From the IMG/VR virus record IMGVR_UViG_3300017714_002439: a DNA stretch of 64,000 bases, one strand, 5' to 3'. Below are positions 1 to 64,000 of this stretch, piece after piece. The translations under genes and the position numbers were made by a program. The notes below the pieces were generated by a model. The model saw nothing but the letters and a program-made list of their open reading frames with translations, was not told the origin of the DNA and searched no databases. Positions within the stretch are counted from its first letter, which is position 1, and every line of letters starts with the position of its first letter. The stretch is from a virus.

Positions 1-6
1 TGTAGT

Positions 7-363
7 ATGAAAGGTGTTTTAGAAAAGCAGAGTAGAGATATGCCTGGTATTGTAGAACATAGATTTAATCAATTACAAGAAGTAGAAGCGATACTAGAAC
101 ACTTAAACACAGAAATGCGTAAATTACGTAGTCAAACATTTAGAAAGTTTTTAGAAAACTACAACAAGGCATTAAGTAGCCGTGATGCAGAAAAATATGT
201 AGACGGAGAAGCACCAGTTGTGGATTTACAATATCTCATTAACGAATTTAGTTTAGTGAGAAACAAATATATTGGTATAATCAAAGCATTAGAGGCCAAG
301 CAGTTTCAAATCAATAACGTAGTTAAACTACGTGCCGCAGGATTAGAAGATATATCACTCTGA
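7..363 (+). CDS. uvsY: UvsY-like recombination mediator (possibly 5'-truncated by window edge)
   Basis: Helical protein with C-terminal ...KALEAKQFQINNVVKLRAAG resembling UvsY of T4-like phages; frame open to window edge. Confidence 0.6.
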   Translation: MKGVLEKQSRDMPGIVEHRFNQLQEVEAILEHLNTEMRKLRSQTFRKFLENYNKALSSRDAEKYVDGEAPVVDLQYLINEFSLVRNKYIGIIKALEAKQFQINNVVKLRAAGLEDISL

Positions 364-411
364 TAAATAATACTGAGCACAATGATGTGTTACTAAACTC
401 AAGAGTAATAA

Positions 412-1116
412 ATGCCCTCACCATTTAAAAAACCCTGGCACTTCGATAAATTCAAAGAAGATAAAGAAGGCGACTATGTTAAAATAGTAGGGATATTAGC
501 AGGTGACTGGAAAGCAGAAATAGAACACGCTCGTAGCAAAGGTGTAACAAATCAAAACTACAACGAACAAAGATACGAGCATGCGGCTAATGTTAAAAGC
601 AAAGATCATGTTGTAGAAGATGCAGACAATCCAGATGGAAAGCCAGAAGCAACTATGTTTCGTAAAGTTAATTACGATAAGTTTCCAGGAGAGTTTCCAC
701 AGTTTACAAAGATTACAGACATGTTTTGTTTCAACACAGATGAGAAACTAACATGTAAATTTAACGATCAGTATCCAAATGATCAGCTAATGTGGCACAT
801 TGATAACTTACCCGGAAACCCACGCAAGGATAGAGTTATTGATAACCCAGAGTTTAAGTATCAGCATCCTGATAAGATACGTTTTTTAATTACATTAGAA
901 GATTGGGAGCCAGGACAGATATTTCAATTTGGTAATCGTGTATATACACAATGGAAAGCAGGAACAATATTTGCATGGGAATGGAGCACACTGCCGCATG
1001 TTACATGGAATGGTAGTTGGACTAAAAGACCTTGTTTGCAGATAACAGGAACAGCAACAGAAACAACATGGAATTTGGTTGCAAAAGGTAATAAAGAAAC
1101 TATATATAAAATTTAA
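412..1116 (+). CDS. 2OG-Fe(II) oxygenase-like (double-stranded beta-helix) protein
   Basis: HxD (WHID), distal His (LPHVTW), terminal R-x-x-L-Q-I-T-G strand. Confidence 0.55.
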   Translation: MPSPFKKPWHFDKFKEDKEGDYVKIVGILAGDWKAEIEHARSKGVTNQNYNEQRYEHAANVKSKDHVVEDADNPDGKPEATMFRKVNYDKFPGEFPQFTKITDMFCFNTDEKLTCKFNDQYPNDQLMWHIDNLPGNPRKDRVIDNPEFKYQHPDKIRFLITLEDWEPGQIFQFGNRVYTQWKAGTIFAWEWSTLPHVTWNGSWTKRPCLQITGTATETTWNLVAKGNKETIYKI

Positions 1117-1135
1117 AAAAAGTTTAAAAAAAAGG

Positions 1136-1164
1136 TTGACCTTTTGTTAAAAGTATTGTATATT
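1136..1164 (+). promoter_or_regulatory. sigma70-type promoter of the ncRNA
   Basis: TTGACC-N17-TATATT with TG extension and upstream A-tracts. Confidence 0.75.
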
Positions 1165-1171
1165 AATAAAC

Positions 1172-1388
1172 ATAAGCAACAAAGAGTTTAGCGGCTCAAT
1201 GTTTATAGTGCAAGGAAGAGGCGTTACCTAGGCGTCGAACTTGACTGCTCAGGGGTTATACCCAGGCTTTACCCGGAAAACGGAGGGAGTCACATTGCGG
1301 ATACGCAGGAGTAGGTGGTAGTGTAGTTAGAAAAGGTATCTAGATGTGCTACTTGGAGGTGCACCCCAGTCCTCCCTATTTTGCTTAT
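1172..1388 (+). ncRNA. Structured non-coding RNA of unknown family
   Basis: Own promoter and terminator; 91/180 GC in 1201-1380 (hand count); ATAAGCAA/TTGCTTAT terminal helix; several nested hairpins; only a 10-codon ORF. Confidence 0.7.
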
Positions 1389-1390
1389 TT

Positions 1391-1419
1391 AAAAACCCAG
1401 TTTTAGGACTGGGTTTTTT
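1391..1419 (+). terminator. Intrinsic terminator
   Basis: AAAAACCCAGT/ACTGGGTTTTT stem followed by T tract. Confidence 0.85.
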
Positions 1420-1434
1420 CTTGACTAAAAAAGG

Positions 1435-1463
1435 TTGACAAGTAAGACTTCTTACCGTATACT
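1435..1463 (+). promoter_or_regulatory. sigma70 promoter with palindromic spacer element
   Basis: TTGACA-N17-TATACT; GTAAGA-CT-TCTTAC in spacer. Confidence 0.85.
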
Positions 1464-1496
1464 GTTATTATAAAGTTTAATTAGCAGGAGAATACT

Positions 1497-2231
1497 ATGC
1501 CAGCAACACAAGTAAAAAATGATATAAGCAATTATACACCAGCTGAAATACTAGCTATCTCATTTGAGGTGTTTGATGCACAAGGTTTTGTTAAAAGTGG
1601 ATTTGGGTATAAAGAACCTACTAATACAGTAGACGAAGAAGGAAATCAAATTTACACTGATATTAAAGATAACAAAACAGTTATTCTTGAAACAGTAAAA
1701 AACTTTAATGGAAAATACATTCCTAATCAAAAATACGTAGATCAAGCAACAGCAGAAATTGAACGCATTAATGGTAAATTAATGATGAAGAAACTAAGTG
1801 GTGATCTTAGTAATTTTGAAGGTGGATTAGTTAAAGCATTAGAAGAAGATGTTAACAACTTCCATGTAAGTATTATTGCAAGTGTTCCAAATTCAGTTAA
1901 GATTGATAAGAAGCGTGAAGCACTAAATGACAGATTAATTCAACTAAAACATACCAGTCAATTTATAGGTAAAAAAGGTGTTCGTTACGATATAGATGTT
2001 GATGTAATTGATGTTAAATTTATTCAATCTAGCGATGTTTATATGATTACGTGTGTATCAGATAACAGAGATATTGTTAAGTTTTGGTGGAGAGAACAGC
2101 CAGATTTAACTGATATTATTGAAGGTAAAACAATATCAATTCGTGGAACAGTAAATAAGCAAGAAATCAGCAAATACAGTAACGCAAAAGAGACTCTTTT
2201 CAATAGAGTTAAGCTATCTAATATAAAATAA
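1497..2231 (+). CDS. Hypothetical protein with probable C-terminal OB fold
   Basis: AGGAG SD; C-terminal FIGKKG...ISIRGTV beta pattern. Confidence 0.5.
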   Translation: MPATQVKNDISNYTPAEILAISFEVFDAQGFVKSGFGYKEPTNTVDEEGNQIYTDIKDNKTVILETVKNFNGKYIPNQKYVDQATAEIERINGKLMMKKLSGDLSNFEGGLVKALEEDVNNFHVSIIASVPNSVKIDKKREALNDRLIQLKHTSQFIGKKGVRYDIDVDVIDVKFIQSSDVYMITCVSDNRDIVKFWWREQPDLTDIIEGKTISIRGTVNKQEISKYSNAKETLFNRVKLSNIK

Positions 2232-2288
2232 TTTCAAAAAAAAATGCTAAATGCTTGAAAAATAAGGGTTTTTTTCTTGCTGATTTAG

Positions 2289-2317
2289 TTGACAACCAAG
2301 ACATCTTGCTGTATAAT
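2289..2317 (+). promoter_or_regulatory. sigma70 promoter with palindromic spacer element
   Basis: TTGACA-N17-TATAAT; CAAGA-CA-TCTTG in spacer. Confidence 0.85.
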
Positions 2318-2350
2318 ATAACTATATTAACAATAAAAAAGGACGTAAAA

Positions 2351-2701
2351 ATGGCACAATTTAAACTATACCAAATACACTTAACAGATGCTGAAATTGA
2401 CTTAATTAATGCAGAAGGACATGATGCAGTTCATAAACAGTCTTTAAAATTAGATATGAATTTGCGTAAAACTGATACAGGTGCAGTTGCCAGCGATGCG
2501 TTTACTCGTGGGTATTACACACACGTATCAAACATTACTGCTGATGATCTTAATGGTGTATTTCATATAGGTAACATGGGTCCAGAAGAAAATATTGAGA
2601 GATTAGCTCCAATGTATTCATGTTCAGTAGGCGACATTATTGAAGACGAAGTAGGTAACAAACAAGTTGTTGCTAACTTTGGTTTTGCGGAAGTGGCGTA
2701 A
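2351..2701 (+). CDS. YodL-like hypothetical protein (start reassigned to ATG 2351)
   Basis: AAGGA SD before 2351; the longer ORF overlaps the promoter; SCSVGDII motif. Confidence 0.55.
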   Translation: MAQFKLYQIHLTDAEIDLINAEGHDAVHKQSLKLDMNLRKTDTGAVASDAFTRGYYTHVSNITADDLNGVFHIGNMGPEENIERLAPMYSCSVGDIIEDEVGNKQVVANFGFAEVA

Positions 2702-2709
2702 ATAAAAGG

Positions 2710-2738
2710 TTGACAAGTAAGAAGTCTTACTGTAATAT
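2710..2738 (+). promoter_or_regulatory. sigma70 promoter with palindromic spacer element
   Basis: TTGACA-N17-TAATAT; GTAAGA-AG-TCTTAC in spacer. Confidence 0.85.
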
Positions 2739-2773
2739 ATTAATATAAACTAAAAAACAGGAGTTTTTAATAA

Positions 2774-3640
2774 ATGACACAGATGCAATTAAAAAAAGTT
2801 CGTAAAAGTAAAAAAGGCGAAACAATTGTTGAAGTTCTTCCTAATAATGTGAAGGATAATCCAAACGAAACAGATGCACAAATTATTGAGCGTATGAGAG
2901 AACGTTTTAATATTTTAGACGATATGACACAAGCATCAATTGATGGTGTTGTTAGAGGTATGGTAGTAACAGGACCTCCAGGAGTTGGTAAGTCATTTGG
3001 TGTTGAACAAGTATTAGAAAAGAATAACTTGTTTGATAAAATTGCTGGTAACAAATTAAAGTTTGAAGTCATTAAAGGTGCCAGTTCTGCAATAGGATTA
3101 TATAAAGTATTGTATGATAATGCAGATAAAAATAGTGTCCTAGTTTTAGATGACTGTGATACAGTGTTGTATGATGAGACAAGTCTTAACTTGCTTAAAG
3201 CGGCACTTGACTCTTGTAAGAAAAGAAAACTAAGTTGGAACACAGATAGTGCATTACTAAGACGTGAAGGTATTCCAGATACTTTTGAATTTAAAGGTAG
3301 TGTTATCTTTATTACTAACCTTAAGTTTGATAATGTTAGAGGTAAGATTAAAGATCACTTAGCGGCAATCATGTCAAGATGTCATTACTTAGATCTTACA
3401 ATGGATACAATGCGTGAGAAAGTTCTAAGATGTAAGCAGATTGTTGCAGATGGTATGCTTAATGAATATCAGTTTACACAAGAAGAACAAGACGACTTAA
3501 TGAACTTTATGTTTGAGAACAAAGAAAAGATGAGAGAGATTAGTTTGAGAATGGTAACTAAACTTGCAGATCTTAAGAAAAGTTTTGGAACTGACAAGTG
3601 GAAAAGAACTGCAGAAGTCACATGTATGCGTAGAGTATAA
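2774..3640 (+). CDS. AAA+ ATPase
   Basis: Walker A GPPGVGKS, Walker B VLVLDDCD, sensor FITN, arginine finger SRC. Confidence 0.85.
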   Translation: MTQMQLKKVRKSKKGETIVEVLPNNVKDNPNETDAQIIERMRERFNILDDMTQASIDGVVRGMVVTGPPGVGKSFGVEQVLEKNNLFDKIAGNKLKFEVIKGASSAIGLYKVLYDNADKNSVLVLDDCDTVLYDETSLNLLKAALDSCKKRKLSWNTDSALLRREGIPDTFEFKGSVIFITNLKFDNVRGKIKDHLAAIMSRCHYLDLTMDTMREKVLRCKQIVADGMLNEYQFTQEEQDDLMNFMFENKEKMREISLRMVTKLADLKKSFGTDKWKRTAEVTCMRRV

Positions 3641-3661
3641 TAACAAAATACGATACATGGT

Positions 3662-3686
3662 AAAAGGCCCTTAACGGGCCTTTTTT
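3662..3686. terminator. Bidirectional intrinsic terminator between convergent genes
   Basis: AAAAGGCCC-TTAAC-GGGCCTTTTTT. Confidence 0.8.
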
Positions 3687-4801
3687 AATTGCTCTGCTAA
3701 TTCAGGATTGTAATCTTCCAGCCGTGTTCCATACATACGATCTGATATTTTTATTAAATCAATAAATTCCTGCCATTTCTTTGGATTATACTTTCTTTCT
3801 TGGCGTCCTTGAAAGTAACTTCGAACTTCAGGACAATCGTTTGATTCTAATATCCACGCTTCATACCAATCTGGTGCATGACAAACACTAAGATCACCTT
3901 CTCCCCAATTACTAAATGTTTCAAGTTCGTTTTGTTTGAACCACTGTATAGTATCAGTATAATTATTTAAATTAAGCAACGTAAATGTATTTAAAAATGT
4001 AAACCAATTAATATTGTCAAACGTAGATTTTATTGTGTTTGCATTTTCAATAATAGTTTCAAAGTTACTGCCCCATCGTTGATAATCGTTGTATTTGTAA
4101 ATTCCATCACAGCTAATTATAAAATTTAATTCTTTTACACTGTGCATTATATCTAGGGTTTCTCCCTTGGGTAAAATAGTAGCATTAGTATTATATAGTA
4201 GACTTAAATTCTGCTTGTTTGGAAACTTCTTTAAGAATGGTAAATGATGTTTTGATAACAACGGTTCACCACCAACAAACTTAATTTGTTCTACATGACT
4301 TAGATCAAATTCATCAAGTAAATCTGGGTCAAACACCCAGGTTGGATGCACATTCTTACCTAACAATTGATCTCGACGCCGTAATTTAGTTGAATTAAAA
4401 CTGCTACACATCTTGCATTCTAGGTTGCATGTGTTGTCTAGACTTACTTCAATATACTTTGTATGGAAGAATTCTTGTGTTAAACTTTCTCTGGCTATAT
4501 CGTATGAATCATTTGCACTTGTTCGCATTGACTTTCCGTGTATTTTGTCATCTTCATAACAGTTTATACATCCTTTAACAGGTATTCCTGCCAGCATCTC
4601 ACTTCTAATTTGACGGAATGCACTTTGATTCATGCGTTCAAGCAACTGTTTGCCATCTTCAATTTCACTGTCATCTTGTCGCATGTTATCCCATTCTTCT
4701 TGATTGAATTTACAACACGGACTTACACCACCGGTTTGTCCATCATAACTTGGATCTAACCGTAAATGCACCCAAGGAAGACTACAAAAATAATTATTCA
4801 T
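3671..4801 (-). CDS. Radical SAM protein with N-terminal SPASM/Twitch-like Cys motif
   Basis: CNLECKMC (CxxxCxxC), FVGGEPLL, N-terminal C...PCC...CxxC. Confidence 0.85.
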   Translation of the reverse strand: MNNYFCSLPWVHLRLDPSYDGQTGGVSPCCKFNQEEWDNMRQDDSEIEDGKQLLERMNQSAFRQIRSEMLAGIPVKGCINCYEDDKIHGKSMRTSANDSYDIARESLTQEFFHTKYIEVSLDNTCNLECKMCSSFNSTKLRRRDQLLGKNVHPTWVFDPDLLDEFDLSHVEQIKFVGGEPLLSKHHLPFLKKFPNKQNLSLLYNTNATILPKGETLDIMHSVKELNFIISCDGIYKYNDYQRWGSNFETIIENANTIKSTFDNINWFTFLNTFTLLNLNNYTDTIQWFKQNELETFSNWGEGDLSVCHAPDWYEAWILESNDCPEVRSYFQGRQERKYNPKKWQEFIDLIKISDRMYGTRLEDYNPELAEQLKKAR

Positions 4802-4806
4802 ACTAA

Positions 4807-4814
4807 TATTTATA
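4807..4814 (-). promoter_or_regulatory. T4-type late promoter, leaderless spacing
   Basis: TATAAATA-N5-ATG on minus strand, no SD. Confidence 0.65.
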
Positions 4815-4815
4815 A

Positions 4816-4821
4816 TAAATA
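4816..4821 (+). promoter_or_regulatory. Late promoter, leaderless spacing
   Basis: TAAATA-N5-ATG(4827), no SD. Confidence 0.6.
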
Positions 4822-4826
4822 TTATT

Positions 4827-5546
4827 ATGTCAAAAATAGCATTTATAGGTGATAGTTTTTCTGCATATAAACAAGCAGGTCAATTTGAAAATCATTGGTC
4901 ATGGAAATTAGCACAAAAATATCCACAACATACATATATAAATTATGCCACGGGCGGAATAGGGCATAACTATTATCAGTATGCTTTACTTGATGCAAAA
5001 ATGAATGGAGTAGATATTGTATTTGTTAGCAGAACATACAACCATCGTGTAGGCTTTCTTATTAATGATTATGAATTCAAATTTAATAAAGAAGCTCTAA
5101 CAGATAATTACACACTAGCATGTCTACAAGGTGACAGGTATGTATATTATTGTGGTTCTTCTGTATCTGGTGCTAAACATTTTTTACAAAGGTCATCAAC
5201 ATTTTTAAATTTAAGTAAATCTTTAAATCAGAAAATAGTAGATATATTACAGAATAAGAGTGTTTCGTTAACTAGTCAACAATACAATGATAAATGGTTT
5301 GATAACATAAAGGATTTATATAATTTTAAACACATAATACCATTAGAACTAATGAATATCACAGACGATAATGCTTTTAAACAAATGGCATCAGCACATG
5401 GTGTTGATAATTGTGAAATTGATGCTGACATGTTTAACTCTGGATTAATAGTATCTTTAACTGATAATCATTTGTCTCCCAAAGGTAATGATTGGGTTCT
5501 AGAAAATTATATTTTGACACTTGACACTATTAAGATACTAGAATAA
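4827..5546 (+). CDS. SGNH/GDSL-hydrolase-like protein
   Basis: N-terminal FIGDSF and C-terminal DNH (DxH) motifs. Confidence 0.6.
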   Translation: MSKIAFIGDSFSAYKQAGQFENHWSWKLAQKYPQHTYINYATGGIGHNYYQYALLDAKMNGVDIVFVSRTYNHRVGFLINDYEFKFNKEALTDNYTLACLQGDRYVYYCGSSVSGAKHFLQRSSTFLNLSKSLNQKIVDILQNKSVSLTSQQYNDKWFDNIKDLYNFKHIIPLELMNITDDNAFKQMASAHGVDNCEIDADMFNSGLIVSLTDNHLSPKGNDWVLENYILTLDTIKILE

Positions 5547-5549
5547 ATA
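5544..5549 (+). promoter_or_regulatory. Late promoter, leaderless spacing
   Basis: TAAATA-N5-ATG(5555), no SD. Confidence 0.6.
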
Positions 5550-5554
5550 TTAAC

Positions 5555-5887
5555 ATGGAATTTATAATTAAAGCAATCATAGGTGGACTAATCGTTGCAG
5601 GAGTTGTTACAGCGGCTCAGCGTGGAAACCCTACACTAGGCGCTTTAATACTTGGCATACCACTAGGTAGTGTTATCAGTCTTATCTTTATGTATTACTC
5701 AGGAGTTGATGTTAAAACATTTCAACAACTAGCACAAGAAACAGTTTATTTTGTTTTAGTTAGTTTGGTATTCTTTCCATTATTTGTTATTACATTAAAT
5801 CACTGGAATTTTTGGATGGCAATGTTAAGCTCTATTTCAGTAACAATGGTTGCATTATTATTCCTAAAACATTTCTTAGAAGGTTAA
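5555..5887 (+). CDS. Small 4-TM membrane protein (DUF3147-like)
   Basis: Four hydrophobic segments; KAIIGGLIV...GALILGIPLGS pattern. Confidence 0.55.
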   Translation: MEFIIKAIIGGLIVAGVVTAAQRGNPTLGALILGIPLGSVISLIFMYYSGVDVKTFQQLAQETVYFVLVSLVFFPLFVITLNHWNFWMAMLSSISVTMVALLFLKHFLEG

Positions 5888-5895
5888 TAGATCAA

Positions 5896-5924
5896 TTGAC
5901 AACTAAACTAAACTGTAGTATACT
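5896..5924 (+). promoter_or_regulatory. sigma70 promoter, leaderless spacing to uvsW
   Basis: TTGACA-N17-TATACT-N6-ATG, no SD. Confidence 0.8.
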
Positions 5925-5930
5925 TGTAGT

Positions 5931-7385
5931 ATGAATTGTGCAATAGTAATAAAAGATGAAGTAAATTGTAAAATTGAAGGTCTCGACTTAAACACTAGAA
6001 AAAAATGCGAGAAAGAACTAAAGTTCTTTATGCCATATGCATTTCATGTGCCAGCATATAAGTTAGGTAGATGGGATGGGTGTGTAAGTTTTTTCAGTGT
6101 TGGTGGTGTTACTTATGTTAATCTACTTGATAGAGTCTTGCCCATTATTATGGATGCTGGATATCAAATCACAGTAGACGATAAGCGACAACAAAATGAA
6201 TCATTTGATTTTGCGGCTGTAGATGAATCTACATTTGCACATAAAGTTTGGCCAGATAATCATCAATTAGCAGGCGAGCCAGTTGTGCTTAGAGATTATC
6301 AGATTACTATTGTTAATAAATATTTAACCACACCACAATGTTTGCAAGAAATTGCCACAGGTGCAGGTAAGACACTTATCACAGCTGCTCTATCCGAACG
6401 TGTAGAAAAGTATGGAAGATCAATTGTTATTGTCCCAAACAAAGATTTGGTAAGGCAGACATTTGATGATTATGAAAACTTAGGACTTGACGTTGGAGTT
6501 TATTTTGGCGACAAAAAAGATATAGGACGCACCCATACAATATGCACATGGCAAAGTTTAAATAGTATCAAGAAAAGATTCAGAGATGGTCTAGACGATA
6601 TGAGTTTAAGAGAGTTTTCAGATGGAGTAGTTTGTGTTATTGTAGACGAAGTCCATCAAGCAAAAGCAGATGTTTTAAAAGACATGCTTACTAAGGAATT
6701 TGCACATATTCCTTTACGTTGGGGACTTACTGGAACTATACCAAAAGAAGATCATGCTAAAGCAAGTTTACAAGCATGTCTTGGAGAAGTTACAAATAAA
6801 TTAAGTGCAAGCGAATTACAAGACATGGGAGTTTTAAGTAACTGTCACGTTAATGTAGTTCAACTAAAAGAAACGGCGGTATACAATAATTATCAAAGTG
6901 AGTTAACTTACTTAACTACAGATAAAGAACGTATGAAGTATCTCAGTAGTTTTATTCAAACAGTTGCTGAAACAGGTAATACACTTGTATTAGTAGATAG
7001 AATTAAAGCAGGAGAAATAATTGCAGAAAATATACCAGATGTTACTTTTGTTAAAGGTGCTATGAAAGTCACCGACAGAAAGGACGCATATGATGAGATT
7101 AATGAAGCAACTAATAGCATCACTGTCGCAACCTACGGTGTGGCTGCCGTTGGTATTAATATTCCACGTATATTTAACCTTATACTTCTTGAACCTGGGA
7201 AGTCGTTTGTTAGAGTTATCCAGTCAATAGGACGTGGAGTTCGTAAAGCCGAAGATAAAGATTTTGTTCAAATTTGGGATGTGACAAGCACAGCCAAGTT
7301 CAGCAAAAAGCATCTTACAGAACGTAAGAAATTTTACAAAGAAGCTAATTATCCTTTTACTATTGAGAAGACTGATTGGCGTTAA
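5931..7385 (+). CDS. uvsW: UvsW-like SF2 DNA helicase
   Basis: LRDYQ Q-motif, ATGAGKT, DEVH, LTGT, QSIGRGVR. Confidence 0.9.
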   Translation: MNCAIVIKDEVNCKIEGLDLNTRKKCEKELKFFMPYAFHVPAYKLGRWDGCVSFFSVGGVTYVNLLDRVLPIIMDAGYQITVDDKRQQNESFDFAAVDESTFAHKVWPDNHQLAGEPVVLRDYQITIVNKYLTTPQCLQEIATGAGKTLITAALSERVEKYGRSIVIVPNKDLVRQTFDDYENLGLDVGVYFGDKKDIGRTHTICTWQSLNSIKKRFRDGLDDMSLREFSDGVVCVIVDEVHQAKADVLKDMLTKEFAHIPLRWGLTGTIPKEDHAKASLQACLGEVTNKLSASELQDMGVLSNCHVNVVQLKETAVYNNYQSELTYLTTDKERMKYLSSFIQTVAETGNTLVLVDRIKAGEIIAENIPDVTFVKGAMKVTDRKDAYDEINEATNSITVATYGVAAVGINIPRIFNLILLEPGKSFVRVIQSIGRGVRKAEDKDFVQIWDVTSTAKFSKKHLTERKKFYKEANYPFTIEKTDWR

Positions 7386-7398
7386 GAGAGAAATATAA

Positions 7399-7899
7399 AT
7401 GAAAATATTAACCGTAGAAAACAAGACCTACGATTTGGATGAGATACCCGAGACTATTGACGATTTAAGATATGGTATTCTTGATTATACAAATCCAAGC
7501 AACGTAGATTATTATTTTATTCCACTAGTGTTTTTAGAAAGCTTCTATGCACCAGCGGCAATATTACAAATTGGACAAGTAACTATTAGCATGCCACTTG
7601 ATTGGCATATTGTTATATGTGATTCAGAAGTAGGCGATCCAGAGGTGATGAGTCTTATGAGTCTAAACGATAGAGGATTTACAGCATTTGCATTTAATCC
7701 AATTACAGGATTTAAACCAGAATATGTAGATATTTCAATTGTAAACATATACAGTGATGTTAAATGGTATGCACCTAAACTAAAATATGGACACCTATTA
7801 TGTGTTCCATTAAGCGACAAACCAAATTCGCCTTGTGTATTATTTGTTAAAGATGCAAACAAGTTACCAGAAGTGCTTGACATTGCAGAGCTTTGGTAG
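7399..7899 (+). CDS. Hypothetical protein
   Basis: Intact ORF in operon, GAGAG SD-like. Confidence 0.7.
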   Translation: MKILTVENKTYDLDEIPETIDDLRYGILDYTNPSNVDYYFIPLVFLESFYAPAAILQIGQVTISMPLDWHIVICDSEVGDPEVMSLMSLNDRGFTAFAFNPITGFKPEYVDISIVNIYSDVKWYAPKLKYGHLLCVPLSDKPNSPCVLFVKDANKLPEVLDIAELW

Positions 7900-7905
7900 T
7901 ATAGT

Positions 7906-8019
7906 ATGTATTGGGCATGGTATAGCAAATTAAGAAAACAAGGATATCCTTGGTGGAATTGTTTGTTATGGGCTCGATATAATAATAAGCATTACGACAT
8001 AGATGGAAATTATAAATGA
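7906..8019 (+). CDS. Possible 37-aa Trp/Tyr-rich small protein (not in ORF track)
   Basis: MYWAWYSKLRKQGYPWWNCLLWARYNNKHYDIDGNYK fills the gap; stop overlaps the next ATG (ATGA). Confidence 0.35.
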   Translation: MYWAWYSKLRKQGYPWWNCLLWARYNNKHYDIDGNYK

Positions 8020-8474
8020 GTAAGTTAAACATCAAAGAAGAAATGAGATCTATTGATCAAAAAGATCGAGCTTGGTATGATAGTCTTACAGATGATGAGA
8101 AAAAGAAACTTGGCTTATGGTTATTAATGCGTTATACAAGTAATGCAAGCGGCAAGCATGCAGAACATTATTTAGAATGGACTAATGAAGCAGTTAATGT
8201 GCATTTTAATACAATAAGAAAACACCCACAGTTGCAATATCAATTGCTACAACTGGTTGGAATTGGTTCTACGGTATTCCATCCTTGGATAGCACCAGGT
8301 AAAGCGGGTAAGAAAAATAAACTACAGAGCTGGTTTGTAGAAAATTATTCACATCTAAATGATGATGAGATTGATATTATGTTAAGCAGTAGCAAAGATG
8401 AAATTAAAGCATTGCTACGTGAATACGGATTAAAGGACAAAGAAATAAAAGATCTCATTGGTAAACTTAAATGA
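8016..8474 (+). CDS. Probable clamp-loader small subunit (gp62-like)
   Basis: LWLLMRYTS...HPQLQYQLL pattern reminiscent of gp62; replication cluster context. Confidence 0.45.
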   Translation: MSKLNIKEEMRSIDQKDRAWYDSLTDDEKKKLGLWLLMRYTSNASGKHAEHYLEWTNEAVNVHFNTIRKHPQLQYQLLQLVGIGSTVFHPWIAPGKAGKKNKLQSWFVENYSHLNDDEIDIMLSSSKDEIKALLREYGLKDKEIKDLIGKLK

Positions 8475-9151
8475 CAGAAGTTTTTAAATGCGAATATTGT
8501 AATAAAGTATTTAAGCGTGAAAGCACTTTGTCTGTGCATATGTGCGAACGTAAACGCAGATACATGGCCAAAGAAGATAAAGACGTGCAACTTGCATTTA
8601 GATCATATCAATTGTTTTATCGTATAGGAACAAATTCAAAAAGTGCTAAATCATTTAATGACTTTGCATCAAGTCAGTATTATACTGCATTTGTAAAGTA
8701 TGCAAAATATTGTATAGAATTACGTGTAGATGATGTTCCTGAATATACACGTTGGTTATTAAAAAACCAAGTAAGAATTGATAGATGGACAAGCGATAGA
8801 AATTTTGCGTCTTGGATTAAAACAAGATTAAAAACAGAAAGTCCAGATAGAGCTATTGAAAGAACAGTTTTATTCTTAAAAGAATGGAGTAATGAATCTG
8901 GATATAATTGGAACGAATACTTCCGCACAGTGGCGCCAAATCTTGCTGTATTTCACATTTGTAGTGGTAAGATTAGTCCATGGATAGTATATGGAAGTTC
9001 GCAAGCACAAGGGCTATTAGACAAGCTCTCAAGTGAACAAATAAAGATGGTAACAGACTACATAGACCCATATCATTGGCAAAGAGTAATGAAAACAAAT
9101 GCTGAAGATTTTACATGGGTAGAAGGAATTTTAGAAGAGGCAAATTTATGA
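8471..9151 (+). CDS. Zn-finger-led replication-cluster protein (possible helicase loader)
   Basis: CEYC...HMC motif; helicase-loader role inferred from position only. Confidence 0.4.
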   Translation: MTEVFKCEYCNKVFKRESTLSVHMCERKRRYMAKEDKDVQLAFRSYQLFYRIGTNSKSAKSFNDFASSQYYTAFVKYAKYCIELRVDDVPEYTRWLLKNQVRIDRWTSDRNFASWIKTRLKTESPDRAIERTVLFLKEWSNESGYNWNEYFRTVAPNLAVFHICSGKISPWIVYGSSQAQGLLDKLSSEQIKMVTDYIDPYHWQRVMKTNAEDFTWVEGILEEANL

Positions 9152-9732
9152 TAGTAAACACAGACATTGACATTGATGTAGCAGATAGAAATAAGTTATT
9201 AGATTTAATTAAACATACACCTGCAATGATTAATGACAATGGTAGACGTAAGAAACACAACACTGGTGTATATTTCCATGAAATGCCAAGTGATCCATTT
9301 ACAGGGTTAAGCACAATAGATCATAAAGAAGCAGAAACCAAAGGTTATTTTAAATTAGATGTGTTAAATGTAAGTGTTTACAAAGATGTTGAAAGCTATG
9401 AACAATTAGATAAATTACTTGCAATGGAACCAATGTGGGATTTGCTTGAACACAAAGAAGTAGTTGAAAAACTATTTCATATACATGCACATTATGGTAT
9501 TGTAAGTAAAATGAAACCTACTAGTGTTGAAGAACTAGCGGCTGTGCTGGCAATTATTAGACCAGCTAAACGTGGGTTGTTAGGAAAAGATTGGAATACA
9601 GTATTTGCTACAGTATGGGATAAGCCTACAGATGGAACATATTATTTTAAAAAAGCACATGCAATAAGTTATGCAATGGCTATTGTATTACAGCTTAATA
9701 TGTTGGTTATGGGTTTTTCTTTAAAAGACTAA
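9148..9732 (+). CDS. Miniature DNA polymerase III alpha (DnaE)-like catalytic core, 194 aa
   Basis: DIDID, HNTGVY, FKLDVL, LAIIRP and FKKAHAISY motifs in DnaE order; start at ATG 9148. Confidence 0.75.
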   Translation: MIVNTDIDIDVADRNKLLDLIKHTPAMINDNGRRKKHNTGVYFHEMPSDPFTGLSTIDHKEAETKGYFKLDVLNVSVYKDVESYEQLDKLLAMEPMWDLLEHKEVVEKLFHIHAHYGIVSKMKPTSVEELAAVLAIIRPAKRGLLGKDWNTVFATVWDKPTDGTYYFKKAHAISYAMAIVLQLNMLVMGFSLKD

Positions 9733-10078
9733 TATTACGTCTTTTAATTCTTTTAGTAATACTATCACTTAATCTTACTTCAGGACCTGCAACCACTTCC
9801 ATTTGTTTTATATTAAAACTTTGGCTAGTATAACTAAACGGCCATCTATTTAAAAGTGCTATATTAATAGGTAACTTTCTATTTGTCTCCCACCACCATT
9901 CATCACCAAGTGCTAAAAACTTTTGTCTTTCAGGATTGGTTTGAATTCTATCGTAAACATACATAGTAGCAATTTGGTTATCAATATTTTGCATAATTCC
10001 CAGATACTCATTGCCTGCATATTCAATTACAGTCAAAAACGGAAATTCTTCTAATAATGTTTGATATTTTTTTATCAT
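9707..10078 (-). CDS. Hypothetical protein (start reassigned to MIKKY)
   Basis: TAAATA 8 nt upstream; the longer ORF runs through AT-rich intergenic DNA. Confidence 0.6.
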   Translation of the reverse strand: MIKKYQTLLEEFPFLTVIEYAGNEYLGIMQNIDNQIATMYVYDRIQTNPERQKFLALGDEWWWETNRKLPINIALLNRWPFSYTSQSFNIKQMEVVAGPEVRLSDSITKRIKRRNISLLKKNP

Positions 10079-10144
10079 TGTATATATATTTATTTTAAAT
10101 TTTTTCTGTGGTTTTTGCATAAATACATACACAGGAGAACATGA

Positions 10145-10978
10145 ATGTCAAATTACGCAACCACTTATAATATCAATCAAACAGGCGACCTTTACGCCGT
10201 TGATGCCACTAGTAGCAAAGCAGGACTAGGCAACTATGCTTCATCCACTGGCACTACTATAAACGCTCCTGTTAATTACAGGTTCTTAAAGCTATTTACC
10301 GGTTTAGATAATGAGTTCTTTTTTTACATTAAGAACATAGATCGTAAACCAATACAGTTGCAAGGACATACTATTACTGCTAATGTAGTTAATAGAGAAA
10401 CCCAGGCAAAATTATTATCAAAGAAATGTCAAATTGTTGACTATGATGAAGGCAAAGTTAAACTGGTTATTACATCCGGTGAAATGGCTGCAATTCAAAA
10501 CGGCTTCCTTGATCTAGTATTTACCTATGTAAATTCTCAAGGTTTAAATCTTCCATTATTTGTTGATCAAAATCTTAGACCAAATTATACAATAGAAGTA
10601 AGTAACCAAACACAAAGTATTCCACTACTATCAGCAGAAACAACTACATTTAATACTAGAGTAGAAGGAACAGACACATACTATTATAGTGGACACCTAC
10701 CAGGACCCGGTGCAAAAAACAAAGTTAATGGAATGGTTACTATAGCAGTATACACCACTAACTTTACAGGTAACTTTTTTATACAGGGTGCATTAGAAGA
10801 AAATCCAGCAGAATCCGATTGGTTTAACATTATATTAGGAACTTACACGGAAGAACATTACCCATATATCAATAGATCTGGAATTGATCCATGGACATTC
10901 AGAACTAATATTAAATATATTAGAGCAAGATTCACACAAACACAAGGAACACTTGACAAAGTCATCATAAGAGTGTAG
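10145..10978 (+). CDS. Probable virion structural protein
   Basis: TAAATA promoter and AGGAG SD; Thr/Asn/Gly-rich beta composition. Confidence 0.5.
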   Translation: MSNYATTYNINQTGDLYAVDATSSKAGLGNYASSTGTTINAPVNYRFLKLFTGLDNEFFFYIKNIDRKPIQLQGHTITANVVNRETQAKLLSKKCQIVDYDEGKVKLVITSGEMAAIQNGFLDLVFTYVNSQGLNLPLFVDQNLRPNYTIEVSNQTQSIPLLSAETTTFNTRVEGTDTYYYSGHLPGPGAKNKVNGMVTIAVYTTNFTGNFFIQGALEENPAESDWFNIILGTYTEEHYPYINRSGIDPWTFRTNIKYIRARFTQTQGTLDKVIIRV

Positions 10979-10981
10979 TAT
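10953..10981 (+). promoter_or_regulatory. sigma70 promoter embedded in upstream CDS, leaderless spacing to primase
   Basis: TTGACA-N17-TAGTAT-N6-ATG, no SD. Confidence 0.75.
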
Positions 10982-10987
10982 ATACAC

Positions 10988-11995
10988 ATGAGCTTAATGA
11001 TCGACTACGTTAGAAATCTGGTTCCGGTTAACTGGAAACAAAATCCAAGTGGCTGGACTTCTGGCAATTGTCCTATGTGTATAACAAATGGACAATCAAG
11101 ACCAGATACACGTGGACGAGGTGGTTTTCATTTTGAAGATGATAAGTTTCAATATCATTGTTTTAATTGTCATTATAAAACAGGGTTTTCGCCCGGTAAT
11201 AAAATTAATGATAGATTAAAAAAACTATTAGTGCAATTTGGTGCAGATCCTACACAAGTGCAACGTTTACAACTAGAGTTGTTGCGTGAACAAGATATTG
11301 CACAAACATTAATGGTGCAAGAGCGTAGAAAGAAACTAGTAATTGATTGGCCTACAGTAGCATTGCCAGACAATGCTAAACCTTTTATGGAACATACACC
11401 AACACCTGACTGGACAGAAGCAGTAACATATCTAACAGATAGAGGATTTGATATAACAGATCCTAGGCTGATGTATAGCCCTGCTAAATTGCCGGCTAGA
11501 ATGTTCAAACGTTTTGTAGTTCCATTTTATTATAAAGGTAATGTTGTAGGATATACAGCAAGATGGATAGGTAATCCACCAGATAAAATGCCAAAATATT
11601 TTAATCAACAACCACCTAAAAATTTTGTGTATGGGTTAGATAGACAGCATGCTGACAAAGAAATTGTTATATTGACAGAAGGCCCATTAGATGCTATAAT
11701 AACAGATGGAATCAGTGCAGGCACTAATACTATTAGCGATGAACAAGCAGACGTTATTTTAAGTTTAAACAAACAAATTGTTGTGTTACCTGATGCCGAT
11801 AAGGCAGGCATGCAAATGGTTAACGCAGCAGTTAAGTATGGTTGGAGTGTTGCATTTCCTGAATGGGATAATTGCAATGATGCCGGCGATGCCTTAACAA
11901 AATACGGTAGATTATTTACAGTGCGTAGTATATTAAATAGTGCAGTAAGTAACCCAACAAAAATACAAGTTTTAGGAAGGAATTATTGTAAATGA
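10988..11995 (+). CDS. DNA primase (gp61/DnaG-like)
   Basis: CPMC...CFNC Zn ribbon, TOPRIM TEGPLDA and PDADKAG. Confidence 0.9.
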   Translation: MSLMIDYVRNLVPVNWKQNPSGWTSGNCPMCITNGQSRPDTRGRGGFHFEDDKFQYHCFNCHYKTGFSPGNKINDRLKKLLVQFGADPTQVQRLQLELLREQDIAQTLMVQERRKKLVIDWPTVALPDNAKPFMEHTPTPDWTEAVTYLTDRGFDITDPRLMYSPAKLPARMFKRFVVPFYYKGNVVGYTARWIGNPPDKMPKYFNQQPPKNFVYGLDRQHADKEIVILTEGPLDAIITDGISAGTNTISDEQADVILSLNKQIVVLPDADKAGMQMVNAAVKYGWSVAFPEWDNCNDAGDALTKYGRLFTVRSILNSAVSNPTKIQVLGRNYCK

Positions 11996-13389
11996 GTGAA
12001 CAAAAAGAATACACACTAGAACTACAAAAATTATTTGTAGAGTTTTTGGCACATGATCAAGATTTATTTGTTCGTGTAAATGGTATATGTAATTCAGAAT
12101 ACTTTACAAGGGAATTACGTAAAACAGTAGAGTTCATTCAAGACCATGCAAACGAATATGGTGCATTACCAACACATGAGCAGATTGTAGCAACAACTGG
12201 GTTGGAATTACAAAGTTTAAAAGATATTGATCCTAGACATCACGATTGGTTTATAGACGAGTTTGAAACATTTTGTAAACATAAGGCATTAGAAAGTGCT
12301 ATATTAACTTCAACTGATTTACTTGAACAAGGTGAGTTTGGCGCAGTTGAGAAAATGATTAAAGATGCTGTAGGTATTGGACTTGCTAAACACATGGGAA
12401 CAGATTATTGGGAAAACCCAATGGAACGCATCGAACGTGTTCGTAACCAACGAGGTGGAACAAGCACAGGTTGGACTGAAATTGATAAAAAACTATATGG
12501 TGGATTTAATAGAGGCGAATTAAATATATTTGCTGCACCGTCAGGCGGTGGTAAGAGTTTATTTTTGCAGAACTTAGCATTAAACTGGGCATTAGAAGGA
12601 CATAATGTATTATATATTAGTTTAGAGCTTAGTGAAGAACTATGCAGTATGCGTCTTGATAGTATGTTAACAGGATACAACACAAAAGAAGTATTTAAAA
12701 ATGCAGAAGATGTTGGATTAAAAGTAGGAGCAATTAGTAAAAAAGCAGGCAACTTACAAATTGTGCAAATGCCTAATGGTGTAACAATAAATGATTTAAA
12801 TAGTTATATGAAAGAGTTTGAAGTAAAGAATAATGTTAAATTAGATGCAGTATTACTTGATTATTTAGACTTAATGATGCCAGCACAACGTAAAGTTCCG
12901 CCAAGTGACTTGTTTATTAAAGATAAATTTGTATCTGAAGAGTTACGTAACTTTGCAGTGGAAAAAGATTTGCTATTTGCAACCGCATCTCAGCTAAACA
13001 GAGCGGCAGTAGAAGAAGTAGAGTTTGATCACTCTCATATTGCAGGCGGTATTAGTAAAATTCAGACAGCTGATAACGTAATTGGTATTTTTACAAGCAC
13101 AGCAATGCGTGAACGTGGAAGATATCAAATTCAATTTATGAAAACACGTAGTAGTGCAGGTGTTGGACAAAAAGTTGATTTAGCATTTGATATTGCGGGC
13201 TTACGTATAACAGATCTGCCAGAAGATGAAGAACAAACACCTATGCATCAACCTAGTGCAATGATGGATAAAATAAAAAGAAATACAAATGTAACGCACC
13301 AAGAAAAAACTATTGCAGAAGAGAGCATTATTGAAGACACTGACGCTACCGACAGATTACGCAATATGTTGAAAAAAGTCAACAAATAA
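11992..13389 (+). CDS. Replicative DnaB/gp41-like helicase
   Basis: AAPSGGGKS, SLEL, LLDYLDL, TASQLNR, QFMKTR. Confidence 0.9.
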   Translation: MSEQKEYTLELQKLFVEFLAHDQDLFVRVNGICNSEYFTRELRKTVEFIQDHANEYGALPTHEQIVATTGLELQSLKDIDPRHHDWFIDEFETFCKHKALESAILTSTDLLEQGEFGAVEKMIKDAVGIGLAKHMGTDYWENPMERIERVRNQRGGTSTGWTEIDKKLYGGFNRGELNIFAAPSGGGKSLFLQNLALNWALEGHNVLYISLELSEELCSMRLDSMLTGYNTKEVFKNAEDVGLKVGAISKKAGNLQIVQMPNGVTINDLNSYMKEFEVKNNVKLDAVLLDYLDLMMPAQRKVPPSDLFIKDKFVSEELRNFAVEKDLLFATASQLNRAAVEEVEFDHSHIAGGISKIQTADNVIGIFTSTAMRERGRYQIQFMKTRSSAGVGQKVDLAFDIAGLRITDLPEDEEQTPMHQPSAMMDKIKRNTNVTHQEKTIAEESIIEDTDATDRLRNMLKKVNK

Positions 13390-13434
13390 CAGTAGAATAG
13401 ATAAATACAAGTAATAACAGTTGGAGTTGAGCTG

Positions 13435-13683
13435 ATGAAAAAAAGAACACGTAGTCTATTAGAAGAAATTAATAATCTATCACCTACAAAAGATAGAATT
13501 AATATACTAGAATCACGTGGCACTAATGCCATTAGTGCAATTATGAATGTATTAGAAATGGTAGATACAAATTATAGTTCAGAAGACGCTCAAGACATCC
13601 AAAAAAGAATAATGCTTAGTATTAAAAACAGAGATCCTGAACGTTTTAATAGAGGTATTAAGAATTTAAGGAATAAAAAATGA
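13435..13683 (+). CDS. Hypothetical protein
   Basis: TAAATA promoter, GGAG SD, coupled to next gene. Confidence 0.65.
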   Translation: MKKRTRSLLEEINNLSPTKDRINILESRGTNAISAIMNVLEMVDTNYSSEDAQDIQKRIMLSIKNRDPERFNRGIKNLRNKK

Positions 13684-14627
13684 ATATCCAAGATATTGTA
13701 GGCACAGTTAAGCGTAAAGATCGCAATAACAGAAAACATCGTAAGATTCAGCCTGACAATTTATATAAAGTAAACGTTAAAAACTTAAAAGAAGGCGGAG
13801 CAATGCCGGGCGTTGGGTTAATACATCATACTGAAATAGATGCTACATTAGATGCATTAGAAAAATCGTTGGGTATGCCATTAAAAGCAAATGTATTAGG
13901 TTCTGTAGGTAAAAAAGAATTTAGTGGAGATATTGATGTTGCAATTAATATACCAAAAGAAAAATTACAAGATTTTGCTTCAAAATTAGAAGCATCACCG
14001 CTTATACAAGACATAAAAAAATCAAGTGTGTTTATGACATCAGTTGATATTGTTGGATATAATGCAGAAAATACTAAACCAGGATTAAACAGAACAGGTA
14101 AAGTTCAAATTGACTTTATGCCAGGTGATCCAGATTGGATGAAAACATATTATCACAGCCCACATGAAAAAGGTTTTGATAAAGAAGGCGGACGCTCAAG
14201 CCAATATAAAGGCACATTCCGTAACATTATGTTAGCAACTATGGCCGCAATATATCAATCAAAAGAATCAGCTGAAAAAATTGAAGACGGACGTCCAGTA
14301 GAACAACAACGTTGGTTATGGAGTCCTGCAGATGGACTAAACTGGATATCACGTAAACCTAAACCTAAAGCAAATGGTGAAGGATATACTAAAGCAAGGA
14401 TTGACACTGTATTAAAAGGTCCGATTACAAACACACAAGAAATTGCAAAAGCACTTGGGTTAGATGGTCCAGAAGATTTATATAGTTTTGAAACGCTATT
14501 AGCAACGATCAAGAAAAACTATCCAAGTGATGTTTATACCAAAATAGTAGATGCATTTAAAGATAATGGACAAGTAAAAGACATGGGTATCCCATCAGAA
14601 TTAGAGGATACACCAAATGAAAATTAA
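13680..14627 (+). CDS. Pol-beta superfamily nucleotidyltransferase
   Basis: LGSVGKKEFSGDIDVAI (hGS-x-DhD) and VQIDFM third acid. Confidence 0.7.
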   Translation: MNIQDIVGTVKRKDRNNRKHRKIQPDNLYKVNVKNLKEGGAMPGVGLIHHTEIDATLDALEKSLGMPLKANVLGSVGKKEFSGDIDVAINIPKEKLQDFASKLEASPLIQDIKKSSVFMTSVDIVGYNAENTKPGLNRTGKVQIDFMPGDPDWMKTYYHSPHEKGFDKEGGRSSQYKGTFRNIMLATMAAIYQSKESAEKIEDGRPVEQQRWLWSPADGLNWISRKPKPKANGEGYTKARIDTVLKGPITNTQEIAKALGLDGPEDLYSFETLLATIKKNYPSDVYTKIVDAFKDNGQVKDMGIPSELEDTPNEN

Positions 14628-15732
14628 TGAAATTTTAATGGAAAAGGCCAGTGGTGCCAGAATCCAACATTTAGAAGATTTAATTATTTGGGACGGTAAA
14701 GCAGGTGCCCAAAAAGCAATCGCATCATTACATAGTTTAGAAAGTAATCCAGCAGATACAACTATCAAATGGGATGGATCGCCAGCAGTTATATTTGGAC
14801 GCAACGAAAATGGTGAGTTTATATTAACTGATAAAAGTGGATTTGGTGCAAAAGGATATGATGGTAGATCAAAATCACCAGATGAAATGGAATCCATGTT
14901 AAAGAATCGTCCAGGATATGCTAAAAATCCACAAGGGTATGGAGACTTCATTGGACAAATGAAAAAAGTTTGGCCTGCATTTGAACAAGCAACGCCAGAA
15001 GATTTTAGAGGCTATGTTCATGGTGATTTACTTTGGTTTGATAAACCAGGCACAGAAGAAGGTAGATTAATGTTCAAACCAAATACAACACAATACTCAG
15101 TTGATCCTGCAAGCGACATTGGAAAACAAATAGCAAACAGTCAAGTAGGTGTTGTGCTACATGCACATATCGACTTAGAAGGAAATAAAAGTAAAGTAGA
15201 TACTACTAGATTTCAAGAAGGTCCATTGTTAGCAATGCCTCCAGTATCAATTACAGATGTTCCAGATATTGAAAGTTCCAAATTAAGTGAACTTGAAAGT
15301 TTTATTACACAAGCAGGCAATGATATTGATGCAGTATTATCGCCACCAGCAGAACTTAAAATGAAAAACTTTGATGATATACTATACATGTATATGAACA
15401 ATTTAGCAAAAAATAGATCGGTAAATAGTATTGGTAGTAAGCACTTTGTTAAGTGGTTAACATCAGATGGGTCCAAAGTAAGTAGTGCTAAACAAGGTAG
15501 ACTTGTTGAATATTTAAAGCAACACCAAAAAGGACTTGATGCCATATTTGCATTTATACGCAGTATAGGACCTATTAAAGATAATATTATTGCACAACTT
15601 GATGCCAATCCAGCTGATATAGAAGCAACAACAGATGGACAAAAAGGCGGCGAAGGTTATGTAATTGGCAAAGATGTCAAACTAGTAAATAGATCAGGCT
15701 TTACAGCTGCAAACATGGCAAGGAATAATTAG
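14617..15732 (+). CDS. ATP-dependent ligase/capping-fold nucleotidyltransferase-like protein (DUF6267-like)
   Basis: TIKWDGSP (KxDG), HGDLLW, EGYVI, VKLVNR = ligase motifs I, III, IV, V. Confidence 0.6.
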   Translation: MKINEILMEKASGARIQHLEDLIIWDGKAGAQKAIASLHSLESNPADTTIKWDGSPAVIFGRNENGEFILTDKSGFGAKGYDGRSKSPDEMESMLKNRPGYAKNPQGYGDFIGQMKKVWPAFEQATPEDFRGYVHGDLLWFDKPGTEEGRLMFKPNTTQYSVDPASDIGKQIANSQVGVVLHAHIDLEGNKSKVDTTRFQEGPLLAMPPVSITDVPDIESSKLSELESFITQAGNDIDAVLSPPAELKMKNFDDILYMYMNNLAKNRSVNSIGSKHFVKWLTSDGSKVSSAKQGRLVEYLKQHQKGLDAIFAFIRSIGPIKDNIIAQLDANPADIEATTDGQKGGEGYVIGKDVKLVNRSGFTAANMARNN

Positions 15733-15927
15733 ATGTTAAGTAAACAATGCAAATTACACCTAGAAGAAGTAGGCGAAACACGTTGGGAACATTTTAAACA
15801 TGCAATGTGGGTTTCATGGCAACTAGAAAAGGCCGCATATGCGTGTTTTATACATGCGTTTGCACCACGCTGGTTCAAAACATATGCTAGTGGCAAATGC
15901 ACAGAAATATTAGAGAGTAGAAAATGA
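15733..15927 (+). CDS. Small hypothetical protein (DUF6356-like)
   Basis: HLEEVGETRWEHFKHA...ACFIHAFAP pattern. Confidence 0.5.
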   Translation: MLSKQCKLHLEEVGETRWEHFKHAMWVSWQLEKAAYACFIHAFAPRWFKTYASGKCTEILESRK

Positions 15928-16691
15928 GTGAAGAAAAATATACATTAAGGCAATATGCACAAATGCAAGGAGGACATGAAATGGATAATATGTATTCTAA
16001 TGATAATAGTTTAAGTTTTATGCAATCACTTGGTGAAGCTCGTATGTTTAAATCAAGAGCTCAAATTGCAGGCGAAGGTGCTCAGAGTATTACTAATCAT
16101 GCTTTTGTTAGTATGTTAACTTTATATGCAATGAGTCAAGACTATAACTCGGCTCCAATAGCATCTAACTATGCAAAAGCAACAATATCAAGAGGTAGTT
16201 TTGCAAGTGCTAGTCCGGGCGGAACAGATCTATATCAAACATTGTTTACATTAAGTAAACCAGACGGACTATTTAAAAATTCAAAAGATACCTTACTAAT
16301 GAATAAAGTCAGATTTGATCAAACTAAAACCAAAGCGTTTTTAAGAAGAATTCAAACAGGACAAATAACACAAGGTGAAGCTCAAACATTCTTCTTTAGA
16401 ATGGAAAGAGATTTAGCAATATCTGATCCTAAATTACGTGCGGCAAGACGATTAACACAGAATTGGGGCAAACTAACTACAGCACAGCGAACACTTGTAG
16501 CTACACAATTAGATAGACATTTTAGAGCAAATGCATTACGTAGCGACATATATCCGCATTTTAAAAGGTTTGCAAAAGGTGGTAATCTTATTGTTGGACA
16601 AGGAACAGTTAAGAAAATTGCTAAACGTGTTGCCAGAGGCGCAGCGGCATTTGCCGTTGGATACGCTGCCGGCAAAGCTACAGAATTATAA
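15924..16691 (+). CDS. Hypothetical protein, probable virion component
   Basis: Overlapping start in late operon. Confidence 0.6.
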   Translation: MSEEKYTLRQYAQMQGGHEMDNMYSNDNSLSFMQSLGEARMFKSRAQIAGEGAQSITNHAFVSMLTLYAMSQDYNSAPIASNYAKATISRGSFASASPGGTDLYQTLFTLSKPDGLFKNSKDTLLMNKVRFDQTKTKAFLRRIQTGQITQGEAQTFFFRMERDLAISDPKLRAARRLTQNWGKLTTAQRTLVATQLDRHFRANALRSDIYPHFKRFAKGGNLIVGQGTVKKIAKRVARGAAAFAVGYAAGKATEL

Positions 16692-16694
16692 GAC

Positions 16695-17162
16695 ATGTAT
16701 ACAAAAAGTAATCAGCGACCTACAGAAGTCATTGGTCGTAACACGGCATTCTATTCAATTTATACTCTAATAGATGTAACTGATTCTGATGTATCAAGTC
16801 CTAAAATAAATGCAAAAAAGCTCCATCAAAGTCAGAACTTAAATACATTTATGCAAGTTATAGGACTAAGAACACAACCTATAATAAGTAGTGTTACTAA
16901 ATTGCAGTCACAAACTATGGCAGACTACGATTTTGGTAATAATTTTACAGGTTCACATACTGTTTGGTTATTAAAATTTGTATCAGAAACAGAAGGTGCA
17001 TGGAAAAAAGAAGAAAATGAAACAACCCTTTTATTAGATGACTTTAATCTAGTTCCTATACATGATGGATTAGACGAAACAGCAACAATAGATGGAGATA
17101 TTATAAATACTGATAACGAAGATAGGTTAAATACTTACTTCAAATTTAGTGAAAACATATAA
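16695..17162 (+). CDS. Hypothetical protein
   Basis: Intact ORF in operon. Confidence 0.6.
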   Translation: MYTKSNQRPTEVIGRNTAFYSIYTLIDVTDSDVSSPKINAKKLHQSQNLNTFMQVIGLRTQPIISSVTKLQSQTMADYDFGNNFTGSHTVWLLKFVSETEGAWKKEENETTLLLDDFNLVPIHDGLDETATIDGDIINTDNEDRLNTYFKFSENI

Positions 17163-17237
17163 ATAGTAGTATATACTACGAAAGTATATTTAAAGCAAAT
17201 CAGCTCTTTATGAGACTGCAAAAAGGATAGACGGAAT

Positions 17238-17525
17238 ATGTCAATGCAACAGTCAAGACTAGAGCGTGAAAACCTAGAAGCACACGTAGATTTATGTGCA
17301 GAGAGGTACCGCGTTTTGGAAGAAAAATTTACAAGATTAGAAAACAAGGTTGATGACCTTGTGGACTCTGTTCAAAAGTTAGCCGACAAAGCTACAGCAG
17401 ATAAAGTATCAGGTAATAAATTAGTCCTTGGAGCAGCTGCAACAGTGATTGCAGGATTGCTATCAACAATAGTATTACTATTGTTAAACCTTCAAGGTAT
17501 GCAAGGGTTTATACCACCGGGATAA
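17238..17525 (+). CDS. Coiled-coil protein with C-terminal TM helix
   Basis: Heptad pattern then LVLGAAATVIAGLLSTIVLLLL. Confidence 0.65.
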   Translation: MSMQQSRLERENLEAHVDLCAERYRVLEEKFTRLENKVDDLVDSVQKLADKATADKVSGNKLVLGAAATVIAGLLSTIVLLLLNLQGMQGFIPPG

Positions 17526-17530
17526 TAGTA

Positions 17531-17818
17531 ATGATATTAAATGAGTCATATAGTAACGTTGTTACAGAAGCTAAAGTAGTATATGCCAGAAGAGGCAAGA
17601 GTGTTACTACTAAGTTTAGATGCACAGTAGGACCTAGAAAAGGTCGTGTTGTAGCCTCTCCAGCTCAATGCACTAAACCTATAGACTTAAAAAAGAGATT
17701 CGTGCTTAAAAAAACGAGAATGTCAAAAGGTTCACGTATGATGAAAAAAGCACAAAGAACAAAAAGAGTAAATCCACAGAGTAGAATTGTGAGACAATTA
17801 AACAAAGCGAGAAGATAA
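17531..17818 (+). CDS. Small highly basic protein
   Basis: Lys/Arg-rich; VTE motif near N-terminus. Confidence 0.65.
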   Translation: MILNESYSNVVTEAKVVYARRGKSVTTKFRCTVGPRKGRVVASPAQCTKPIDLKKRFVLKKTRMSKGSRMMKKAQRTKRVNPQSRIVRQLNKARR

Positions 17819-17819
17819 C

Positions 17820-18518
17820 ATGGCAGATTCATTAATAAACACATTACAAGATTTTTTATCAAAACAAGATATAAAAGTAGATCAAGATTTATTATCTTCT
17901 TCCCTTAGAGAATTAAACTTTAGTCAAACACTTGAGTTAATGAAAAAAATAAAAGAACTTGACGTTGAAGGTGTAACATCTATGGTAAATGTAGATTATG
18001 ATGCACCAGTTACAGAAGAAGGATCACCGTGGACAACAACAGGTAAACATCCTGAAGATATGGACGCAGATGAATTAAGAGATGAGCTCGCAGTATTTGA
18101 CGAATTAAGAAATAGAGGTGATTATTTGTCACCAAAAGAATTAGCACGTGAAGATTCATTATATGATTATTTAGAACAGATTGATGGACCACAAATGGAT
18201 GAAGCATATGGAACAGTTGGAACACAACAACCATCAGCTTCGGCAATTAAAGCACAAACAACAAAAGATAACAATAATCAAAGAGACTTTACAAACAATC
18301 AACAAAAGCAACAAAGAGGTGCTTCAGTAGTTCCTCGCACAGTAGCAGGTGGAAATAAACAAGCTACAGGACAAGGTGCAGCAAGATCAACTGGCGCAGA
18401 TCCAGATGATGTCGAACGTGGAAATAATGCAGCACAGTCAAATGCAAACGCAGAATTATCAAATCAAAATGCACAAGAAATTGAGCGATTAAAACAACTC
18501 GCATACGGGAGACGTTAA
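17820..18518 (+). CDS. Hypothetical protein with low-complexity Q/N/A tail
   Basis: Coupled ORF. Confidence 0.65.
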   Translation: MADSLINTLQDFLSKQDIKVDQDLLSSSLRELNFSQTLELMKKIKELDVEGVTSMVNVDYDAPVTEEGSPWTTTGKHPEDMDADELRDELAVFDELRNRGDYLSPKELAREDSLYDYLEQIDGPQMDEAYGTVGTQQPSASAIKAQTTKDNNNQRDFTNNQQKQQRGASVVPRTVAGGNKQATGQGAARSTGADPDDVERGNNAAQSNANAELSNQNAQEIERLKQLAYGRR

Positions 18519-18727
18519 TGAGATCTATATTAGGCCCAGGCGGAATCCCGACATTTGTAAACAAATTAGAAAACAAAGTATATGAATGCATGATGGAAGA
18601 AAGAGTATGCAAAGATGACCTTTCTGAACGTGATGCATATCTAATGCAAAGTCTAATAAACAAAAACTTAGTTAACAAACAAGTAGAAGGCAAGAAAGTC
18701 TACTATACAAAAGCGAGGAGTATATAA
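18518..18727 (+). CDS. Small hypothetical protein (winged-helix-like)
   Basis: TAATG overlaps at both ends; LQSLINKNLV...YY pattern. Confidence 0.55.
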   Translation: MRSILGPGGIPTFVNKLENKVYECMMEERVCKDDLSERDAYLMQSLINKNLVNKQVEGKKVYYTKARSI

Positions 18728-19335
18728 TGCCAACATCAGATGATGTCCGTGGAATGCAGGACATATTAAATAAATTAGCAAACGCATCAGAAAGAAAACC
18801 AACAACTGATACTAAACAATCAGTTCCAGGAAATGTTTCATCTGACGCCAAGGCTATGTATCAAATATTACAAAAATTAGATGAGGCAACTACTAAAGCT
18901 ACTAAGAAAATGGTAACAGAAGAAGACACAGAATCTTCTATGTTGACGGCAGTAGCACTCAAAGAAAATGATAATATTACTATCAATGGTAATTATAATG
19001 TTGAAATAGTTCAAAAATATGTTATTGATGGTGTTAAAAAGAAATACTATAATGTTAAAGACGCAGAAGGTAATGTATTATACGAGGACGTAGCATTATT
19101 TGAAAGTGCGATGGGTATTGTAAAACATTTAATGTTTGGCAAAACCGCACACAAAGTTGATGAGATTGCAAAGTTAGACGAGCGTTATGCTGGATATTTA
19201 ACAGAAGCAGCCATGTATAAACAAAAGTCACTTATGATTACCGAAGATTATAAAGTAGATGTGTTTGTTGCAAAGCAAGGAAATGCAATACAAAAGATGG
19301 CAAATTGTAAAAAACAGATCAAATCACTGCTCTAA
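18727..19335 (+). CDS. Hypothetical protein, probable head component
   Basis: Coupled ORF; several (L/V/I)xE motifs. Confidence 0.6.
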   Translation: MPTSDDVRGMQDILNKLANASERKPTTDTKQSVPGNVSSDAKAMYQILQKLDEATTKATKKMVTEEDTESSMLTAVALKENDNITINGNYNVEIVQKYVIDGVKKKYYNVKDAEGNVLYEDVALFESAMGIVKHLMFGKTAHKVDEIAKLDERYAGYLTEAAMYKQKSLMITEDYKVDVFVAKQGNAIQKMANCKKQIKSLL

Positions 19336-19382
19336 GCATAAATACAATATAAGTATATTAATCAGAAAAATGGGGTTCTAAA

Positions 19383-20141
19383 ATGGAATTACAACAATTA
19401 AAAGAAAACAAACTTTCAACACTCAAGCGTGTGCTTGATGATGTTTTTAGTTTGAAGTTAGATTTTAATGCTCCTAGTTCAAAACTAGAGGCTATTAAAG
19501 AGTCTACACAACGAAAAATTACAGATCTTCGTGAAAACGGTCAAGACGTTAGTAACAAAGATTTTCAAAAGCTACTACTAATTGCGGAAGGAATGGATAT
19601 GGCAATAGAAAAAAAGAAGCTAGAAGAATCAGCTGATTTAGATCAAGCTGAAGTCTTATTAGCCGCAAAGCAAATGGCAGATGATTTACAAAAAATGGCT
19701 GAAAACTTAGCAAGTATGCAAGTTGAGGACTTAATGAGTATTCATAATGCTATGAAAGAACAAGTTGGAACAGCAGAAGCAGACGCATTTAATTCAAGTG
19801 CCGAAGCGGCTATTGGCTCAGCTCTAGAGGCAGTTAAATCTGCTAATGAGCAAGTTGGTAATGCAGTGTTAACAGCTCAAGGAATGGCACCAGAAACATC
19901 AGACATGGATATGCCTGTAGAACCAGAAGGCGACCTAGGTTTAGATGCACCAATGGACGAACCAGCAATGGATGACGATTTTGGTGGTGCAGACGCAGCC
20001 GAAGTTGATACAGACATGGACGGACGTGAGATGAAAGAAGATGCATATTTGGCAGCAGTTCGCACAATTAAAGAAGCACAAGCTGAAGGCAAAGTTTCTC
20101 CAAGTATTCTTAAGCAAGCATTTGCACAGTTAAAGAAGTAA
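19383..20141 (+). CDS. Acidic helical protein, possible prohead core/scaffold
   Basis: TAAATA promoter; Ala/Glu/Asp/Met-rich; function inferred. Confidence 0.45.
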   Translation: MELQQLKENKLSTLKRVLDDVFSLKLDFNAPSSKLEAIKESTQRKITDLRENGQDVSNKDFQKLLLIAEGMDMAIEKKKLEESADLDQAEVLLAAKQMADDLQKMAENLASMQVEDLMSIHNAMKEQVGTAEADAFNSSAEAAIGSALEAVKSANEQVGNAVLTAQGMAPETSDMDMPVEPEGDLGLDAPMDEPAMDDDFGGADAAEVDTDMDGREMKEDAYLAAVRTIKEAQAEGKVSPSILKQAFAQLKK

Positions 20142-20144
20142 AAA

Positions 20145-20444
20145 ATGAGGTATAACGATTTGATAAGGCATACTCTAATAGATATGTTGTCAGTATTGAC
20201 AGCAGAAGAAGCCACATCAGTATCGTTAGAAACATTAGAAAAAACATTAGATGCACAAAACATGCATGTCGATGAGCAAGAACTACGTGAATTACTTGAC
20301 ACTATCCCCATTGTAAACACAGTCAAGGATAATGTAGTTTTCTTTAACAACGACGGAGATGTTGATGCACCAGATCCAGAAAAGCAAGATAAAACAGTTG
20401 CAAAACTGGCCAAGAAAAAAGTAGATAAAGAGATGAGCAAATGA
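20145..20444 (+). CDS. Hypothetical protein
   Basis: Coupled ORF. Confidence 0.6.
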   Translation: MRYNDLIRHTLIDMLSVLTAEEATSVSLETLEKTLDAQNMHVDEQELRELLDTIPIVNTVKDNVVFFNNDGDVDAPDPEKQDKTVAKLAKKKVDKEMSK

Positions 20445-21058
20445 ACATAGGATTAAATGCAGCACAGGCAAGAGCAAAAAGTTCACAAGATATGATTGTA
20501 TTCGACGAATGCACGTCGATTATGAAAGCCGTTATTACTCATAGTGCAGCAGGCAGTTACGATACATATGTATCAGACTCTACCACAATGACAGAGTCTA
20601 CACCATCTACAACTAAAATTGGCACAACAAATAATCCTACAGTATCAGTTGGCGATACTTTTATTATTAATGGAACTACAATCACATTAGGTTCTTCAGG
20701 AACAAATTTAAATTCTGTTATAGCAGATATAAATGATGCTTCAGTTACAGGTGTAACTGCAAGTAAAGATGCAGGATACTTAGTATTAACTATTGTATTA
20801 CCAGCATCAACAACATGGTCATATGAAATAGGATCAGGAACGGCCAATACTGCATTAGGTTTTACAGATGGCATATATGTCCCTCCCACACCTAGTAGCA
20901 CTACCTATTTTACATCATGGCAAGGCACTATCACAGATAGAGCTTTAGAAAATCAAATGAATTCAGTTATTAAATATTTTAATAACTTGGGTTATAAATT
21001 AGAAAGACTAACTAACTCAGCTACAGGAAAAACATTCAAGTGGCATATATATTGGTAA
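20441..21058 (+). CDS. Probable virion structural protein
   Basis: Thr/Ser/Gly-rich; TFIINGTTITL...VIADIN...GVTAS motif seen in tail/flagellin-hook-like repeats. Confidence 0.55.
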   Translation: MNIGLNAAQARAKSSQDMIVFDECTSIMKAVITHSAAGSYDTYVSDSTTMTESTPSTTKIGTTNNPTVSVGDTFIINGTTITLGSSGTNLNSVIADINDASVTGVTASKDAGYLVLTIVLPASTTWSYEIGSGTANTALGFTDGIYVPPTPSSTTYFTSWQGTITDRALENQMNSVIKYFNNLGYKLERLTNSATGKTFKWHIYW

Positions 21059-21074
21059 TTAAAGGAGCATAACA

Positions 21075-21377
21075 ATGGCACACAAATATACATTTAAAGT
21101 AACACCGACCGCACTAGTAAGAGATGAGACGGGCGTTGCAGACGAAGATCAAAACCTAACACCAGAAGCAATCGCAATTCACGATCAATTCGTTGCAGAA
21201 GGAAAAGTAACAGGTCAAGCTCAATCAGAAGAAAAAGAAGAAGATGGAAGCTATGTCCAAAGTATTACATTTTTAGATTCAGCAACATGTGATGAATACT
21301 TAGCAGCAATGGCAGGTATTGGCGAAGTTGAAAGAAGTGGTGCATCAAGATCAGATCATTCTAGAGAAGACGTTTAA
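21075..21377 (+). CDS. Acidic hypothetical protein
   Basis: AAGGAG SD. Confidence 0.6.
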   Translation: MAHKYTFKVTPTALVRDETGVADEDQNLTPEAIAIHDQFVAEGKVTGQAQSEEKEEDGSYVQSITFLDSATCDEYLAAMAGIGEVERSGASRSDHSREDV

Positions 21378-21399
21378 TTAACACCTGGAGCGGCAACTG

Positions 21400-22164
21400 A
21401 TGTCTTACGACCTTCAAAATAGTATAGACGCAGTAAATAGATCAAAGATTTGTGCGAGAAACTATGCTGATAAAGAAGTCCCAGAAGAACTCATTGAGCA
21501 TCTTCTAAAAGTCGCTACAGGCGGCCCATATAAACAAGGCAGACGATGGTTTGATTTATATGCTATAACAAACAAAGAAAAATGTCTAGAACTCTGGAAG
21601 CACACAGCTCGTCCAGATGAAGACACTCAATTATTAAGAACCTCCAGAAAAAATAGAGACGGAACTGAAGCAACTTTTATTGGTAATGCACAGGTATTAG
21701 CACCAGTATTGTTTGTGTTTACAGTGCCAGAAAAACCTACTCCAGACTATCCAATAGATGAGTGGTATGAGCCATCTAAAGAAATGCAACGAGCAGAAGA
21801 ATATCAAAATCAAAATTTAGCCATAGGTAGTTCAATGGGTATGTTGGTATTTGAGGCTAATAGGACAGGACTACAAACAGGCTGTTGTGTATGTTATGAT
21901 GCAGACGCTATTACAACACAATTTAAAAGATATGTCCTACACAAAAATAAAAATATACATGAGGTTATGCTTATGGTAGGAGTAGGATATCCAGAATTAC
22001 CATGGTCTGAAAAAGATAACTATACTAATACTGGAACTGAACAAGAACCTAAATATGCACATAATCCACAATGGCAAATGAGAGAACATCCTTTGTCAGA
22101 AAGTCGATACGATCCACCTGATTCTAATCTAAGAGATAATCCAAGAACACAAAGAATTTATTAA
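21400..22164 (+). CDS. Nitroreductase-family protein
   Basis: RSKICARNYADKEVP..., ATGGP.KQ, GLQTGCC, LMVGVGY. Confidence 0.7.
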   Translation: MSYDLQNSIDAVNRSKICARNYADKEVPEELIEHLLKVATGGPYKQGRRWFDLYAITNKEKCLELWKHTARPDEDTQLLRTSRKNRDGTEATFIGNAQVLAPVLFVFTVPEKPTPDYPIDEWYEPSKEMQRAEEYQNQNLAIGSSMGMLVFEANRTGLQTGCCVCYDADAITTQFKRYVLHKNKNIHEVMLMVGVGYPELPWSEKDNYTNTGTEQEPKYAHNPQWQMREHPLSESRYDPPDSNLRDNPRTQRIY

Positions 22165-23048
22165 TGCAAGAAAAAAAGATAGCCTTTATTGGCTGTAGTC
22201 ACTTAGCTACACATGATCAGCCAACACAGCAGAAAAATAATTGGACTTATCAATTATATCAAAAATATCCACATCATCAATATAGAAGCTACGCTTTAGG
22301 CGGACAAGGAATAGAACAATTTCAATGGCATTTATTAGATGCTAAAAAATGGGGTGCAGATATTGTATTCATGAATAGAACATATCTAGGTCGTTGGGCA
22401 ATGTTAACGCAAGCCGAAGGCAATCTATGTGGTGAATTTGAATATGTTTCTAACGAAAAATTTGAAGAAGATAATTGGTCAGAAATGTTAGCCAGGTATG
22501 AGTGTTATTGGGGAACAATTAAAGATGATATAAGATATAAGAGAGCTGCGCCGCCGGCTCCTCAACAAATATATTATGATGACTCAGATGCAAGAATTCT
22601 ATGCGATAAACTTAATACGCATCAGCCATATTGGAGATTACATTCAGGATCACAAACACGATTGAAATGGGAACTTGAATGGTATTCAAATATAGAGAGA
22701 TTATATAATTTTGATAATTTATTTTTATTAGATTGGGCAGCAGGTAGCCATCAAGTACCAAAAGAATATGCTGATAAGCACAACTATAAATTAGGTCCTG
22801 ATCCATATGAAGAAATTGAAGATGGTAAAACAATAGAGCATTATTCAATTTATACCTCAACTACATGGGATATGCCAGTAGAAGATTGGTTTTATAAAAA
22901 ATATAAACTTAATATACACAAGGGTGATAAGTTATGGAAAATTGGTATACAAACATCAATAACAGATAATCATTTTAGTCCAAGAGGAAATACAGAATTA
23001 CTTAACGAATATATTTTAACTAATAAAAAAGTTCTAGATGTGTTATAG
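22164..23048 (+). CDS. SGNH-like protein, paralog of 4827..5546
   Basis: KIAFIGCSH, QKYPHHQY, DAK...DIVF, TDNHFSPRGN shared with the paralog. Confidence 0.6.
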   Translation: MQEKKIAFIGCSHLATHDQPTQQKNNWTYQLYQKYPHHQYRSYALGGQGIEQFQWHLLDAKKWGADIVFMNRTYLGRWAMLTQAEGNLCGEFEYVSNEKFEEDNWSEMLARYECYWGTIKDDIRYKRAAPPAPQQIYYDDSDARILCDKLNTHQPYWRLHSGSQTRLKWELEWYSNIERLYNFDNLFLLDWAAGSHQVPKEYADKHNYKLGPDPYEEIEDGKTIEHYSIYTSTTWDMPVEDWFYKKYKLNIHKGDKLWKIGIQTSITDNHFSPRGNTELLNEYILTNKKVLDVL

Positions 23049-23050
23049 TA

Positions 23051-23695
23051 ATGAAGTTAATCTTACATCAAAGTAAATCTATTAAATCTAACAATTCTAC
23101 ATTTCCAAGATGGGTGTATGATTGTGATACACATATACTTAAAATTATTCCAAATGGAACTTCCGCTTTATTCACAGCAGAACAGCTAAACAAAAATGCT
23201 AATGTAATTAATGAAACATTAGGTTTTAAATATTTTTATGGTATTGAAACTGTTGATAATTTTATCCACATGAATATCCACAAATTGGATAATGCAAATT
23301 ACAATCATACTATTAAAGAAGATTTTTTAGAAATGTTAGATATATGGATAGATATAAATCTGAAAATATTTCCATTATGTAATGTTGATATTAATGAAAA
23401 TAATATTAGGCTATATAAAGATAAGCCTGTATTAATTGATTGGGATGATGCATTACAAGGTAATAAGCATACAGCATTTTATATTATAGCAGAATTATAT
23501 AGGCATTGTATGGTATTTTTAGATCAACAAGAAGTTGTTGATTGTATACAACACCGCATACAATCAACTTGTTTAGAAATTGATATAAAACAATGGGATT
23601 GGATAATCAATAACTACCAACTTCGCGGATATGACTTTGAAAAAGTTTTGCATTGGAGTGAACTTCCTGACAGTTGGTTACTTAAAAAAGATTGA
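23051..23695 (+). CDS. Protein-kinase-like/APH-fold phosphotransferase
   Basis: NVDINENNI (HxDxxxxN-like) and VLIDWD (DFG-like). Confidence 0.5.
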   Translation: MKLILHQSKSIKSNNSTFPRWVYDCDTHILKIIPNGTSALFTAEQLNKNANVINETLGFKYFYGIETVDNFIHMNIHKLDNANYNHTIKEDFLEMLDIWIDINLKIFPLCNVDINENNIRLYKDKPVLIDWDDALQGNKHTAFYIIAELYRHCMVFLDQQEVVDCIQHRIQSTCLEIDIKQWDWIINNYQLRGYDFEKVLHWSELPDSWLLKKD

Positions 23696-23720
23696 CAACA
23701 TAAAGGTTTTAGTGTAACAT
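23692..23720 (+). promoter_or_regulatory. sigma70 promoter, leaderless spacing to exonuclease
   Basis: TTGACA-N17-TAACAT-N6-ATG, no SD. Confidence 0.75.
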
Positions 23721-23726
23721 ATAAGC

Positions 23727-24419
23727 ATGGCTGAATTAATCAAAATCTACGACTATAAAGAACTAAAGCGTCAAAGTGTAGACGGAAAGCGTCTATATGA
23801 AAATCCATATGGCGACCCAGTTCCAAGTGTCACAACAATTTTAGGTGCTACACAACCAGCAGAAAAGCGACAAGCATTAGCTAACTGGCGTAAACGTGTT
23901 GGAACAGAAGAAGCACAACGCATTACTACAACTGCCGCAAATCGTGGAACAGTTATGCACAATATATTAGAACATTGGGCATTGGGAGAATACGAAACAT
24001 ATAATCCTGGAAACAATATTGTTCATAGACAAGCCAAAGATATGGCACAAGTTGTTATTGAAAATATAGAAAATGATATTGATGAAATTTGGGGCACAGA
24101 AGTAAACTTATGTGCGGCAAATCTATATGCAGGAACAACAGATTTAGTTGGCATGTATAAAGGCAAGCCAACTATTATGGACTTTAAACAAACCAACAAA
24201 CCTAAAAAGCGTGAATGGATTGATGATTATTTCCTACAGGGTGCTGCATATGGATTAGCACACAACGAAATGTTTGGAACAGATATTAAGAATATTGCTA
24301 TTTTTATGTGCAGTGGAGATTGCGAATGGCAGTTGTTTGAGTCAGAAGAAGATGAATTTTCTTATTGGGCAACGCAATGGGCTAAAAGATTAGAGAAGTT
24401 TTATGGCATGTCTTCATAA
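23727..24419 (+). CDS. PD-(D/E)xK exonuclease (RecB/Cas4-like fold)
   Basis: PSVTTIL, GTVMH, YAGTTDL, IMDFKQ, QGAAY. Confidence 0.85.
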   Translation: MAELIKIYDYKELKRQSVDGKRLYENPYGDPVPSVTTILGATQPAEKRQALANWRKRVGTEEAQRITTTAANRGTVMHNILEHWALGEYETYNPGNNIVHRQAKDMAQVVIENIENDIDEIWGTEVNLCAANLYAGTTDLVGMYKGKPTIMDFKQTNKPKKREWIDDYFLQGAAYGLAHNEMFGTDIKNIAIFMCSGDCEWQLFESEEDEFSYWATQWAKRLEKFYGMSS

Positions 24420-24447
24420 ATACAGTATATAGAAACGAGGAACAATT

Positions 24448-25218
24448 ATGGCAATAACAACAAAAGTATCGCAGATTATTATTAGAAAAGATAACGCCTC
24501 TGCAATTCCTACTTTAGGAGCAGGCGAATTTATGCTTGCGGAAGATGAACAAAGACTTTTTCTAGGACAAGCACCAGTAACAGGTGTTGTAGAAAGTTCA
24601 ACCACTACTAATGCAAGTGTATCATTTGCAGTTCCAATTGGTGGAATCTCTACTCCGTTATATCTAAGTAATTTAGCAGACTATTCAATTGTTGTAACCA
24701 AAGCCGCAGATTCCTCAACAACTACAATTGCATCAAATAACGTAACAGTAAGTGATGCAGATGGAGAAGGTAGCAACCCACCAATTTATACATTTGCTCA
24801 TGGACTAGGCGGAGCAGTTGCAGGTGGTGACACATTTGTATTGCATTACAATAAAGAAATAACAAGTTCACCAACAGACGACAGAGTTAAAAGAAATACT
24901 ATAAAATTTACTAACACTGGCAATCAAACTGAAACAACAGGTATTAATTTTTCTAGTGCTGTTGTAAATGATATTAGTATTGATTATGCATTGTTTAATG
25001 CAACACATATGCGTAAAGGAACATTAAGTGTTCTAGTTAATGGAAATACAGCCAGTAATATTGAAGACAAGTTTTTTGGCGACAATGAACTAACTGATGT
25101 TGAATTTTCACTAACAAATAATGGATCAGGAACATTTACATTAAAATTTAAGACAGCATTAACTACTGAATTACAATTTAACTATACACAGACTGCATCA
25201 AAGTTCGTTACAACGTAA
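24448..25218 (+). CDS. Tail fibre/baseplate-associated structural protein
   Basis: QIIIRK...PTLGAGEF...RLFLG N-terminal motif of tail-fibre proteins; TAAATA promoter and GAGG SD. Confidence 0.6.
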   Translation: MAITTKVSQIIIRKDNASAIPTLGAGEFMLAEDEQRLFLGQAPVTGVVESSTTTNASVSFAVPIGGISTPLYLSNLADYSIVVTKAADSSTTTIASNNVTVSDADGEGSNPPIYTFAHGLGGAVAGGDTFVLHYNKEITSSPTDDRVKRNTIKFTNTGNQTETTGINFSSAVVNDISIDYALFNATHMRKGTLSVLVNGNTASNIEDKFFGDNELTDVEFSLTNNGSGTFTLKFKTALTTELQFNYTQTASKFVTT

Positions 25219-25227
25219 GATAATAAT

Positions 25228-25662
25228 ATGAACGAATTTTGGCAGTGTTCGCCAAAGCAACGTCTTAGTTTGTGGAGGCAATTCCGAAAAACTTTAGCGA
25301 GTATGGAATATCTAGAAAGACTACAAGAAGTCGTAGACTTTTGGAGAATGGCACCTATGTCTAGTATGCATACAGACATATATGATTCCTCTACTTGGTT
25401 AGGTCCTTGGGATTTTATATGGAATGGCGAATACGATGAAAATAGTGTAGCGTTAGGAATAGCGTATACATTACAGTTAGAAAGTTATTCACAATGTGAA
25501 ATTTGGTTAGTGCAAAACACTAAAAAAAGTTATATTAACTTAATAGTTTCTGTTGACAACAAGCATATTCTAAACTATAATTATGGTATAGTAAATAGTA
25601 TAAATGATCTAAATGAAGACACAACTATTTTACAAAAAACACAGGTTAGCACGTTAACATAA
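25228..25662 (+). CDS. Hypothetical protein
   Basis: Intact ORF. Confidence 0.65.
   Translation: MNEFWQCSPKQRLSLWRQFRKTLASMEYLERLQEVVDFWRMAPMSSMHTDIYDSSTWLGPWDFIWNGEYDENSVALGIAYTLQLESYSQCEIWLVQNTKKSYINLIVSVDNKHILNYNYGIVNSINDLNEDTTILQKTQVSTLT
25553..25581 (+). promoter_or_regulatory. Consensus sigma70 promoter inside CDS, upstream of nrdA
   Basis: TTGACA-N17-TATAAT. Confidence 0.65.
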
Positions 25663-25720
25663 CACTTTATACTTTTAGTGTTTATGTAAATAACTAATAC
25701 GCTAACTAAAGAATGGAAAG

Positions 25721-28045
25721 ATGATGACAAATAATATTACAGTTATTAAACGTGATCAAACTAGCGAACAGCTTGATCTAGAAAAAATGCACAAGGTAGT
25801 ATTTTACGCATGTGAAGGAATCACAGGAGTAAGTGCAAGTGAAGTAGAATTAAAAAGTCATTTGCAATTTTATAATGGAATTGAAAGTGCAAATATTCAA
25901 GAAACATTAATTAAAGCAGCCGCAGATCTCATTGAAGAAGAAACACCAAATTACCAATGGGTTGCAGGCAGACTTATCAATTATCATTTACGTAAAGAAG
26001 TATATGGCAAGTTTGAACCATGTAGTCTTAATGAAATTGCTAAACGTAATGTAGAATTAGGTTATTACGATAAAAGTTTTTTTGCCGTTTATAACCCCGA
26101 AGAAATTTTTCAGCTTGATAGTTATATTAGACACGAACGTGATGAGAATATTGCATTCGCAGGAATGGAACAATTTAGAGGAAAGTATCTAGTTCAAAAC
26201 AGAGTAACAGGTGAAATATACGAAACACCACAAATAGCATACATGATGATTTCAGCAACATTGTTTGCTAACTACCCTCAAAAAGTAAGAATGAAATATG
26301 TAAAGGATTTTTATGACGCTATTAGTAATTTCGATATTAGTTTACCTACTCCTATTATGGCCGGACTACGCACACCACAACGTCAATTCAGTAGTTGCGT
26401 TCTTATTGAAACCGACGACAGTCTTGATAGTATTAATGCTACTTCTAGTAGTATTGTAAAGTATGTCAGTCAAAAGGCTGGTATAGGTATTGGCGCAGGG
26501 TCTATTCGTGCCATTAACTCACCAATTAGAAATGGTGATGCAAGTCACACAGGTGTAATTCCTTTTTATAAAATGTTTCAAAGTGCGGTTAAATCATGTA
26601 GCCAAGGTGGTGTCCGTGGTGGAGCGGCAACTTTGTATTATCCAATATGGCATTTAGAAGTTGAAGATCTTTTAGTATTAAAAAATAATAAAGGAACAGA
26701 AGATAACCGTGTTAGACACATGGACTATGGAGTTCAGTTTAATAAACTTATGTATGAACGTGTATTATCTGGTGGTGACATTACTTTATTCTCACCCAGT
26801 GATGTTCCAGGACTATATGAATCTTTTTTTAGTGATCAAAACAAGTTTAAAGAACTATACGAAACAGCAGAACGCAATACTAGATTGCGTAAAAAAACAG
26901 TTCCAGCAATTGAATTGTTTAGTCAATTTATTGAAGAACGTAAAAACACAGGTCGTGTATACCTAATGAATGTAGATCATGCAAACACACATGGTGCATT
27001 TGTAGAAGACGTAGCACCTGTTAAACAAAGTAATTTATGTTGTGAAATTAATCTACCTACAAAACCACTTAAATCAGTTGAAGACGAAGAAGGCGAAATT
27101 AGTTTATGCACTTTGGCAGCTATCAATTGGGGTAACATTAAAACACCTAAGGACTTTGAACGTGTTTGTAGACTTTCAGTAAGAGCATTAGATGAACTAT
27201 TAACATATCAAAATTATCCAGTAAATGCTGCAGAAATTAGCACAATGAAAAGACGGCCATTAGGTATTGGTATTATTAACTTTGCATACTGGTTAGCTAA
27301 GAATGATTTAAACTATCAAGACATAGATGAGAATGGTCTAGCATTAGTAGACGAGTGGGCAGAAGCATGGAGTTATTATTTAATTAAAGCAAGTGCTGAT
27401 CTGGCCGCTGAACAAGGTGCAATACCCGGAACAAATGAAACAAAGTATGGGCAAGGTATTACACCAAATATGACATACAAAACAGAAGTAGATGAATTAG
27501 TTCCACACAAAGAACGTATGCCGTGGAAGAGTTTGCGTAAGCAACTACAAAAAACAGGTATAAGAAATAGCACATTAATGGCATTAATGCCAGCTGAAAC
27601 TTCAGCACAAATTAGTAATAGCACAAATGGAGTAGAACCTCCACGTAGCTTAGTAAGTGTTAAACAAAGCAAACATGGTGTTTTAAAGCAAGTAGTTCCA
27701 GGTTTTGCTAGGTTAAAGAATAAATATGACTTACTATGGAATCAAAAATCTCCAGAAGGTTATTTAAAGATTATGGCTGTATTACAAAAATATATCGATC
27801 AAGGTATTAGTGTTAATACAAGTTATAATCCACAGTTTTACGAAGATGACAAGATACCAATGTCAGTAATGATTCAACACTTGTTGATGTTTTACAAATA
27901 TGGTGGAAAACAATTGTATTATTTTAATACATATGATGGGCAAGGCGAACTCAATATAGATGAACTTAATAATTCAGATAGCTTGCCAGAATACGAAGGA
28001 ACATCAGACCTCGATGACGAGGACTGTGATAGTTGTAAGATATAA
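25721..28045 (+). CDS. nrdA: Ribonucleotide reductase class Ia alpha subunit with ATP cone
   Basis: VIKRD ATP cone, FSSC, SNLCCEI, SLCTL, KQLYY, C-terminal CDSC. Confidence 0.97.
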   Translation: MMTNNITVIKRDQTSEQLDLEKMHKVVFYACEGITGVSASEVELKSHLQFYNGIESANIQETLIKAAADLIEEETPNYQWVAGRLINYHLRKEVYGKFEPCSLNEIAKRNVELGYYDKSFFAVYNPEEIFQLDSYIRHERDENIAFAGMEQFRGKYLVQNRVTGEIYETPQIAYMMISATLFANYPQKVRMKYVKDFYDAISNFDISLPTPIMAGLRTPQRQFSSCVLIETDDSLDSINATSSSIVKYVSQKAGIGIGAGSIRAINSPIRNGDASHTGVIPFYKMFQSAVKSCSQGGVRGGAATLYYPIWHLEVEDLLVLKNNKGTEDNRVRHMDYGVQFNKLMYERVLSGGDITLFSPSDVPGLYESFFSDQNKFKELYETAERNTRLRKKTVPAIELFSQFIEERKNTGRVYLMNVDHANTHGAFVEDVAPVKQSNLCCEINLPTKPLKSVEDEEGEISLCTLAAINWGNIKTPKDFERVCRLSVRALDELLTYQNYPVNAAEISTMKRRPLGIGIINFAYWLAKNDLNYQDIDENGLALVDEWAEAWSYYLIKASADLAAEQGAIPGTNETKYGQGITPNMTYKTEVDELVPHKERMPWKSLRKQLQKTGIRNSTLMALMPAETSAQISNSTNGVEPPRSLVSVKQSKHGVLKQVVPGFARLKNKYDLLWNQKSPEGYLKIMAVLQKYIDQGISVNTSYNPQFYEDDKIPMSVMIQHLLMFYKYGGKQLYYFNTYDGQGELNIDELNNSDSLPEYEGTSDLDDEDCDSCKI

Positions 28046-28061
28046 TAGAGAGTAATATAAA

Positions 28062-29195
28062 ATGACATCAGTCTTTAACGCAGACAATAAAACAGACCAT
28101 ACTAAAGCAATGGCTTTTATGGACCCAGCAGGTGCAGTTGCTATTCAGCGATATGACACTATGAAGTATAAACAATTTGACAAGCTAACCGATAAACAGT
28201 TGGGATTCTTTTGGCGTCCTGAGGAAGTTGATGTAACCAAAGATGCAAACGACTTTAAAAACATAACAGAACACGAACGTCATATTTTTACAAGTAATCT
28301 AAAAAGACAAATTTTATTAGATAGTGTTCAAGGTAGAGCACCAGTAGAAGCGTTTGGTCCATTAGTATGTTTACCAGAACTAGAAGCATGGATTCAAACA
28401 TGGACATTTAGTGAAACAATTCATTCACGTTCATATACACATATCATTCGTAATGTATATTCCAATCCAAGTATTGTATTTGATGAAATGATGGATATTC
28501 CAGAAATAATGGATTGTGCAGGAGATATATCAGAGTGCTATGATCAACTTATAGAATTAACTTCTTATTATAACCTACTAGGCGAAGGAACACATACTAT
28601 TAATGGTAAAAAAATTAAAATAAGTAAATATGAAATTAAAAAGTTGTTATATAAAACATTAATGAGTGTAAACATTCTAGAAGGTGTTCGTTTCTATGTA
28701 AGTTTTGCGTGTTCATGGGCATTTGCAGAACTTAAAAAGATGGAAGGTAATGCTAAGATTATTAAACTAATTGCACGTGATGAAAACTTGCACTTAGCAA
28801 GCACACAGTCACTTTTAAAGATTTTACCAAAAGACGATAAAGATTATATTAAGATTGCAAAAGAAACAGAAGATGATTGTATCAAAATGTTTGTTGATGC
28901 AGTAAACCAAGAAAAAGCATGGGCTGAATACTTATTTAAAGACGGCTCAATGATTGGACTTAACACACAATTGCTTAACGATTATATTGAATGGATTGCA
29001 GCAAAACGTATGACGGCTGTAGGATTAAAATGTCCATATAGTATATCACAAGCAAACCCACTACCATGGACACAAAAATGGATCAGCGGTGCAGAAGTGC
29101 AAGTTGCTCCACAAGAAACTGAAATAAGTTCTTATGTTGTTGGTGGTGTTAAACAGGACGTATCGGAAGATACATTTAAAGGATTTAGTTTATGA
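28062..29195 (+). CDS. nrdB: Ribonucleotide reductase class Ia beta subunit
   Basis: FFWRPEEV, ETIHSRSY, LEGVRFY, RDENLH, QETEISSY. Confidence 0.97.
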   Translation: MTSVFNADNKTDHTKAMAFMDPAGAVAIQRYDTMKYKQFDKLTDKQLGFFWRPEEVDVTKDANDFKNITEHERHIFTSNLKRQILLDSVQGRAPVEAFGPLVCLPELEAWIQTWTFSETIHSRSYTHIIRNVYSNPSIVFDEMMDIPEIMDCAGDISECYDQLIELTSYYNLLGEGTHTINGKKIKISKYEIKKLLYKTLMSVNILEGVRFYVSFACSWAFAELKKMEGNAKIIKLIARDENLHLASTQSLLKILPKDDKDYIKIAKETEDDCIKMFVDAVNQEKAWAEYLFKDGSMIGLNTQLLNDYIEWIAAKRMTAVGLKCPYSISQANPLPWTQKWISGAEVQVAPQETEISSYVVGGVKQDVSEDTFKGFSL

Positions 29196-29446
29196 CAATA
29201 CAAATATACGGAAAACCAGTATGCCCTTATTGTGTAAAAGCAAAGGCGTTATGTGAAAGCAGAGGTTTTGAGTATGAATACAAAGAACTAGGAAAAGACT
29301 TTGACCGTGAATTAATTATGGAAGAATTCCCTACAGCAAGAACATTTCCACAGATTGTAATTAACGGTCAAAAGATCGGCGGTTACGATCAGATGGTAAA
29401 ATATATAGAAGACACAAATTTTAACGGAACAGGATATACATTATGA
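29192..29446 (+). CDS. Glutaredoxin
   Basis: CPYC, TFPQI, IGGY. Confidence 0.93.
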   Translation: MTIQIYGKPVCPYCVKAKALCESRGFEYEYKELGKDFDRELIMEEFPTARTFPQIVINGQKIGGYDQMVKYIEDTNFNGTGYTL

Positions 29447-29736
29447 TAATTGAAACATCTTACAAAGTCGGAGACATAGTAAGTATTAAGCTCAACAGCG
29501 GCGAAGAAATGATTGCAAAATTTGAAGAACAAACAGCAACACACATTGTATTAAAGAAACCACTTATTTTAGTGGCGGCAGAAAAAGGCGTCGGCCTATC
29601 ACCATTTATGTTTACAGTTAGCCCAGAAGCTAAAGTGCGTTTGAATATAAATAGTATTATATGTGTAGTTGAATCAGCGAAGGACGCCAGTAATACATAT
29701 ATCTCACAAACAACAGGTATTCATATAGCAAAATAA
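29443..29736 (+). CDS. Small Sm-like/beta-barrel hypothetical protein
   Basis: SIKLNSGEEMIAK pattern. Confidence 0.5.
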   Translation: MIIETSYKVGDIVSIKLNSGEEMIAKFEEQTATHIVLKKPLILVAAEKGVGLSPFMFTVSPEAKVRLNINSIICVVESAKDASNTYISQTTGIHIAK

Positions 29737-29737
29737 T

Positions 29738-30028
29738 ATGGCAGGAGTTCACAGAAATACAGATAGTCGTTCATGCGGCGCCGCAAATAACGTTGTAGGC
29801 CAAAGCACTGTTTATGTCAATAATAAATTATGTAGTGTAGACAGAGATCCTAATAGTCATGGCGGTGGTGAACTAAAAGCAGCAAATCCACAAGTTTATG
29901 TTAACAACAAACTTGTTGTTATTAAAGGTAATAGTGCAAACGGTGATAACTATTGTCCTTTGCCTGGAGGAGACCACTGTAATCCAAAGGCTACAGGAGC
30001 AAGTGGCGACACATACGTAGGCGGTTAA
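29738..30028 (+). CDS. PAAR-like spike-tip protein (gp5.4-like)
   Basis: D.R.CGA...G..TVYVN...H...VYVN...GD.C...H..P...G..TYVG. Confidence 0.8.
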   Translation: MAGVHRNTDSRSCGAANNVVGQSTVYVNNKLCSVDRDPNSHGGGELKAANPQVYVNNKLVVIKGNSANGDNYCPLPGGDHCNPKATGASGDTYVGG

Positions 30029-30029
30029 T

Positions 30030-31313
30030 ATGGCAGATTTTGAAACAGCGGCTAATTACTTAAAGAACACTGATGTTGATATAGTCACAGGTGTTACTGT
30101 TGATGCAGGCACAGGTGAAGTAGAAACTACAACAACCAGCATGAGTTTAAGAGAAATTATCTGTAGTTTACTTGCAGGTAATGGAATTAAACTTCCTAAC
30201 TTACAGTTATGTTTAAAAATTAACTTAGGTAGATTGTTAGGTATATCAGGAGTTCCACCAGAATTATATAAAGCACTTGCAGAAGCTGAAGCGGCCCTAG
30301 ACGAATTTATAGCACATACAAATATTGATAATGTATTAGCAAGACTTAATGCAGCAATCGCCGAGTTTGCCGCAATTGCTAATATGATTAATTTCTGTGG
30401 AACACCAGTTAATCCAAAACCTATTCCAAACGTATTGAAAGAAGTATTTGGTTCATATTTAGGTGCAGGTAAAGACATACTTGATAAACTAGGAACTATG
30501 TTAGACAGTGACGTAGGTGGTTGCACATCAGGTAGTGGATTTAATGCAGGTATTTTTCAAGGTGGCATTCTTAAAGATTTAGGCGATATTATAGATGATT
30601 TTGGTAGTTTAGCAAACGCACCACAGGCTACTATTGATAGTATGGTTAGCCAACTTAACACATTCTCTTCAGATATGAAGGATTTAGTTACACTTGAAAA
30701 TAACTTTAGTGGAACAAACTCAAATGGTGGTAGTGCATTTACAGATCCAACCACACAAGCAACACATACAGGTGTTGGAACTGCAATTGATACAAGCACA
30801 TTAACATTGGCAAAAGCACAAGGACTTGCAGCGGCATTAAAAGCCGCATATGATAGTTTAAGTGGATATCCAGTTGATGATCTAGGAAACAGTATATTTG
30901 ACTATTTGTTAGATCAGCAAATGTTGGCTAAATTAAAGCAAAATGATTTACCTTCAGTTGACTCAATAGAAAGAACACCAGTTTATGATTATTGTGGAGT
31001 AATTGTAGGATATACAACATCTCCAGATTATTCAGTTCCTAAAAGTTCTGGATCAGCCCCTACAACATCTACAGATCCAGGAATAACCGGACTAGCAGAA
31101 GGCGGAATAGTAAGTAATAGTTCGCCAACTACAACAACAAACCTAACTAATCCTAATCCAATGATACGAAATGGCGTTCCAGCTACTAGTATTGGCAGTC
31201 CAGGCGACAAAAAGGGTGATCTAGCTTCAGATAGCACATATATCTACATTGCAAGTGCAGATTATGACGGATCTACTAGTATTTGGGCAAGAGCTTCACT
31301 AAGTTCTTGGTAA
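30030..31313 (+). CDS. Probable baseplate/tail structural protein
   Basis: Follows PAAR; C-terminal GSPGDKKGDLASDSTYIY...W.R..LSSW motif seen in tail proteins. Confidence 0.55.
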   Translation: MADFETAANYLKNTDVDIVTGVTVDAGTGEVETTTTSMSLREIICSLLAGNGIKLPNLQLCLKINLGRLLGISGVPPELYKALAEAEAALDEFIAHTNIDNVLARLNAAIAEFAAIANMINFCGTPVNPKPIPNVLKEVFGSYLGAGKDILDKLGTMLDSDVGGCTSGSGFNAGIFQGGILKDLGDIIDDFGSLANAPQATIDSMVSQLNTFSSDMKDLVTLENNFSGTNSNGGSAFTDPTTQATHTGVGTAIDTSTLTLAKAQGLAAALKAAYDSLSGYPVDDLGNSIFDYLLDQQMLAKLKQNDLPSVDSIERTPVYDYCGVIVGYTTSPDYSVPKSSGSAPTTSTDPGITGLAEGGIVSNSSPTTTTNLTNPNPMIRNGVPATSIGSPGDKKGDLASDSTYIYIASADYDGSTSIWARASLSSW

Positions 31314-31357
31314 AATCCTAAAAAACCCAAAAAACCCTAAAAAACAAGACATTTCGG

Positions 31358-31386
31358 TTGACAAAAGAGTGTCTTACTGTTATATT
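31358..31386 (+). promoter_or_regulatory. sigma70 promoter with degenerate spacer palindrome and upstream A-tracts
   Basis: TTGACA-N17-TATATT; AAGA-GTG-TCTT. Confidence 0.75.
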
Positions 31387-31422
31387 ATATATAATTGTAT
31401 TAAATAAAGAAATGACAAGGAT

Positions 31423-31710
31423 ATGAGAGCACAAATATATAATGATGGAATTAAGCGGATTAATGCTAAAATTGAGGTACCGCTTAGTGATGAAGATGTA
31501 GGGGATTATATCTTAAGCGCCTTAACTGGTGAGTCTATAGATTTACATACTTTACAAAGAATGAATAAACGACAACTTTTGCATCTTGCCAAAGAAGAAA
31601 TTAAAACGTTTGGAACAGAAACTCCAAGAGAACGTATTGATGAAATTGACAATGATACAAAGGCTATTGTTAAAAACTATGTGAAACAAATGTTTCCAGA
31701 ACTGCAATGA
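31423..31710 (+). CDS. Hypothetical protein
   Basis: AAGGA SD. Confidence 0.65.
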   Translation: MRAQIYNDGIKRINAKIEVPLSDEDVGDYILSALTGESIDLHTLQRMNKRQLLHLAKEEIKTFGTETPRERIDEIDNDTKAIVKNYVKQMFPELQ

Positions 31711-31724
31711 TTAGGAGATCAATT

Positions 31725-32273
31725 ATGAATAAACTTAAATACGGTATTATATTAACAGCGGTATTATTTGCACAATCAGTGTTAGCAAATACTACACAGA
31801 CTACTATACAGGTTGAATCATATGTGACTAACGTTCAACCGTTACAACAAGAAACTAGAAAAATTGTTAAACCAGTTAAATCTTGTTCAATTGTTGAAGT
31901 TCCAATATACGGCACAACTGGTGGTGCACAAACTGGTGAAGTATTAGGTGGTGCAATTATTGGTGGAATATTGGGTAATCAAGTTGGCGGCGGATCAGGT
32001 AAAGATGCGGCAACAATTTTGGGTGCTATTTTGGGAGCAGATATTGCCAACAAAAAAGGCGGCAAAAAAGTTATCATAGGCTACAAACAAGTTGAACAGT
32101 GTGATATAATCAATCAAGTTGAATATCAAAATTTACCAGCTAAATATCGGGTAACTGTTAAAGTCCCAACCATGCAAAATGTTGAGCATGTGTTTATAAC
32201 TACAGATCCATTATCTATTAACTCTAGAGTAGATGTGTATGTAGCCATAAGTATAAGAGTAAAAGACTTTTAA
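31725..32273 (+). CDS. Secreted glycine-zipper 2TM protein
   Basis: Signal peptide; GGAIIGGILGNQVGGGSGKDAATILGAILG; AGGAG SD supports start 31725. Confidence 0.8.
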   Translation: MNKLKYGIILTAVLFAQSVLANTTQTTIQVESYVTNVQPLQQETRKIVKPVKSCSIVEVPIYGTTGGAQTGEVLGGAIIGGILGNQVGGGSGKDAATILGAILGADIANKKGGKKVIIGYKQVEQCDIINQVEYQNLPAKYRVTVKVPTMQNVEHVFITTDPLSINSRVDVYVAISIRVKDF

Positions 32274-32279
32274 AACAAC

Positions 32280-32355
32280 GCCGGTTTAGCTCAGTTGGTA
32301 GAGCAACTGATTTGTAATCAGTAGGTCCGCAGTTCGAATCTGTGAATCGGCACCA
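32280..32355 (+). tRNA. tRNA-Thr(UGU)
   Basis: Full cloverleaf, GCCGGTT/AATCGGC acceptor, TGT anticodon, encoded CCA. Confidence 0.95.
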
Positions 32356-32467
32356 CTAACTACATAGAATATAAAAACATAGAAAAAGGCGACAGGACTG
32401 CCGGGCTTAAATGCCTTACTAGGAAATACAAATAGACAAGACATTAACAAAAAATTATAAACAGTTT

Positions 32468-32543
32468 GGGGGATTAGCTCAGATGGGAGAGCGCCTGATT
32501 TGCATTCAGGAGGTCGTCAGTTCGATCCTGATATCCTCCACCA
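32468..32543 (+). tRNA. tRNA-Ala(UGC)
   Basis: Full cloverleaf, GGGGGAT/ATCCTCC acceptor with G3:U70, TGC anticodon, encoded CCA. Confidence 0.95.
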
Positions 32544-32550
32544 AAACTCA

Positions 32551-32576
32551 AACCCTGCCATAGTGCAGGGTTTTTT
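32551..32576 (+). terminator. Intrinsic terminator after tRNAs
   Basis: AACCCTGC/GCAGGGTT stem plus T tract. Confidence 0.85.
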
Positions 32577-32584
32577 ATTATAGG

Positions 32585-32590
32585 TAAATA
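32585..32590 (+). promoter_or_regulatory. Late promoter, leaderless spacing
   Basis: TAAATA-N5-ATG(32596). Confidence 0.6.
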
Positions 32591-32595
32591 TTAAT

Positions 32596-33528
32596 ATGAA
32601 CATAGCAATATATCAAACAGTAAACGCACATGCACCAGCAATTCACTGGTGGCTTGCAAATGATTCAAGATTTGGACCTCAAATATATTTGGGAAAAGAT
32701 CCACTCAGAGACACTCCTACTACAAAAGATGTTATAGGAACTATTGTTCAAGAAATGAGAAATCCAAGCAGCGAATCCATTACAGAAGAACTTTATGAAA
32801 TCCATCAAGAGTCATTGAGAAAAATGGAAAACCTACAAACTGACACTGGAGTATCATATTGCACAAAGGAATATTTTGAATATGGTAAAACTTTTGAATA
32901 TCCGGTTTGGAGTAATTATTTTGGAAATACTAAAAATAAAACTGCCTCGCCATATTGTGATAAACTTATTTTTGCTAAGTCTAAAAAAGGCGAAGATCCT
33001 ATGTTCTATATAACGCAATATGCATACCAAGGATTTTTTGGAGTGAAGGATGTTAAATCACATAGTGAATTATGGTGGAAAGATCATATGTTCATGGATG
33101 GAAATACTGTAGGTTATGGTATGACTGAAAAATGGAAAGAAATATGGTATGCAAAATACGAAGATCAATGCATACAAGATTTCCATGATGGCAAACTAAA
33201 ATATATGTGGCAACTAAACCAATCTCATTGGGATTTGTTTCATTGTTTACTAGAAGGCAAAGAAAGTATTATACTTGACTATAGTGAAGAAAAATTGTTG
33301 GCACGTTGTGATGATACACAAGTATTAGTAAATCAAGCTAATAGATTAAACGCATTACCAGAAAATTCATTAGTTGTTGAAATAGACTGGTATGAAAATC
33401 CTAATATTATCCTTGATTATTTAGAGGTAAGCAATAGCCCTGAATTAACATCAGCAGTTGCTTTATACAAAGAACGATTTCTCAAAGTTCGAGAAGCATA
33501 CAACAAAAAATTTAACGCCAGCGTTTAA
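32596..33528 (+). CDS. Hypothetical protein (Trp/Tyr-rich, possible sulfotransferase-like fold)
   Basis: Intact 310-aa ORF; fold guess weak. Confidence 0.6.
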   Translation: MNIAIYQTVNAHAPAIHWWLANDSRFGPQIYLGKDPLRDTPTTKDVIGTIVQEMRNPSSESITEELYEIHQESLRKMENLQTDTGVSYCTKEYFEYGKTFEYPVWSNYFGNTKNKTASPYCDKLIFAKSKKGEDPMFYITQYAYQGFFGVKDVKSHSELWWKDHMFMDGNTVGYGMTEKWKEIWYAKYEDQCIQDFHDGKLKYMWQLNQSHWDLFHCLLEGKESIILDYSEEKLLARCDDTQVLVNQANRLNALPENSLVVEIDWYENPNIILDYLEVSNSPELTSAVALYKERFLKVREAYNKKFNASV

Positions 33529-33719
33529 TTCTTTTTTAGTTTTATATAAGACTCGTCTAATTTTATATAGATACAATCTACAGCAGAGTTCTTAGACTTT
33601 ACAATTACATGTGCCTTACTTAATTCAGCAACACAATCTTCTTTTGTAGGAAATGTGCCTAAGTGATAATTTTCCATGTTACCTCCGGCTGTTACACCTA
33701 ACCATAATAGTATCCACAT
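33525..33719 (-). CDS. Small hypothetical protein
   Basis: Hydrophobic N-terminus then HLGTFPTKEDC...C pattern; follows 33721 gene. Confidence 0.55.
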   Translation of the reverse strand: MWILLWLGVTAGGNMENYHLGTFPTKEDCVAELSKAHVIVKSKNSAVDCIYIKLDESYIKLKKN

Positions 33720-33720
33720 C

Positions 33721-34203
33721 TTACCACCTACCCTGGCCTACACCTATAAGCCAAATAATAAAGCCAACAATTAATGCCACTCCTGCTGCGAGAGATAAAC
33801 CTATAATCCATTCAATGATTAATTGTTTACGTTCTTCTGCTTTATAAATTGCTTCTTTACGTTCGTTACGCATTTGTGCTTCTATTCCAACAATTTCTTT
33901 CCATGCAGAAGGTCCGTAAAATAAACTAATATGAGAACGTAATTCTTCACGCATTTCTTTTGCTTTTTGTTTATGCCCCCAAACTTCTAGAGCATTTTGC
34001 TCAACTTGGCTTGCACCAAATAGTTTTTTAAACATCGGAGGATTTTCTGCTTGTCGGTGTGCAAAATCTAAATCACTCATTGCTCCTGCCCACTTTTGTA
34101 ATGAGCCTGCCATATCATGTAAGTTTTTGCCTGTGTCTATAGCTGATTTAATGCCACGATATGCAGCGGTTGCCATCCCTATGGCGGATACTGGATCAAT
34201 CAT
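33721..34203 (-). CDS. Hypothetical protein with C-terminal TM helix (start reassigned to MIDPVSA)
   Basis: MIDPVSAIGMATAAY N-terminus typical of a marine phage family; coiled coil plus TM. Confidence 0.65.
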   Translation of the reverse strand: MIDPVSAIGMATAAYRGIKSAIDTGKNLHDMAGSLQKWAGAMSDLDFAHRQAENPPMFKKLFGASQVEQNALEVWGHKQKAKEMREELRSHISLFYGPSAWKEIVGIEAQMRNERKEAIYKAEERKQLIIEWIIGLSLAAGVALIVGFIIWLIGVGQGRW

Positions 34204-34288
34204 TTTGGTGGTCACTTTCGTTGGTGGTATCAGATCGGATACATAAATATTTAAGTAGTATTTTATCGGCATAAACCAAGTATTTAAC

Positions 34289-34317
34289 TTGACATATGCA
34301 TAAAAACGTTATATACT
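34289..34317 (+). promoter_or_regulatory. sigma70 promoter of yhhQ-proX-proW
   Basis: TTGACA-N17-TATACT. Confidence 0.75.
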
Positions 34318-34369
34318 TAACACACTTATTCATAATTTAAAGAGTAAGTCAACAAGGAGAAAAACTAAT

Positions 34370-34984
34370 ATGTTTACAAAACTTTTAGAAGGTGTAGACA
34401 AGACTCTAATTAGGAATCTTGTAATTCTACACACATTAGTAATTGCGGTAAGCAACTACTTAGTAACAATCAGATTTGATGTATTTCCAGGAGCAGAATT
34501 GCCCTTGTTTGGATCATTTCCACTAGCGGCTGCGGCGTTTACGTTTCCGATCGTTGTGGTAGCAACTGACCTAACAGTTAGGCTAGTTGGTAAAGAAGCA
34601 GGAAGAGCCGTTGTTGCAATGGCAATTATTCCGGCTATCGTTGCATCGGTACTTGTGCTATTAGCACTAGGCGATGAACATGCTTATAGAGTAGGTTTAG
34701 CAAGCGGAACAGCCTATGCAGTTGGAACAATGCTTGACGTATATGTATTCCAATATATCAGAGAAAAGTATACAGACATGTGGTGGGCGGCTCCGGCTTT
34801 GTCTACTGTTGTAGCAAACATTATTGATACGTATGCTTTCTTTTATACGGCATTTTATCCGGCGCCATGGGTAGGACCAGTAGCATTTAACAATACACTT
34901 ACTAAAATTGTAATTGGTTTGGTTGTATTTTTACCTGCTTATGGCTTACTACTAAGCTATCTTAAAAATAAAGTAAAACAATAA
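34370..34984 (+). CDS. yhhQ: YhhQ/VUT-family queuosine-precursor transporter
   Basis: SNYLV, AFTFP...ATDLTVRLVG...GR, R..LAS..AY..G..LDV.VF, ST...N.IDT..FF. Confidence 0.85.
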   Translation: MFTKLLEGVDKTLIRNLVILHTLVIAVSNYLVTIRFDVFPGAELPLFGSFPLAAAAFTFPIVVVATDLTVRLVGKEAGRAVVAMAIIPAIVASVLVLLALGDEHAYRVGLASGTAYAVGTMLDVYVFQYIREKYTDMWWAAPALSTVVANIIDTYAFFYTAFYPAPWVGPVAFNNTLTKIVIGLVVFLPAYGLLLSYLKNKVKQ

Positions 34985-34994
34985 CGGAGAAAAA

Positions 34995-35975
34995 ATGAAA
35001 AGACTACTCGCCATTATGGCAATAGCTTTAGCAATGACACCCATTGCTAAAGCAGATGAAATTAAAATTGCTGAATTAAATTGGCAATCAGGATCAATGA
35101 TAGCCAATATTGATGCTTATATTCTAAAACATGGATATGAACATGATACAGAACTTGTTCCTGGTGGTATAGATGCCACTATTGCTTCTATGATGGCAAC
35201 AGGTTCACCAAACATATTTGGTGAGGCTTGGACTTCGTTACTAGGTGATGATGCTACACTTAATATTAAATCAAGTGATGAAGATTCACTTACGCAACTC
35301 AGAGATGAGGTTGTAGTAGGAGCAGGCGAAGGCTGGTATGTTCCAGATTATATTGTAGAACAATATGGATTAAATACCATCGCTGATGTATTAGCAAGAC
35401 CAGATTTATTCCCACATCCAGAAGATTCAAGCAAAGGCGGAATTGTAATTTGTCCAGAAGGTTGGAGTTGTAAAAAGCACAACGAAAACTTATTCCGTGC
35501 ATTTGATATGGAAGCAAAAGGCTGGAAGATTATTGATCCTGGCTCAGGCACAGGCCTAAATGCATATTGGGAAGGACAAGTTCTAAAACAAGCTGGCGTG
35601 TTTGGATATTATTGGGCACCTACAGTATTAGTAGGTCGCTTAGGAATGGTTAAACTAGATTCAGACCTTGAATTTGATTCAGCACATTGGAGTGATTGTA
35701 TTGCACAATTAGAATGTGCAGATCCAAAACCAATGAACTGGCCAAGTGCAGAAACAGGAACTATTGTAACGCCAGGTATTGACATCGAAGTAGCTAATTA
35801 TCTAACAGCTCGTGGATTAGATGGAAGTGTAATTACTTCTATGCTAGTTTGGGCAGATGATAATCAAGCCACAGCAGAAGACATGGCAATTGAGTTCTTA
35901 AAACGCTATCCGGAGATTTGGAATAATTGGGTAACCACTGAAGCGGCCAACAAAATTACTAAAGCATTACAATGA
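34995..35975 (+). CDS. proX: Glycine betaine/proline-type ABC substrate-binding protein (ProX-like)
   Basis: Signal peptide, LNWQS, GEAW, EGWYVP, CPEGWSC, GYYWAPT. Confidence 0.85.
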   Translation: MKRLLAIMAIALAMTPIAKADEIKIAELNWQSGSMIANIDAYILKHGYEHDTELVPGGIDATIASMMATGSPNIFGEAWTSLLGDDATLNIKSSDEDSLTQLRDEVVVGAGEGWYVPDYIVEQYGLNTIADVLARPDLFPHPEDSSKGGIVICPEGWSCKKHNENLFRAFDMEAKGWKIIDPGSGTGLNAYWEGQVLKQAGVFGYYWAPTVLVGRLGMVKLDSDLEFDSAHWSDCIAQLECADPKPMNWPSAETGTIVTPGIDIEVANYLTARGLDGSVITSMLVWADDNQATAEDMAIEFLKRYPEIWNNWVTTEAANKITKALQ

Positions 35976-35976
35976 C

Positions 35977-36846
35977 ATGAATTTTCCATCGTTAGATAAA
36001 GGAACTATAACTAGTTTTAAAAAATCAATCGATGCAACGTTTAGAGAATTTGCGGCAAATTGGGGAGAGTGGTTTACAGACTTGCTCTCCCCATTACAAT
36101 GGCTACTAATACATTTTGAAAAACTACTATTGTCTACACCTTGGTGGGTGTTTTTAATTATAGTAAGTCTGTTAATATGGAAAGCAACAACAAATTGGAA
36201 ACTTATTATAGGTTTCCTTACTAGTTTTATAGCAATTGGATTAGTTGGCATGTGGAACGACACAATGCAAACACTAGCAATTGTTATTGTATCTACTCTT
36301 GTTTGTATTATAATTGGTATACCTACTGGTATATTAATGGCAAAAAACAAAACAGTAGAAAGAATTATAACACCAATCTTAGACTTAATGCAAACTATTC
36401 CAAGTTTTGTATATCTAATTCCAGTAGTAATGTTATTTGGATTAGGCAAGGTTCCAGGATTAATAGCAATAGTTGTATTTGCTATTCCACCTGTGATTAG
36501 ATTTACAAACATTGGATTAAAACAAGTAGATAAACATTTAGTAGAAACAGCACATGCATTAGGATTAAAACCAAAGCATGTATTAGCTCTTATTGAATTA
36601 CCACTAGCACGTAATGTTATATTAGGTGGAGTAAATCAAACAGTTATGATGGCACTAGCAATGGTAGTAATTGCAAGTATGATTGGAGTGCGTGGATTAG
36701 GATCACAAGTAATGAACTCAATAGGCAATGGATACTTAGGCCTAGGAGTTATAAGTGGATTAAGTATTGTTGCACTAGCAATTATTATAGATAGAGTTAT
36801 ACAATCACACAATAAAAAATATGACAAATGGCGTGATTATAAATAA
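35977..36846 (+). CDS. proW: Glycine betaine/proline-type ABC permease (ProW-like)
   Basis: PILDLMQTIPSFVYLIP, PPVIRFT..G..QV, EAA-loop, NQTVMMALAMVVIASMIG. Confidence 0.9.
   Translation: MNFPSLDKGTITSFKKSIDATFREFAANWGEWFTDLLSPLQWLLIHFEKLLLSTPWWVFLIIVSLLIWKATTNWKLIIGFLTSFIAIGLVGMWNDTMQTLAIVIVSTLVCIIIGIPTGILMAKNKTVERIITPILDLMQTIPSFVYLIPVVMLFGLGKVPGLIAIVVFAIPPVIRFTNIGLKQVDKHLVETAHALGLKPKHVLALIELPLARNVILGGVNQTVMMALAMVVIASMIGVRGLGSQVMNSIGNGYLGLGVISGLSIVALAIIIDRVIQSHNKKYDKWRDYK
36840..36845 (+). promoter_or_regulatory. Late promoter for TauD operon
   Basis: TATAAATA overlapping the proW stop, followed by AAGGAG SD. Confidence 0.6.
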
Positions 36847-36867
36847 CTATATAAAGGAGAATTGAGC

Positions 36868-37713
36868 ATGGAAAAACAGATAAAAGATTTTACAGATGAA
36901 GAAATGCTTAACGAAGCAACACGTATATTAACAGAAGGATTTACGTTGTATTACGATCAACAATTTACTATGGGTGAGTTAGTTGAATATTGTGGCAGAA
37001 TAGGAAGCACAGATGATGACATGCTAGGTTATATGCAGTTTAACCCAGAAGAACATCCTGATATTTCTATTGTATCTCCAAAGCCAGATATGTTACTTGG
37101 TCATTGTGATTTAGAATGGCATTCAAATGGAACAGTGCATCATGTGGTTGATGGTGTTTGGGAACACAAAGAATGGTTAATTTGTTTGTATTGTGTAGAC
37201 TATTGTCCTGATACAGTATTGTCAGTGAGTAACAACAGAGACGCATTTTTGGAACTACCCGAAGAAGAAAAACAATGGTGGCGCGGTGTTGAAGTGCAAT
37301 TAAACAACAACGGTGGAAGTATAATGGGTCAATATTGGAACCCACCAAACAAATCAGATGCGGCAAAAACAGCACGAATGGAAAAGTATGTTCAAGCACC
37401 AAAACATGAAGGTGACAGTAGAATGCCAGTAGTTAATACTCATCCTATTGGTGGACAAGAATTTTTATATTGGCAACCGCCTTTGATTAGTAAAGCATGG
37501 CACAATGGAGAACGAATAGATATTAAGCCATTGCAGAAAAAGTTTGATGCAGTTATTAATAGAACAAAATATATTAAAGACATTGTGTTTAGACCCGGAG
37601 ACATATTAATTATGGATCAATTTTACACACTACATAGACGTTCTCCAATATTAGATAAAAATAGAGAACTATGGAGAGTAGCAATAGACTACAAACATAC
37701 TATTGATAAGTAG
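36868..37713 (+). CDS. TauD/TfdA-family dioxygenase with HxN variant motif
   Basis: LEWHSNG, LYCV..C..T, HPIGG, FRPGDILIMDQFYTLHRR..R.LWR. Confidence 0.8.
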   Translation: MEKQIKDFTDEEMLNEATRILTEGFTLYYDQQFTMGELVEYCGRIGSTDDDMLGYMQFNPEEHPDISIVSPKPDMLLGHCDLEWHSNGTVHHVVDGVWEHKEWLICLYCVDYCPDTVLSVSNNRDAFLELPEEEKQWWRGVEVQLNNNGGSIMGQYWNPPNKSDAAKTARMEKYVQAPKHEGDSRMPVVNTHPIGGQEFLYWQPPLISKAWHNGERIDIKPLQKKFDAVINRTKYIKDIVFRPGDILIMDQFYTLHRRSPILDKNRELWRVAIDYKHTIDK

Positions 37714-37725
37714 AAAGGTATTTAC

Positions 37726-38604
37726 ATGAGTATTAAAAAATTACAAGACTACACTGATACAGAATTAAAAGAAGCAATGTATCAATGTGCTTCTGATGGA
37801 TATATATTACTTCATGATCAAGAATTTACTAGACAAGAATTAGTTGAAGTAAGTAGACGCATTGGTGATACAAATGATTCAAACCCATCAATGGGGCATA
37901 TGCAGTTTAATCCAGAAGATACACCAGATCTTTCTTTAATTACATCACAGCCAACTGGAACTGATCCACATGGCATGTTTGGTCCATCAGATTTATTATA
38001 TCATCATGATTTTGGAGTATGTCATTTTGGTGAATTCAAAGAACTACTAACAGGACTATATTGTGTAGGTTCGTGTCCAGATACAGTATTAAGTTTAATG
38101 AACACACAAGTTGCATTTAACTATTTGTCTGAGGAAGAAAAAGAATGGTGGCGTGGTGTTGAGACACAATTGAATCAAGGTTCACATGGAATATATGGAA
38201 CACCTGAAGAACACAATAGAGACCCTAGTTTAAAAGGTTACAAAGTTTTTAAACATACAGATGAAAGACAAAAAGTAATTAACATTCACCCGTATACTGA
38301 TAAAGAAATTATGCTATGGCAACCTGCATTTCTTGACAAGGCATGGCACAATGACGTGCCGCTTGACATAGAAGAATTAAAAGAGAAGTTCTTAAAGGAC
38401 CTATACAAAGGTAAGAACATAACTGACTTTGTTCTTAGAGAAGGCGACTTTTTAATATGTGACCAATTACTTACATTACATAGACGCAGTTGGGTTAAAA
38501 GTCTTGATAGAATGATATGGCGAACAGCATTTGATTATACTAATATACTTGGCCCTAATAAATCATATGATCCAGAAATAGAAAAACTAAAAGTAGTAAA
38601 ATAA
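37726..38604 (+). CDS. TauD/TfdA-family dioxygenase
   Basis: LLYHHD (HxD), LYCV, HPYT, LREGDFLICDQLLTLHRR..R.IWR. Confidence 0.85.
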   Translation: MSIKKLQDYTDTELKEAMYQCASDGYILLHDQEFTRQELVEVSRRIGDTNDSNPSMGHMQFNPEDTPDLSLITSQPTGTDPHGMFGPSDLLYHHDFGVCHFGEFKELLTGLYCVGSCPDTVLSLMNTQVAFNYLSEEEKEWWRGVETQLNQGSHGIYGTPEEHNRDPSLKGYKVFKHTDERQKVINIHPYTDKEIMLWQPAFLDKAWHNDVPLDIEELKEKFLKDLYKGKNITDFVLREGDFLICDQLLTLHRRSWVKSLDRMIWRTAFDYTNILGPNKSYDPEIEKLKVVK

Positions 38605-40031
38605 TGTTAAAACAAAAACAACCACCATTAAGTGATGATCAAATATTTTTGAGTTCATCAACAGAGCAAATTACATGGGGAGAGCTACACGCTAACCTTG
38701 ACGCTAAGATTGAGCGTTTAAAAGAATGTGGGATTGGTCCACATGTTGTATTTGTAGTTGCAGAAAATCAAGTTACAATAGATGATTATTTGTGGATACT
38801 TGCTAGTATAAAAAATGGTGGAAGTGCAACACAGGCAGATGGTAGACAAAGTAAGATGGAATTAGATGGGTTAATAGCAGGATCTAAAGCAGTATGTATT
38901 ATACGAAGCAACGAGATCACCATGCTAACAGACGATTTGACACCCACAATACTACATCCACTAGAGATTTACAGAGGTATGACAAGTGGAACTACAGTTA
39001 AAGAGTTTTTTGAAATGTATCCTTTCTTTTGGGATTATGAAGATCACGAACTAGCAATTGTAGACGGAGAAACACTATTAGGTTGCACAGCACATGCATC
39101 AACTCAACATTTATTTGCTATTGCTCCAGAGTTTGAAAAAGACGAACGCCCAAAGATACTTTGCACACATGGATTTACAGCAACATACAATCCATACAAC
39201 TTGTTAAGAATGTATTATGTTGGAGGAGGGTTACACTTCCTAAACTACGGAGATGATGTCCCAGAACAAATACGCAAAGCAAATCCTAATTGTTGTATTT
39301 CATATCCTATTGCAGTTAAAAATATCGTAGATGCATGTCCAGATGATTTTAATTGGAGTGGCATTAAATATTGGGAATGTTCAGGCGGACATACACCCGA
39401 ATCAGTTGTGCGTAGTATTGAAAAGAAGTTTAACTTTGTATGTATGCATAATATGATGGCGTCAACAGAAGCAGACTGTCATTCACGTGCAGAATACAGA
39501 CCAGGTGATCCAATAGAAAACTTTTATGGATTCAAACATAGAATATACAATGGCGATCTTAAACTAGACGAAGAAGGTGTTTTGTGGTATAAGTATGGAA
39601 CACGTGATTGGCAAACAGACGGTGATAAGTTTGATGACAAAGATGGAGTATGGTTTTACAAAGGTAGAGCATTTGATGATGTTATCTTTATGAAAGGTGG
39701 CGTTAAGATTTACACAGGAATGATTGAAGCAAAAGCATTAGAAACTTTAGGTGTAGAAAATGTTGCTAGTTGCAGTAAAGATGAATTACATTACTTAATA
39801 TATACGGGCAGTGCTAATGCATATGATGTAGCAACTAGTTTTAAAGCAATGCAACCATCAAAAAGACCACATGAAATATATCATGTTACTGATAAATTAT
39901 TCTTTGGACAAACAGACGATACTAGAACTCCGCAAAAGCTACAAAAAAGTAAATTAGCAGGAATTGTTTTAAACGGACCACAAGATCAAATACTAAGTCA
40001 TATGCATGTAAAGGATCATTCACTAGTATGA
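38604..40031 (+). CDS. Adenylate-forming (ANL, acyl-CoA synthetase-like) enzyme
   Basis: MTSGTT, MASTE, TDGD, KGRAFDDVIFMKGG.KIY, C-terminal KL.K. Confidence 0.75.
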   Translation: MLKQKQPPLSDDQIFLSSSTEQITWGELHANLDAKIERLKECGIGPHVVFVVAENQVTIDDYLWILASIKNGGSATQADGRQSKMELDGLIAGSKAVCIIRSNEITMLTDDLTPTILHPLEIYRGMTSGTTVKEFFEMYPFFWDYEDHELAIVDGETLLGCTAHASTQHLFAIAPEFEKDERPKILCTHGFTATYNPYNLLRMYYVGGGLHFLNYGDDVPEQIRKANPNCCISYPIAVKNIVDACPDDFNWSGIKYWECSGGHTPESVVRSIEKKFNFVCMHNMMASTEADCHSRAEYRPGDPIENFYGFKHRIYNGDLKLDEEGVLWYKYGTRDWQTDGDKFDDKDGVWFYKGRAFDDVIFMKGGVKIYTGMIEAKALETLGVENVASCSKDELHYLIYTGSANAYDVATSFKAMQPSKRPHEIYHVTDKLFFGQTDDTRTPQKLQKSKLAGIVLNGPQDQILSHMHVKDHSLV

Positions 40032-40717
40032 ATGTTACCAATTCATTAACAACACGCAAATCTACACGTGCTTACACTAATAAAAAAGTAGAAGTATCAT
40101 TAGTTAACGCTATTTTAAAACAAGCGATGCTATCACCTAGTGGAGATAATCATCAACCTTGGCAAGTAGCAGTATTAACAGGTAAAGCAAAAGCTAACCT
40201 ATGTAGTAAATTAGAACAAGCATTTCGATCTGGTGTAAAACCTATTATGGATTATGAATATTATCCACAAAATAAAAAGTCTGAAAAAGAAACAAAATGG
40301 TTTGGCGAGTATAAAGATAATAGAAAAGAATGTGGACTAGCATTATATTCTCAACTAGGCATCACTAGAAAAATGAAAAAAGAAAAAGACGACTTATATG
40401 CTAAAAACTATAGAGCCTTTGATGCACCGGTTATGTTATTATTCTTTATTGATAGAGAACTAGGCTACGGATCCTATGTTGACTATGGAATGTTCTTGCA
40501 AAGTATTATGTTACTAGCAACAGAACATGGATTAGCAACTTGCCCACAAGGCTCACTTAGTGAATATGGAAATATTGTAAGACAGGAATTGCCAGAACAC
40601 AAAGATAAAATAGTATTATGTGGAATGAGCATGGGATATGAAGATAAAGATAGCCTTATAAATAAATATAGAACAACAAGGCAACCAATATCAAAGAAAG
40701 TAAAATATTATGACTAA
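40028..40717 (+). CDS. Nitroreductase-family protein
   Basis: TRKSTRAY, SPSGDNHQPWQV, FDAPV, GLATCPQG, GMSMGYED. Confidence 0.9.
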   Translation: MNVTNSLTTRKSTRAYTNKKVEVSLVNAILKQAMLSPSGDNHQPWQVAVLTGKAKANLCSKLEQAFRSGVKPIMDYEYYPQNKKSEKETKWFGEYKDNRKECGLALYSQLGITRKMKKEKDDLYAKNYRAFDAPVMLLFFIDRELGYGSYVDYGMFLQSIMLLATEHGLATCPQGSLSEYGNIVRQELPEHKDKIVLCGMSMGYEDKDSLINKYRTTRQPISKKVKYYD

Positions 40718-41303
40718 GAAATGGTTAGACGAAGTATATGGTAAAACTAACAGTGAGTTATATGATAACTGGAACAATTATCATGAACAAGTTATAGATG
40801 GACTAGGCTGGAAGTGTCATATATTAGCAGCACAATGGATTGCTGATAACTTTGCAGAAGGAACAGAAGTTGCAGACATTGGATGTGGTAATGGACAAGT
40901 TGGAATAGGACTGCAAGCACATGATTACAAAATAGATGGATACGATATAAATCAACCTATGCTTGATAGATTTATAGCAAAGAATTACAGGTCAATACAA
41001 ATACATGATATAACTAAAGCACCACTACCTAAAAAATATAAATGTATAACAGCAATAGGTGTATTAACAATAGGACATGTTGATGCTAGTGCTTCAAAGA
41101 ATCTAGCTGATAGTTTAACTGATGATGGACTATTGTATTGTAGTATGGGCAAACATAATGTGGATTGGTATTTTGAAGGCGGGTGGAGTTCTCAAAAAGA
41201 TTTAGAAGTTATTAAAATTGAACCTATACATAGTTTAACTACACCAGAAGGTAATAAGCAATATCATAATATGATTACCTTTAAGAAGTCAAAAAAGACT
41301 TAA
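40710..41303 (+). CDS. Class I SAM-dependent methyltransferase
   Basis: VADIGCGNG, DGYDIN..ML, HDIT. Confidence 0.85.
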   Translation: MTKKWLDEVYGKTNSELYDNWNNYHEQVIDGLGWKCHILAAQWIADNFAEGTEVADIGCGNGQVGIGLQAHDYKIDGYDINQPMLDRFIAKNYRSIQIHDITKAPLPKKYKCITAIGVLTIGHVDASASKNLADSLTDDGLLYCSMGKHNVDWYFEGGWSSQKDLEVIKIEPIHSLTTPEGNKQYHNMITFKKSKKT

Positions 41304-42003
41304 TCTCTTTCCAATTTTTATCTTTAACATTTAGCACTAATTTATTATTAGTGTTTATTCTATCTTGCATGTTATGATAAAGCGTGTTCTTAACACTAAT
41401 TAAATATTCGGTCCAATATTCATCTTTCATTAATGTTCCGTGTGTTTTTTGAGCCCATATATCTGCTACAGTAAAGTCTTTCTTTATCTCACTCATACAT
41501 TTTAAAAATACTAAATGCGGATTATTTTCTGGCACAATGTCTGCCATTCTTAGCCACCCTGGAAATTTTGCAGTAGTTTTCATATAACGTTCTGCAAGTG
41601 GATCTATATCATGGATTAAATTAATTACTTTACAGTTAGGAAACCAATGTAATAGCTCTTTAGGCTTACTATGTGTGCAATACACGAACGATTTATCAGT
41701 ATCTGGTGCTAATTGCTTAAACTTTTCAGCAAACATACTATAATAATACTCTGGAAATGGAAAAAAGTCTTTAACATAATCCCATGTAGGTGGAAGTTTC
41801 CCATTTGGCACAATTCTATCAAAATGTGCTGGTGCAACCTTGCGTTGTCTTATTGTAGTATGTTTTGTATTAATGTTCCATGGATTAATTCCATTATCTA
41901 TATGGCTATACCAATATATATTTGGAAGAGTTGCAATTGTTCTTGCAAGTCTATGACCACCGCCACCTTGTTCAAAACTAACAAATATAATATTATTCAT
42001 CAA
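41281..42003 (-). CDS. Hypothetical protein, possible sulfotransferase-like P-loop fold
   Basis: IFVSFEQGGGGHRLAR and CTH...FPNCKVINL patterns. Confidence 0.4.
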   Translation of the reverse strand: MMNNIIFVSFEQGGGGHRLARTIATLPNIYWYSHIDNGINPWNINTKHTTIRQRKVAPAHFDRIVPNGKLPPTWDYVKDFFPFPEYYYSMFAEKFKQLAPDTDKSFVYCTHSKPKELLHWFPNCKVINLIHDIDPLAERYMKTTAKFPGWLRMADIVPENNPHLVFLKCMSEIKKDFTVADIWAQKTHGTLMKDEYWTEYLISVKNTLYHNMQDRINTNNKLVLNVKDKNWKEIKSFLTS

Positions 42004-42271
42004 TAGTCTCTACATGTATTCCACGTATCCATTCATACCATTCTTTGGATCGTCTTTTTGCTTCCATATGTTCTGGGTTATGAGCCCAATCTGTAACATC
42101 TTCTTTACTACGCCAAGTGCTAACAGTAATTTCAATATCACCTATCTCTTCGTTTGTAATAGAAACAAACCCTGAATGACTTTCAGCAAGTTCACGCATT
42201 CTTTTACTCATTGTTACATACTCACTTGGCATAGGTGATTTCATTTTTGCTATAAAAAATACTTTAATCAT
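41993..42271 (-). CDS. Antibiotic biosynthesis monooxygenase (ABM)-domain protein
   Basis: Y..MSKRM.ELA....GF.S, ITVSTW.S.E....W...PEH.EA. Confidence 0.8.
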   Translation of the reverse strand: MIKVFFIAKMKSPMPSEYVTMSKRMRELAESHSGFVSITNEEIGDIEITVSTWRSKEDVTDWAHNPEHMEAKRRSKEWYEWIRGIHVETIDE

Positions 42272-42425
42272 TTTCTTTTTTTAACTCTTCAATAACTTTT
42301 TTCTTAATTGGCATTGTAACAATAGATCCTGTTGTAACTTTATAACCACCTATTTGAAATAATGTAGGACCAATACACCCTGTTAACATAATGCACAGGC
42401 AAAAAATAGCTAAGGTGTTTATCAC
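42264..42425 (-). CDS. 53-aa putative lipoprotein (GTG start, not in ORF track)
   Basis: Hydrophobic N-terminus with LTGC lipobox; start and stop overlap neighbours. Confidence 0.55.
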   Translation of the reverse strand: MINTLAIFCLCIMLTGCIGPTLFQIGGYKVTTGSIVTMPIKKKVIEELKKEND

Positions 42426-43123
42426 TTTCTTCCTTTGTAATACAAGGTTCCTTGAGAATTTACTACAACATCATCTTGTGTATTAAACCAGCCACTGTAA
42501 ACACATATGTCACCATTCACAAAAAACTTACCATCTACAATATTCCATTTACAATAAAAATTATCTCCTAAAATAGTTGCATCTGGTATTGCATGTTCTT
42601 GGTAATATGCAACATCATTCATATTACGAAATACAGTATTAATAGCAGTAGGACCTACTTCACTCATACCCCAATTTGCCATAAATGTAGCTCCTTGTTT
42701 TACAAATGCTTCAATAATATCCCAATCAACTGGATCACTTCCTACTGTAACCCAAATACCAGTTAAGTCTAGATCGTAAAAGTTTTTAGTTTTCATTAAT
42801 GCACGACAATGTGCAGGAACTAAATGTGTATGTGTATAGTTATTAATTTTACTATTAAACGTATAAGCATTAAATGGCTCTACATCAATATGAGCACCTA
42901 CTGTAAAACCGGGTAATGTTTGTGCTAATAATCCACCTGCATGTTCCATTTTACAAACAGTGTATATTCTACTATCACTGTTTATGTTTTGACATTCAAC
43001 AGCAACTTTATTTGCCGCTGTTATTTTATTAATACTTTGACGTATTTCTTTAGGCTCACCAGTAGTTCCACTACTACGTATCACACCGCCTTTAAAAATC
43101 CAATCAGTTAGTTTAAGATCCAT
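42422..43123 (-). CDS. Truncated/minimal adenylate-forming enzyme
   Basis: SSGTTGEPK, H.GGL, NWGMSE, GWFNTQD, YYKGR at the very C-terminus. Confidence 0.75.
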   Translation of the reverse strand: MDLKLTDWIFKGGVIRSSGTTGEPKEIRQSINKITAANKVAVECQNINSDSRIYTVCKMEHAGGLLAQTLPGFTVGAHIDVEPFNAYTFNSKINNYTHTHLVPAHCRALMKTKNFYDLDLTGIWVTVGSDPVDWDIIEAFVKQGATFMANWGMSEVGPTAINTVFRNMNDVAYYQEHAIPDATILGDNFYCKWNIVDGKFFVNGDICVYSGWFNTQDDVVVNSQGTLYYKGRK

Positions 43124-43649
43124 TTCTTACTCTTTCATAATTCTCTATATCTAATAGCCATACATTTTGATTTACATTAAATATCTCTTCTTTGCCTAAA
43201 CAACATACAATATCATATTTTTCTAGTGTTAAAAAAGTTTTATTAACTTTTTGCATTCTACCACTTTGATCAGTATCTGTGTTTGTTGTTATATATAAAA
43301 ATGGATGTTCAGACATTGAGTGACCTTTAGCCCATTCAATTTGGTATGGTAACTGACTATAAAAGCAATAACTTTGCATATGATATCTGTTTAATCCGCA
43401 TGGTCTACTTTCAAGTTGAGCACCACGGAATAATAGACGCCACCCATCTTTAAATGGATGTATTCCACTAAGACTAATAATTTCATCTTTACTGTCATGT
43501 GTTGCAAACCACATGCCACCTTCTTCTAAACACCATTCAAACTTCATGGCTTTAAGAGAGTTATTATTTTTATATCCTAACTCATCACATTTTGTTAAAA
43601 AATTCATTAACTGTGGAGTCGGACTGGTTAACTTGGTCGTGTATATCAT
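43113..43649 (-). CDS. Hypothetical protein, possible GNAT fold
   Basis: Start at 43649 fits promoter spacing; GNAT-like strand pattern only weakly. Confidence 0.45.
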   Translation of the reverse strand: MIYTTKLTSPTPQLMNFLTKCDELGYKNNNSLKAMKFEWCLEEGGMWFATHDSKDEIISLSGIHPFKDGWRLLFRGAQLESRPCGLNRYHMQSYCFYSQLPYQIEWAKGHSMSEHPFLYITTNTDTDQSGRMQKVNKTFLTLEKYDIVCCLGKEEIFNVNQNVWLLDIENYERVRNGS

Positions 43650-43655
43650 GTTTAT

Positions 43656-43698
43656 ATTATATAATAAGGTTGACAATTTGTCAAGATCTACTTATAAT
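43656..43698. promoter_or_regulatory. Interlocked divergent consensus sigma70 promoters
   Basis: TTGACA-N17-TATAAT on both strands around the TTGACAATTTGTCAA palindrome. Confidence 0.85.
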
Positions 43699-43735
43699 AA
43701 ATAAAGTAGTAATCATATTTATACACGGAGAAACA

Positions 43736-44521
43736 ATGGCAATTTTAGAACTTGAAGTTTTAAAGGTTCAGCACTATACTGACGACCTCTTTCATTTTAC
43801 AGTAGCACGTGATCCTGGATTAAGATTCAGAGATGGCGAATTTGTAATGATTGGATTAAATAACTGGTCAGAAAAACTACAAAAGAATAAACCAATAATG
43901 AGGGCATATAGTGTAGCAAGCCCTAACCATCAAGAAACAATAGAATTTTATAGTATTAAAGTTCAAGAAGGACCTTTAACTAGTAAACTACAACACGTAG
44001 TTCCAGGAGATAAAATATTAGTAAATGACAAAGCAGTAGGCACATTAGTTAATACAAATATTAAACCAGGACGTAATTTATACTTACTAGCAACAGGAAC
44101 AGGTGTAGCACCATTTTTATCAATAGCACGTGGAGTAGACACATACGAATACTATGAAAATGTAATATTAGTATGGGGAGCAAGAACAGTTGCAGAACTT
44201 CCATTTGATGCAATGTTTAGGAATTTAAACGAAGATGAAATATACCAACATGTTACAGAAGGCAAATTTAAATTTTATCCAACAGTAACAAGACAACTTT
44301 ATGAAAACGAAGGCCGTGTAACTGATGCAATGTATGAAGGTAAAGTGCAAGAAAAACTAGACTTACCAGAACTAGATTCAGAACAAGATAGAGTTATGAT
44401 ATGTGGAAGTATTCCAATGAACAATGAACTAGTAAAATGGCTAGAAGGCAAAGGGTTTGAAGAAGGCAATAATAAAACACCTGGAACTTATGTAGTGGAG
44501 AGAGCATTTGTAGAACAATGA
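43736..44521 (+). CDS. fpr: Ferredoxin-NADP+ reductase
   Basis: RAYSVAS, GPLTSKL, LATGTGVAPF, VMICGS, terminal ERAF; GGAG SD. Confidence 0.92.
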   Translation: MAILELEVLKVQHYTDDLFHFTVARDPGLRFRDGEFVMIGLNNWSEKLQKNKPIMRAYSVASPNHQETIEFYSIKVQEGPLTSKLQHVVPGDKILVNDKAVGTLVNTNIKPGRNLYLLATGTGVAPFLSIARGVDTYEYYENVILVWGARTVAELPFDAMFRNLNEDEIYQHVTEGKFKFYPTVTRQLYENEGRVTDAMYEGKVQEKLDLPELDSEQDRVMICGSIPMNNELVKWLEGKGFEEGNNKTPGTYVVERAFVEQ

Positions 44522-45285
44522 GTTACCAAGAGCTAATTAAAACACACAGAGATACTATTATAAAAAACTTTGAACCTGCACGGTGCGAAGAAAATGTGTT
44601 TAGCGAAAAAGAACTACATGATTTAACTTTGTATCAGTTTCAAAATGCAGATGACTTTCGGTGGACAAATACTAGCAGTAATATACAACCTATATTAAAT
44701 GTTACACGACTATTTGAAGACTTTACATGGTTACAAGATAAATTTGAATCAATACTAAAACACGACTTTAGTCAATATCATACAGGTAACTATTATATTA
44801 CTACCCAACTACATGATGCACATGTAGACTTAATGACAGAAACAGAAACAAAATTTGACTGGGCAGAGAATTTAATTCCCTATAAAAGTTGTGTAATACC
44901 GTTAGGCATTACAGCAGGCGCTGAAGCCCATACAGCATTTTTTAAACAAAGACATATTGGCACAAGTGTAACATTTGATCGTGTTGGGCAAAGTTCACAA
45001 GATAAAAGTATGTATGAGATTTCACGTGAATATCCAAAGTTAGAAAGACTAGATACTCCAACATTAGAAAACACAGATTATATATTTCCACACATAAACG
45101 AGGATAATATATGTGACTTTGATTTAGAAGCAGTGTTTCCATTTCAACCAGGTAATGCATTAGTATTTGATGCATGCCAGTTACATGCAAGTTGTGTAAC
45201 ACGTAAACGGCCAAACTTTAATTCATTGAAAACAGGAATTAATATACAATTTTATATAAATACAACTGGAAAAATAAACTCATAA
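44518..45285 (+). CDS. 2OG-Fe(II) oxygenase-like protein
   Basis: HVD (HxD), GNALVFD..QLH. Confidence 0.5.
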   Translation: MSYQELIKTHRDTIIKNFEPARCEENVFSEKELHDLTLYQFQNADDFRWTNTSSNIQPILNVTRLFEDFTWLQDKFESILKHDFSQYHTGNYYITTQLHDAHVDLMTETETKFDWAENLIPYKSCVIPLGITAGAEAHTAFFKQRHIGTSVTFDRVGQSSQDKSMYEISREYPKLERLDTPTLENTDYIFPHINEDNICDFDLEAVFPFQPGNALVFDACQLHASCVTRKRPNFNSLKTGINIQFYINTTGKINS

Positions 45286-45331
45286 TTTTTTTTGAGCAAA
45301 TTTTTTTTTGAATAACAAAAAGGAAAAGAAA

Positions 45332-46162
45332 ATGACGCAACTCATAAACCCACAAAAATTTACAGATACAGTTGGCCTTTTAAGGTCATTTTTTTTGGCT
45401 AAAGGATTTTTAGAAGTCCACACCCAAAATAGATTAAGCATATTAGCGGCTTGCGAAGATCCGTTTAATGTAGCAACATACAATTACGCAGGCCAAGTAT
45501 GGCCGTTGCCCCAAACAGGCCAAATGTGGTTAGAACACGAATTATTAAGTAGCCCCGATAGTAAGGGGTTTTTTTGTGTCTCCACGTCCTACAGACAAGA
45601 ACCAAACGCAATACCAGGCAGACATGATATAATATTTCCAATGTTTGAATTTGAAATGCCAGGTAGTGTAGATGATCTAAAAGCAATGGAGTATGAACTA
45701 TGTGAATACTTAGGCTTTGGTAACATTACAGAAAAGACTTATGCTGAATGGCAACAACACTTTGGACTAAGTGCTGATACAGAAATGGAAGCAGAACACG
45801 AACTTGCAATGGAAAAAGAGTTTGGACAAACACTTATTACAAACTTCCCTGAACTAACATCACCTTTCTGGAACATGGCAAGAAACGATGACGGCAACAC
45901 AGCAAAGAAGATGGATGTTATACTAGGTGGTATGGAAACTATTGGATCAGCAGAACGCAGTTGTAATGTTGATACGATGAGAGATACATTTCATAGTATT
46001 ACAGACGGTGCTTACTCAAAACTACTATTTGAATTATTTGGCAAAGATAGAGTAGAGGCAGAACTTGAAAAGTTTTTAGAGTTTGATTTCTTTCAAAGAG
46101 TTGGCGGAGGCATAGGTGTAACACGTATGATTCCTGCACTAGAAAAAATTAACAAAATCTAG
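45332..46162 (+). CDS. Class II aaRS catalytic-domain paralog (AsnA/AS-AR-like amino acid-ammonia ligase)
   Basis: Motif 2 SYRQE...RH, motif 3 GGGIGVTR, ETIGSAER; no anticodon-binding domain. Confidence 0.75.
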   Translation: MTQLINPQKFTDTVGLLRSFFLAKGFLEVHTQNRLSILAACEDPFNVATYNYAGQVWPLPQTGQMWLEHELLSSPDSKGFFCVSTSYRQEPNAIPGRHDIIFPMFEFEMPGSVDDLKAMEYELCEYLGFGNITEKTYAEWQQHFGLSADTEMEAEHELAMEKEFGQTLITNFPELTSPFWNMARNDDGNTAKKMDVILGGMETIGSAERSCNVDTMRDTFHSITDGAYSKLLFELFGKDRVEAELEKFLEFDFFQRVGGGIGVTRMIPALEKINKI

Positions 46163-46168
46163 AAAGCA

Positions 46169-46274
46169 TAAATATTAATATAGGGTAACTAACCTAACTG
46201 GCCCGGGCAGAGATTCATTGTTTACATGTCAACCCCCTTAGGAATATAGCCAAACGGACAGGTTAACCCCTAAT
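46169..46274 (+). promoter_or_regulatory. Late promoter plus structured 5' leader
   Basis: TAAATA then TAGGG...AACCT / AGGTT...CCCTA closing stem from the predicted +1. Confidence 0.45.
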
Positions 46275-46295
46275 TAATTACAAGGAAATAAAAAT

Positions 46296-47048
46296 ATGCA
46301 CACATTATATTTGGTAGTTAGCCAAAGTTGTATCAACCAAATGGAAATTCCATATCTATTAAACAACAGCCCTGAATTACATGGAACAAGTGGACCAGGA
46401 CAACATTGGGCAGGTTATGAACTAAACGGTGAAGCAGTAGATCACGAAGCAGGACCTTTAGGTAAAATACGAGTGCATGATGATTACTGGAATTTAGATG
46501 ACGAAGATAAACAATGGTATAACTTTGATATTCGTAACGAAATGAATATTTCAGAGGAACAATTAAATGGATTACTTAATATAAGCAACAAATATTCAAT
46601 TGCATTATTATTACATGCTCAAAATTTTGATGATGTTTGGAAATGGAGTAGAACACAGAATGTTATTATAGTAAATCCAATTATTAGTCAATGGAGTGAA
46701 GCAGTGCAAACATGGGCGGCTAGAGAGTATAACTATCTAATGGAAGATGACAAAAATGCTAATTACAGCGGATATGATCATGTTTGGCCAGGAACACAAG
46801 AAGTTGCAGAAAAGTTTGTAGAACGCATGAAATATGATAATGTAATAGCAGAACGTAACTCAGACAGATTAATAAAACAACCACAGTGGATGCAAGCACC
46901 AGAAATATACACACTATGGGATAGTGTTGGAATACAGCCACCACAAAGTGAATGGATTGATGCATACGTTGACGATTACAATAAGCATCAAGAATATGAT
47001 ATAGATAAAGTAAATGAATTGAAGGATGCATATGACAAAATCAGATAA
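46296..47048 (+). CDS. Hypothetical protein
   Basis: AAGGA SD. Confidence 0.7.
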   Translation: MHTLYLVVSQSCINQMEIPYLLNNSPELHGTSGPGQHWAGYELNGEAVDHEAGPLGKIRVHDDYWNLDDEDKQWYNFDIRNEMNISEEQLNGLLNISNKYSIALLLHAQNFDDVWKWSRTQNVIIVNPIISQWSEAVQTWAAREYNYLMEDDKNANYSGYDHVWPGTQEVAEKFVERMKYDNVIAERNSDRLIKQPQWMQAPEIYTLWDSVGIQPPQSEWIDAYVDDYNKHQEYDIDKVNELKDAYDKIR

Positions 47049-47439
47049 TATAGATACTAAGTCAGAATTAACTCAAGTAGAAAAAACAAGCTTCTTGCCA
47101 TTTAAAGAAACAATCAAAATTTACGTTTTTAAAAAAGAAAATTCAGTTCAACTTAGTTTTCGTTTTTCAGATAATGCAGTGTTTACTGATAAATTAAGTA
47201 TTCCAGACATGCATATTATTTGCAATGAATGGGATAATGGAGGTGTGAATGGAATTGAAACATGGATGGGAAAAGTGTTCTGGGAGAAGCGTAATTGTGG
47301 ACCAAGACCAGATTGTAAGCCTGCAGAGTTTGTAGCAATACAATTTAATAAATGGAATTTTAGATTAACAATAGAAGAAATGAATAACCTAATAAAGGAG
47401 TTTAATAAGCAGTTAAATAGTGCTAATTATTGGGATTAA
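47026..47439 (+). CDS. Hypothetical protein
   Basis: Overlapping ORF; exact start uncertain. Confidence 0.55.
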   Translation: MHMTKSDNIDTKSELTQVEKTSFLPFKETIKIYVFKKENSVQLSFRFSDNAVFTDKLSIPDMHIICNEWDNGGVNGIETWMGKVFWEKRNCGPRPDCKPAEFVAIQFNKWNFRLTIEEMNNLIKEFNKQLNSANYWD

Positions 47440-47441
47440 GA

Positions 47442-47447
47442 TAAATA
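47442..47447 (+). promoter_or_regulatory. Late promoter, leaderless spacing
   Basis: TAAATA-N5-ATG(47453). Confidence 0.6.
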
Positions 47448-47452
47448 GCATT

Positions 47453-47950
47453 ATGGACATATATAAAAAAGACAAAGCAGTAAGCGTAGCACTTTCGATA
47501 GCCTTAATATTGCTAGTAGCCTGCCTGTCTTGTATGGTTTATTCATATGTTAAATTACAACAATCACATCCATTAGAAAACTTACGTGGCGCAATACTAC
47601 AACCAGTTTATGATGGAGATCCAGTTTTAGAGTTTCAAGGCACTTACGATAGATATGTAAAATGTAATATGACTGGATTTGATGTTCATTTATACAATAA
47701 AGAAACCGCTGATATCATTACATTAACACCAGTTCATTTAGCAAAACCAGTTCCAGTAATACCTGAACCAGCAGAAGGTATAAAAACAGAATTTGCATTA
47801 TTCATGCCAAAAACAATATACCCAGGAACATGGAAACCTTCATTTACAGGTTTTTATATATGTCAATTAGGTATATTTGTAGATCAAAAAGTTCAAAAAG
47901 TTGAACCAGAAGCTTTTATAATCAAAAGCAACACTACCACAAAACAATAG
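47453..47950 (+). CDS. Membrane-anchored hypothetical protein
   Basis: N-terminal TM; two Cys in a beta-rich domain. Confidence 0.65.
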   Translation: MDIYKKDKAVSVALSIALILLVACLSCMVYSYVKLQQSHPLENLRGAILQPVYDGDPVLEFQGTYDRYVKCNMTGFDVHLYNKETADIITLTPVHLAKPVPVIPEPAEGIKTEFALFMPKTIYPGTWKPSFTGFYICQLGIFVDQKVQKVEPEAFIIKSNTTTKQ

Positions 47951-47951
47951 G

Positions 47952-47980
47952 TTGACAAAACCAAGACTTCTTGTTATAAT
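47952..47980 (+). promoter_or_regulatory. sigma70 promoter with spacer palindrome (shifted 2 nt)
   Basis: TTGACA-N17-TATAAT; CAAGA-CT-TCTTG. Confidence 0.85.
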
Positions 47981-48011
47981 ACATACTAGTTTATTATAAT
48001 AAAGGAGAATT

Positions 48012-48200
48012 ATGTATCTAGGTAAAAGACAAAAAACAAGATTACATGAAAAATTATTTGCTGATTGGCAAATAAAAATCAAAAAACAATCACCTCATTT
48101 AACTAAACAATCGGTAAATTTATTAGCCGAATGGGCTGCAGAAGCTCAGATAACAAATTTGGAGAGCTATGACAAACTTACAGACTCAACTTCAACCTAA
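48012..48200 (+). CDS. Small hypothetical protein
   Basis: AAGGAG SD. Confidence 0.6.
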   Translation: MYLGKRQKTRLHEKLFADWQIKIKKQSPHLTKQSVNLLAEWAAEAQITNLESYDKLTDSTST

Positions 48201-48390
48201 AGACACATGTAGTATATGCGATAGTCCTTATGACGAGGATGCAGGTGGGATACAAGGATACTTTGGTATAATGCCAGTTACATTTTGTGAATGGTGTTAT
48301 AGTAGTATCTATGACATGCTTTATAAAGAAGTAGAAGAACATTACAAGGATAATCAAGAACCAGAACCTTGTGGAATGAGTAGAAAATAA
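48169..48390 (+). CDS. Small Zn-ribbon-like protein
   Basis: CSIC...FCEWC; GGAG SD. Confidence 0.55.
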   Translation: MTNLQTQLQPKDTCSICDSPYDEDAGGIQGYFGIMPVTFCEWCYSSIYDMLYKEVEEHYKDNQEPEPCGMSRK

Positions 48391-48398
48391 ATACTTAT

Positions 48399-48578
48399 AT
48401 GTTATACTTAATACTATTTTTCTGTGGAATACTTTTTACAATGGCTGTTGTATCAATTTGGATGCATGAAAAATCATATGATATACCAAAAATTCCTACT
48501 ACTTTATCAGAAGAAAAAGTAGATCAACTAAAATACAGAATATACAAGGCACAGCAAAGATTACAACAAAATAAATAG
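48399..48578 (+). CDS. 59-aa membrane protein (not in ORF track), leaderless
   Basis: TAAATA(48388-48393)-N5-ATG; N-terminal TM. Confidence 0.55.
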   Translation: MLYLILFFCGILFTMAVVSIWMHEKSYDIPKIPTTLSEEKVDQLKYRIYKAQQRLQQNK

Positions 48579-48582
48579 TTGT

Positions 48583-49548
48583 ATGTTATATAAACGCATA
48601 CACACAATCCAATTTGATTTAAATGTTATATGTAATGCATTCTGCCCAGGATGCCATAGATACGCAGTAGTAGATGATGAAATGTATCTCAATCCATATC
48701 TACCATTTAATACTAGTGTAGATTTAAGCATTGTAGAACGTGTAATGGAAAATACTAGGTTAATTGATAACGTAGTAATTGATATGGTTGGGTTAGTAGG
48801 TGAGCCAATTGCACACAATGAGTTTTTAGATATAGTTGATATCATATATGGGCATAAACCTAATGCACGTATACACATTCACACAAATGGTGGATTACGC
48901 TCAGTAGAATTTTTCAAAGAACTTGCACATAAGTTAAATCATCAATCGTGGATTATATTCTCAATTGATGGATTAGCGGATACAAATCACAAATATAGAA
49001 TTGGAGTTATATGGGAAAAGGTAATGGAAAATGCAAAAGCATACATAGATGCAGGAGGAAAAGCAATATGGAAGTCTTTAGATTTTCCGTGGAATAGTCA
49101 CCAAAAAGAAGATATGCAATCATTATCAATTGATATGGGATTTAAAGGTTTTAGGTGGGAGAAAAATAGAGATGCTAATACTAAATGGATGGAAAAGTGG
49201 GTAAAAGCTGCAGAAAAGTTTAATCAAAAAACAAAAGCAAAACTAGGATACAAACAAGTATTATATCAACAACACTTTAATAGTATAAAAAATAGATGCT
49301 TTGATGATGAAGCAATTTACATAAATTATCAAGGTAAAGTTTTGCCATGTTGTATGTTTAATGCATCATTAACAGATGAGTCATATATGGACGAAATGAA
49401 ACCCTATATTAATGAAAATAATGAGAATTGGAACAGTTTAGAGCACAATACACTAGAAAATGTGATGAATAATAAATGGTGGCACAAGCTGTATGGCCAT
49501 TTAGATACTAAACCATGCAGTGTTTGTATCCATGCCTGTGATACATAA
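48583..49548 (+). CDS. Radical SAM protein with C-terminal SPASM/Twitch
   Basis: CNAFCPGC, GEPIAH, HTNGG, C..IYIN..G...PCC..CSVC; TAAATA(48572-48577)-N5-ATG. Confidence 0.88.
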   Translation: MLYKRIHTIQFDLNVICNAFCPGCHRYAVVDDEMYLNPYLPFNTSVDLSIVERVMENTRLIDNVVIDMVGLVGEPIAHNEFLDIVDIIYGHKPNARIHIHTNGGLRSVEFFKELAHKLNHQSWIIFSIDGLADTNHKYRIGVIWEKVMENAKAYIDAGGKAIWKSLDFPWNSHQKEDMQSLSIDMGFKGFRWEKNRDANTKWMEKWVKAAEKFNQKTKAKLGYKQVLYQQHFNSIKNRCFDDEAIYINYQGKVLPCCMFNASLTDESYMDEMKPYINENNENWNSLEHNTLENVMNNKWWHKLYGHLDTKPCSVCIHACDT

Positions 49549-49567
49549 AATAAATGCATTTTTCTGG

Positions 49568-49596
49568 TTGACAACCAAGACATCTTAGTGTATATT
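49568..49596 (+). promoter_or_regulatory. sigma70 promoter with spacer palindrome
   Basis: TTGACA-N17-TATATT; AAGA-CA-TCTT. Confidence 0.85.
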
Positions 49597-49628
49597 GTAT
49601 ATATAAGCTAATAAAACAGGAGTTGAAA

Positions 49629-49979
49629 ATGCAAAACGAAATAAACACACTATTACAAGCAATCAAAACTGACTACATTAGGTGGACTACTAAAGGTGGT
49701 AAAGAAGAACTTACAGGTTACTTCAAAGAAACAGTTGATAAGTTTGATGATAGTTTTACAGTTAAAGTTGGTAAAAAATATACAAAGATTATCAGAGATG
49801 GTGGTGTTTGGGGTTTTATTGCTAATGATGATTTTGTAACATCAAATGGTAAATCATTTACAAAAGGTGATATACTTAAAGCCGCTGGATGGCAGGCACC
49901 TGCACTAAACAGTGCAAGAGGTAATATATTTGATGATAATTATTCAGTTGCGTGGACTGGTCCACATTATTTAAAATAG
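49629..49979 (+). CDS. Hypothetical protein
   Basis: CAGGAG SD; KYTKI...GDILKAAGWQAPA...RGNI pattern common in phages. Confidence 0.7.
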   Translation: MQNEINTLLQAIKTDYIRWTTKGGKEELTGYFKETVDKFDDSFTVKVGKKYTKIIRDGGVWGFIANDDFVTSNGKSFTKGDILKAAGWQAPALNSARGNIFDDNYSVAWTGPHYLK

Positions 49980-49990
49980 AAAGGAAATAT

Positions 49991-50185
49991 ATGTCAAAAA
50001 CAATGCAATGGGCGTGGGATAAAGCAGAAGAAAAATTAGAAGATACTGTTGATAAATTGAGATGTGGTTTTATTACTCAAAGTCAAGCAGTAAAAGAAAT
50101 CCAAGATGCCAATGAGGCATGGGAATTAATGGGATTTGATACAATTGATGATGTCATTGATTATATGGTAGACGAAGCAAAATAA
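49991..50185 (+). CDS. Small hypothetical protein
   Basis: AAGGA SD. Confidence 0.6.
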   Translation: MSKTMQWAWDKAEEKLEDTVDKLRCGFITQSQAVKEIQDANEAWELMGFDTIDDVIDYMVDEAK

Positions 50186-50196
50186 GGAGAATACTA

Positions 50197-50457
50197 TTGG
50201 CTAAATTTACACAACGATATCTTAAACCAACGTTGTTTAAACCAAAAGGTTCTGTGTTTGAAGGCTTGATATGGAAACAGCCTAATTCAAAAGGCACAGA
50301 CACATATGATGTTACTTGCACAGACAAAGGGTTTACTTGTGAGTGTCCAGGCTTTACATTCCGTGGCAAGTGTAAGCATAGTTTAGAAGTGCTAACAAGA
50401 GTAGAAATCGCACTAGACGACAAGCATCCACAATATAGAATGGAGTTAGCACAATGA
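50197..50457 (+). CDS. SWIM zinc-finger protein (TTG start)
   Basis: FTCECPGFTFRGKCKH; AAGGAG SD 7 nt before TTG. Confidence 0.8.
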   Translation: MAKFTQRYLKPTLFKPKGSVFEGLIWKQPNSKGTDTYDVTCTDKGFTCECPGFTFRGKCKHSLEVLTRVEIALDDKHPQYRMELAQ

Positions 50458-51182
50458 AGACTGCATATCTATTTGATGTAGATGGAACATTAACACCAAG
50501 CCGGCAAAGAATGGACGAAAAGTTTAACAGATTTTTCTATGACTTTTGTCTTAATAATAATGTGTATATTGTTACAGGAAGTGATCAAAGCAAAACAGTA
50601 GAACAAATAGGTAATATTATCTATAGCGGTTCTAAACGAGTATACAATTGCAGTGGCAATGATGTATATGAAAACTTTGAAAATATATACACTAACAAAT
50701 GGACATTACCAGACGAGCCTTGGAAGTATTTAGAAAATAGATTAAATCACAGCGATTTTGGACAACGAGCAGGACTACATTTTGAAGAACGTCCTGGTAT
50801 GTTAAATTTTAGTATTGTTGGCAGAAAGGCTAATGCTCAGCAACGCAAAGACTATATTTTATATGATACATATCACAAAGAACGTGAAGATATTTCAAAC
50901 GAGTTTAATAAGCACTTTGGAGATAAACACAATATCATGTCAACTGTAGCTGGAGAAACTGGCTTAGATATAACACAAAAAAATTGTGGCAAAGCACAAA
51001 TACTTAAAGATTTTACAGAATACGAAGAAATAATTTTCTTTGGTGATAAAACTATGAAAGGCGGCAATGATCATGACATTGCAGAAGCATTAATAGGTAT
51101 GGGACATACTGTATTTGCCGTAAAAGAATGGCAAGATACGTATCGTATTTTAACACAAATGTATGAACCCCATTCGATCTGA
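50454..51182 (+). CDS. HAD-IIB hydrolase, phosphomannomutase-like
   Basis: LFDVDGTLTP, VTGSD, NFSIVGR, FFGDK...GGND. Confidence 0.8.
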   Translation: MKTAYLFDVDGTLTPSRQRMDEKFNRFFYDFCLNNNVYIVTGSDQSKTVEQIGNIIYSGSKRVYNCSGNDVYENFENIYTNKWTLPDEPWKYLENRLNHSDFGQRAGLHFEERPGMLNFSIVGRKANAQQRKDYILYDTYHKEREDISNEFNKHFGDKHNIMSTVAGETGLDITQKNCGKAQILKDFTEYEEIIFFGDKTMKGGNDHDIAEALIGMGHTVFAVKEWQDTYRILTQMYEPHSI

Positions 51183-51351
51183 TAAAAAATGGACATGGCT
51201 TCCTAAACGTATGAGCAGTGGAAAAATAGTTTTCTGCTCATATTATTACTATGAAGAATTCCTAAGAACAGCAGACCCAAGACACAATTGGGTTCACAGA
51301 TATGAGTATTCCAAACGAGAATATTTCTTAAAAAAACTTTCAGAAAAATAA
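51163..51351 (+). CDS. Small hypothetical protein
   Basis: W.WLPKRMSSGK..F...YY pattern; overlaps upstream gene. Confidence 0.45.
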   Translation: MNPIRSDKKWTWLPKRMSSGKIVFCSYYYYEEFLRTADPRHNWVHRYEYSKREYFLKKLSEK

Positions 51352-51354
51352 CAA

Positions 51355-51378
51355 GCCCTTGTTTTACAAGGGTTTTTT
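51355..51378 (+). terminator. Intrinsic terminator
   Basis: GCCCTTGT/ACAAGGGT stem plus T tract. Confidence 0.75.
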
Positions 51379-51392
51379 ATTGGCGATTCCGG

Positions 51393-51421
51393 TTGACAAC
51401 CAAGACATCTTAGTGTATATT
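51393..51421 (+). promoter_or_regulatory. sigma70 promoter with spacer palindrome
   Basis: TTGACA-N17-TATATT; spacer identical to that at 49574. Confidence 0.85.
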
Positions 51422-51452
51422 AGTAGTATAAGTTAAACAAAAGGAGCAATAA

Positions 51453-51743
51453 ATGATTTACTCAATGTTAGAAGCAGAAGTTCGTGAAGCAGTAAGCAAA
51501 GATGAAAATATTAATGCAGACGGTAGCATTAATTGGAACTATGTAGATAGTGATTGCTATATGAGTGGTGCTCCTAAGTGGTTTAAAGATGATACTGTAT
51601 ATTATGAAGCATGGAATGATATTGCAGATATGGTCGAAAAGGAACAACCAGTTGATACGTCAGAGCAGTTAGAATTGCTCGAAAAGTATCCAAATGCAGA
51701 AGAGCAAATTGAAGTTTTGAAAAAAGATTTTCTAGGACAATAA
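51453..51743 (+). CDS. Acidic hypothetical protein
   Basis: AAGGAG SD. Confidence 0.65.
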   Translation: MIYSMLEAEVREAVSKDENINADGSINWNYVDSDCYMSGAPKWFKDDTVYYEAWNDIADMVEKEQPVDTSEQLELLEKYPNAEEQIEVLKKDFLGQ

Positions 51744-51745
51744 TT

Positions 51746-52255
51746 ATGATGATAACAAGTGCAAAGATGTTTGCAACGGCGGCTCATGCCGCAGTAGGGC
51801 AAAAACGTAAATACTCAGGTGATGATTACATTGTTCATCCAGAGCGAGTTGCGGCTATTGTAGAAAAGCACGGCGGAACAGATGAAATGATTGCCGCGGC
51901 TTGGTTACATGACACTGTAGAAGATACAGATGTTACACCTATTCTTATTACTAAAATGTTTGGTGTTGATGTTGCAGATATCGTTGAAGGTCTTACTGAT
52001 ATTAGTTTACCTAGTGATGGTAATAGAGCAAAGCGTAAGTCAATTGATCGTATGCACAGTGCAAGGGCTTCAACTGAATCACAGTTTGTAAAATGTGCAG
52101 ACATTATTGATAACAGTTGGGATATCGCTGATAACGATCCTAGTTTTGCAAAAGTATACAAATCAGAAGTATTTCTTTTGTTACACGCAATGACAAAAGT
52201 AAAGCATACAGAAATTTGGGAACAAGCAATGAAAAGCGTAGAGTTAATGCCTTAA
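51746..52255 (+). CDS. RelA/SpoT-type HD hydrolase (small alarmone hydrolase/Mesh1-like)
   Basis: AH..GQKRK.SG..YIVHP..VA, AAWLHDTVED, VKCAD..DN. Confidence 0.8.
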   Translation: MMITSAKMFATAAHAAVGQKRKYSGDDYIVHPERVAAIVEKHGGTDEMIAAAWLHDTVEDTDVTPILITKMFGVDVADIVEGLTDISLPSDGNRAKRKSIDRMHSARASTESQFVKCADIIDNSWDIADNDPSFAKVYKSEVFLLLHAMTKVKHTEIWEQAMKSVELMP

Positions 52256-52277
52256 TTGGCATTAACTAAATACTGTT

Positions 52278-53282
52278 ATGCTTTATAAAGAAATTGATAC
52301 TGTTGAATTTGATCTCAATACAGTATGTAACAGTTATTGTCCCCCTTGCCATAGATATACAATTCAAGACGGTGAGCTATTTCATAACCCATATGTAAAA
52401 CTAGGCGTTAATTTAGAATTAGATGTAATTGAGAAAGTATTCTGTAATGAACGTTTAGCAGATGATTGTTTTGTTGATCTAGTAGGACTTGTAGGTGAAC
52501 CAATTGCACATCCAAAGTTTATGGAAATAGTAGATATTATTTACAAACATAGACCAAACGCAGCAATTAACTTACATACAAATGGTGGATTACGAACTGA
52601 AAAAATGTTCTATGACTTAGGTAAAAAGTTTAACAAACACAGTTGGATTAAATTTTCATTAGATGGACTAGAAGATACAAACGGTATATATCGTATTGGA
52701 GTAGATTACCATAAAGTAATAAGAAATATGCGAGCATTTATAGATGGTGGTGGACGAGCAATATGGAAGTTTGTTACATTTGAATGGAATAAACATCAAG
52801 TAGAAGAAGCAAAAGCGTTATCAGAAGAATATGGCTGTTCTAAATTCCAACAAGATTGGGATGTCAATGATATGAGTATAAAGCAATATATGAAAGCAGC
52901 TAACACAAAAATTAATTATAAGGTTCAGGCTACCAAAGGTGATAATAGATTTCCTAATTTACCTGATAGAACATCTTATAAGATTGTAGATAGATGTTTT
53001 ACATATAAAAAGATATATGTAAATGCACATGGTTATGTTATTCCATGTTGTATGTTTAATGGTGCAATGACATATGATTCTATGCGTAATCAAACACTAA
53101 ATTTTATTAAAGAAGATAGAGCTGAATATTGGAATAGTTTATATCATAACGATTTAGAAACTATAATGAGTGATACATGGTGGCAAAAATTAAACGATAG
53201 TTTTAATGGTAATGCATGTGATATATGTATTGAACAATGTGGCAAGAATAACATTCCAAAAAACGAACGCTATTTTGATTGA
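52278..53282 (+). CDS. Radical SAM protein, paralog of 48583..49548
   Basis: CNSYCPPC, GEPIAH, HTNGG; TAAATA(52267-52272)-N5-ATG. Confidence 0.88.
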   Translation: MLYKEIDTVEFDLNTVCNSYCPPCHRYTIQDGELFHNPYVKLGVNLELDVIEKVFCNERLADDCFVDLVGLVGEPIAHPKFMEIVDIIYKHRPNAAINLHTNGGLRTEKMFYDLGKKFNKHSWIKFSLDGLEDTNGIYRIGVDYHKVIRNMRAFIDGGGRAIWKFVTFEWNKHQVEEAKALSEEYGCSKFQQDWDVNDMSIKQYMKAANTKINYKVQATKGDNRFPNLPDRTSYKIVDRCFTYKKIYVNAHGYVIPCCMFNGAMTYDSMRNQTLNFIKEDRAEYWNSLYHNDLETIMSDTWWQKLNDSFNGNACDICIEQCGKNNIPKNERYFD

Positions 53283-53307
53283 CTTTAGGCGTTAAATAGT
53301 GTATTAT
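53279..53307 (+). promoter_or_regulatory. sigma70-type promoter
   Basis: TTGACT-N17-TATTAT with TG extension. Confidence 0.6.
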
Positions 53308-53335
53308 ATAACTAATAAACAATAAGGAAATAACT

Positions 53336-53578
53336 ATGATATTAGAACTAATTAAAGATCCAATAGTATGGGGTATGACAATATTTGTTTTATTGTGTGC
53401 ATGGCATAATTTTAAAGCAGGACACAAGCAAGGTCTGTTAGAAGGTGTCGATGTAACTTTAGCAATGCTTAGTCAACAAAATCTTATTGAACTAGAGCAT
53501 GGCAAAGATGGAGAAATAATTATAAATGCAAAAGATGGAACCAGTAAAATGTTGCTAGAAAATCCAGACAATGTATAG
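53336..53578 (+). CDS. Small membrane protein
   Basis: N-terminal TM; AAGGA SD. Confidence 0.6.
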   Translation: MILELIKDPIVWGMTIFVLLCAWHNFKAGHKQGLLEGVDVTLAMLSQQNLIELEHGKDGEIIINAKDGTSKMLLENPDNV

Positions 53579-54410
53579 TAAGCAAGAATTATTAGATAAG
53601 CAAGATAAGGCCGAACTTGCATTAGAAAAATCACAGGCACTAGAAACAAAGTTTGCTGACAGATTTGATATGGCAAAGTCTTTGTTTGCAGTATTAGATA
53701 AACAAAAGTTTATTGAATGCAACGATATTGATCCAACTGATCCATATAAAATTGAACCATGGAAAGACGAAGATGTTCCAGAAAAAAGTTTTGCATTTAA
53801 GCATGCAGGACCTGTATTTGGATTTGACATTGATACTATGGTTGGACCAGAAAGCTGGTATAACGAACAAAGTGGAGTAGATGATTATGTGTTGCGTAGA
53901 AAATGTTACATATATGATTGGACAGCAGAAAAACTGAAAGAAGATTTTCCAGAACTAACATACTTCACAGACCTACATAAAGAATTTGTTCCTGTATTGC
54001 AACATTATTATAATGAATGTTTTGAAGATCAACATGCAGATGTTTCTAAAAGATTACATAAACTCATGGTTATTGAATATTCACATCCTACTGCAAATGC
54101 GGGTAATATTATAGATCATAAAAAACATAATACAGAACGTTTTGGTGATATACATTGTGACGAAACATTAGGTGGATTACATTTAGGAGAAAATGTAGTA
54201 GAGTTTTATATTGAAAATCATTTAACAAATGAACGTAAAAGTGTAGATGGATTATCCAATAATAACACACTTTGGTTTTTTGGTGAATTTAGTGAACGTA
54301 GCGGGTGGCAACCAAGTATGCACGGTATGGCTCATAATAAAAACGATAATACTTGGAAAAGATACAGTATAATTTTTGATCTACAAGCTCGATACAAAGG
54401 AGAAGAGTAA
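53571..54410 (+). CDS. 2OG-Fe(II) oxygenase-like protein (IPNS-like motif spacing)
   Basis: IHCD (HxD), MHG, KRYSIIF (RxS). Confidence 0.55.
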   Translation: MYSKQELLDKQDKAELALEKSQALETKFADRFDMAKSLFAVLDKQKFIECNDIDPTDPYKIEPWKDEDVPEKSFAFKHAGPVFGFDIDTMVGPESWYNEQSGVDDYVLRRKCYIYDWTAEKLKEDFPELTYFTDLHKEFVPVLQHYYNECFEDQHADVSKRLHKLMVIEYSHPTANAGNIIDHKKHNTERFGDIHCDETLGGLHLGENVVEFYIENHLTNERKSVDGLSNNNTLWFFGEFSERSGWQPSMHGMAHNKNDNTWKRYSIIFDLQARYKGEE

Positions 54411-54559
54411 TGTTTGAAGTAATCTATATCCCACGAATTCATGATGAAGTTGCGGTAGCACGATTCTCATCGGAAGAAGAAGCTGAAGCCTATATGGAAA
54501 AAATTAAAGTGGAACGCCCAAAAGCATACCCACATCATTATATAAAAGAAGGAGAGTAG
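54410..54559 (+). CDS. 49-aa hypothetical protein (not in ORF track)
   Basis: TAATG overlap, AAGGAG SD upstream; its 3' end carries the clpP SD. Confidence 0.55.
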
Positions 54560-54560
54560 T

Positions 54561-55151
54561 ATGGCATTGGTACCAATGGTGGTCGAACAGACCGGACGAG
54601 GAGAACGCAGTTACGATATTTACAGTAGACTATTAAAAGATCGTATTGTGATGTTAACTGGAGAAGTAAACGACATGACAGCAAATTTAGTTGTTGCACA
54701 AATGTTGTTTTTAGAATCACAAAATAGCAGTGAAGATATTAACTTTTACATTAATAGCCCAGGTGGCGGAGTTACAGCCGGACTTGGAATTTATGATACA
54801 ATGCAGTTTATTAAATCTCCTGTAAGCACAATTGTAATGGGTCAAGCATGTAGCATGGGCAGTTTCCTTGCTATGGCAGGTGAGCCTGGTAAACGTTTTG
54901 TATTGCCAAATAGTAGAACAATGATTCACCAACCAAGTGGTGGTGCAGGTGGACAAGCAACTGACATGGAAATACAAGTTCAAGAAATTCTTAAAATTAA
55001 AAAGAATCTTACAGACATTTATGTTAAACATAACAGTGCTGGAAAAACATTTGATGAACTAGCACAAGCAATGGAACGTGATAACTTTATGAGCGCCAAT
55101 GAAGCAGTAGAATTTGGTTTAGCTGATAAAGTAGTTATTAGAAAAACATAA
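54561..55151 (+). CDS. clpP: ATP-dependent Clp protease proteolytic subunit
   Basis: [24 protein letters not shown] (Ser), MIHQP (His), MERD (Asp). Confidence 0.97.
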
Positions 55152-55174
55152 AATATATCATATTAGCAATTAAG

Positions 55175-55182
55175 TATAAATA
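55175..55182 (+). promoter_or_regulatory. T4-type late promoter, leaderless spacing
   Basis: TATAAATA-N5-ATG(55188). Confidence 0.65.
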
Positions 55183-55187
55183 CTAAT

Positions 55188-55883
55188 ATGAAAATACATG
55201 ATATCTTAGAACAGATGATGGACGAAGGTCCAAATGATCCAGCTATATTTAAAGCAGTATTTCTTGCTGGTGGTCCTGGATCTGGTAAAAGTTATGTGGC
55301 AAGTAAAATTCTTTCAGGTTTAGGTCTCAAGCCAGTAAACAGTGATGACATCTACGAATACCTAGCTGACAAACAAGGTATTGATTTAGGAGATCCAGAT
55401 GCAGTTGCTAGTGATAGAGGACAAGAACTCAGAAACAAAGCCAAAGAATTAACTAATAAAAGACAAAATGTATACATAGACGGTCGTATTGGATTAATTA
55501 TTGATGGCACAGGTAAAGATGTGCAAAAGGTAAAAGAACAAAGTTTAATACTAAAAAATCTAGGATATGAATGTATAATGTTATTTGTAAACACAAATCT
55601 AGATGTTGCACAAAAACGTAATTTAGAAAGACCACGCAAACTGAAACCAGAAATGGTTGATAATATGTGGCGTAAAGTTCAAGAAAATATTATGAAGTTC
55701 CAACAGGTATTTGGCGCCAGTAACTTTCACGTTGTTGATAATAGCGGAGGGTTAGAGGACCCTGAACGTAAAGAAAACTTTGACAATGTATACAAGAAAG
55801 TTAGAGCGTTTATTTCATCTCCACCAGCTAGTCATACCGCTAAAAAGTGGTTAGATGACGCTAAAAGTAAAAATACCACTTAA
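55188..55883 (+). CDS. P-loop kinase (AAA_33/zeta-toxin/PNK-like)
   Basis: FLAGGPGSGKS, VNSDD, IIDGTG, RN..R.R. Confidence 0.8.
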   Translation: MKIHDILEQMMDEGPNDPAIFKAVFLAGGPGSGKSYVASKILSGLGLKPVNSDDIYEYLADKQGIDLGDPDAVASDRGQELRNKAKELTNKRQNVYIDGRIGLIIDGTGKDVQKVKEQSLILKNLGYECIMLFVNTNLDVAQKRNLERPRKLKPEMVDNMWRKVQENIMKFQQVFGASNFHVVDNSGGLEDPERKENFDNVYKKVRAFISSPPASHTAKKWLDDAKSKNTT

Positions 55884-55959
55884 ATCACCACAAAATATAG
55901 GTAAATATATAATAACGGCACAACTTTGTGTCATAAAGATTGGTTAATAAAGATAACAG

Positions 55960-56304
55960 ATGTATACATATAAAGCAAAACTTATTCGTATAGTTGACGG
56001 CGATACTATCGATGCAGAAATAGATTTAGGATTTGATACAATAGTTCGTAAGAGAATTAGACTGTATGGAATTAATACTCCTGAAATCAGAACAAAGGAT
56101 GCCGTTGAAAAAGAAAAAGGATTTGCTGCAAAGCAACGCCTTACTGAACTTCTTAATGGCGAGTTTGTAGTAGAAACTATTTTGAATAAACGTGGCAAAT
56201 ACGGTAGAGTTTTAGGTGTATTATATACTAAAGATAATGATACAAAAGTAAACATAAATGAAACTTTAGTAGCAGAAGGCCACGCTGTTAAGTATCTTGG
56301 TTAA
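55960..56304 (+). CDS. Thermonuclease (SNase-like)
   Basis: IVDGDTID, RIRLYGINTPE, KYGRVLG. Confidence 0.9.
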   Translation: MYTYKAKLIRIVDGDTIDAEIDLGFDTIVRKRIRLYGINTPEIRTKDAVEKEKGFAAKQRLTELLNGEFVVETILNKRGKYGRVLGVLYTKDNDTKVNINETLVAEGHAVKYLG

Positions 56305-56320
56305 TAGTTAGGATTTTATT

Positions 56321-57913
56321 ATGATGAGAATTTTTGGTTATTGGACAATCTTTATCGCACTAGTCATTAGTGCAATTGCAGCCTATTATTCAATCATAGG
56401 ACTAATTGCAATTTTTGCCGCAGCGGCAATTCCTGTTATTGTAATGGGAACAGCATTAGAGATTGGTAAAATTACATCAGCTATATGGTTACATTTAAAG
56501 TGGAAAACCGGAAAATGGCTTATCAAAGGATATCTAGTATTTGCAGTTGCATTGCTTATGTTTATTACAAGCATGGGTATATTTGGATTCCTATCAAAAG
56601 CACACGTAGAGCAAAATGCGTCAATGCTAGAAGGCGAAGCACAACTAGAGCGTATTGTAATTGAAATTACACGTGCAGAAGGTGAAATTGATCGTTATGA
56701 AACTAAAATTGAAAAACTTTCTACAGCAGACACTAGCACAGATGATGGAATACAAGAAAAGATTAGAATAGCAGAAGAAAGCATTACGACTGTATACGAT
56801 AGATTAAAAGACGACATTAAATTTACACAAGAATCATTAGCAACAGCAGCCGCTCCATATGAGAAGCAAGCCGAACAGGCAGATGCTACACTAGAAAAAA
56901 TGAATACTTATGTTGAAGAAAATAACATAAGAGCATTACAAGGATTAGTAGGTGCTGCACAAGATGGAAGAATGGGATCTAAAACAGCCGATAAAGTTAC
57001 AGAATTCCGTGACAAGACTGAAAAGAGCAGAATGATGGCTTTGTTCCAACTTGGAAAAATTAGAGAAGCATCACAAGAAGACATTGTTAAATTAAGAGAA
57101 GCAGCAGATAAGACAATAGCACAAACAAATGAACTTATTACTCGTTTGCGTGAGCAATTAGGAACAGCAACAGATACAGATGTTGAACCACAAATACAAG
57201 AATTACAAGCTAAAATTAAAGAGTTTGAAATAAATTTAGATACACTGTTTGAACAAAAGTATGCAATTGAAGCCACTAGTAGAGAACTAGAGGCAGACGT
57301 AGGTCCTGTAAAATATATTGCAGAACTAGTATATGGCAATGAAGCAGACAGAGATTCACTTGAAGATGCAGTTAGATGGGTAATACTATTACTTGTTATA
57401 GTATTTGATCCACTTGCAATTGTATTAGTTATTTCAGGAATATCTCTTGTTGAAGAATACCCTAGAAAAAAGAGGATTCGCAATGAAAAAGATACGCATA
57501 CTGAAAATGAACCAACGCCCACGTTGGTGGAAAAAAATATCAATAAGTCGTCTAAAGATACTAAGGAACCAAAACGCCCAAAAGTAACCCCTAAAACAAA
57601 ACAGCCGAGTTCTGACTCAATAGAATACAAAGGTAAAGTATACGAGCCTACACATTATAACTATCATCGCATCAAAGAACAAATTGAAGAAAACAATCGG
57701 CACCGTGAAATTACCGAAAGACAATCATTGGTAAATAATATTGTAGAAGAACTATATGATGATGAATCAACAGATGACATTGATATTGTTAAAAAGAAAT
57801 TAGAACAAATGTTTGAAGAAGATAAATCAAAACAAGAACTATTACAAAATGCAGACAAAAATTCAATACGAGAAGTATTTGACAATATTATTAGGGACAC
57901 TAAGAAATTTTAA
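56321..57913 (+). CDS. Multi-TM membrane protein with long coiled coil
   Basis: N-terminal TMs, coiled coil, TM near residue 350, charged tail. Confidence 0.75.
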   Translation: MMRIFGYWTIFIALVISAIAAYYSIIGLIAIFAAAAIPVIVMGTALEIGKITSAIWLHLKWKTGKWLIKGYLVFAVALLMFITSMGIFGFLSKAHVEQNASMLEGEAQLERIVIEITRAEGEIDRYETKIEKLSTADTSTDDGIQEKIRIAEESITTVYDRLKDDIKFTQESLATAAAPYEKQAEQADATLEKMNTYVEENNIRALQGLVGAAQDGRMGSKTADKVTEFRDKTEKSRMMALFQLGKIREASQEDIVKLREAADKTIAQTNELITRLREQLGTATDTDVEPQIQELQAKIKEFEINLDTLFEQKYAIEATSRELEADVGPVKYIAELVYGNEADRDSLEDAVRWVILLLVIVFDPLAIVLVISGISLVEEYPRKKRIRNEKDTHTENEPTPTLVEKNINKSSKDTKEPKRPKVTPKTKQPSSDSIEYKGKVYEPTHYNYHRIKEQIEENNRHREITERQSLVNNIVEELYDDESTDDIDIVKKKLEQMFEEDKSKQELLQNADKNSIREVFDNIIRDTKKF

Positions 57914-58365
57914 TGAATTTAAACGACAATAGCAGTTACACGGTAACTGCACCTGATTTATTTCTATCTGAAAATGGAGTAAATGTTTTAATCACAAGCA
58001 CTAACGAAAAACTAATCAATGACATGAAATTGTTATTTGAAAAGTTTATTAGATCAAGCGTAGTTTTTAATGTGCAACAAAAAGAAACTAAACCAGATAG
58101 TATGCCATGGATGTGGCATGTTAGTAGGACCTGTGAATACATGTTAGTTGATTTAGATACTTGTGCATGGGAAGATATTATGGCTGCAATATTAAAAACA
58201 ACAGATGAAAATCATACTGTAATTTTTTATAGCGAAAAAAACGTCAGAAGAGAAGCACTTAAACTTATTAATGCAACCAGCAAATATATTATAATTCATA
58301 ACTTAGAAGAATTAAATAGGTTCCTAGATATAGATACCCGTTACCCAGGCATGACAGATGAATAA
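57913..58365 (+). CDS. Hypothetical protein
   Basis: TAATG coupling. Confidence 0.6.
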   Translation: MNLNDNSSYTVTAPDLFLSENGVNVLITSTNEKLINDMKLLFEKFIRSSVVFNVQQKETKPDSMPWMWHVSRTCEYMLVDLDTCAWEDIMAAILKTTDENHTVIFYSEKNVRREALKLINATSKYIIIHNLEELNRFLDIDTRYPGMTDE

Positions 58366-59557
58366 TCCATACTGTAATTTTTGCGGTAAAAACAAGCATC
58401 AAACTAAAAAACTTTTAGCAGGCAATGATGGAACACACATATGCGATGGATGTGTTGATCTTTGTCACGACATTCTAATTAAAGAAAAAAGTAAAGAAAA
58501 CAAAAAGCCTACAGTAGTTAATAGGCTTAAACAAACTACACCCAATGAATTGCATACACACTTAAATAGATATGTCATTGGGCAAGATCGTGCTAAAAAG
58601 ACGCTTAGTGTAGCTGTATACAACCATTACAAGCGTATTATGAATACAACGCAAGTTAACCTACAAAAGAATAATGTGTTAATTGCAGGACCTACAGGAA
58701 CAGGAAAAACGCTAATAGCACAAACACTTGCTAAGTTTTTAGATGTTCCTTTTGTAGTTACAGATGCTACAACAATTACTGAAAGTGGATATGCTGGTGA
58801 TGACACAGAAGTGTTACTTGATAAGTTATTACAATCAGCAGATTATGATGTTGAAAAAGCACAGTTAGGTATTATATACGTTGACGAAATTGACAAGAAA
58901 GCAAAGCGTAATGACGTTGTAACATTAAGCCGTGATGTAAGTGGTGAAGGTGTGCAACAAAGTCTATTAAAATTAATGGAAGGTGTTACTGTAAAAATTC
59001 CAAATAAACCAGGTGATCATCCAGAAAAAGTAGATATAGATACCACCAATATATTGTTTATAGTTGGTGGTGCATTTATAGGATTAGAAGAACTCGTAAA
59101 ACAACGTATAGGACAAAGTAAAATAGGCTTTAATGATGATAAGCAAGAACAACTAGATAATTGGGAATTACACCTACAAACACGTGATTTAGTGCAATAT
59201 GGACTTATACCAGAATTTGTAGGAAGATTACCTAGTGTTAACGTTTTACACCAATTAACCAAGGAAGAATTGGTAAAAATCCTTACAGAACCCCAAGATT
59301 CCATAATAGATCAAATAAAAGTGCTTTTTTCACTTGACAAAATAGAAATAGAGTTTAATATAAAAGCATTAGAAGAGATTGCCAATATTGCAATCGAACA
59401 GGACCTCGGTGCTAGAGGTTTAAGAAAAATACTGGATTCAGCACTTGTAGATACACAATACCAGTTACCACAGTTAAGAGAAAGCGGAGTGAATAAAATT
59501 ATTATAACAGAAAAAACTATCACTAATGGACACCCGCCATTAATGGTAAAAGGATAA
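58358..59557 (+). CDS. clpX: Clp protease ATPase subunit ClpX
   Basis: C4 Zn domain, GPTGTGKT, YVDEIDK, SGEGVQQ, IGF loop, GARGLR. Confidence 0.96.
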   Translation: MNNPYCNFCGKNKHQTKKLLAGNDGTHICDGCVDLCHDILIKEKSKENKKPTVVNRLKQTTPNELHTHLNRYVIGQDRAKKTLSVAVYNHYKRIMNTTQVNLQKNNVLIAGPTGTGKTLIAQTLAKFLDVPFVVTDATTITESGYAGDDTEVLLDKLLQSADYDVEKAQLGIIYVDEIDKKAKRNDVVTLSRDVSGEGVQQSLLKLMEGVTVKIPNKPGDHPEKVDIDTTNILFIVGGAFIGLEELVKQRIGQSKIGFNDDKQEQLDNWELHLQTRDLVQYGLIPEFVGRLPSVNVLHQLTKEELVKILTEPQDSIIDQIKVLFSLDKIEIEFNIKALEEIANIAIEQDLGARGLRKILDSALVDTQYQLPQLRESGVNKIIITEKTITNGHPPLMVKG

Positions 59558-59558
59558 T

Positions 59559-60077
59559 ATGAGGCAACAACATCATAAAAATCCAAGGCATCGAGTTATT
59601 GCTAATGAAAGAATTAAAGCAACTGATGTTAGGGTAATTGCTAGAGATAGCGAATCACAAGTAATGCCTTTAAGTAGTGCATTACAAAGAGCAAAGGACG
59701 AGGAGTTAGATTTAATACTTATAAATCACAAAATCGATCCTCCATTATGTAGAATAATGGAAATGAATAAGTTTTTGTATGAACAAAAACAAAAAGAAAA
59801 AGAAGCTAAAAAACGCCAACGTGAAAACGTAGTAGATCAAAAAGAGATACGAATGGGGCTTAACATTGATTTGCATGACTTACAAACTAAGGCAAATCGT
59901 GCTAAAAAGTTTTTAGAACAAAAAGCAAAGGTCACGGTGACCGTTGTATTAAAAGGTCGCGAAAGGGGCCGACAAGACATGGCTAGAGATCTGTTAAAAA
60001 ACTTCGCAGAAATGCTTGAAGCTGAGTATGAGACGATAAATACTCAAAACAACAGAGTTATAGGGCGTGTTAAATAG
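59559..60077 (+). CDS. infC: Translation initiation factor IF3
   Basis: NERI...VRVI, LDL..I, PP.CRIM, KEIR....I..HD.QTK, KGRE. Confidence 0.93.
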   Translation: MRQQHHKNPRHRVIANERIKATDVRVIARDSESQVMPLSSALQRAKDEELDLILINHKIDPPLCRIMEMNKFLYEQKQKEKEAKKRQRENVVDQKEIRMGLNIDLHDLQTKANRAKKFLEQKAKVTVTVVLKGRERGRQDMARDLLKNFAEMLEAEYETINTQNNRVIGRVK

Positions 60078-60084
60078 GTAAAAA

Positions 60085-60348
60085 ATGGGTAAATATAATA
60101 ATAATCGTAACGACAAAGATTCAAGACATGGCGGCATGTATGTTGAAGTAAGAAACAACAATGTAGAGCAAGCTATGAGAAAGCTGAAGAAAAAGCTAAT
60201 GAATGACGGAATCATGCAGGAGTTACGTGAACGACAGTATTTCGTAAGTAATACAGAAAAGCGATTAAAGGCCGAGGCTCAGGCTCGTGCTAGACATCGC
60301 AAACGTATAGCTAAAGATAATCCAGAAAATAAGAAAAGGCTATACTAA
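60085..60348 (+). CDS. rpsU: 30S ribosomal protein bS21
   Basis: VEVRNNNVEQAMRKLKKK...G...ELRERQYF. Confidence 0.88.
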   Translation: MGKYNNNRNDKDSRHGGMYVEVRNNNVEQAMRKLKKKLMNDGIMQELRERQYFVSNTEKRLKAEAQARARHRKRIAKDNPENKKRLY

Positions 60349-60382
60349 ACAGAATTTGTATACATGTAGTATACAAATAGGC

Positions 60383-60437
60383 GGGATGCCGAAAGGGTCC
60401 CATAATTAACATCTTGCTTAAAAGGAGATAAAAGATG
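60383..60437 (+). promoter_or_regulatory. ROSE-like RNA thermometer leader of hsp20
   Basis: GNRA-capped hairpin plus ATCTTGCT-TAAA-AGGAGAT hairpin with bulged G opposite the SD. Confidence 0.55.
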
Positions 60438-60875
60438 AAAACACTAACAACACTTGATCTAAATAAGATCACACCATATGCAGTTGGCTTTGACAGAATC
60501 ATTTCTGACATGTTCCAATATGCAGAAAATAACGTAGCAAGCACAGGCTACCCACCATATAACATTCGCAAAGAAGGTGACAAATTTCAAATTGAAATTG
60601 CACTTGCTGGAGTTACTAAAGAAGATTTAGATATTACAGCAGAAGGTGGAAAGCTAACAATCGCATACAATCCAGAAGAAATAGAACCAACAGTTGAAGA
60701 AGCAATGACTGAATGGTTACATAAAGGTATTGCACAGCGTAAGTTCAAACGTGTTTGGACATTATCTGATGATGTAGTTGTAAACGGTGCTAAAATGGAA
60801 AACGGAATGCTTTATATTGAATTAGAGCGTATCGTTCCAGAAGAAAAGAAAGCCCGTTCAATTAAAATCAAATAA
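60435..60875 (+). CDS. Small heat-shock protein Hsp20 (IbpA-like)
   Basis: GFD, GYPPYNI, IEIALAG, HKGIAQRKF.R, A.MENGML.I. Confidence 0.93.
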   Translation: MKTLTTLDLNKITPYAVGFDRIISDMFQYAENNVASTGYPPYNIRKEGDKFQIEIALAGVTKEDLDITAEGGKLTIAYNPEEIEPTVEEAMTEWLHKGIAQRKFKRVWTLSDDVVVNGAKMENGMLYIELERIVPEEKKARSIKIK

Positions 60876-60890
60876 ATACTAACGTTAAAG

Positions 60891-60914
60891 GTGTAGGGGG
60901 TGTATCCCCTACAC
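60891..60914. terminator. Strong GC hairpin between hsp20 and clpS (terminator or stabiliser)
   Basis: GTGTAGGGG/CCCCTACAC; no T tract. Confidence 0.45.
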
Positions 60915-60940
60915 TGTAATTAAATACTATAAAGGTAAAC

Positions 60941-61240
60941 ATGGCACAGGAACAAGAACAAGTTGCAGAACGAACAAAACTTAAATCACCAAATAAATAT
61001 TTTGTGATATTTTTAAATGATAATGTAACACCTGTAGAATATGTAATACAGGTATTAACAACATTCTTTGGCAAAACATCTGAAGAAGCACATGATATTA
61101 CATTAGAAGTCCATGAAAACGGCAGATCAGTTGCTGGTGCATATAGCTATGAAGTAGCTGAACAAAAATGCATAGAAACAGTTACAGATGCAAGAAAACA
61201 TAGCTATCCACTCGATGTAGTTATGGAAGAATCAGTATAA
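60941..61240 (+). CDS. clpS: N-degron adaptor ClpS
   Basis: VIFLNDNVTPVEYVI, TLEVHENGRS...Y..EVAE. Confidence 0.92.
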   Translation: MAQEQEQVAERTKLKSPNKYFVIFLNDNVTPVEYVIQVLTTFFGKTSEEAHDITLEVHENGRSVAGAYSYEVAEQKCIETVTDARKHSYPLDVVMEESV

Positions 61241-61249
61241 CAAAACCAC

Positions 61250-61278
61250 TTGACAATTTAGAATTTTGATGTTATAAT
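61250..61278 (+). promoter_or_regulatory. Consensus sigma70 promoter
   Basis: TTGACA-N17-TATAAT. Confidence 0.8.
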
Positions 61279-61304
61279 AGATATAACAAATGAGGTATTC
61301 TGAC

Positions 61305-61640
61305 ATGAAAGTAAACATTAATGATATACAAGGTGAAATAGCCAAACAAGATGAACGTTATACAGTAACGGATAATAAAACTCTTAACAATTTAGTTCTT
61401 AGTTCCACAAGATTAAATCCAACATGTTCAACAAATGGGCATAGCCATAGTGGACAAGAAGAAATTTACTTCTTTGTAGAAGGTTCAGGTAAAATGGAGT
61501 TAGGCGAAGAAACTATTATTTTTGTTGAAGGTGACGTAATTTTAATACCAGATGGAATATTTCATAAAGTTATAGCAGGACCACTAGGAGCATATTTTGT
61601 ATGTGTATTTGATGGAAAGAGATATGATCATGGAAAATAA
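61305..61640 (+). CDS. Cupin-domain protein
   Basis: HSH..QEEIYFFVEGSG, GDVILIPDGIFH; GAGGT SD favours start 61305. Confidence 0.85.
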   Translation: MKVNINDIQGEIAKQDERYTVTDNKTLNNLVLSSTRLNPTCSTNGHSHSGQEEIYFFVEGSGKMELGEETIIFVEGDVILIPDGIFHKVIAGPLGAYFVCVFDGKRYDHGK

Positions 61641-62061
61641 TAAAACAGTTGGGTTCACATGTAGCACCTTTGATTTATTACATGCAGGACATATCGGCAT
61701 GCTGAGAGAAGCAAAAGCAAACTGTGATTATTTAATTGTGGGATTGCAAAGTGATCCTACTATTGATAGACCTGACACAAAAAATAAACCAATACAAACA
61801 ATGGTAGAACGTTATGCACAACTTAATGCATTACATTTAGTTGATGAAATTGTTCCATATCAAACAGAAAAAGACCTAATTGATATACTAGAGTTATTTG
61901 CAATTGATGTAAGATTTTTAGGCGAAGAATATAGAGAAAAAGAATTTACTGGAAAAGATGTATGTCGCAAACGTGGAATAGAATTACATTTTAATAAACG
62001 TGATCATAGATTTAGCACAAGTGATTTAAGAAAACGTGTTTGCGAAAAGGAAACTAAATGA
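61630..62061 (+). CDS. Cytidylyltransferase (TagD-like)
   Basis: TFDLLHAGH, LIVGL, VDEI, FSTS. Confidence 0.88.
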   Translation: MENNKTVGFTCSTFDLLHAGHIGMLREAKANCDYLIVGLQSDPTIDRPDTKNKPIQTMVERYAQLNALHLVDEIVPYQTEKDLIDILELFAIDVRFLGEEYREKEFTGKDVCRKRGIELHFNKRDHRFSTSDLRKRVCEKETK

Positions 62062-62597
62062 CAATACATGCAATGATTGATTTGGAAACATTAGGCACTT
62101 CGCCCGATTGTGCCGTGTTAACTATTGGCGGTGTTAAGTTTAATCCCAATGCTGTATCAGAACCATATCAGCCTTTTTATTATAGGTTTAATGTAGACGA
62201 ACAATTAGAAAAAGGTCGCACAGTATTAGATAGCACATTAGAATGGTGGGGCAAACAAGAAGAAAGTGTGCGTAACGAAGCACTTGGTGATGAGAATAGA
62301 ACACCTGTTCTAGAAGTATTACAAGCACTAAACAAATGGTGTGTGGGTGTTGATACTATTTGGTGTCAAGGACCTGCATTTGATATTGTAATATTAGAGA
62401 GCATGTTTAAAGAATACAAACATCATATACCTTGGCCGTTTTGGAAGATACGTGATAGCAGAACGCTGTTTGGTATTATGCCAGTAGACCCACGTAAAGC
62501 AATTAATTTTGCGGCCCACAATGCATTAGAAGATTGTAAAGTCCAAGCATTGTGTGTTCAGCAAACACTACAAAAGTTACAACTGGAGGTTAGGTAG
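62058..62597 (+). CDS. DEDDh 3'-5' exonuclease (Rv2179c-like)
   Basis: MIDLETL, QG..FD, RDSRT, HNALED. Confidence 0.85.
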   Translation: MTIHAMIDLETLGTSPDCAVLTIGGVKFNPNAVSEPYQPFYYRFNVDEQLEKGRTVLDSTLEWWGKQEESVRNEALGDENRTPVLEVLQALNKWCVGVDTIWCQGPAFDIVILESMFKEYKHHIPWPFWKIRDSRTLFGIMPVDPRKAINFAAHNALEDCKVQALCVQQTLQKLQLEVR

Positions 62598-62846
62598 ATG
62601 TTACATACTGTAGAAGCACTAATAGATAAAATTAAAGTAATGCACGATAAAGCAATTATACTACACAGGCTTCGAAACCAGTATTCAGAATCTGCAGATA
62701 AAACATACGATAAAAAACAGTGCCAATTAATAATTGATGATATACAGGCACTAGCACTTCTTATTGCTAACGATAAGCAAGGAACTGAAATTAAAACAGA
62801 GATGGAATATAAGAAGTTTATAAAGGATCAAATAGATGAGAATTGA
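62598..62846 (+). CDS. Hypothetical protein
   Basis: GAGGT SD, coupled. Confidence 0.6.
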
Positions 62847-63972
62847 AGAAGATCAAAAATTAGATTACAGTGACGTGCTTATTCGTCCTAAACGTAGCAC
62901 ATTAGGTTCACGCAAAGAAGTAGACTTGGAACGTGGATTTACATTTCGTAATACCGCATCACCAAAACATGAAAATAATCGACACTATCGTGGCGTTCCA
63001 CTTATGGCAAGTAACATGGACGGTGTTGGAACATTTGAAATGGCAGATGAATTAGCAAGTCAAAAGATTATGACTTGTTTGGTTAAAACTTATAGTGTAG
63101 AACATTTAGCGGCATACTTTGGAACAGATAGTAAAGAACGCAGAGATTATGTAGCAATGAGTATTGGCATTACAGACAAAGATGCTGATAAATTTTCTCA
63201 AGTATATGAACAAGCAAGTAAAGGTTTAAAGTATGTATGCATTGATGTAGCTAACGGATACAGTGAAAGATTTGGTAATTTTGTGAGAAAGTTTAGAAAA
63301 CAATATCCAAATACAGTAATTATAGCAGGTAATGTAGTTACCGGAGAAATGACAGAGGAGTTAATTTTAAATGGAGCAGATATTGTTAAAGTGGGTATTG
63401 GTCCCGGGTCTGTTTGCACTACTAGGATACAAACTGGTGTGGGATATCCGCAGTTATCGGCGGTCATCGAATGTGCCGACGCAGCACACGGACTTGGTGG
63501 TCACGTCATTGCTGATGGTGGGTGCAGTTGCCCTGGAGATATCGCTAAAGCCTTTGCCGGAGGGGCAGATTTTGTTATGCTTGGTGGCATGCTTGCTGGC
63601 CATGATGAAGGCGGCGGGGAAATTGTAACAAAACATATTGCCACAGGCGGAGCATATAAAACACCCGAAGGAACATTTATTCCTTATTTTGAAGAACAAA
63701 ATTTTATAGCATTTTATGGCATGAGTTCAGATGCGGCTAACACAAAACACTTTGGTGGATTAAAAGATTATCGTGCAAGTGAAGGTCGTGAAGTATTAGT
63801 GCCCTATCGTGGAGTAGTTGCAAATACAATACAAACTATATTAGGTGGAGTTAGAAGTTCTTGCACCTATGCTGGTGCTAAACGATTAAAACATCTTATG
63901 CGTTGTGCAACTTTTGTAAAAGTTAATAATCAGTTTAATCGCACCTATGAGAATACCACAACTAAATCGTAA
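62836..63972 (+). CDS. guaC: GMP reductase
   Basis: [51 protein letters not shown]. Confidence 0.95.
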
Positions 63973-64000
63973 AGAGCTATGCATTTTAAACATAGCGTCT

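Follow-up and report, generated by a model that had tools for sequence, protein, structure and literature searches.

The manA RNA motif (RF01745) was described by Weinberg et al. (2010; PMC2864571), was updated in Rfam 14.3 (PMC7779021) and is catalogued there as cis-regulatory; it has been a riboswitch candidate since 2010 (PMC2864571). A recent preprint reports cryo-EM structures of five manA RNAs, in which a kissing loop formed between loop L5 of one molecule and loop L7 of another (L5-L7') builds pentamers in vitro, and these pentamers close into decamers or into a 60-mer cage about 430 Å across (bioRxiv 10.64898/2026.07.01.735769). In four solved manA RNAs the L5-L7' contact joins neighbouring subunits, second contacts are of the L8-L9' or the L3-L8' kind, and L5/L7 read UGGU/ACCA in the solved A0F1 RNA and UGU/ACA in those from Photobacterium (10.64898/2026.07.01.735769). 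RNA-only multimers known earlier came from long transcripts (10.64898/2026.07.01.735769). Here we describe an RNA gene encoded in a stretch of 64,000 nucleotides of viral DNA (IMG/VR record IMGVR_UViG_3300017714_002439), which as a whole is called the window in the following. This is a real folded-RNA gene of an uncultured marine T4-like phage, and it does not define a new family but is a free-standing manA variant with a re-coded kissing-loop pair.

Family membership and relatives

Positions 1172-1388 on the plus strand of the window almost certainly encode a divergent member of the manA family, although direct searches with this copy gave a misleading picture. RF01745 produced no match at E≤10, either to a segment of 471 bases (1050-1520) or to one of 241 bases (1160-1400), Rfam as a whole gave none on this copy at gathering level, and RF01745 also failed on the records that contain identical or 99% identical copies. 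The other Rfam families at E≤10 yielded just terminator look-alikes, and models for tRNA, tmRNA, RNase P, SRP, 6S and Y RNA did not match this copy (Rfam at E≤10, ARAGORN). The new-family reading first suggested by these empty searches was rejected when relatives of the RNA turned out to match RF01745. Two further readings were also discarded: an RNase P-like RNA, suggested by AGUGCAA and GGAAG strings and by the cruciform of helices P4-P7, for which there was neither a model match nor a P4-type pseudoknot, and a tRNA-like or Y-RNA-like cloverleaf formed by P4-P7, whose L7 is no T-loop and which matched no model, leaving a geometric analogy only.

Since RF01745 fails on this copy, membership is visible only through the relatives. 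In a blastn comparison with cultured phages, the one real match lay in Pelagibacter phage Mosig, in an intergenic segment that carries no annotation (72.4% identity over 236 nt, E=2e-16); it is also the sole DNA-level similarity of window positions 1-8000 to the Mosig genome. A 16-mer common to the window (1207-1222) and the Mosig copy served as search key and was found in at least 120 IMG/VR contigs; among the matches listed, 100 could be extracted with enough flanking sequence, and 95 of these were clear homologs. From the matches listed, 69 distinct IMG/VR homologs were aligned (alignment A2). All 11 relatives tested from this alignment match RF01745 across positions 1-192 of the 192-position model, and five exceed its gathering score of 55.2 bits, namely Mosig (64.0 bits, positions 1-192 of 192), L009 (61.9), L004 (57.9), L065 (57.7) and L016 (57.5), with the remaining six scoring 45-54 bits; L104 and L055, which are closely related on the 5' side of the RNA, reach about 51 bits. 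The Rfam check proposed in the first-pass annotation therefore came out negative for this copy and positive for five of its relatives. Furthermore, an nhmmer profile of 67 relatives, built without window-type copies, matched the window at 1169-1394 with E=1.8e-44 and nowhere else in the 64 kb.

Via the relatives, the structure line of RF01745 maps one-to-one onto the helices found here, and the window contains every element of the manA consensus architecture in unchanged order, from the 5' hairpin and the closing helix through P3 (with its internal loop) and the P4-P5-P6-P7 four-way junction to P8 and P9. The helix numbering of the preprint agrees with ours for P3a/b, the P4-P7 four-way junction (given in its supplement), P8 and P9 (10.64898/2026.07.01.735769). 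The consensus loops L5 GUGGUG and L7 ACCA are not present in the window, which reads GUUAUA and GAUA at these places, and RF01745 probably misses this copy because L5 and L7 diverge and P3 and P7 are shorter. The first-pass annotation had implied an unknown family and had held that a match to a known one removes novelty; as the RNA belongs to manA, most of the novelty is gone by that measure. As a sizeable marine-phage subfamily escapes RF01745 partly or wholly, manA RNAs are undercounted.

Secondary structure and loop covariation

The structure derived with RNAalifold plus manual extension comprises 59 pairs in 11 helices (Table 1). In alignment A2, 96.5% of the cells hold standard pairs, against at most 51% in slid-partner controls, both-side changes occur in 39 of the 59 pairs among the 69 homologs, and none of 500 shuffles equalled the real structure on any measure. 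For a single sequence, the folding energy corresponded to z=-0.91 when the core was folded by itself and to z=-2.26 when the terminator was included, with a similar value for the minus strand (-2.36). Thermodynamics alone is weak here, and the proof of a folded RNA is comparative. The strand was assigned from conserved G-U pairs, which fit the plus strand only (GU in 69 of 69 rows at columns 103/127 and in 63 of 69 at columns 56/72); a minus-strand RNA was rejected because these pairs, the promoter and the terminator suit the plus strand only.

Table 1. Features of the RNA locus and of its surroundings in the window
Feature	Position	Strand	Remarks
Sigma-70-type promoter	1136-1164	+	TTGACC 1136-1141, 17-base spacer, TATATT 1159-1164; score 10/12
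RNA core	1172-1388	+	about 217 bases
P0 terminal clamp	1172-1179 (AUAAGCAA) / 1381-1388 (UUGCUUAU)	+	both-side changes in 3/4 counted pairs
P1 hairpin	1178-1203	+	both-side changes in 6/7 pairs; in relatives aligned to model positions 1-22
P2 closing helix	AUAG 1205-1208 / CUAU 1376-1379	+	corresponds to Rfam closing helix
P3 arm	1211-1243	+	P3a, internal loop, P3b, loop L3
P3a CAAG/CUUG	1211-1214 / 1240-1243	+	invariant, so no covariation to support it; GAAGA/GAA internal loop next to it
P3b	1220-1223 / 1233-1236	+	co-varies; loop L3 holds UACCU 1225-1229
Four-way-junction domain P4-P7	1244-1316	+	covariation in A2
P4	1244-1250 / 1309-1316	+	G1315 bulged; 6/7 pairs changed on both sides
P5	1252-1254 / 1261-1263	+	L5 GUUAUA 1255-1260
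P6	1265-1275 / 1281-1291	+	GAAAA loop; 8/11 pairs changed on both sides
J6/7 ACAU	1292-1295	+	between P6 and P7
P7	1296-1299 / 1304-1307	+	L7 GAUA 1300-1303; 5/5 pairs changed on both sides
P8 long hairpin	1318-1352	+	4/4 basal pairs changed on both sides; inner stem from single-sequence fold
P9 hairpin GGAGG/CCUCC	1355-1359 / 1371-1375	+	11-base loop L9
Intrinsic terminator	1391-1419	+	A-run, GC-containing stem, 4-base loop in fold, U-run
Consensus promoter of next gene	1435-1463	+	TTGACA-17-TATACT, 11/12; context, outside the RNA
Next gene downstream	1497-2231		preceded by promoter 1435-1463
Radical SAM domain protein	3671-4801	-	376 aa; near early-gene cluster
tRNA-Thr(UGU)	32280-32355	+	
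tRNA-Ala(UGC)	32468-32543	+	

In the Rfam manA consensus, which has no P0 clamp, P1 is the first hairpin, and the bases 1178-1179 may alternatively extend P0. The outer pair of P2 is AU in 64 members of the alignment, GC in two, and CG, UA and GU in one each, and P9 alternates across the family between GGAGG/CCUCC, GUAGG/CCUAC and GUGGG/CCCAC. One pair of P3b had looked invariant because homologs were sampled by the 16-mer; in L125:357-372(-), where the last base of the 16-mer is G instead of C, the P3b partner is C instead of G, which is a both-side change. A reading of the P3 internal loop, GAAGA/GAA, as a K-turn or loop E was set aside; the non-bulged strand is one base too long for standard K-turn geometry. 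Additional long-range pairs did not emerge from a mutual-information scan of the alignment, as conservation of the loops is too high for this, and a pairing of AACC in L9 with GGUU (alignment positions 153-156) was dismissed as unsupported, as it conflicts with the co-varying pair 81-155.

Six of the nine pairings that the first-pass annotation had found by hand hold: 1172-1179 with 1381-1388 (P0), GAGT/GCTC at 1184-1197 (P1), the GGGT/ACCC hairpin, which is part of the 59-pair structure, the CCG/CGG tip of P6 with its GAAAA loop, TGCG/CGCA at 1296-1307 (P7), and GTAGTG/TGCTAC at 1318-1323/1347-1352 (base of P8). The other three fail on covariation. TACCTA 1225-1230 was thought to pair with TAGGTG 1312-1317; the former lies in a loop and the partner of 1309-1316 is 1244-1250. 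The columns of TGACT 1242-1246 and AGTCA 1288-1292 co-vary with different partners, and the two sides of the suspected switch or pseudoknot, AGGGAG 1284-1289 and CTCCCT 1372-1377, sit in the separately co-varying helices P6 and P9.

Clearly, loops L5 and L7 change together. They co-vary at three positions, with the combinations GGU/ACC, UGU/ACA and UGC/GCA, and with UAU/AUA in this copy, where UAU within 1255-1260 is complementary to AUA within 1300-1303 through three A-U pairs only. Across the family, L5 and L7 are paired in 130 of 138 cells, a value reached by none of 10,000 shuffles. The UAU/AUA combination recurs in L125, whose RNA, outside the loops, is 82% identical to a clade with UGU/ACA and only 62% to the window; as L125 belongs to a different clade, the switch to UAU/AUA arose at least twice. 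Loop L8 (AAAGGUA, 1332-1338) includes AGGUA, which is complementary to UACCU in L3. For this L3-L8 pair the ACC/GGU core is invariant, the window has one compensated change (ACCU/AGGU), and Mosig-type and other copies show uncompensated ones. L5 and L7, the loops that join molecules in the solved structures, thus show natural covariation that comprises at least four codes, and switches between codes occurred independently. To our knowledge, there has been no earlier comparative support for the L5-L7' contact mattering in vivo.

Expression signals and genomic setting

The expression signals that had been read from the sequence in the first-pass annotation were recovered. The promoter is present with TTGACC-17-TATATT, and transcription is predicted to start at about 1171-1172, leaving 7-8 bases between the end of the -10 box and P0. 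The GC island was confirmed, with 91 of 180 bases across 1201-1380 being G or C, compared with a fraction of 0.34 in the whole window. The terminator folds as a hairpin with 12 pairs between its A-run and its U-run and begins three bases 3' of P0; it had escaped a simple terminator scan, as its stem reaches into the T-run. As had been claimed, the region 1136-1419 contains no real ORF, all overlapping ORFs being at most 30 aa long; a coding reading was rejected for this reason and also because alignment indels are not multiples of three and substitutions track base pairs. The reported lack of tRNA, tmRNA, RNase P, SRP and 6S hallmarks likewise stood, with no ARAGORN or Rfam match at the locus and the tRNA calls of ARAGORN in the window falling only at 32 kb.

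An extended promoter motif, AAGGTTGAC-N15-19-TATAHT, occurs three times in the window (1132-1164, 1431-1463 and 43666-43698), where the chance expectation is none. The AAAAAGGTTGAC lead-in is also found upstream of manA in many related contigs, and the extended motif is probably an early-promoter signature of this phage group.

A private promoter and a strong terminator, together with a separate promoter for the next gene, favour a free RNA product over a leader. Judging from these sequence signals, the RNA is likely to form a separate transcription unit and to be itself the product, not the leader of the downstream gene, which fits the earlier description of an independently expressed multi-junction RNA. 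Host RNA polymerase would start at the promoter at 1136-1164 and stop at the terminator at 1391-1419, giving a unit of about 248 nt. Of the 83 distinct family copies among the matches listed, 72 have a promoter of the form TTGACN-N16-18-TANANT, the end of which lies 6-8 bases upstream of the first helix, and 52 have a strict terminator within 80 bases. The stem sequences of these terminators are unrelated even between the closest copies, such as the window and the 99% identical G001. In about one third of the copies there is no terminator and the RNA directly precedes a gene, the product of which is a peroxiredoxin, a rubrerythrin or a gp32-like SSB. That most copies of the subfamily have a private promoter and terminator and occupy variable genome positions favours the RNA itself as the product.

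In the window, which carries UvsY-like and UvsW-like genes and thus presents a T4-like phage setting, the RNA lies downstream of the UvsY-like gene and one unknown ORF. It is located directly 3' of a UvsY-like gene in L003 and directly 3' of the major head gene in L011, L024 and L134, the last of which has a window-type copy. When 185,579 prokaryote species were searched (one genome each), the signature was found only in two contigs of one marine metagenome-assembled genome (MAG) of Candidatus Neomarinimicrobiota, PBPT01000082.1 (L143; 153 kb) and PBPT01000016.1 (L144; 335 kb). Both contain identical manA genes just 3' of a 391-aa ORF that matches the L011 and L024 major head genes in size; as a head-gene-sized ORF adjoins the RNA, both are probably T4-like phage contigs that were mis-binned into the MAG. 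The two contigs may share duplicated sequence.

For the window segments 2774-3640 and 5939-7883, the nearest cultured-phage relatives were PA5oct-like Pseudomonas jumbo phages and Agrobacterium phage Atu_ph07, with 48% amino acid identity to the PA5oct-like relative for a 288-aa protein, and in no case was a pelagiphage or cyanophage the nearest. With nearest relatives so distant, the manA RNA is common to distant branches of T4-like phages. In related contigs, other structured RNAs neighbour manA at distances of at most a few hundred bases, and manA forms small clusters with freshwater-2 RNA (RF02980; 73-79 bits) and glutamine riboswitch aptamers (47-58 bits) at L004:1882-1970(-) and 2812-2861(-), L009:1573-1622(-), L017:954-1040 and L081:934-1020. 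Neither freshwater-2 RNA nor the glutamine riboswitch was found in the window at gathering level.

Possible roles and comparison with known RNAs

Taken together, the data are best explained by a free-standing manA RNA that forms its own transcription unit and may self-assemble, an interpretation that we consider likely. The RNA folds into the P0 clamp, the P1 hairpin and the P2 closing helix, with arms P3, P8 and P9 and the inner P4-P7 junction, and complementarity of L5 and L7 has been maintained in evolution via both-side changes. As the most likely mechanism, copies of the RNA would associate during infection via their own UAU/AUA code and build a closed RNA particle. For this last step, which is drawn by analogy with the solved manA RNAs, we see about even chances. 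The guess of a scaffold in the first-pass annotation fits the in vitro behaviour of the family in the 2026 preprint. Against assembly, covariation of L5 and L7 on its own fits a contact between molecules and a contact within one molecule equally well, the kissing duplex would comprise just three A-U pairs, and cage formation was reported in vitro only, at high RNA and Mg concentrations, in one preprint and for other subtypes (10.64898/2026.07.01.735769).

More tentatively, L5-L7 might be a changeable assembly code, in which this group switched from GGU/ACC to UAU/AUA and, for L3-L8, probably to UACCU/AGGUA. The RNA could then assemble only with itself, excluding manA RNAs of co-infecting phages, and form a functional phage-made particle, for example for sequestering or scaffolding. 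If this were true, manA would be a family of trans-acting RNA genes and not of riboswitches.

The strongest competitor, though an unlikely one, is a monomeric structured RNA in which L5 and L7 touch within the molecule like the D and T loops of tRNA, the compact fold binds a protein or a small ligand, and the oligomers are a test-tube effect. P4-P7 indeed resemble a cloverleaf, with a P4 of seven pairs, a short P5, a long P6, a J6/7 of four bases and a P7 of four to five pairs, and P5 and P7 are placed like the tRNA D and T arms, whose loops touch intramolecularly. The L5-L7 covariation suits such a contact no less than an intermolecular one, and the cages were made at about 3 mg/mL RNA with 10 mM Mg (10.64898/2026.07.01.735769). 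However, L5-L7' lies between neighbouring subunits in four solved manA RNAs, and the highly conserved, exposed and mutually complementary loops L3, L8 and L9 suit multivalent self-contacts.

Considerably less probable still is a cis-acting riboswitch or leader. On this reading, ligand sensing by the manA fold would determine whether transcription passes the terminator at 1391-1419 and continues into the gene at 1497-2231. Such a role would accord with the Rfam label 'Cis-reg', with the work of Weinberg et al. (2010; PMC2864571), who found most manA RNAs in potential 5' UTRs, and with those subfamily copies, about one third, that have no terminator and abut a gene. In the window, the 3' half of the terminator, AGGACUGGG (1405-1413), is complementary to CCCAGUCCU (1365-1373) in L9/P9, which suggests a possible anti-terminator. 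However, a promoter scoring 11/12 is located between terminator and gene, the terminator overlaps neither P0 nor P2, terminator sequences are unrelated between copies, with stems outside P0 and no conserved expression platform, and downstream genes vary between phages. In addition, the 99% identical RNA of G001 has a different terminator that does not show the complementarity. The complementarity itself is perfect, covers the terminator loop and 3' strand and is longer than the GC core of the terminator. As it is missing in the G001 copy, it is probably due to chance; a role as a local anti-terminator in this phage could be envisaged.

We attach very little weight to a trans-acting base-pairing RNA or decoy that would capture host RNAs, for example tRNA 3' ends, with its conserved loops of the UGGU and ACCA types. 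L5 contains GGGUGGUACC in most copies, which we take to resemble a T-box sequence, and UGGUA is found in L8 as well. In T-boxes, a UGGN bulge binds tRNA 3' ends. However, L5 of this copy reads UUAUA and L7 has changed in step; because the two loops change together, the partner of L5 is L7 and not an invariant host target, and a T-box-like UGGN loop was rejected on these grounds. Nothing was found in support of the earlier guesses of a ribozyme or a decoy.

With regard to known RNA particles, ROOL, GOLLD and OLE are phage-associated or bacterial non-coding RNAs that form homo-oligomeric closed particles via loop-loop contacts, as seen by cryo-EM in 2024-2025. They differ from the window RNA in that sequence and fold are unrelated and that they are several times longer, and none of the three matched it in Rfam searches.

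The free-standing manA RNA of the window shares with the classic manA RNAs of cyanophages and other marine sources the helix order, an AGUG that follows the closing helix, an L6 of the GNRA type, complementary loops L5 and L7, and the occurrence in marine T4-like phages. In contrast, classic L5/L7 are GUGGUG/ACCA where the window has UUAUA/GAUA, the closing helix is GGGAG/CUCCC instead of AUAG/CUAU, the enclosing P0 clamp is an extra element of the window RNA, and a position in 5' UTRs is replaced by an own promoter and terminator. The nearest copy in a cultured phage is that of Mosig EXVC030M (MT647606, 108156-108393, unannotated; 72% identity), which has the P0 clamp, the 16-mer and the promoter type in common with the window. 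However, the Mosig copy has no terminator, a rubrerythrin gene begins 15 bases 3' of its RNA, its L5/L7 are GGUA/UACC, and the phage is otherwise unrelated to the window at the DNA level.

Finally, the Photobacterium RNAs pho_A28C and pho34_A767, which were solved as decamers by cryo-EM (10.64898/2026.07.01.735769), have ACAU in J6/7 like the window, a four-base L7 of the GACA type, an L5 reading UUGUG as in part of the window subfamily, and a P9 of the GUAGG...CCUAC type. They reside in a bacterial host genome, their closing helix and P8 are different, and they do not have P0. For both of them L5-L7' and L3-L8' kissing contacts were reported, which the window RNA matches by complementarity alone, with UAU/AUA in the first case and UACCU/AGGUA in the second.

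Follow-up and report, generated by a model that had tools for sequence, protein, structure and literature searches.

Late promoters and leaderless mRNAs in characterized systems

Genes expressed from leaderless mRNAs in bacteria and archaea share a recognizable signature, a -10 box whose short distance to the start codon is fixed, combined with the lack of a Shine-Dalgarno (SD) box, as is the case in mycobacteria. Among phages, most transcripts of the Thermus phages phiYS40 and Lalka27a, late ones included, have the first base of the start codon (A or G) as their 5' end, and the respective promoters are thought to be read by a modified host RNA polymerase (RNAP) (bioRxiv 10.64898/2026.04.20.719267). 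In phage T4, the late promoter TATAAATA spans positions -13 to -6, the first T being numbered -13 (PMC2988020), and late transcription involves the gp55 sigma factor together with gp33 and the gp45 clamp. The giant phage CBB carries ATAAATA before structural genes and encodes a gp55-like sigma factor, and searches for homologues of gp33 and gp45 were negative; an ATAAATA motif was likewise predicted ahead of the structural genes of GAP32 (PMC5259590). That work describes an AT-rich sequence after the motif and reports neither a fixed spacing to the start codon nor a leaderless class. GAP32 and RaK2 are among the giant phages named as relatives of Pseudomonas phage PA5oct in the papers on the latter, and the published promoter analysis of PA5oct includes sigma70-type promoters only and lacks the word "leaderless" (PMC7318152). 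None of the papers in the literature library searched combines TATAAATA and "leaderless".

The DNA analyzed here, hereafter the window, is a 64,000-nt stretch of the IMG/VR record IMGVR_UViG_3300017714_002439, which derives from an uncultured marine giant (jumbo) phage with a G+C content of 34%. Its nearest cultured relative is PA5oct (Arenbergviridae), with synteny over the genes for the primase, the DnaB-like helicase (51% identity), virion proteins and ribonucleotide reductase. The window was compared with three related marine contigs, G001 (the closest relative), G002 and G005, as well as with PA5oct and T4.

The window phage and its relatives resemble T4 in the TAAATA core, the lack of a -35 element, the AT-rich stretch 3' of the box, the location of the box before virion and packaging genes and, at the level of the clade, a gp55 homologue. 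The bases preceding the hexamer differ, being T then A in T4 (A at -13 at nine of the T4 sites) and G/A then A in this clade. The features that the clade shares with CBB and GAP32 are the predicted late motif at structural genes and, for CBB, the gp55-like sigma. A fixed distance between box and ATG and the missing SD box are common to this clade and the bacterial and archaeal leaderless genes; in the latter, however, the box belongs to a housekeeping sigma factor, whereas the boxes described here appear to be of a phage late sigma type (spacing of 5 nt, N5) and of a sigma70 type (N6). The Thermus phages differ more substantially: their leaderless promoters have a TAGGGT -10 element, their hosts belong to a lineage where leaderless mRNAs are common, and nearly all of their genes are leaderless, compared with a predicted 6-9% of the genes in the marine clade, which stand beside strong SD-led genes.

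A TAAATA box at a fixed distance from the start codon

The exact pattern TAAATA-N5-ATG is found 13 times in the window, 12 times on the plus strand and once on the minus strand, compared with a mean of 3.33 and a maximum of 7 in shuffled sequences, so that none of the 100 shuffles reaches the observed count. Among the TAAATA-to-ATG distances (d) from 0 to 40 nt on the plus strand, d=5 accounts for 12 matches and any other value for 0 to 6. The first-pass annotation had listed nine ORFs that begin exactly 5 nt past TAAATA and lack an SD box; all nine sites indeed correspond to the first ATG of a real ORF, and none of them is followed by a further in-frame start codon that carries an SD box. The remaining four matches are in-frame internal Met codons at 12808 (in the DnaB-like helicase gene) and 16851, and the starts of tiny ORFs at 23238 (11 codons) and 31412 (4 codons). 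The spacing histogram that had been suggested as a check is not flat; its peak at 5 is seen for the window as well as for all three related genomes (15, 18 and 14 matches in G001, G002 and G005, respectively). With respect to called gene starts, d=5 is found at 9 in the window, 8 in G001, 11 in G002 and 12 in G005. The set of sites from which the consensus was derived comprises 40 sites, 39 of them unique in the position table. Against a reversed-pattern control, the counts were 13/17/13 versus 0/5/0. When all hexamers were scanned at all distances from the 489 called genes of three genomes, TAAATA at d=5 ranked first, with 32 occurrences observed and 0.3 expected, exceeding the SD hexamer AGGAGA (14 at d=5, 11 at d=6). 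The peak is specific to ATG, with no counterpart for GTG or TTG. A TAAATA-N6-ATG variant precedes six genes in G002 and one in G005, and within one orthologue family some members have a spacing of 5 and others of 6. Altogether, the leaderless layout heads 9 of the 98 window genes (~9%) and 6.5% of the genes in three marine genomes. Neither PA5oct nor T4, both of similar AT content, shows the d=5 peak; in T4, the box-N5-ATG pattern shows no excess (4 matches compared with 2 in the control). The leaderless-type layout is hence confirmed as a real and conserved feature.

The consensus over the 40 sites is R-A-TAAATA-N-T-A-N-Y-ATG. Position -1 is occupied by T or C at all 40 sites, compared with 258 of 555 other genes (Fisher p = 4.5e-13), and the predicted position +1 is the A of ATG in 40/40; bacterial transcription usually prefers to start at a purine preceded by a pyrimidine. 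In the 39 unique sites, TAAATA is invariant, A is found at -12 in 30 and G or A at -13 in 32, and no base is conserved between -40 and -15 where a -35 element would be located. At each of the 40 sites, the 11 nt 5' of the ATG consist of the box and the AT-rich N5, followed by an AUG start with no SD box.

The same module stands out in the comparison between the window and G001, where 0 of the 42 hexamer positions and 2 of the 35 N5 positions are changed; in the flanks, 40% of the upstream sequence and 19% of the first coding bases differ, so that the 14-bp module is better conserved than the sequence on either side. In the more distant orthologue families, the hexamer and the spacing are retained and N5 is variable.

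The leaderless-layout sites of the window

The back-to-back promoter pair reported by the first-pass annotation near 4802-4826 is apparent in the sequence 4799-4829, with the two boxes 3 bp apart. The minus-strand module (4799..4812) heads a radical SAM gene, 3671-4801(-), which belongs to a window-only cassette (3690-4814) relative to G001. The plus-strand module (4816..4829) heads 4827-5546, encoding a 239-aa protein with a GDS motif and no family match; in the G001 orthologue, the module is retained and is located 3' of an intrinsic terminator. The next module (5544..5557, plus strand), the box of which provides the preceding gene with its TAA stop codon, heads 5555-5887, a gene for a 110-aa hydrophobic protein. 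In L002, L004, L010 and L021, the orthologues of this 110-aa gene retain both hexamer and spacing with a terminator in front, whereas that in L019 carries the SD box AAGGAAG in place of the TAAATA box, a switch of mode.

A complete terminator-box-ATG arrangement is found at 32550..32598 (plus strand), where an intrinsic terminator (32550-32573 and a T-run) that stands after the tRNA-Thr and tRNA-Ala genes is followed by TAAATA (32585), N5 and the ATG of 32596-33528; the arrangement is conserved in G001. Intrinsic terminators stop 6-10 nt 5' of the box at this site, at four G001 or G002 sites and in the orthologues of 5555, leaving no space for a second promoter or a leader.

The five remaining modules are all on the plus strand. 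That at 47442..47455 heads 47453-47950 (165 aa) and is kept in G001 despite a diverged upstream flank. The module at 48388..48401 precedes a 59-aa ORF, 48399-48578, and is associated with another window-only cassette (48391-48556). It is followed by the module at 48572..48585, which heads a radical SAM/SPASM gene, 48583-49548; because the Radical_SAM match begins at residue 16, no later start is possible for this gene, and its G001 orthologue retains the module although the N-terminus has diverged. Another radical SAM/SPASM gene, 52278-53282, is headed by the module at 52267..52280, the box of which adjoins a hairpin with a 9-bp stem. Finally, the module at 55177..55190 precedes a P-loop kinase-like gene, 55188-55883. 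Contigs from RNA runs span 52278 and 55188 at low depth and could represent either read-through RNA or carried-over DNA. As for the accessory functions previously assigned to these genes, the three radical SAM proteins and the P-loop kinase-like protein (Zeta_toxin/AAA_33) are substantiated; the SGNH-like label of the 4827 product is not, given that this protein has no Pfam or PHROG match and the sole basis of the label is the N-terminal GDS motif.

Predicted leadered promoters with the same box

The TAAATA box also precedes 10145, 13435, 19383 and 24448, by 19, 27, 38 and 25 nt, respectively. The longer, mostly SD-bearing leaders attributed to these genes are borne out by AGGAG, GGAG or GAGG in three of the four, and 10145, 13435 and 19383 match PHROG virion families. 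The predicted leadered late promoter at 10120..10147 (plus strand) combines TAAATA with a 19-nt leader containing AGGAG ahead of the virion gene 10145-10978; the hexamer is invariant in orthologues with as little as 45% identity, and their leaders measure 18-25 nt. Similarly, the virion gene 13435-13683 is preceded by TAAATA and a 27-nt leader with GGAG (13402..13437, plus strand), and the hexamer is invariant even in orthologues of ~35% identity, the leaders there measuring 18-33 nt. At 24417..24450 (plus strand), a 25-nt leader with GAGG separates the box from 24448-25218. In the leadered virion genes, the length (18-33 nt) and the sequence of the leader vary, and the SD box is always kept.

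The extended consensus is common to the two layouts: in PA5oct as well as the marine genomes, leaderless and leadered (d=14-45) sites alike show A at -12 preceded by G/A at -13. An excess of T at d5 and of A at d6 is seen in addition at the leadered sites, many of which have TA at d4-d5; the intragenic TAAATA copies show none of the extended-box enrichments.

The proposal that the leadered promoters form a structural tier and the leaderless ones an accessory tier does not hold, because in the relatives terminase and virion genes are of the leaderless type and orthologues switch between the layouts. The leaderless layout heads the gene for the large terminase subunit in G002 (176700; 55% identical to PA5oct gp280), that for a virion protein in G005 (87860; a match to PA5oct gp278) and that for the PA5oct structural protein gp262, which has been found in virions by mass spectrometry. 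The window gene 10145, which occupies the position syntenic to gp262, is SD-led.

A gp55-like sigma factor in the clade

PA5oct shares with the marine clade the R-A-TAAATA box ahead of structural genes confirmed by mass spectrometry, a gp55-like sigma and bS21. It differs from the marine contigs in that the N5 layout is found in one gene only, that for gp262. Given that PA5oct possesses both the box and the sigma factor but a single leaderless-layout gene, the box alone does not entail leaderless use.

The gp55-like protein was detected in PA5oct and G003 (phrog_234, E-values of 4e-18 and 1.5e-22; phrog_12791, about 1e-83) and in at least 583 related IMG/VR contigs; it consists of 280-289 aa, compared with 185 aa for T4 gp55. 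The expected late sigma is thus encoded in the clade, but not within the 64-kb window or the G001, G002 and G005 fragments; its distribution across the clade suggests that the source phage itself also encodes it. The T4 gp45-type clamp (phrog_223) gave no match in the complete PA5oct genome or in four marine contigs, the control genomes being likewise silent, and there is a weak indication that the late system of these phages lacks part of the T4 late apparatus.

The box is located ahead of genes of PHROG virion families in the window, of structural genes in PA5oct and of the terminase gene in G002, positions that would suit a late promoter. The conservation of the box supports the earlier suggestion that TAAATA may act as a T4-type late promoter element. 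The T4 geometry invoked in that suggestion is correct: with the first T of TATAAATA at -13, N5 places the A of the ATG at +1 (PMC2988020).

Origin of the strict spacing

The explanation we favor, with a probability of roughly 0.7, is that the modules are gp55-type late promoters that produce leaderless mRNAs. R-A-TAAATA would be the late promoter of the clade, read by host RNAP carrying the phage gp55-like sigma and used in two layouts, one with the box 18-35 nt 5' of a gene with an SD leader and the other with the box exactly 5 nt, rarely 6, from the ATG. In the second layout, the A of the ATG would be the first base transcribed during late infection, and ribosomes would initiate on the resulting 5'-terminal AUG without an SD box.

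AU-rich upstream regions can aid translation initiation, and TAAATA-N5 could instead be a translation signal, either an AU-rich non-SD loading site for the ribosome or S1, or a site of termination-reinitiation, on longer polycistronic transcripts started elsewhere. The box TAA is the upstream stop codon at 5544 and 48388, a TAG stop overlaps the box at 48572, and the contigs that span 52278 and 55188, whether RNA or DNA, could be read in the same sense. Nevertheless, a signal of this kind appears unlikely given that R-A-TAAATA is also conserved 18-33 nt 5' of genes with their own SD box, that several modules directly follow intrinsic terminators, that the divergent pair has no upstream gene on the respective strand, that a sigma70-type class has the matching N6 spacing (see below), and that the gp55-like sigma encoded in the clade has a T4 homologue that recognizes such a box. 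Another possibility is a promoter whose mRNAs are nearly rather than strictly leaderless, with 5' ends 1-4 nt ahead of the ATG or within the codon, so that translation would rely on a minimal leader or begin at a start further downstream. The N6 genes and the family alternating between 5 and 6 fit such a scheme, as does the TA at d4-d5 of many leadered sites, where the start may wobble by one base. The very sharp peak at 5, the pyrimidine at -1 and A at +1 in 40/40 sites, the lack of an in-frame downstream start with an SD box and the radical SAM CxxxCxxC motif that starts already at residue 17 make this scheme quite improbable. Moreover, leaders of up to 3 nt act like leaderless mRNAs anyway.

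Some features of the modules point to recombination, with TAAATA...ATG repeats marking cassette swaps in the manner of T4-type promoter/stem-loop cassettes and the spacing being simply inherited. TAAATA boxes bound two of the three window-only insertions relative to G001 (3690-4814 and 48391-48556), and a terminator-ATGACA-TAAATA junction is common to the SGNH-like gene of G001 and the orthologues of 5555. However, in genomes sharing only 55-60% identity, hexamer and spacing are retained at unrelated genes while N5 differs, which points to selection at each site rather than one copied junction, and the pyrimidine rule at -1 and the extended consensus in common with the leadered promoters are features of expression. 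Recombination as the main role of the module is accordingly very unlikely; it is compatible with leaderless late promoters and does not replace them. A chance origin from AT richness combined with start-codon calling could be imagined at a G+C content of 34%, with 101 copies of TAAATA in the window, but is refuted by the shuffles, the single histogram peak and the hexamer scan over 489 genes, and no peak is seen in PA5oct or T4 at similar AT content; its probability is negligible.

A bolder extension of the leaderless late promoter model, which we consider rather doubtful, is that in a large uncultured clade of marine giant phages the gp55-type box has become part of a portable terminator-box-ATG cassette serving as a joint 14-17-bp start of transcription and translation. 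Acquired genes would thereby be expressed late without a ribosome-binding site, the repeats would mediate the gain and loss of accessory genes, and the GGAG-free mRNAs would escape SD-cutting enzymes and respond differently to the phage-encoded IF3 and bS21. If true, this would amount to a separate translational channel late in infection.

A sigma70-type class with N6 spacing

The window contains another predicted leaderless class, represented at 5896..5933 (plus strand) by TTGACA-N17-TATACT-N6-ATG, which heads the helicase gene 5931-7385. The same sigma70-type N6 layout is found at 10953-10990 (primase), 23692-23729 and 43684-43647(-). The sigma70-type promoters of this phage show a spacing peak at N6 and a pyrimidine at -1, the N6 peak being the spacing expected of a hexamer located at -12 to -7.

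The phage and its relatives

The window has a G+C content of 34%, is transcribed almost wholly from the plus strand and encodes a primase, a DnaB-like helicase, virion proteins, both ribonucleotide reductase subunits and several radical SAM proteins, along with ClpP (54561-55151), ClpX (58358-59557), a two-domain IF3 (59559-60077) and ribosomal protein bS21 (60085-60348). Megablast with a 25-kb part of the window returned no match in the phage collection, and relatives were found by protein search. The nearest cultured relative is the Pseudomonas jumbo phage PA5oct (Arenbergviridae), in which the helicase is 51% identical and the surrounding gene order is the same; the clade also includes hundreds of IMG/VR contigs. 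The DNA of the window is present in many marine metagenomes, and a few RNA libraries were also matched (one run search). The sequences used for comparison were G001, a 67.9-kb contig collinear with the window at 85-94% identity, two more distant marine contigs, G002 (217 kb) and G005 (92 kb), and the complete PA5oct genome.

A TAAATA box at a fixed distance from the start codon

The first-pass annotation listed nine ORFs that begin 5 nt after TAAATA, and all of these are present as described. The distances between TAAATA and the start codon are far from evenly distributed: on the plus strand, 12 matches fall at 5 nt, compared with 0-6 at each other distance from 0 to 40 nt. The whole window contains 13 instances of TAAATA-N5-ATG against 3.3 expected, a number reached in 0 of 100 shuffles. 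When the histogram was extended to the relatives, the same peak was seen in G001, G002 and G005 (15, 18 and 14 matches, respectively); at called gene starts, the counts are 9, 8, 11 and 12 for the window, G001, G002 and G005, and the layout is used by 6-9% of genes. Among all hexamers at all distances upstream of 489 called genes, TAAATA at 5 nt ranks first, above the Shine-Dalgarno (SD) hexamers (32 observed, 0.3 expected). The 40 sites from the four genomes yield the consensus R(-13) A(-12) TAAATA N T A N Y ATG. The pyrimidine at -1 is present in 40 of 40 N5 sites compared to 258 of 555 other genes (p = 4.5e-13), a rule violated by a spurious match in the window at 31412, which has A at this position. 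The peak is specific to ATG and is seen with neither GTG nor TTG.

T4 lacks the N5 peak. PA5oct, tried as an independent replicate, shows no TAAATA peak at this distance (15 matches, with roughly 11 as background), and the peak for ATAAATA is weak; a single PA5oct gene, encoding the structural protein gp262, has the layout. Contigs with 68-77% helicase identity likewise show no peak in the 20 kb that surround the helicase, where the sites mostly belong to one orthologous gene. In G002, six genes (e.g., 141308, 128140, 20275, 121062, 108217 and 157868) are headed by TAAATA-N6-ATG, and one of these has orthologues with N5 elsewhere, which indicates that the spacing tolerates 5 or 6 nt.

Two further matches in the window fall on in-frame internal methionine codons, in the DnaB-like helicase gene (12797-12810) and in gene 16695-17162 (16840-16853), with predicted internal-start products comprising a 193-aa C-terminal part of the helicase and 103 aa, respectively. 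Each carries a T at -1 and is retained in close relatives; they could reflect either coding constraint or internal late starts.

The box as a probable late promoter

The G/A-A extension of the box is also found on TAAATA copies located 14-45 nt upstream of SD-led genes, in the marine genomes and in PA5oct, and these leadered copies are enriched for T and A at the fifth and sixth bases past the box; intragenic copies have neither the extension nor this enrichment. The hexamer in front of the virion genes 10145 and 13435 does not change among orthologues as distant as approximately 35% protein identity, while the leaders of these orthologues vary from 18 to 33 nt and always keep GGAG or AGGA. 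The box is thus conserved independently of the ribosome-binding site, as a promoter should be. In PA5oct, it lies upstream of many structural genes confirmed by mass spectrometry, a position that points to a late function. We also weighed, and rejected, the possibility that TAAATA is a sigma70 -10 box: as read from the sequence, the hexamer lacks the conserved T at its last position, and it peaks at a distance one base shorter than the true sigma70-type promoters in these genomes do.

A gp55-like protein that could be expected to recognize such a box is encoded in PA5oct (NC_071039, 70801-71583), in G003 of the same clade (35551-36360) and in at least 583 related IMG/VR contigs; no such gene was detected in the window, G001, G002 or G005. 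The gp55-like sigma factors of this clade consist of 280-289 aa, compared to 185 in T4, and their match covers only approximately residues 39-160 of the T4-family profile. A search for a gp45-type clamp detected none in PA5oct, but this search matched nothing anywhere, controls included.

Evidence for probable leaderless mRNAs

In T4, the late box occupies positions -13 to -6 (PMC2988020), and given this geometry, the five intervening bases would place +1 on the A of the ATG. The best reading of TAAATA-N5-ATG, to which we assign a probability of roughly 70%, is that it is a late promoter giving a predicted leaderless mRNA. The box is preceded at a distance of 6-10 nt by the end of an intrinsic terminator at gene 32596, at four sites in G001 and G002 and at orthologues of gene 5555, and at 4799-4829 of the window two modules stand back to back in divergent orientation, arrangements in which a leader would not fit. 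When the window is compared with G001, 0 of 42 hexamer positions and 2 of 35 N5 positions differ, compared to 40% of the upstream flank and 19% of the first coding bases, a pattern that suggests selection on the module; in more distant orthologue families, the N5 bases vary and the hexamer and spacing are kept. One 5555 orthologue that lacks the box has an SD box in its place. None of the nine window ORFs has a downstream in-frame start with an SD box, and in two of the radical SAM proteins the cluster motif begins at residue 17.

Of the libraries matched, four were compared with the window and gave only short, low-depth contigs that are uninformative on transcript starts. Some of these contigs bridge sites 52278 and 55188, and another approaches 55188 from upstream and ends there; these may represent DNA carry-over. 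Two structures adjoining late boxes were also observed. Downstream of the genes for tRNA-Thr(TGT) (32280-32355) and tRNA-Ala(TGC) (32468-32543) lies a strong bidirectional hairpin terminator (32550-32573) next to a late box. A hairpin with a 9-bp stem and no T-run (52243-52266), conserved in G001, ends exactly at the late box of the radical SAM gene 52278, where it may serve in regulation or processing.

A parallel class of sigma70-type promoters

Promoters of the sigma70 type (TTGACA-N17-TAnnnT) show a spacing peak of their own at N6 before ATG, with a pyrimidine at -1, and this peak is also found in G001 and G002. With the sigma70 hexamer at -12 to -7, N6 is the geometric equivalent of N5 for the late box. 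Promoters located exactly 6 nt before the ATG precede the helicase gene, the primase gene and two other genes (5896-5933, 10953-10990, 23692-23729 and, on the minus strand, 43684-43647), each with a pyrimidine at -1. These look like a predicted early or middle leaderless class. At 43656-43703, two perfect (12/12) sigma70 consensus promoters overlap and face apart, and the -10 box of the plus-strand promoter shares one base with a TAAATA late box, an arrangement suggesting that the same operon might be under both early and late control.

Relation to known systems

Leaderless late transcripts are known in Thermus phages (bioRxiv 10.64898/2026.04.20.719267), which share this feature with the reading proposed here, and T4-type late boxes are already known in the wider giant-phage group, where use of ATAAATA with a gp55-like sigma was predicted for the related phages CBB and GAP32 (PMC5259590). 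A gp55-type box at strict N5 from the ATG, together with a parallel N6 sigma70-type class, was seen neither in T4 nor in the papers on PA5oct nor in the searchable literature. If their mRNAs do lack leaders, these promoters would form the first T4-type (gp55) class of late promoters whose box also sets the translation start. Gene callers that depend on ribosome-binding sites will put N5 starts in the wrong place or overlook them in this very common marine giant phage group. Because PA5oct is cultured and has one N5 gene (gp262), the prediction can be checked directly.

Genes carrying the layout

The first-pass annotation divided late expression into a leadered structural tier and a leaderless accessory tier. 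In the window, the latter part stands, in that all nine N5 genes either are accessory or have no known function (three encode radical SAM enzymes and one a P-loop protein resembling a kinase, and the rest comprise small hydrophobic proteins and two unknowns), but the split fails in the relatives, where N5 heads the terminase large subunit gene of G002, a virion protein gene of G005 and gp262 of PA5oct. Window gene 10145, which stands at the position syntenic with gp262, is SD-led. The label "SGNH-like" for 4827-5546 finds no support in Pfam or PHROG, where this protein has no match.

An alternative explanation of the accessory bias is suggested by comparison with G001. Three insertions are present only in the window (3690-4814, 45257-46166 and 48391-48556), and TAAATA boxes bound two of them, which carry a radical SAM gene (3690-4814) and a 59-aa gene (48391-48556), respectively. 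Judging from these few cases, cassettes seem to be gained or lost at TAAATA boxes, with late boxes as the junctions, and such exchange might account for the bias. Modules of terminator, box and ATG bounding strain-specific cassettes suggest a route by which accessory genes, including the scattered radical SAM enzymes, could be incorporated into late expression.

We also asked whether the leaderless class is linked to the phage-encoded IF3 or bS21, and rejected this idea. IF3 was detected in the window and G001 alone, and bS21 is encoded also in G002, G005 and PA5oct, the last of which is without the class, so neither protein tracks it. The window further contains a gene for an OpuAC-type glycine-betaine-binding protein (34995-35975; Pfam E 4e-37), which is unusual as a phage auxiliary gene.

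What the first reader, a model, noticed from the sequence alone, without database searches (positions are those of the whole stretch)
5896..43684. Core replication genes have sigma70 promoters spaced for leaderless mRNAs
Seen: four genes have TTGACA-N17-TAnnnT-N6-ATG with no SD: uvsW (5896..5931), primase (10953..10988), exonuclease (23692..23727) and the minus-strand gene starting at 43649. Two of the -35 boxes lie in or overlap the 3' end of the upstream CDS. Established: a sigma70 -10 box spans about -12 to -7, so +1 would be the A of ATG. Other sigma70 promoters in the window instead give AT-rich leaders with AGGA(G) SDs. Inference: the phage splits its genes into a leaderless class (DNA metabolism) and an SD-led class.
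Basis: partly seen in the sequence, partly recalled or inferred. Interest (0 to 1): 0.8.

Follow-up and report, generated by a model that had tools for sequence, protein, structure and literature searches.

The report
Promoters fused to phage start codons
In this uncultured marine giant phage, four strong host-type promoters sit exactly one promoter-length before the ATG of a helicase, a primase, an exonuclease and an unknown gene. Their messages should therefore start on the start codon with no ribosome-binding leader. Hundreds of wild relatives keep this exact spacing, but leaderless messages as such are already known.

Summary
TTGACA-N17-TAnnnT-N6-ATG occurs four times in the window, against 0.04 expected. 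Each ATG is the first possible start of a real gene: UvsW-like helicase, primase, PD-(D/E)XK exonuclease, and an unknown 178-aa protein.

The N6 distance is under selection. It is kept in 26 of 28 strong primase promoters (99 to 33% aa identity) and in 57 of 63 distinct exonuclease upstream regions. Only the two hexamers are conserved there, and the start codon is always ATG. Outside the target genes, relatives hold 26 more N6 cases.

Leaderless mRNAs made by host sigma70 RNA polymerase are therefore the best reading (about 0.85). No 5' end has been mapped.

The proposed split into leaderless DNA-metabolism genes and SD-led genes is only partly right:
- Two differently built promoter classes do exist. 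The spacer palindrome plus GGAG leader is found in 19/66 leadered and 0/111 leaderless promoters.
- The leaderless set also holds non-replication genes, and DnaB and RNR are not leaderless here.
- A second promoter type, TAAATA-N5-ATG, has the same fused layout.

Cultured phage PA5oct keeps the primase layout with GTG, which gives a testable model. The scan noted this layout before on other jumbo-phage DNA. This is a new member of a known kind.

The parts
5896..5933 (+). Promoter fused to the start codon of the helicase gene: -35 TTGACA 5896-5901, 17-nt spacer, -10 TATACT 5919-5924, 6-nt discriminator tgtagt, ATG 5931 as predicted +1.
   Evidence: Relatives L005-L009, L013, L015, L019, L075 keep N6; L010, L024, L030, L036, L079 have N5.
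5931..7385 (+). UvsW-like SF2 DNA helicase, 484 aa. It is the first gene of the predicted leaderless transcript.
   Evidence: Pfam ResIII, DEAD and Helicase_C, and PHROG 16. Homologs align from residue 1-3.
10953..10990 (+). Promoter fused to the primase start codon: -35 10953-10958 inside the upstream CDS, -10 TAGTAT 10976-10981 (its TAG is the upstream stop codon), ATG 10988.
   Evidence: N6 is kept in 26 of 28 strong promoters of homologs at 99-33% aa identity. PA5oct has the same layout with GTG.
10988..13389 (+). Primase (10988-11995) followed by a DnaB-like helicase (11992-13389). The helicase start overlaps the primase stop (ATGA) and has an AAGGA SD, so it is an SD-led second gene of the unit.
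   Evidence: PHROG 47 and PHROG 19 / Pfam DnaB_C.
23692..23729 (+). Promoter fused to the exonuclease start codon: -35 23692-23697 (contains the stop TGA of CDS 23051-23695), -10 TAACAT 23715-23720, ATG 23727.
   Evidence: N6 is kept in 36 of 41 IMG/VR and 21 of 22 further metagenome upstream variants.
23727..24419 (+). PD-(D/E)XK exonuclease, 230 aa.
   Evidence: PHROG 298 at E 5.8e-57, and a weak Pfam PDDEXK_1 match.
43647..43684 (-). Perfect consensus promoter (TTGACA-N17-TATAAT) fused to the ATG at 43649 of the minus-strand gene. No gene lies upstream on that strand, so this promoter is its only evident source of mRNA.
   Evidence: L230 (94% aa) keeps it; more distant homologs (about 55%) do not.
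41281..43649 (-). Minus-strand unit headed by the leaderless gene: unknown 178 aa (43649-43113), AMP-binding fragment (43123-42422), small ORF (42389-42264), DUF3291 (42271-41993), unknown 239 aa (42000-41281).
43670..43738 (+). Divergent partner promoter TTGACA-N17-TATAAT with a 37-nt leader and GGAG SD before ATG 43736. Its -35 and the minus-strand -35 form the palindrome TTGACAATTTGTCAA (43670-43684).
1435..1499 (+). Example of the contrast class: GG-TTGACA, spacer palindrome GTAAGA-ct-TCTTAC, TATACT, 33-nt leader with AGGAG. Six others of this type start at 2289, 2710, 31358, 47952, 49568 and 51393.

Best explanation
These are real promoters for the host sigma70 RNA polymerase. They are placed so that the seventh base after the -10 hexamer, the usual start point, is the A of the start codon. 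Each transcript should therefore begin 5'-AUG with no untranslated leader and no Shine-Dalgarno site. It should be translated by direct binding of the ribosome and initiator tRNA to the 5'-terminal AUG. Later genes of the same unit, such as DnaB after the primase, use ordinary SD-led or coupled initiation.

Shown here: the motifs, their excess over chance, the conserved exact spacing, the ATG-only start, the lack of an SD, and the weakly folded 5' ends.

Inferred: the start point at the A, and leaderless translation itself.

The phage builds its sigma70-type units in two ways. One is this fused form. The other has a leader, often with a palindrome in the promoter spacer. This points to separate regulation of the two sets. 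Replication genes are enriched in the fused set, but the set is not limited to them.
For: 1. Excess over chance. The full pattern occurs 4 times against 0.04 expected. The core promoter occurs 17 times against 2.0, and 16 of the 17 lie on the + strand, on which almost all genes of the window lie.
2. Each ATG is the first start codon of its ORF, or for the minus gene the first ATG. In-frame stops lie 12-15 nt upstream in three cases. Homolog N-termini align from residue 1-3.
3. Phylogenetic footprint. The columns of TTGAC(A) and TA...T carry 2.0 bits, against mostly 0-1.2 bits (at most 1.7) elsewhere. No indels fall between the -10 and the ATG. N6 is kept in 26/28 primase, 36/41 plus 21/22 exonuclease, and 8 uvsW upstream variants. 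The start codon is ATG in all 64 cases with N17 and N6.
4. A survey that excluded the target genes found 26 more unique promoters at d=6, 4 at d=5 and 1 at d=7. A broad second mode lies at 24-37 nt.
5. Position -1 is a pyrimidine in all four window sites and in 33/33 exonuclease relatives. This fits the known preference of RNA polymerase for a pyrimidine at -1 and a purine at +1 (established knowledge).
6. The first 45 nt of the four predicted mRNAs fold weakly (-0.8 to -4.4 kcal/mol, z 0.07 to 1.07), and the AUG is unpaired.
7. Pseudomonas phage PA5oct keeps TTGACA-N17-TATAAT-N6-GTG at its primase. No other start codon lies before the zinc finger.
8. Class contrast. The spacer palindrome is found in 0/111 leaderless and 19/66 leadered promoters. 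An SD-like word is found in 0/111 and 52/66.
9. Precedent. Thermus phage phiYS40 makes most middle and late transcripts without a leader (PMC3594737). A -10 adjacent to ORFs drives leaderless genes in Deinococcus-Thermus (PMC12340547).
Against: No RNA 5' end has been mapped. Only assembled contigs of public runs were available, and these cannot show a start.

Three of the four genes lie 9-43 nt behind an upstream gene on the same strand. Read-through transcripts with coupled or re-initiating translation could also feed them.

The host is unknown, so its ability to translate leaderless mRNA is unknown.

In most uvsW relatives (53 of 67 upstream variants) no promoter abuts the gene. In RaK2, GAP32, Phosso, Atu_ph07, EC.P1 and Vibrio phage 2.275.O the same genes are SD-led. 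The layout is therefore not obligatory.

A loose promoter consensus is not enriched at all in this AT-rich DNA (96 found against 94.9 expected). Only stringent matches carry weight.
Confidence: 0.85

Rival explanations
1. The promoters are real, but the proteins are made mainly from longer read-through transcripts. Ribosomes that finish the upstream gene re-initiate at the nearby SD-less ATG (coupling or 70S scanning). The fused position of the promoter would then be a by-product of genome compaction rather than a leaderless design.
For: The gap from upstream stop to ATG is 9 nt at the primase, 31 nt at the exonuclease and 43 nt at the helicase. About a third of all genes in the window lack a recognisable SD and are tightly packed, so SD-less coupled starts are common here. 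In many uvsW relatives the gene has no promoter and directly follows the upstream stop.
Against: Compaction does not explain why the distance is exactly 6 nt in 26/28 and 57/63 diverged variants with no indels. Nor does it explain the sharp d=6 peak against a second mode at 24-37. The minus-strand gene has no upstream gene at all. Several relatives place a terminator directly before the fused promoter (L009, L010, L013, L015, L025, L050, L075), which rules out read-through there.
Confidence: 0.1
2. The four matches are chance or compositional look-alikes in AT-rich intergenic DNA and do not act as promoters.
For: A loose sigma70 consensus is no more frequent than in shuffled sequence (96 against 94.9).
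Against: The stringent pattern occurs 4 times against 0.04 expected and the core 17 times against 2.0. The hexamers are invariant while flanking bases drift in relatives down to 33% aa identity.
Confidence: 0.02
3. The promoters are real but start 1-3 nt away from the A. A start upstream would give a very short leader. A start downstream would force use of a later start codon.
For: RNA polymerase can start 6-9 nt after the -10 (established knowledge). Relatives tolerate N5 (10 cases) and N7 (3 cases). Gene 61290 in the window lies 11 nt behind its -10, which predicts a leader of about 5 nt.
Against: The A lies at the modal start position and follows a pyrimidine. No conserved in-frame ATG or SD lies downstream: codon-4 Met of the primase is not conserved, and none exists in the helicase or exonuclease. 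N-terminal residues and length are conserved from the first ATG.
Confidence: 0.05

Closest known systems
Leaderless transcription units of Thermus phage phiYS40 (Sevostyanova et al. 2007, as summarised in PMC3594737)
   Same: It is a large lytic phage in which a whole set of genes is transcribed from promoters placed so that the mRNA has no leader. SD-led genes sit beside them in the same genome.
   Different: phiYS40 infects a Deinococcus-Thermus host, where leaderless mRNAs are the norm, and its leaderless set is the middle and late genes. Here the promoters have a full -35/-10 sigma70 consensus. The nearest cultured relatives infect Proteobacteria. Replication genes are prominent in the set. 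The temporal class is unknown.
Leaderless genes with a -10 box adjacent to the ORF in Deinococcus-Thermus and Actinobacteria (PMC12340547, PMC3160421, PMC4633059)
   Same: TAnnnT lies a few bases before the start codon, there is no SD, and the spacing to the ORF is specific.
   Different: Those are cellular, genome-wide habits, often without a strong -35. Here it is a phage lineage trait with a perfect TTGACA at 17 nt, and it is limited to a subset of units.
Phage lambda cI mRNA from PRM (leaderless; own knowledge, cited in PMC12340547 as Shean and Gottesman 1992)
   Same: A sigma70 promoter starts transcription at the A of the AUG of a phage gene.
   Different: It is a single regulatory gene of a temperate phage, weakly translated. 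It is not a conserved set of replication enzymes in a lytic giant phage.
Primase promoter of the RaK2 / GAP32 / PA5oct jumbo phage group
   Same: The synteny is the same: virion protein, primase, DnaB-like helicase. A promoter directly precedes the primase. PA5oct has the fused N6 layout.
   Different: RaK2 and GAP32 keep a leader of about 30 nt with an AAGGA-type SD. PA5oct uses GTG instead of ATG. The PA5oct paper lists 32 TTGAC/TATAATA promoters but does not mention leaderless mRNAs (PMC7318152).

Membership tests
sigma70-type (housekeeping) bacterial promoter | -35 hexamer TTGACA and -10 hexamer TAnnnT separated by 17 +/- 1 bp | tested here: met
   All four sites have a perfect TTGACA, N17 and TAnnnT. 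The core is 8.5-fold enriched over shuffles.
sigma70-type (housekeeping) bacterial promoter | The hexamers are conserved in relatives while the spacer sequence is free | tested here: met
   The hexamer columns carry 2.0 bits, against mostly 0-1.2 bits (at most 1.7) elsewhere, in 8, 23 and 33 distinct sequences.
sigma70-type (housekeeping) bacterial promoter | Transcription by host RNA polymerase holoenzyme starts from the site | not testable with these tools
   This needs in vitro transcription or in vivo 5' end mapping.
Leaderless mRNA gene | The transcription start coincides with the first base of the start codon | tested here: inconclusive
   It is predicted from the N6 geometry and the conserved spacing. 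The only RNA hint is one contig of a run guessed to be RNA that ends at 5930, one base before the ATG. Contigs cannot prove a start.
Leaderless mRNA gene | No Shine-Dalgarno sequence before the start codon | tested here: met
   None is present in the four window sites, and 0 of 111 fused promoters in window plus relatives have one.
Leaderless mRNA gene | The start codon is AUG, which is strongly preferred for 5'-terminal initiation | tested here: met
   ATG in 64/64 N17-N6 cases and in 22/22 further metagenome cases. The exception is PA5oct, with GTG. The background use of ATG in the window is also very high, so this feature has weak discriminating power.
Leaderless mRNA gene | An accessible, unstructured 5' end | tested here: met
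   The minimum free energy is -0.8 to -4.4 kcal/mol, no better than shuffles, and the AUG is unpaired in all four.
Leaderless mRNA gene | Translation starts on the 5'-terminal AUG without a leader | not testable with these tools
   This needs toeprinting, reporter fusions or N-terminal proteomics.
phiYS40-like class-wide leaderless programme | The leaderless genes form one temporal class, and infection shifts the host IF2/IF3 balance | not testable with these tools
No time-course data exist. This was not re-tested here.

The most novel reading that the evidence does not exclude
The two sigma70 promoter designs are a built-in regulatory switch.

Early auxiliary genes carry an operator-like palindrome (AAGA-N1-3-TCTT) in the promoter spacer and a GGAG leader. 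A phage repressor acting at the palindrome could shut them off. So could a RegB-like RNase that cuts GGAG ribosome-binding sites, as in T4; an earlier unchecked note reports such a domain elsewhere in this genome.

Replication genes have neither the operator nor a ribosome-binding site. They would be immune to both controls and keep being expressed. Leaderlessness would then be a way to escape the phage's own early shut-off.
Probability: 0.15. Interest if true: 0.7.

Novelty: new member of a known kind. Interest (0 to 1): 0.45.

Why it matters
Leaderless mRNAs are usually treated as rare and poorly translated in Proteobacteria and their phages. Here a large, globally distributed clade of marine giant phages keeps a promoter fused to the start codon of core replication genes over deep divergence. 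At least one cultured Pseudomonas phage does the same at its primase.

This bears on three things:
- Gene calling. SD-based start prediction will misplace such starts. The annotated PA5oct primase start lies inside the promoter.
- Host prediction. The host ribosomes must handle 5'-terminal AUGs.
- Timing of phage gene expression. Two differently built promoter classes exist in one genome.

It also gives ready-made minimal expression cassettes of 38 bp, running from the -35 to the ATG.

Tried and rejected
1. RNA 5' ends. The public runs that hold this DNA are kept only as assembled contigs. When laid on 5400-24400 they gave no table of molecule starts. One 944-nt contig of a run guessed to be RNA ends at 5930 with 4 unaligned letters. 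Other contigs of that library end in adapter-like letters, so this is at most a weak hint.

2. Metagenome contigs of the exonuclease were searched for contigs that begin at the ATG. None did. All carry upstream DNA, so they served only as extra comparative data.

3. The ORF at the window's left edge (tgtagt-ATG at 7) looked like a fifth case. An 88%-identical relative shows coding-like sequence and no promoter upstream. Rejected.

4. Gene 5555-5887 lies 10 nt behind a TTGACA-N19-TAGAAT match. It is better explained by TAAATA-N5-ATG.

5. Pelagibacter phage HTVC008M has no match to the sigma70-N6-ATG pattern.

6. In PA5oct, three further pattern matches are not at gene starts.

7. The supplementary promoter table of the PA5oct paper is not held. 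The phiYS40 paper is not held.

8. The loose promoter scan is uninformative in this AT-rich DNA.

9. No near-identical cultured phage exists. No whole genome is held for the window.

10. Literature searches for leaderless genes in T4-like, jumbo or cyano-phages found no description of this layout.


Full report
**Observation**

The four sites were read directly and recovered by an exact pattern search.

| Gene | Strand | -35 (TTGACA) | -10 | ATG |
|---|---|---|---|---|
| Helicase | + | 5896-5901 | TATACT 5919-5924 | 5931 |
| Primase | + | 10953-10958 | TAGTAT 10976-10981 | 10988 |
| Exonuclease | + | 23692-23697 | TAACAT 23715-23720 | 23727 |
| Unknown 178 aa | - | 43684-43679 | TATAAT 43661-43656 | 43649 |

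The full 38-nt pattern occurs 4 times against 0.04 expected from 100 dinucleotide-preserving shuffles, and no shuffle reached 4. The promoter core TTGACA-N17-TAnnnT occurs 17 times against 2.0 expected. A loose consensus is not enriched in this 34% G+C DNA (96 against 94.9; composition). Only stringent matches are used below.

**The genes and their starts**

- 5931-7385 is an SF2 helicase (ResIII, DEAD, Helicase_C; PHROG 16). Its relatives in cultured jumbo phages are annotated UvsW.
- 10988-11995 is a primase (PHROG 47).
- 23727-24419 is a PD-(D/E)XK exonuclease (PHROG 298).
- 43649-43113 has no family match.

Each ATG is the first start codon of its ORF. For the minus gene it is the first ATG; a TTG 27 nt upstream lies inside the promoter spacer. 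In three cases an in-frame stop lies 12-15 nt upstream.

Homolog N-termini align from residue 1-3. The helicase begins M-x-C-x-[IL]-[IV]-I-K-D-E-V in about 80 relatives. No SD-like word precedes any of the four.

The primase -35 is inside CDS 10145-10978, and that gene's stop TAG is the start of the -10. The exonuclease -35 contains the stop TGA of CDS 23051-23695.

**Bimodal layout in the window**

Among the 17 perfect promoters, the distance from the -10 to the ATG of the next gene falls into groups:
- 6 nt, four times;
- 11 nt, once (gene 61290, a cupin);
- 25-52 nt, nine times, each with an AGGA/GGAG-type word before the ATG.

Three promoters lie far from the next gene start or inside a gene (7877, 11672, 25553).

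**Conservation in relatives**

IMG/VR relatives were fetched for each gene, and marine metagenome contigs for the exonuclease. Only distinct upstream sequences were counted, and only strong promoters: at least 5/6 in the -35, and TAnnnT.

| Gene | Identity range of relatives | Result |
|---|---|---|
| Primase | 99 to 33% aa | N6 in 26 of 28 |
| Exonuclease | 97 to 66% aa | N6 in 36 of 41, plus 21 of 22 new metagenome variants |
| Helicase | down to about 60% aa | 8 at N6, 3 at N5, 1 each at N7, N8 and N11; 53 of 67 have no adjacent promoter |
| Minus-strand gene | 94% aa | Only the closest relative keeps it |

Anchored at the ATG, information content is 2.0 bits at TTGAC(A) and at the T, A and final T of the -10. 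It is mostly 0-1.2 bits (at most 1.7) at other positions. No indels fall between the -10 and the ATG. This is the footprint of a promoter whose distance to the start codon is itself selected.

The start codon is ATG in all 64 N17-N6 cases. Position -1 is C or T in all four window sites and in 33/33 exonuclease relatives. That fits the known pyrimidine(-1)/purine(+1) preference at transcription starts.

Several relatives have an intrinsic terminator directly before the fused promoter. There the unit truly starts at that point.

**A survey not biased by the query genes**

I scanned all fetched flanks and excluded the query genes' own promoters. TTGACN-N17-TAnnnT is followed by an ORF-opening ATG (80 aa or more) at these distances:

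| Distance (nt) | Unique promoters |
|---|---|
| 6 | 26 |
| 5 | 4 |
| 7 | 1 |
| 0-13, other values | 4 |
| 24-37 (broad second mode) | about 42 |

The additional fused genes include a DnaB-like helicase and a PHROG 11758 protein. The rest had no family match or were not scanned.

**Two promoter designs**

I pooled the window and its relatives, giving 111 distinct fused promoters (d 5-7) and 66 leadered ones (d 20-45).

| Feature | Fused | Leadered |
|---|---|---|
| Spacer palindrome AAGA-N1-3-TCTT | 0/111 | 19/66 |
| SD-like word | 0/111 | 52/66 |
| GGAG | 0/111 | 33/66 |
| GG directly before the -35 | not typical | typical |

The seven palindrome promoters in the window start at 1435, 2289, 2710, 31358, 47952, 49568 and 51393.

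Of the 10 promoter-proximal genes scanned from the non-fused set (nine SD-led plus the cupin gene 61290), five have no family match. The others are three proteins of unknown function, an AAA ATPase, a Vut_1 transporter, an NAD-binding oxidoreductase and the cupin. None is a replication gene.

Replication genes are enriched in the fused class. The label is not clean, for these reasons:
- The minus-strand unit encodes an AMP-binding fragment and a DUF3291 protein.
- DnaB is SD-led and coupled to the primase in this window.
- RNR lies about 139 nt behind promoter 25553.
- A second fused layout, TAAATA-N5-ATG, sits at nine gene starts (13 matches against 3.3 expected). Those genes include three radical SAM enzymes and a zeta-toxin-like kinase. 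The word resembles the T4 late promoter (own knowledge).

**Depth of the trait**

The block virion protein, primase, DnaB helicase is syntenic in cultured jumbo phages.
- RaK2 and GAP32 have a -10 element and a leader of about 30 nt with an SD before the primase.
- Vibrio phage 2.275.O has a terminator and an SD.
- PA5oct has TTGACA-N17-TATAAT-N6-GTG, and no other start codon lies before the zinc finger. Its annotated start, a GTG two codons earlier, lies inside the discriminator.

The promoter before the primase is therefore old, and lineages differ in whether a leader is present.

For uvsW and the exonuclease, the cultured relatives PA5oct, Phosso, EC.P1, pEa_SNUABM_19 and Atu_ph07 are SD-led. 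Within the close relatives, one gene shows the reverse change. The PHROG 11758 gene is fused to its promoter in L005 and L006. In the window, about 104 nt lie between promoter 7877 and ATG 8016.

**RNA data**

Marine RNA-labelled runs hold up to 42% of the sampled words, but only as assembled contigs. One 944-nt contig with no mismatches ends at 5930, one base before the ATG. Contigs cannot show a start, and the library's contigs often end in adapter-like letters. I count this as a weak hint only. The predicted 5' ends fold weakly and leave the AUG free.

**Mechanism**

Host sigma70 holoenzyme should bind the -35 and -10 and start at the seventh base after the -10, the A of the ATG. That base position is established knowledge of promoter geometry. 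The 5'-AUG mRNA should then be bound directly by ribosomes, and downstream genes of the unit use an SD or coupling.

The read-through-plus-coupling rival is possible for three of the genes. It does not explain the fixed 6-nt distance, the terminators in relatives or the minus-strand gene.

**What is known**

Leaderless mRNAs are well known:
- lambda cI;
- Actinobacteria and Deinococcus-Thermus, where a -10 lies adjacent to ORFs (PMC12340547, PMC3160421, PMC4633059).

A phage with a whole leaderless gene class is also known: phiYS40 (PMC3594737). In contrast, dRNA-seq of phiKZ found no leaderless transcript (PMC8244752), and AR9 leaders are 26-491 nt long (PMC5312081).

Full-text searches found no description of this layout in T4-like, jumbo or marine phages. 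The PA5oct paper lists promoters without noting it.

Earlier notes of this scan report the same layout on other marine and freshwater jumbo-phage DNA and in PA5oct. My PA5oct result was obtained before I read those notes.

**Verdict**

- The leaderless reading is well supported by sequence and comparison, but it has not been tested at the RNA level.
- The functional class label is only partly right.
- This is a new member of a known kind, of moderate interest.

Noticed in passing
window 1435, 2289, 2710, 31358, 47952, 49568, 51393 (+): Seven SD-led sigma70 promoters carry a palindrome in the 17-nt spacer, for example CAAGA-ca-TCTTG or GTAAGA-ct-TCTTAC. The flanking bases change in a compensating way, and a GG precedes the -35. 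The core word AAGA-N1-3-TCTT is found in 19/66 leadered promoters of window plus relatives and in 0/111 fused ones. It looks like an operator for an unknown dimeric regulator.
   Followed up: partly
window 43670-43684: Two perfect consensus promoters stand back to back. Their -35 hexamers form the palindrome TTGACAATTTGTCAA. One drives a leaderless minus-strand unit and the other an SD-led oxidoreductase gene.
   Followed up: partly
window 7877-8019: Promoter 7877-7905 is fused (N6) to the PHROG 11758 gene in relatives L005 and L006. In the window, about 104 extra bases lie between the promoter and ATG 8016. They hold a 37-codon Trp-rich ORF (7906-8019) whose stop overlaps the ATG (ATGA).
   Followed up: partly
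window 4799-4812 (-), 4816, 5544, 32585, 47442, 48388, 48572, 52267, 55177 (+): TAAATA-N5-ATG sits at nine gene starts without an SD (13 matches against 3.3 expected). The genes include three radical SAM enzymes, a zeta-toxin-like kinase and unknowns. The word resembles the T4 late promoter, which would put +1 on the A again. This is the subject of a separate finding of the scan.
   Followed up: partly
L241 (NC_071039.1 145855-145892): The PA5oct primase has TTGACA-N17-TATAAT-N6-GTG. The annotated GTG start, two codons upstream, lies inside the promoter discriminator and is probably misplaced. It may be a leaderless GUG start in a cultured Pseudomonas phage.
   Followed up: partly
window 11672-11700 (+): A perfect TTGACA-N17-TATAAT promoter with TG before the -10 lies inside the primase gene, about 290 nt before the DnaB start at 11992. 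It may be an internal promoter for the helicase. In distant relatives (L130 group) DnaB has its own fused promoter.
   Followed up: no
window 25553-25581 (+): A perfect consensus promoter lies inside ORF 25228-25662, about 139 nt before the ribonucleotide reductase large subunit gene (25721). This is a long leader of unknown role.
   Followed up: no
window 4799-4829: A radical SAM gene on the minus strand and an unknown gene on the plus strand diverge with only 25 bp between their ATGs. Each has TAAATA-N5-ATG. The minus gene's upstream TTGACA overlaps the plus gene's start codon.
   Followed up: no
window 32280-32543 (+): Two tRNA genes are present: Thr (TGT) and Ala (TGC).
   Followed up: no
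window 61250-61292 (+): A perfect consensus promoter lies 11 nt before the ATG of a cupin gene. This predicts a leader of about 5 nt without an SD, an intermediate between the two layouts.
   Followed up: no
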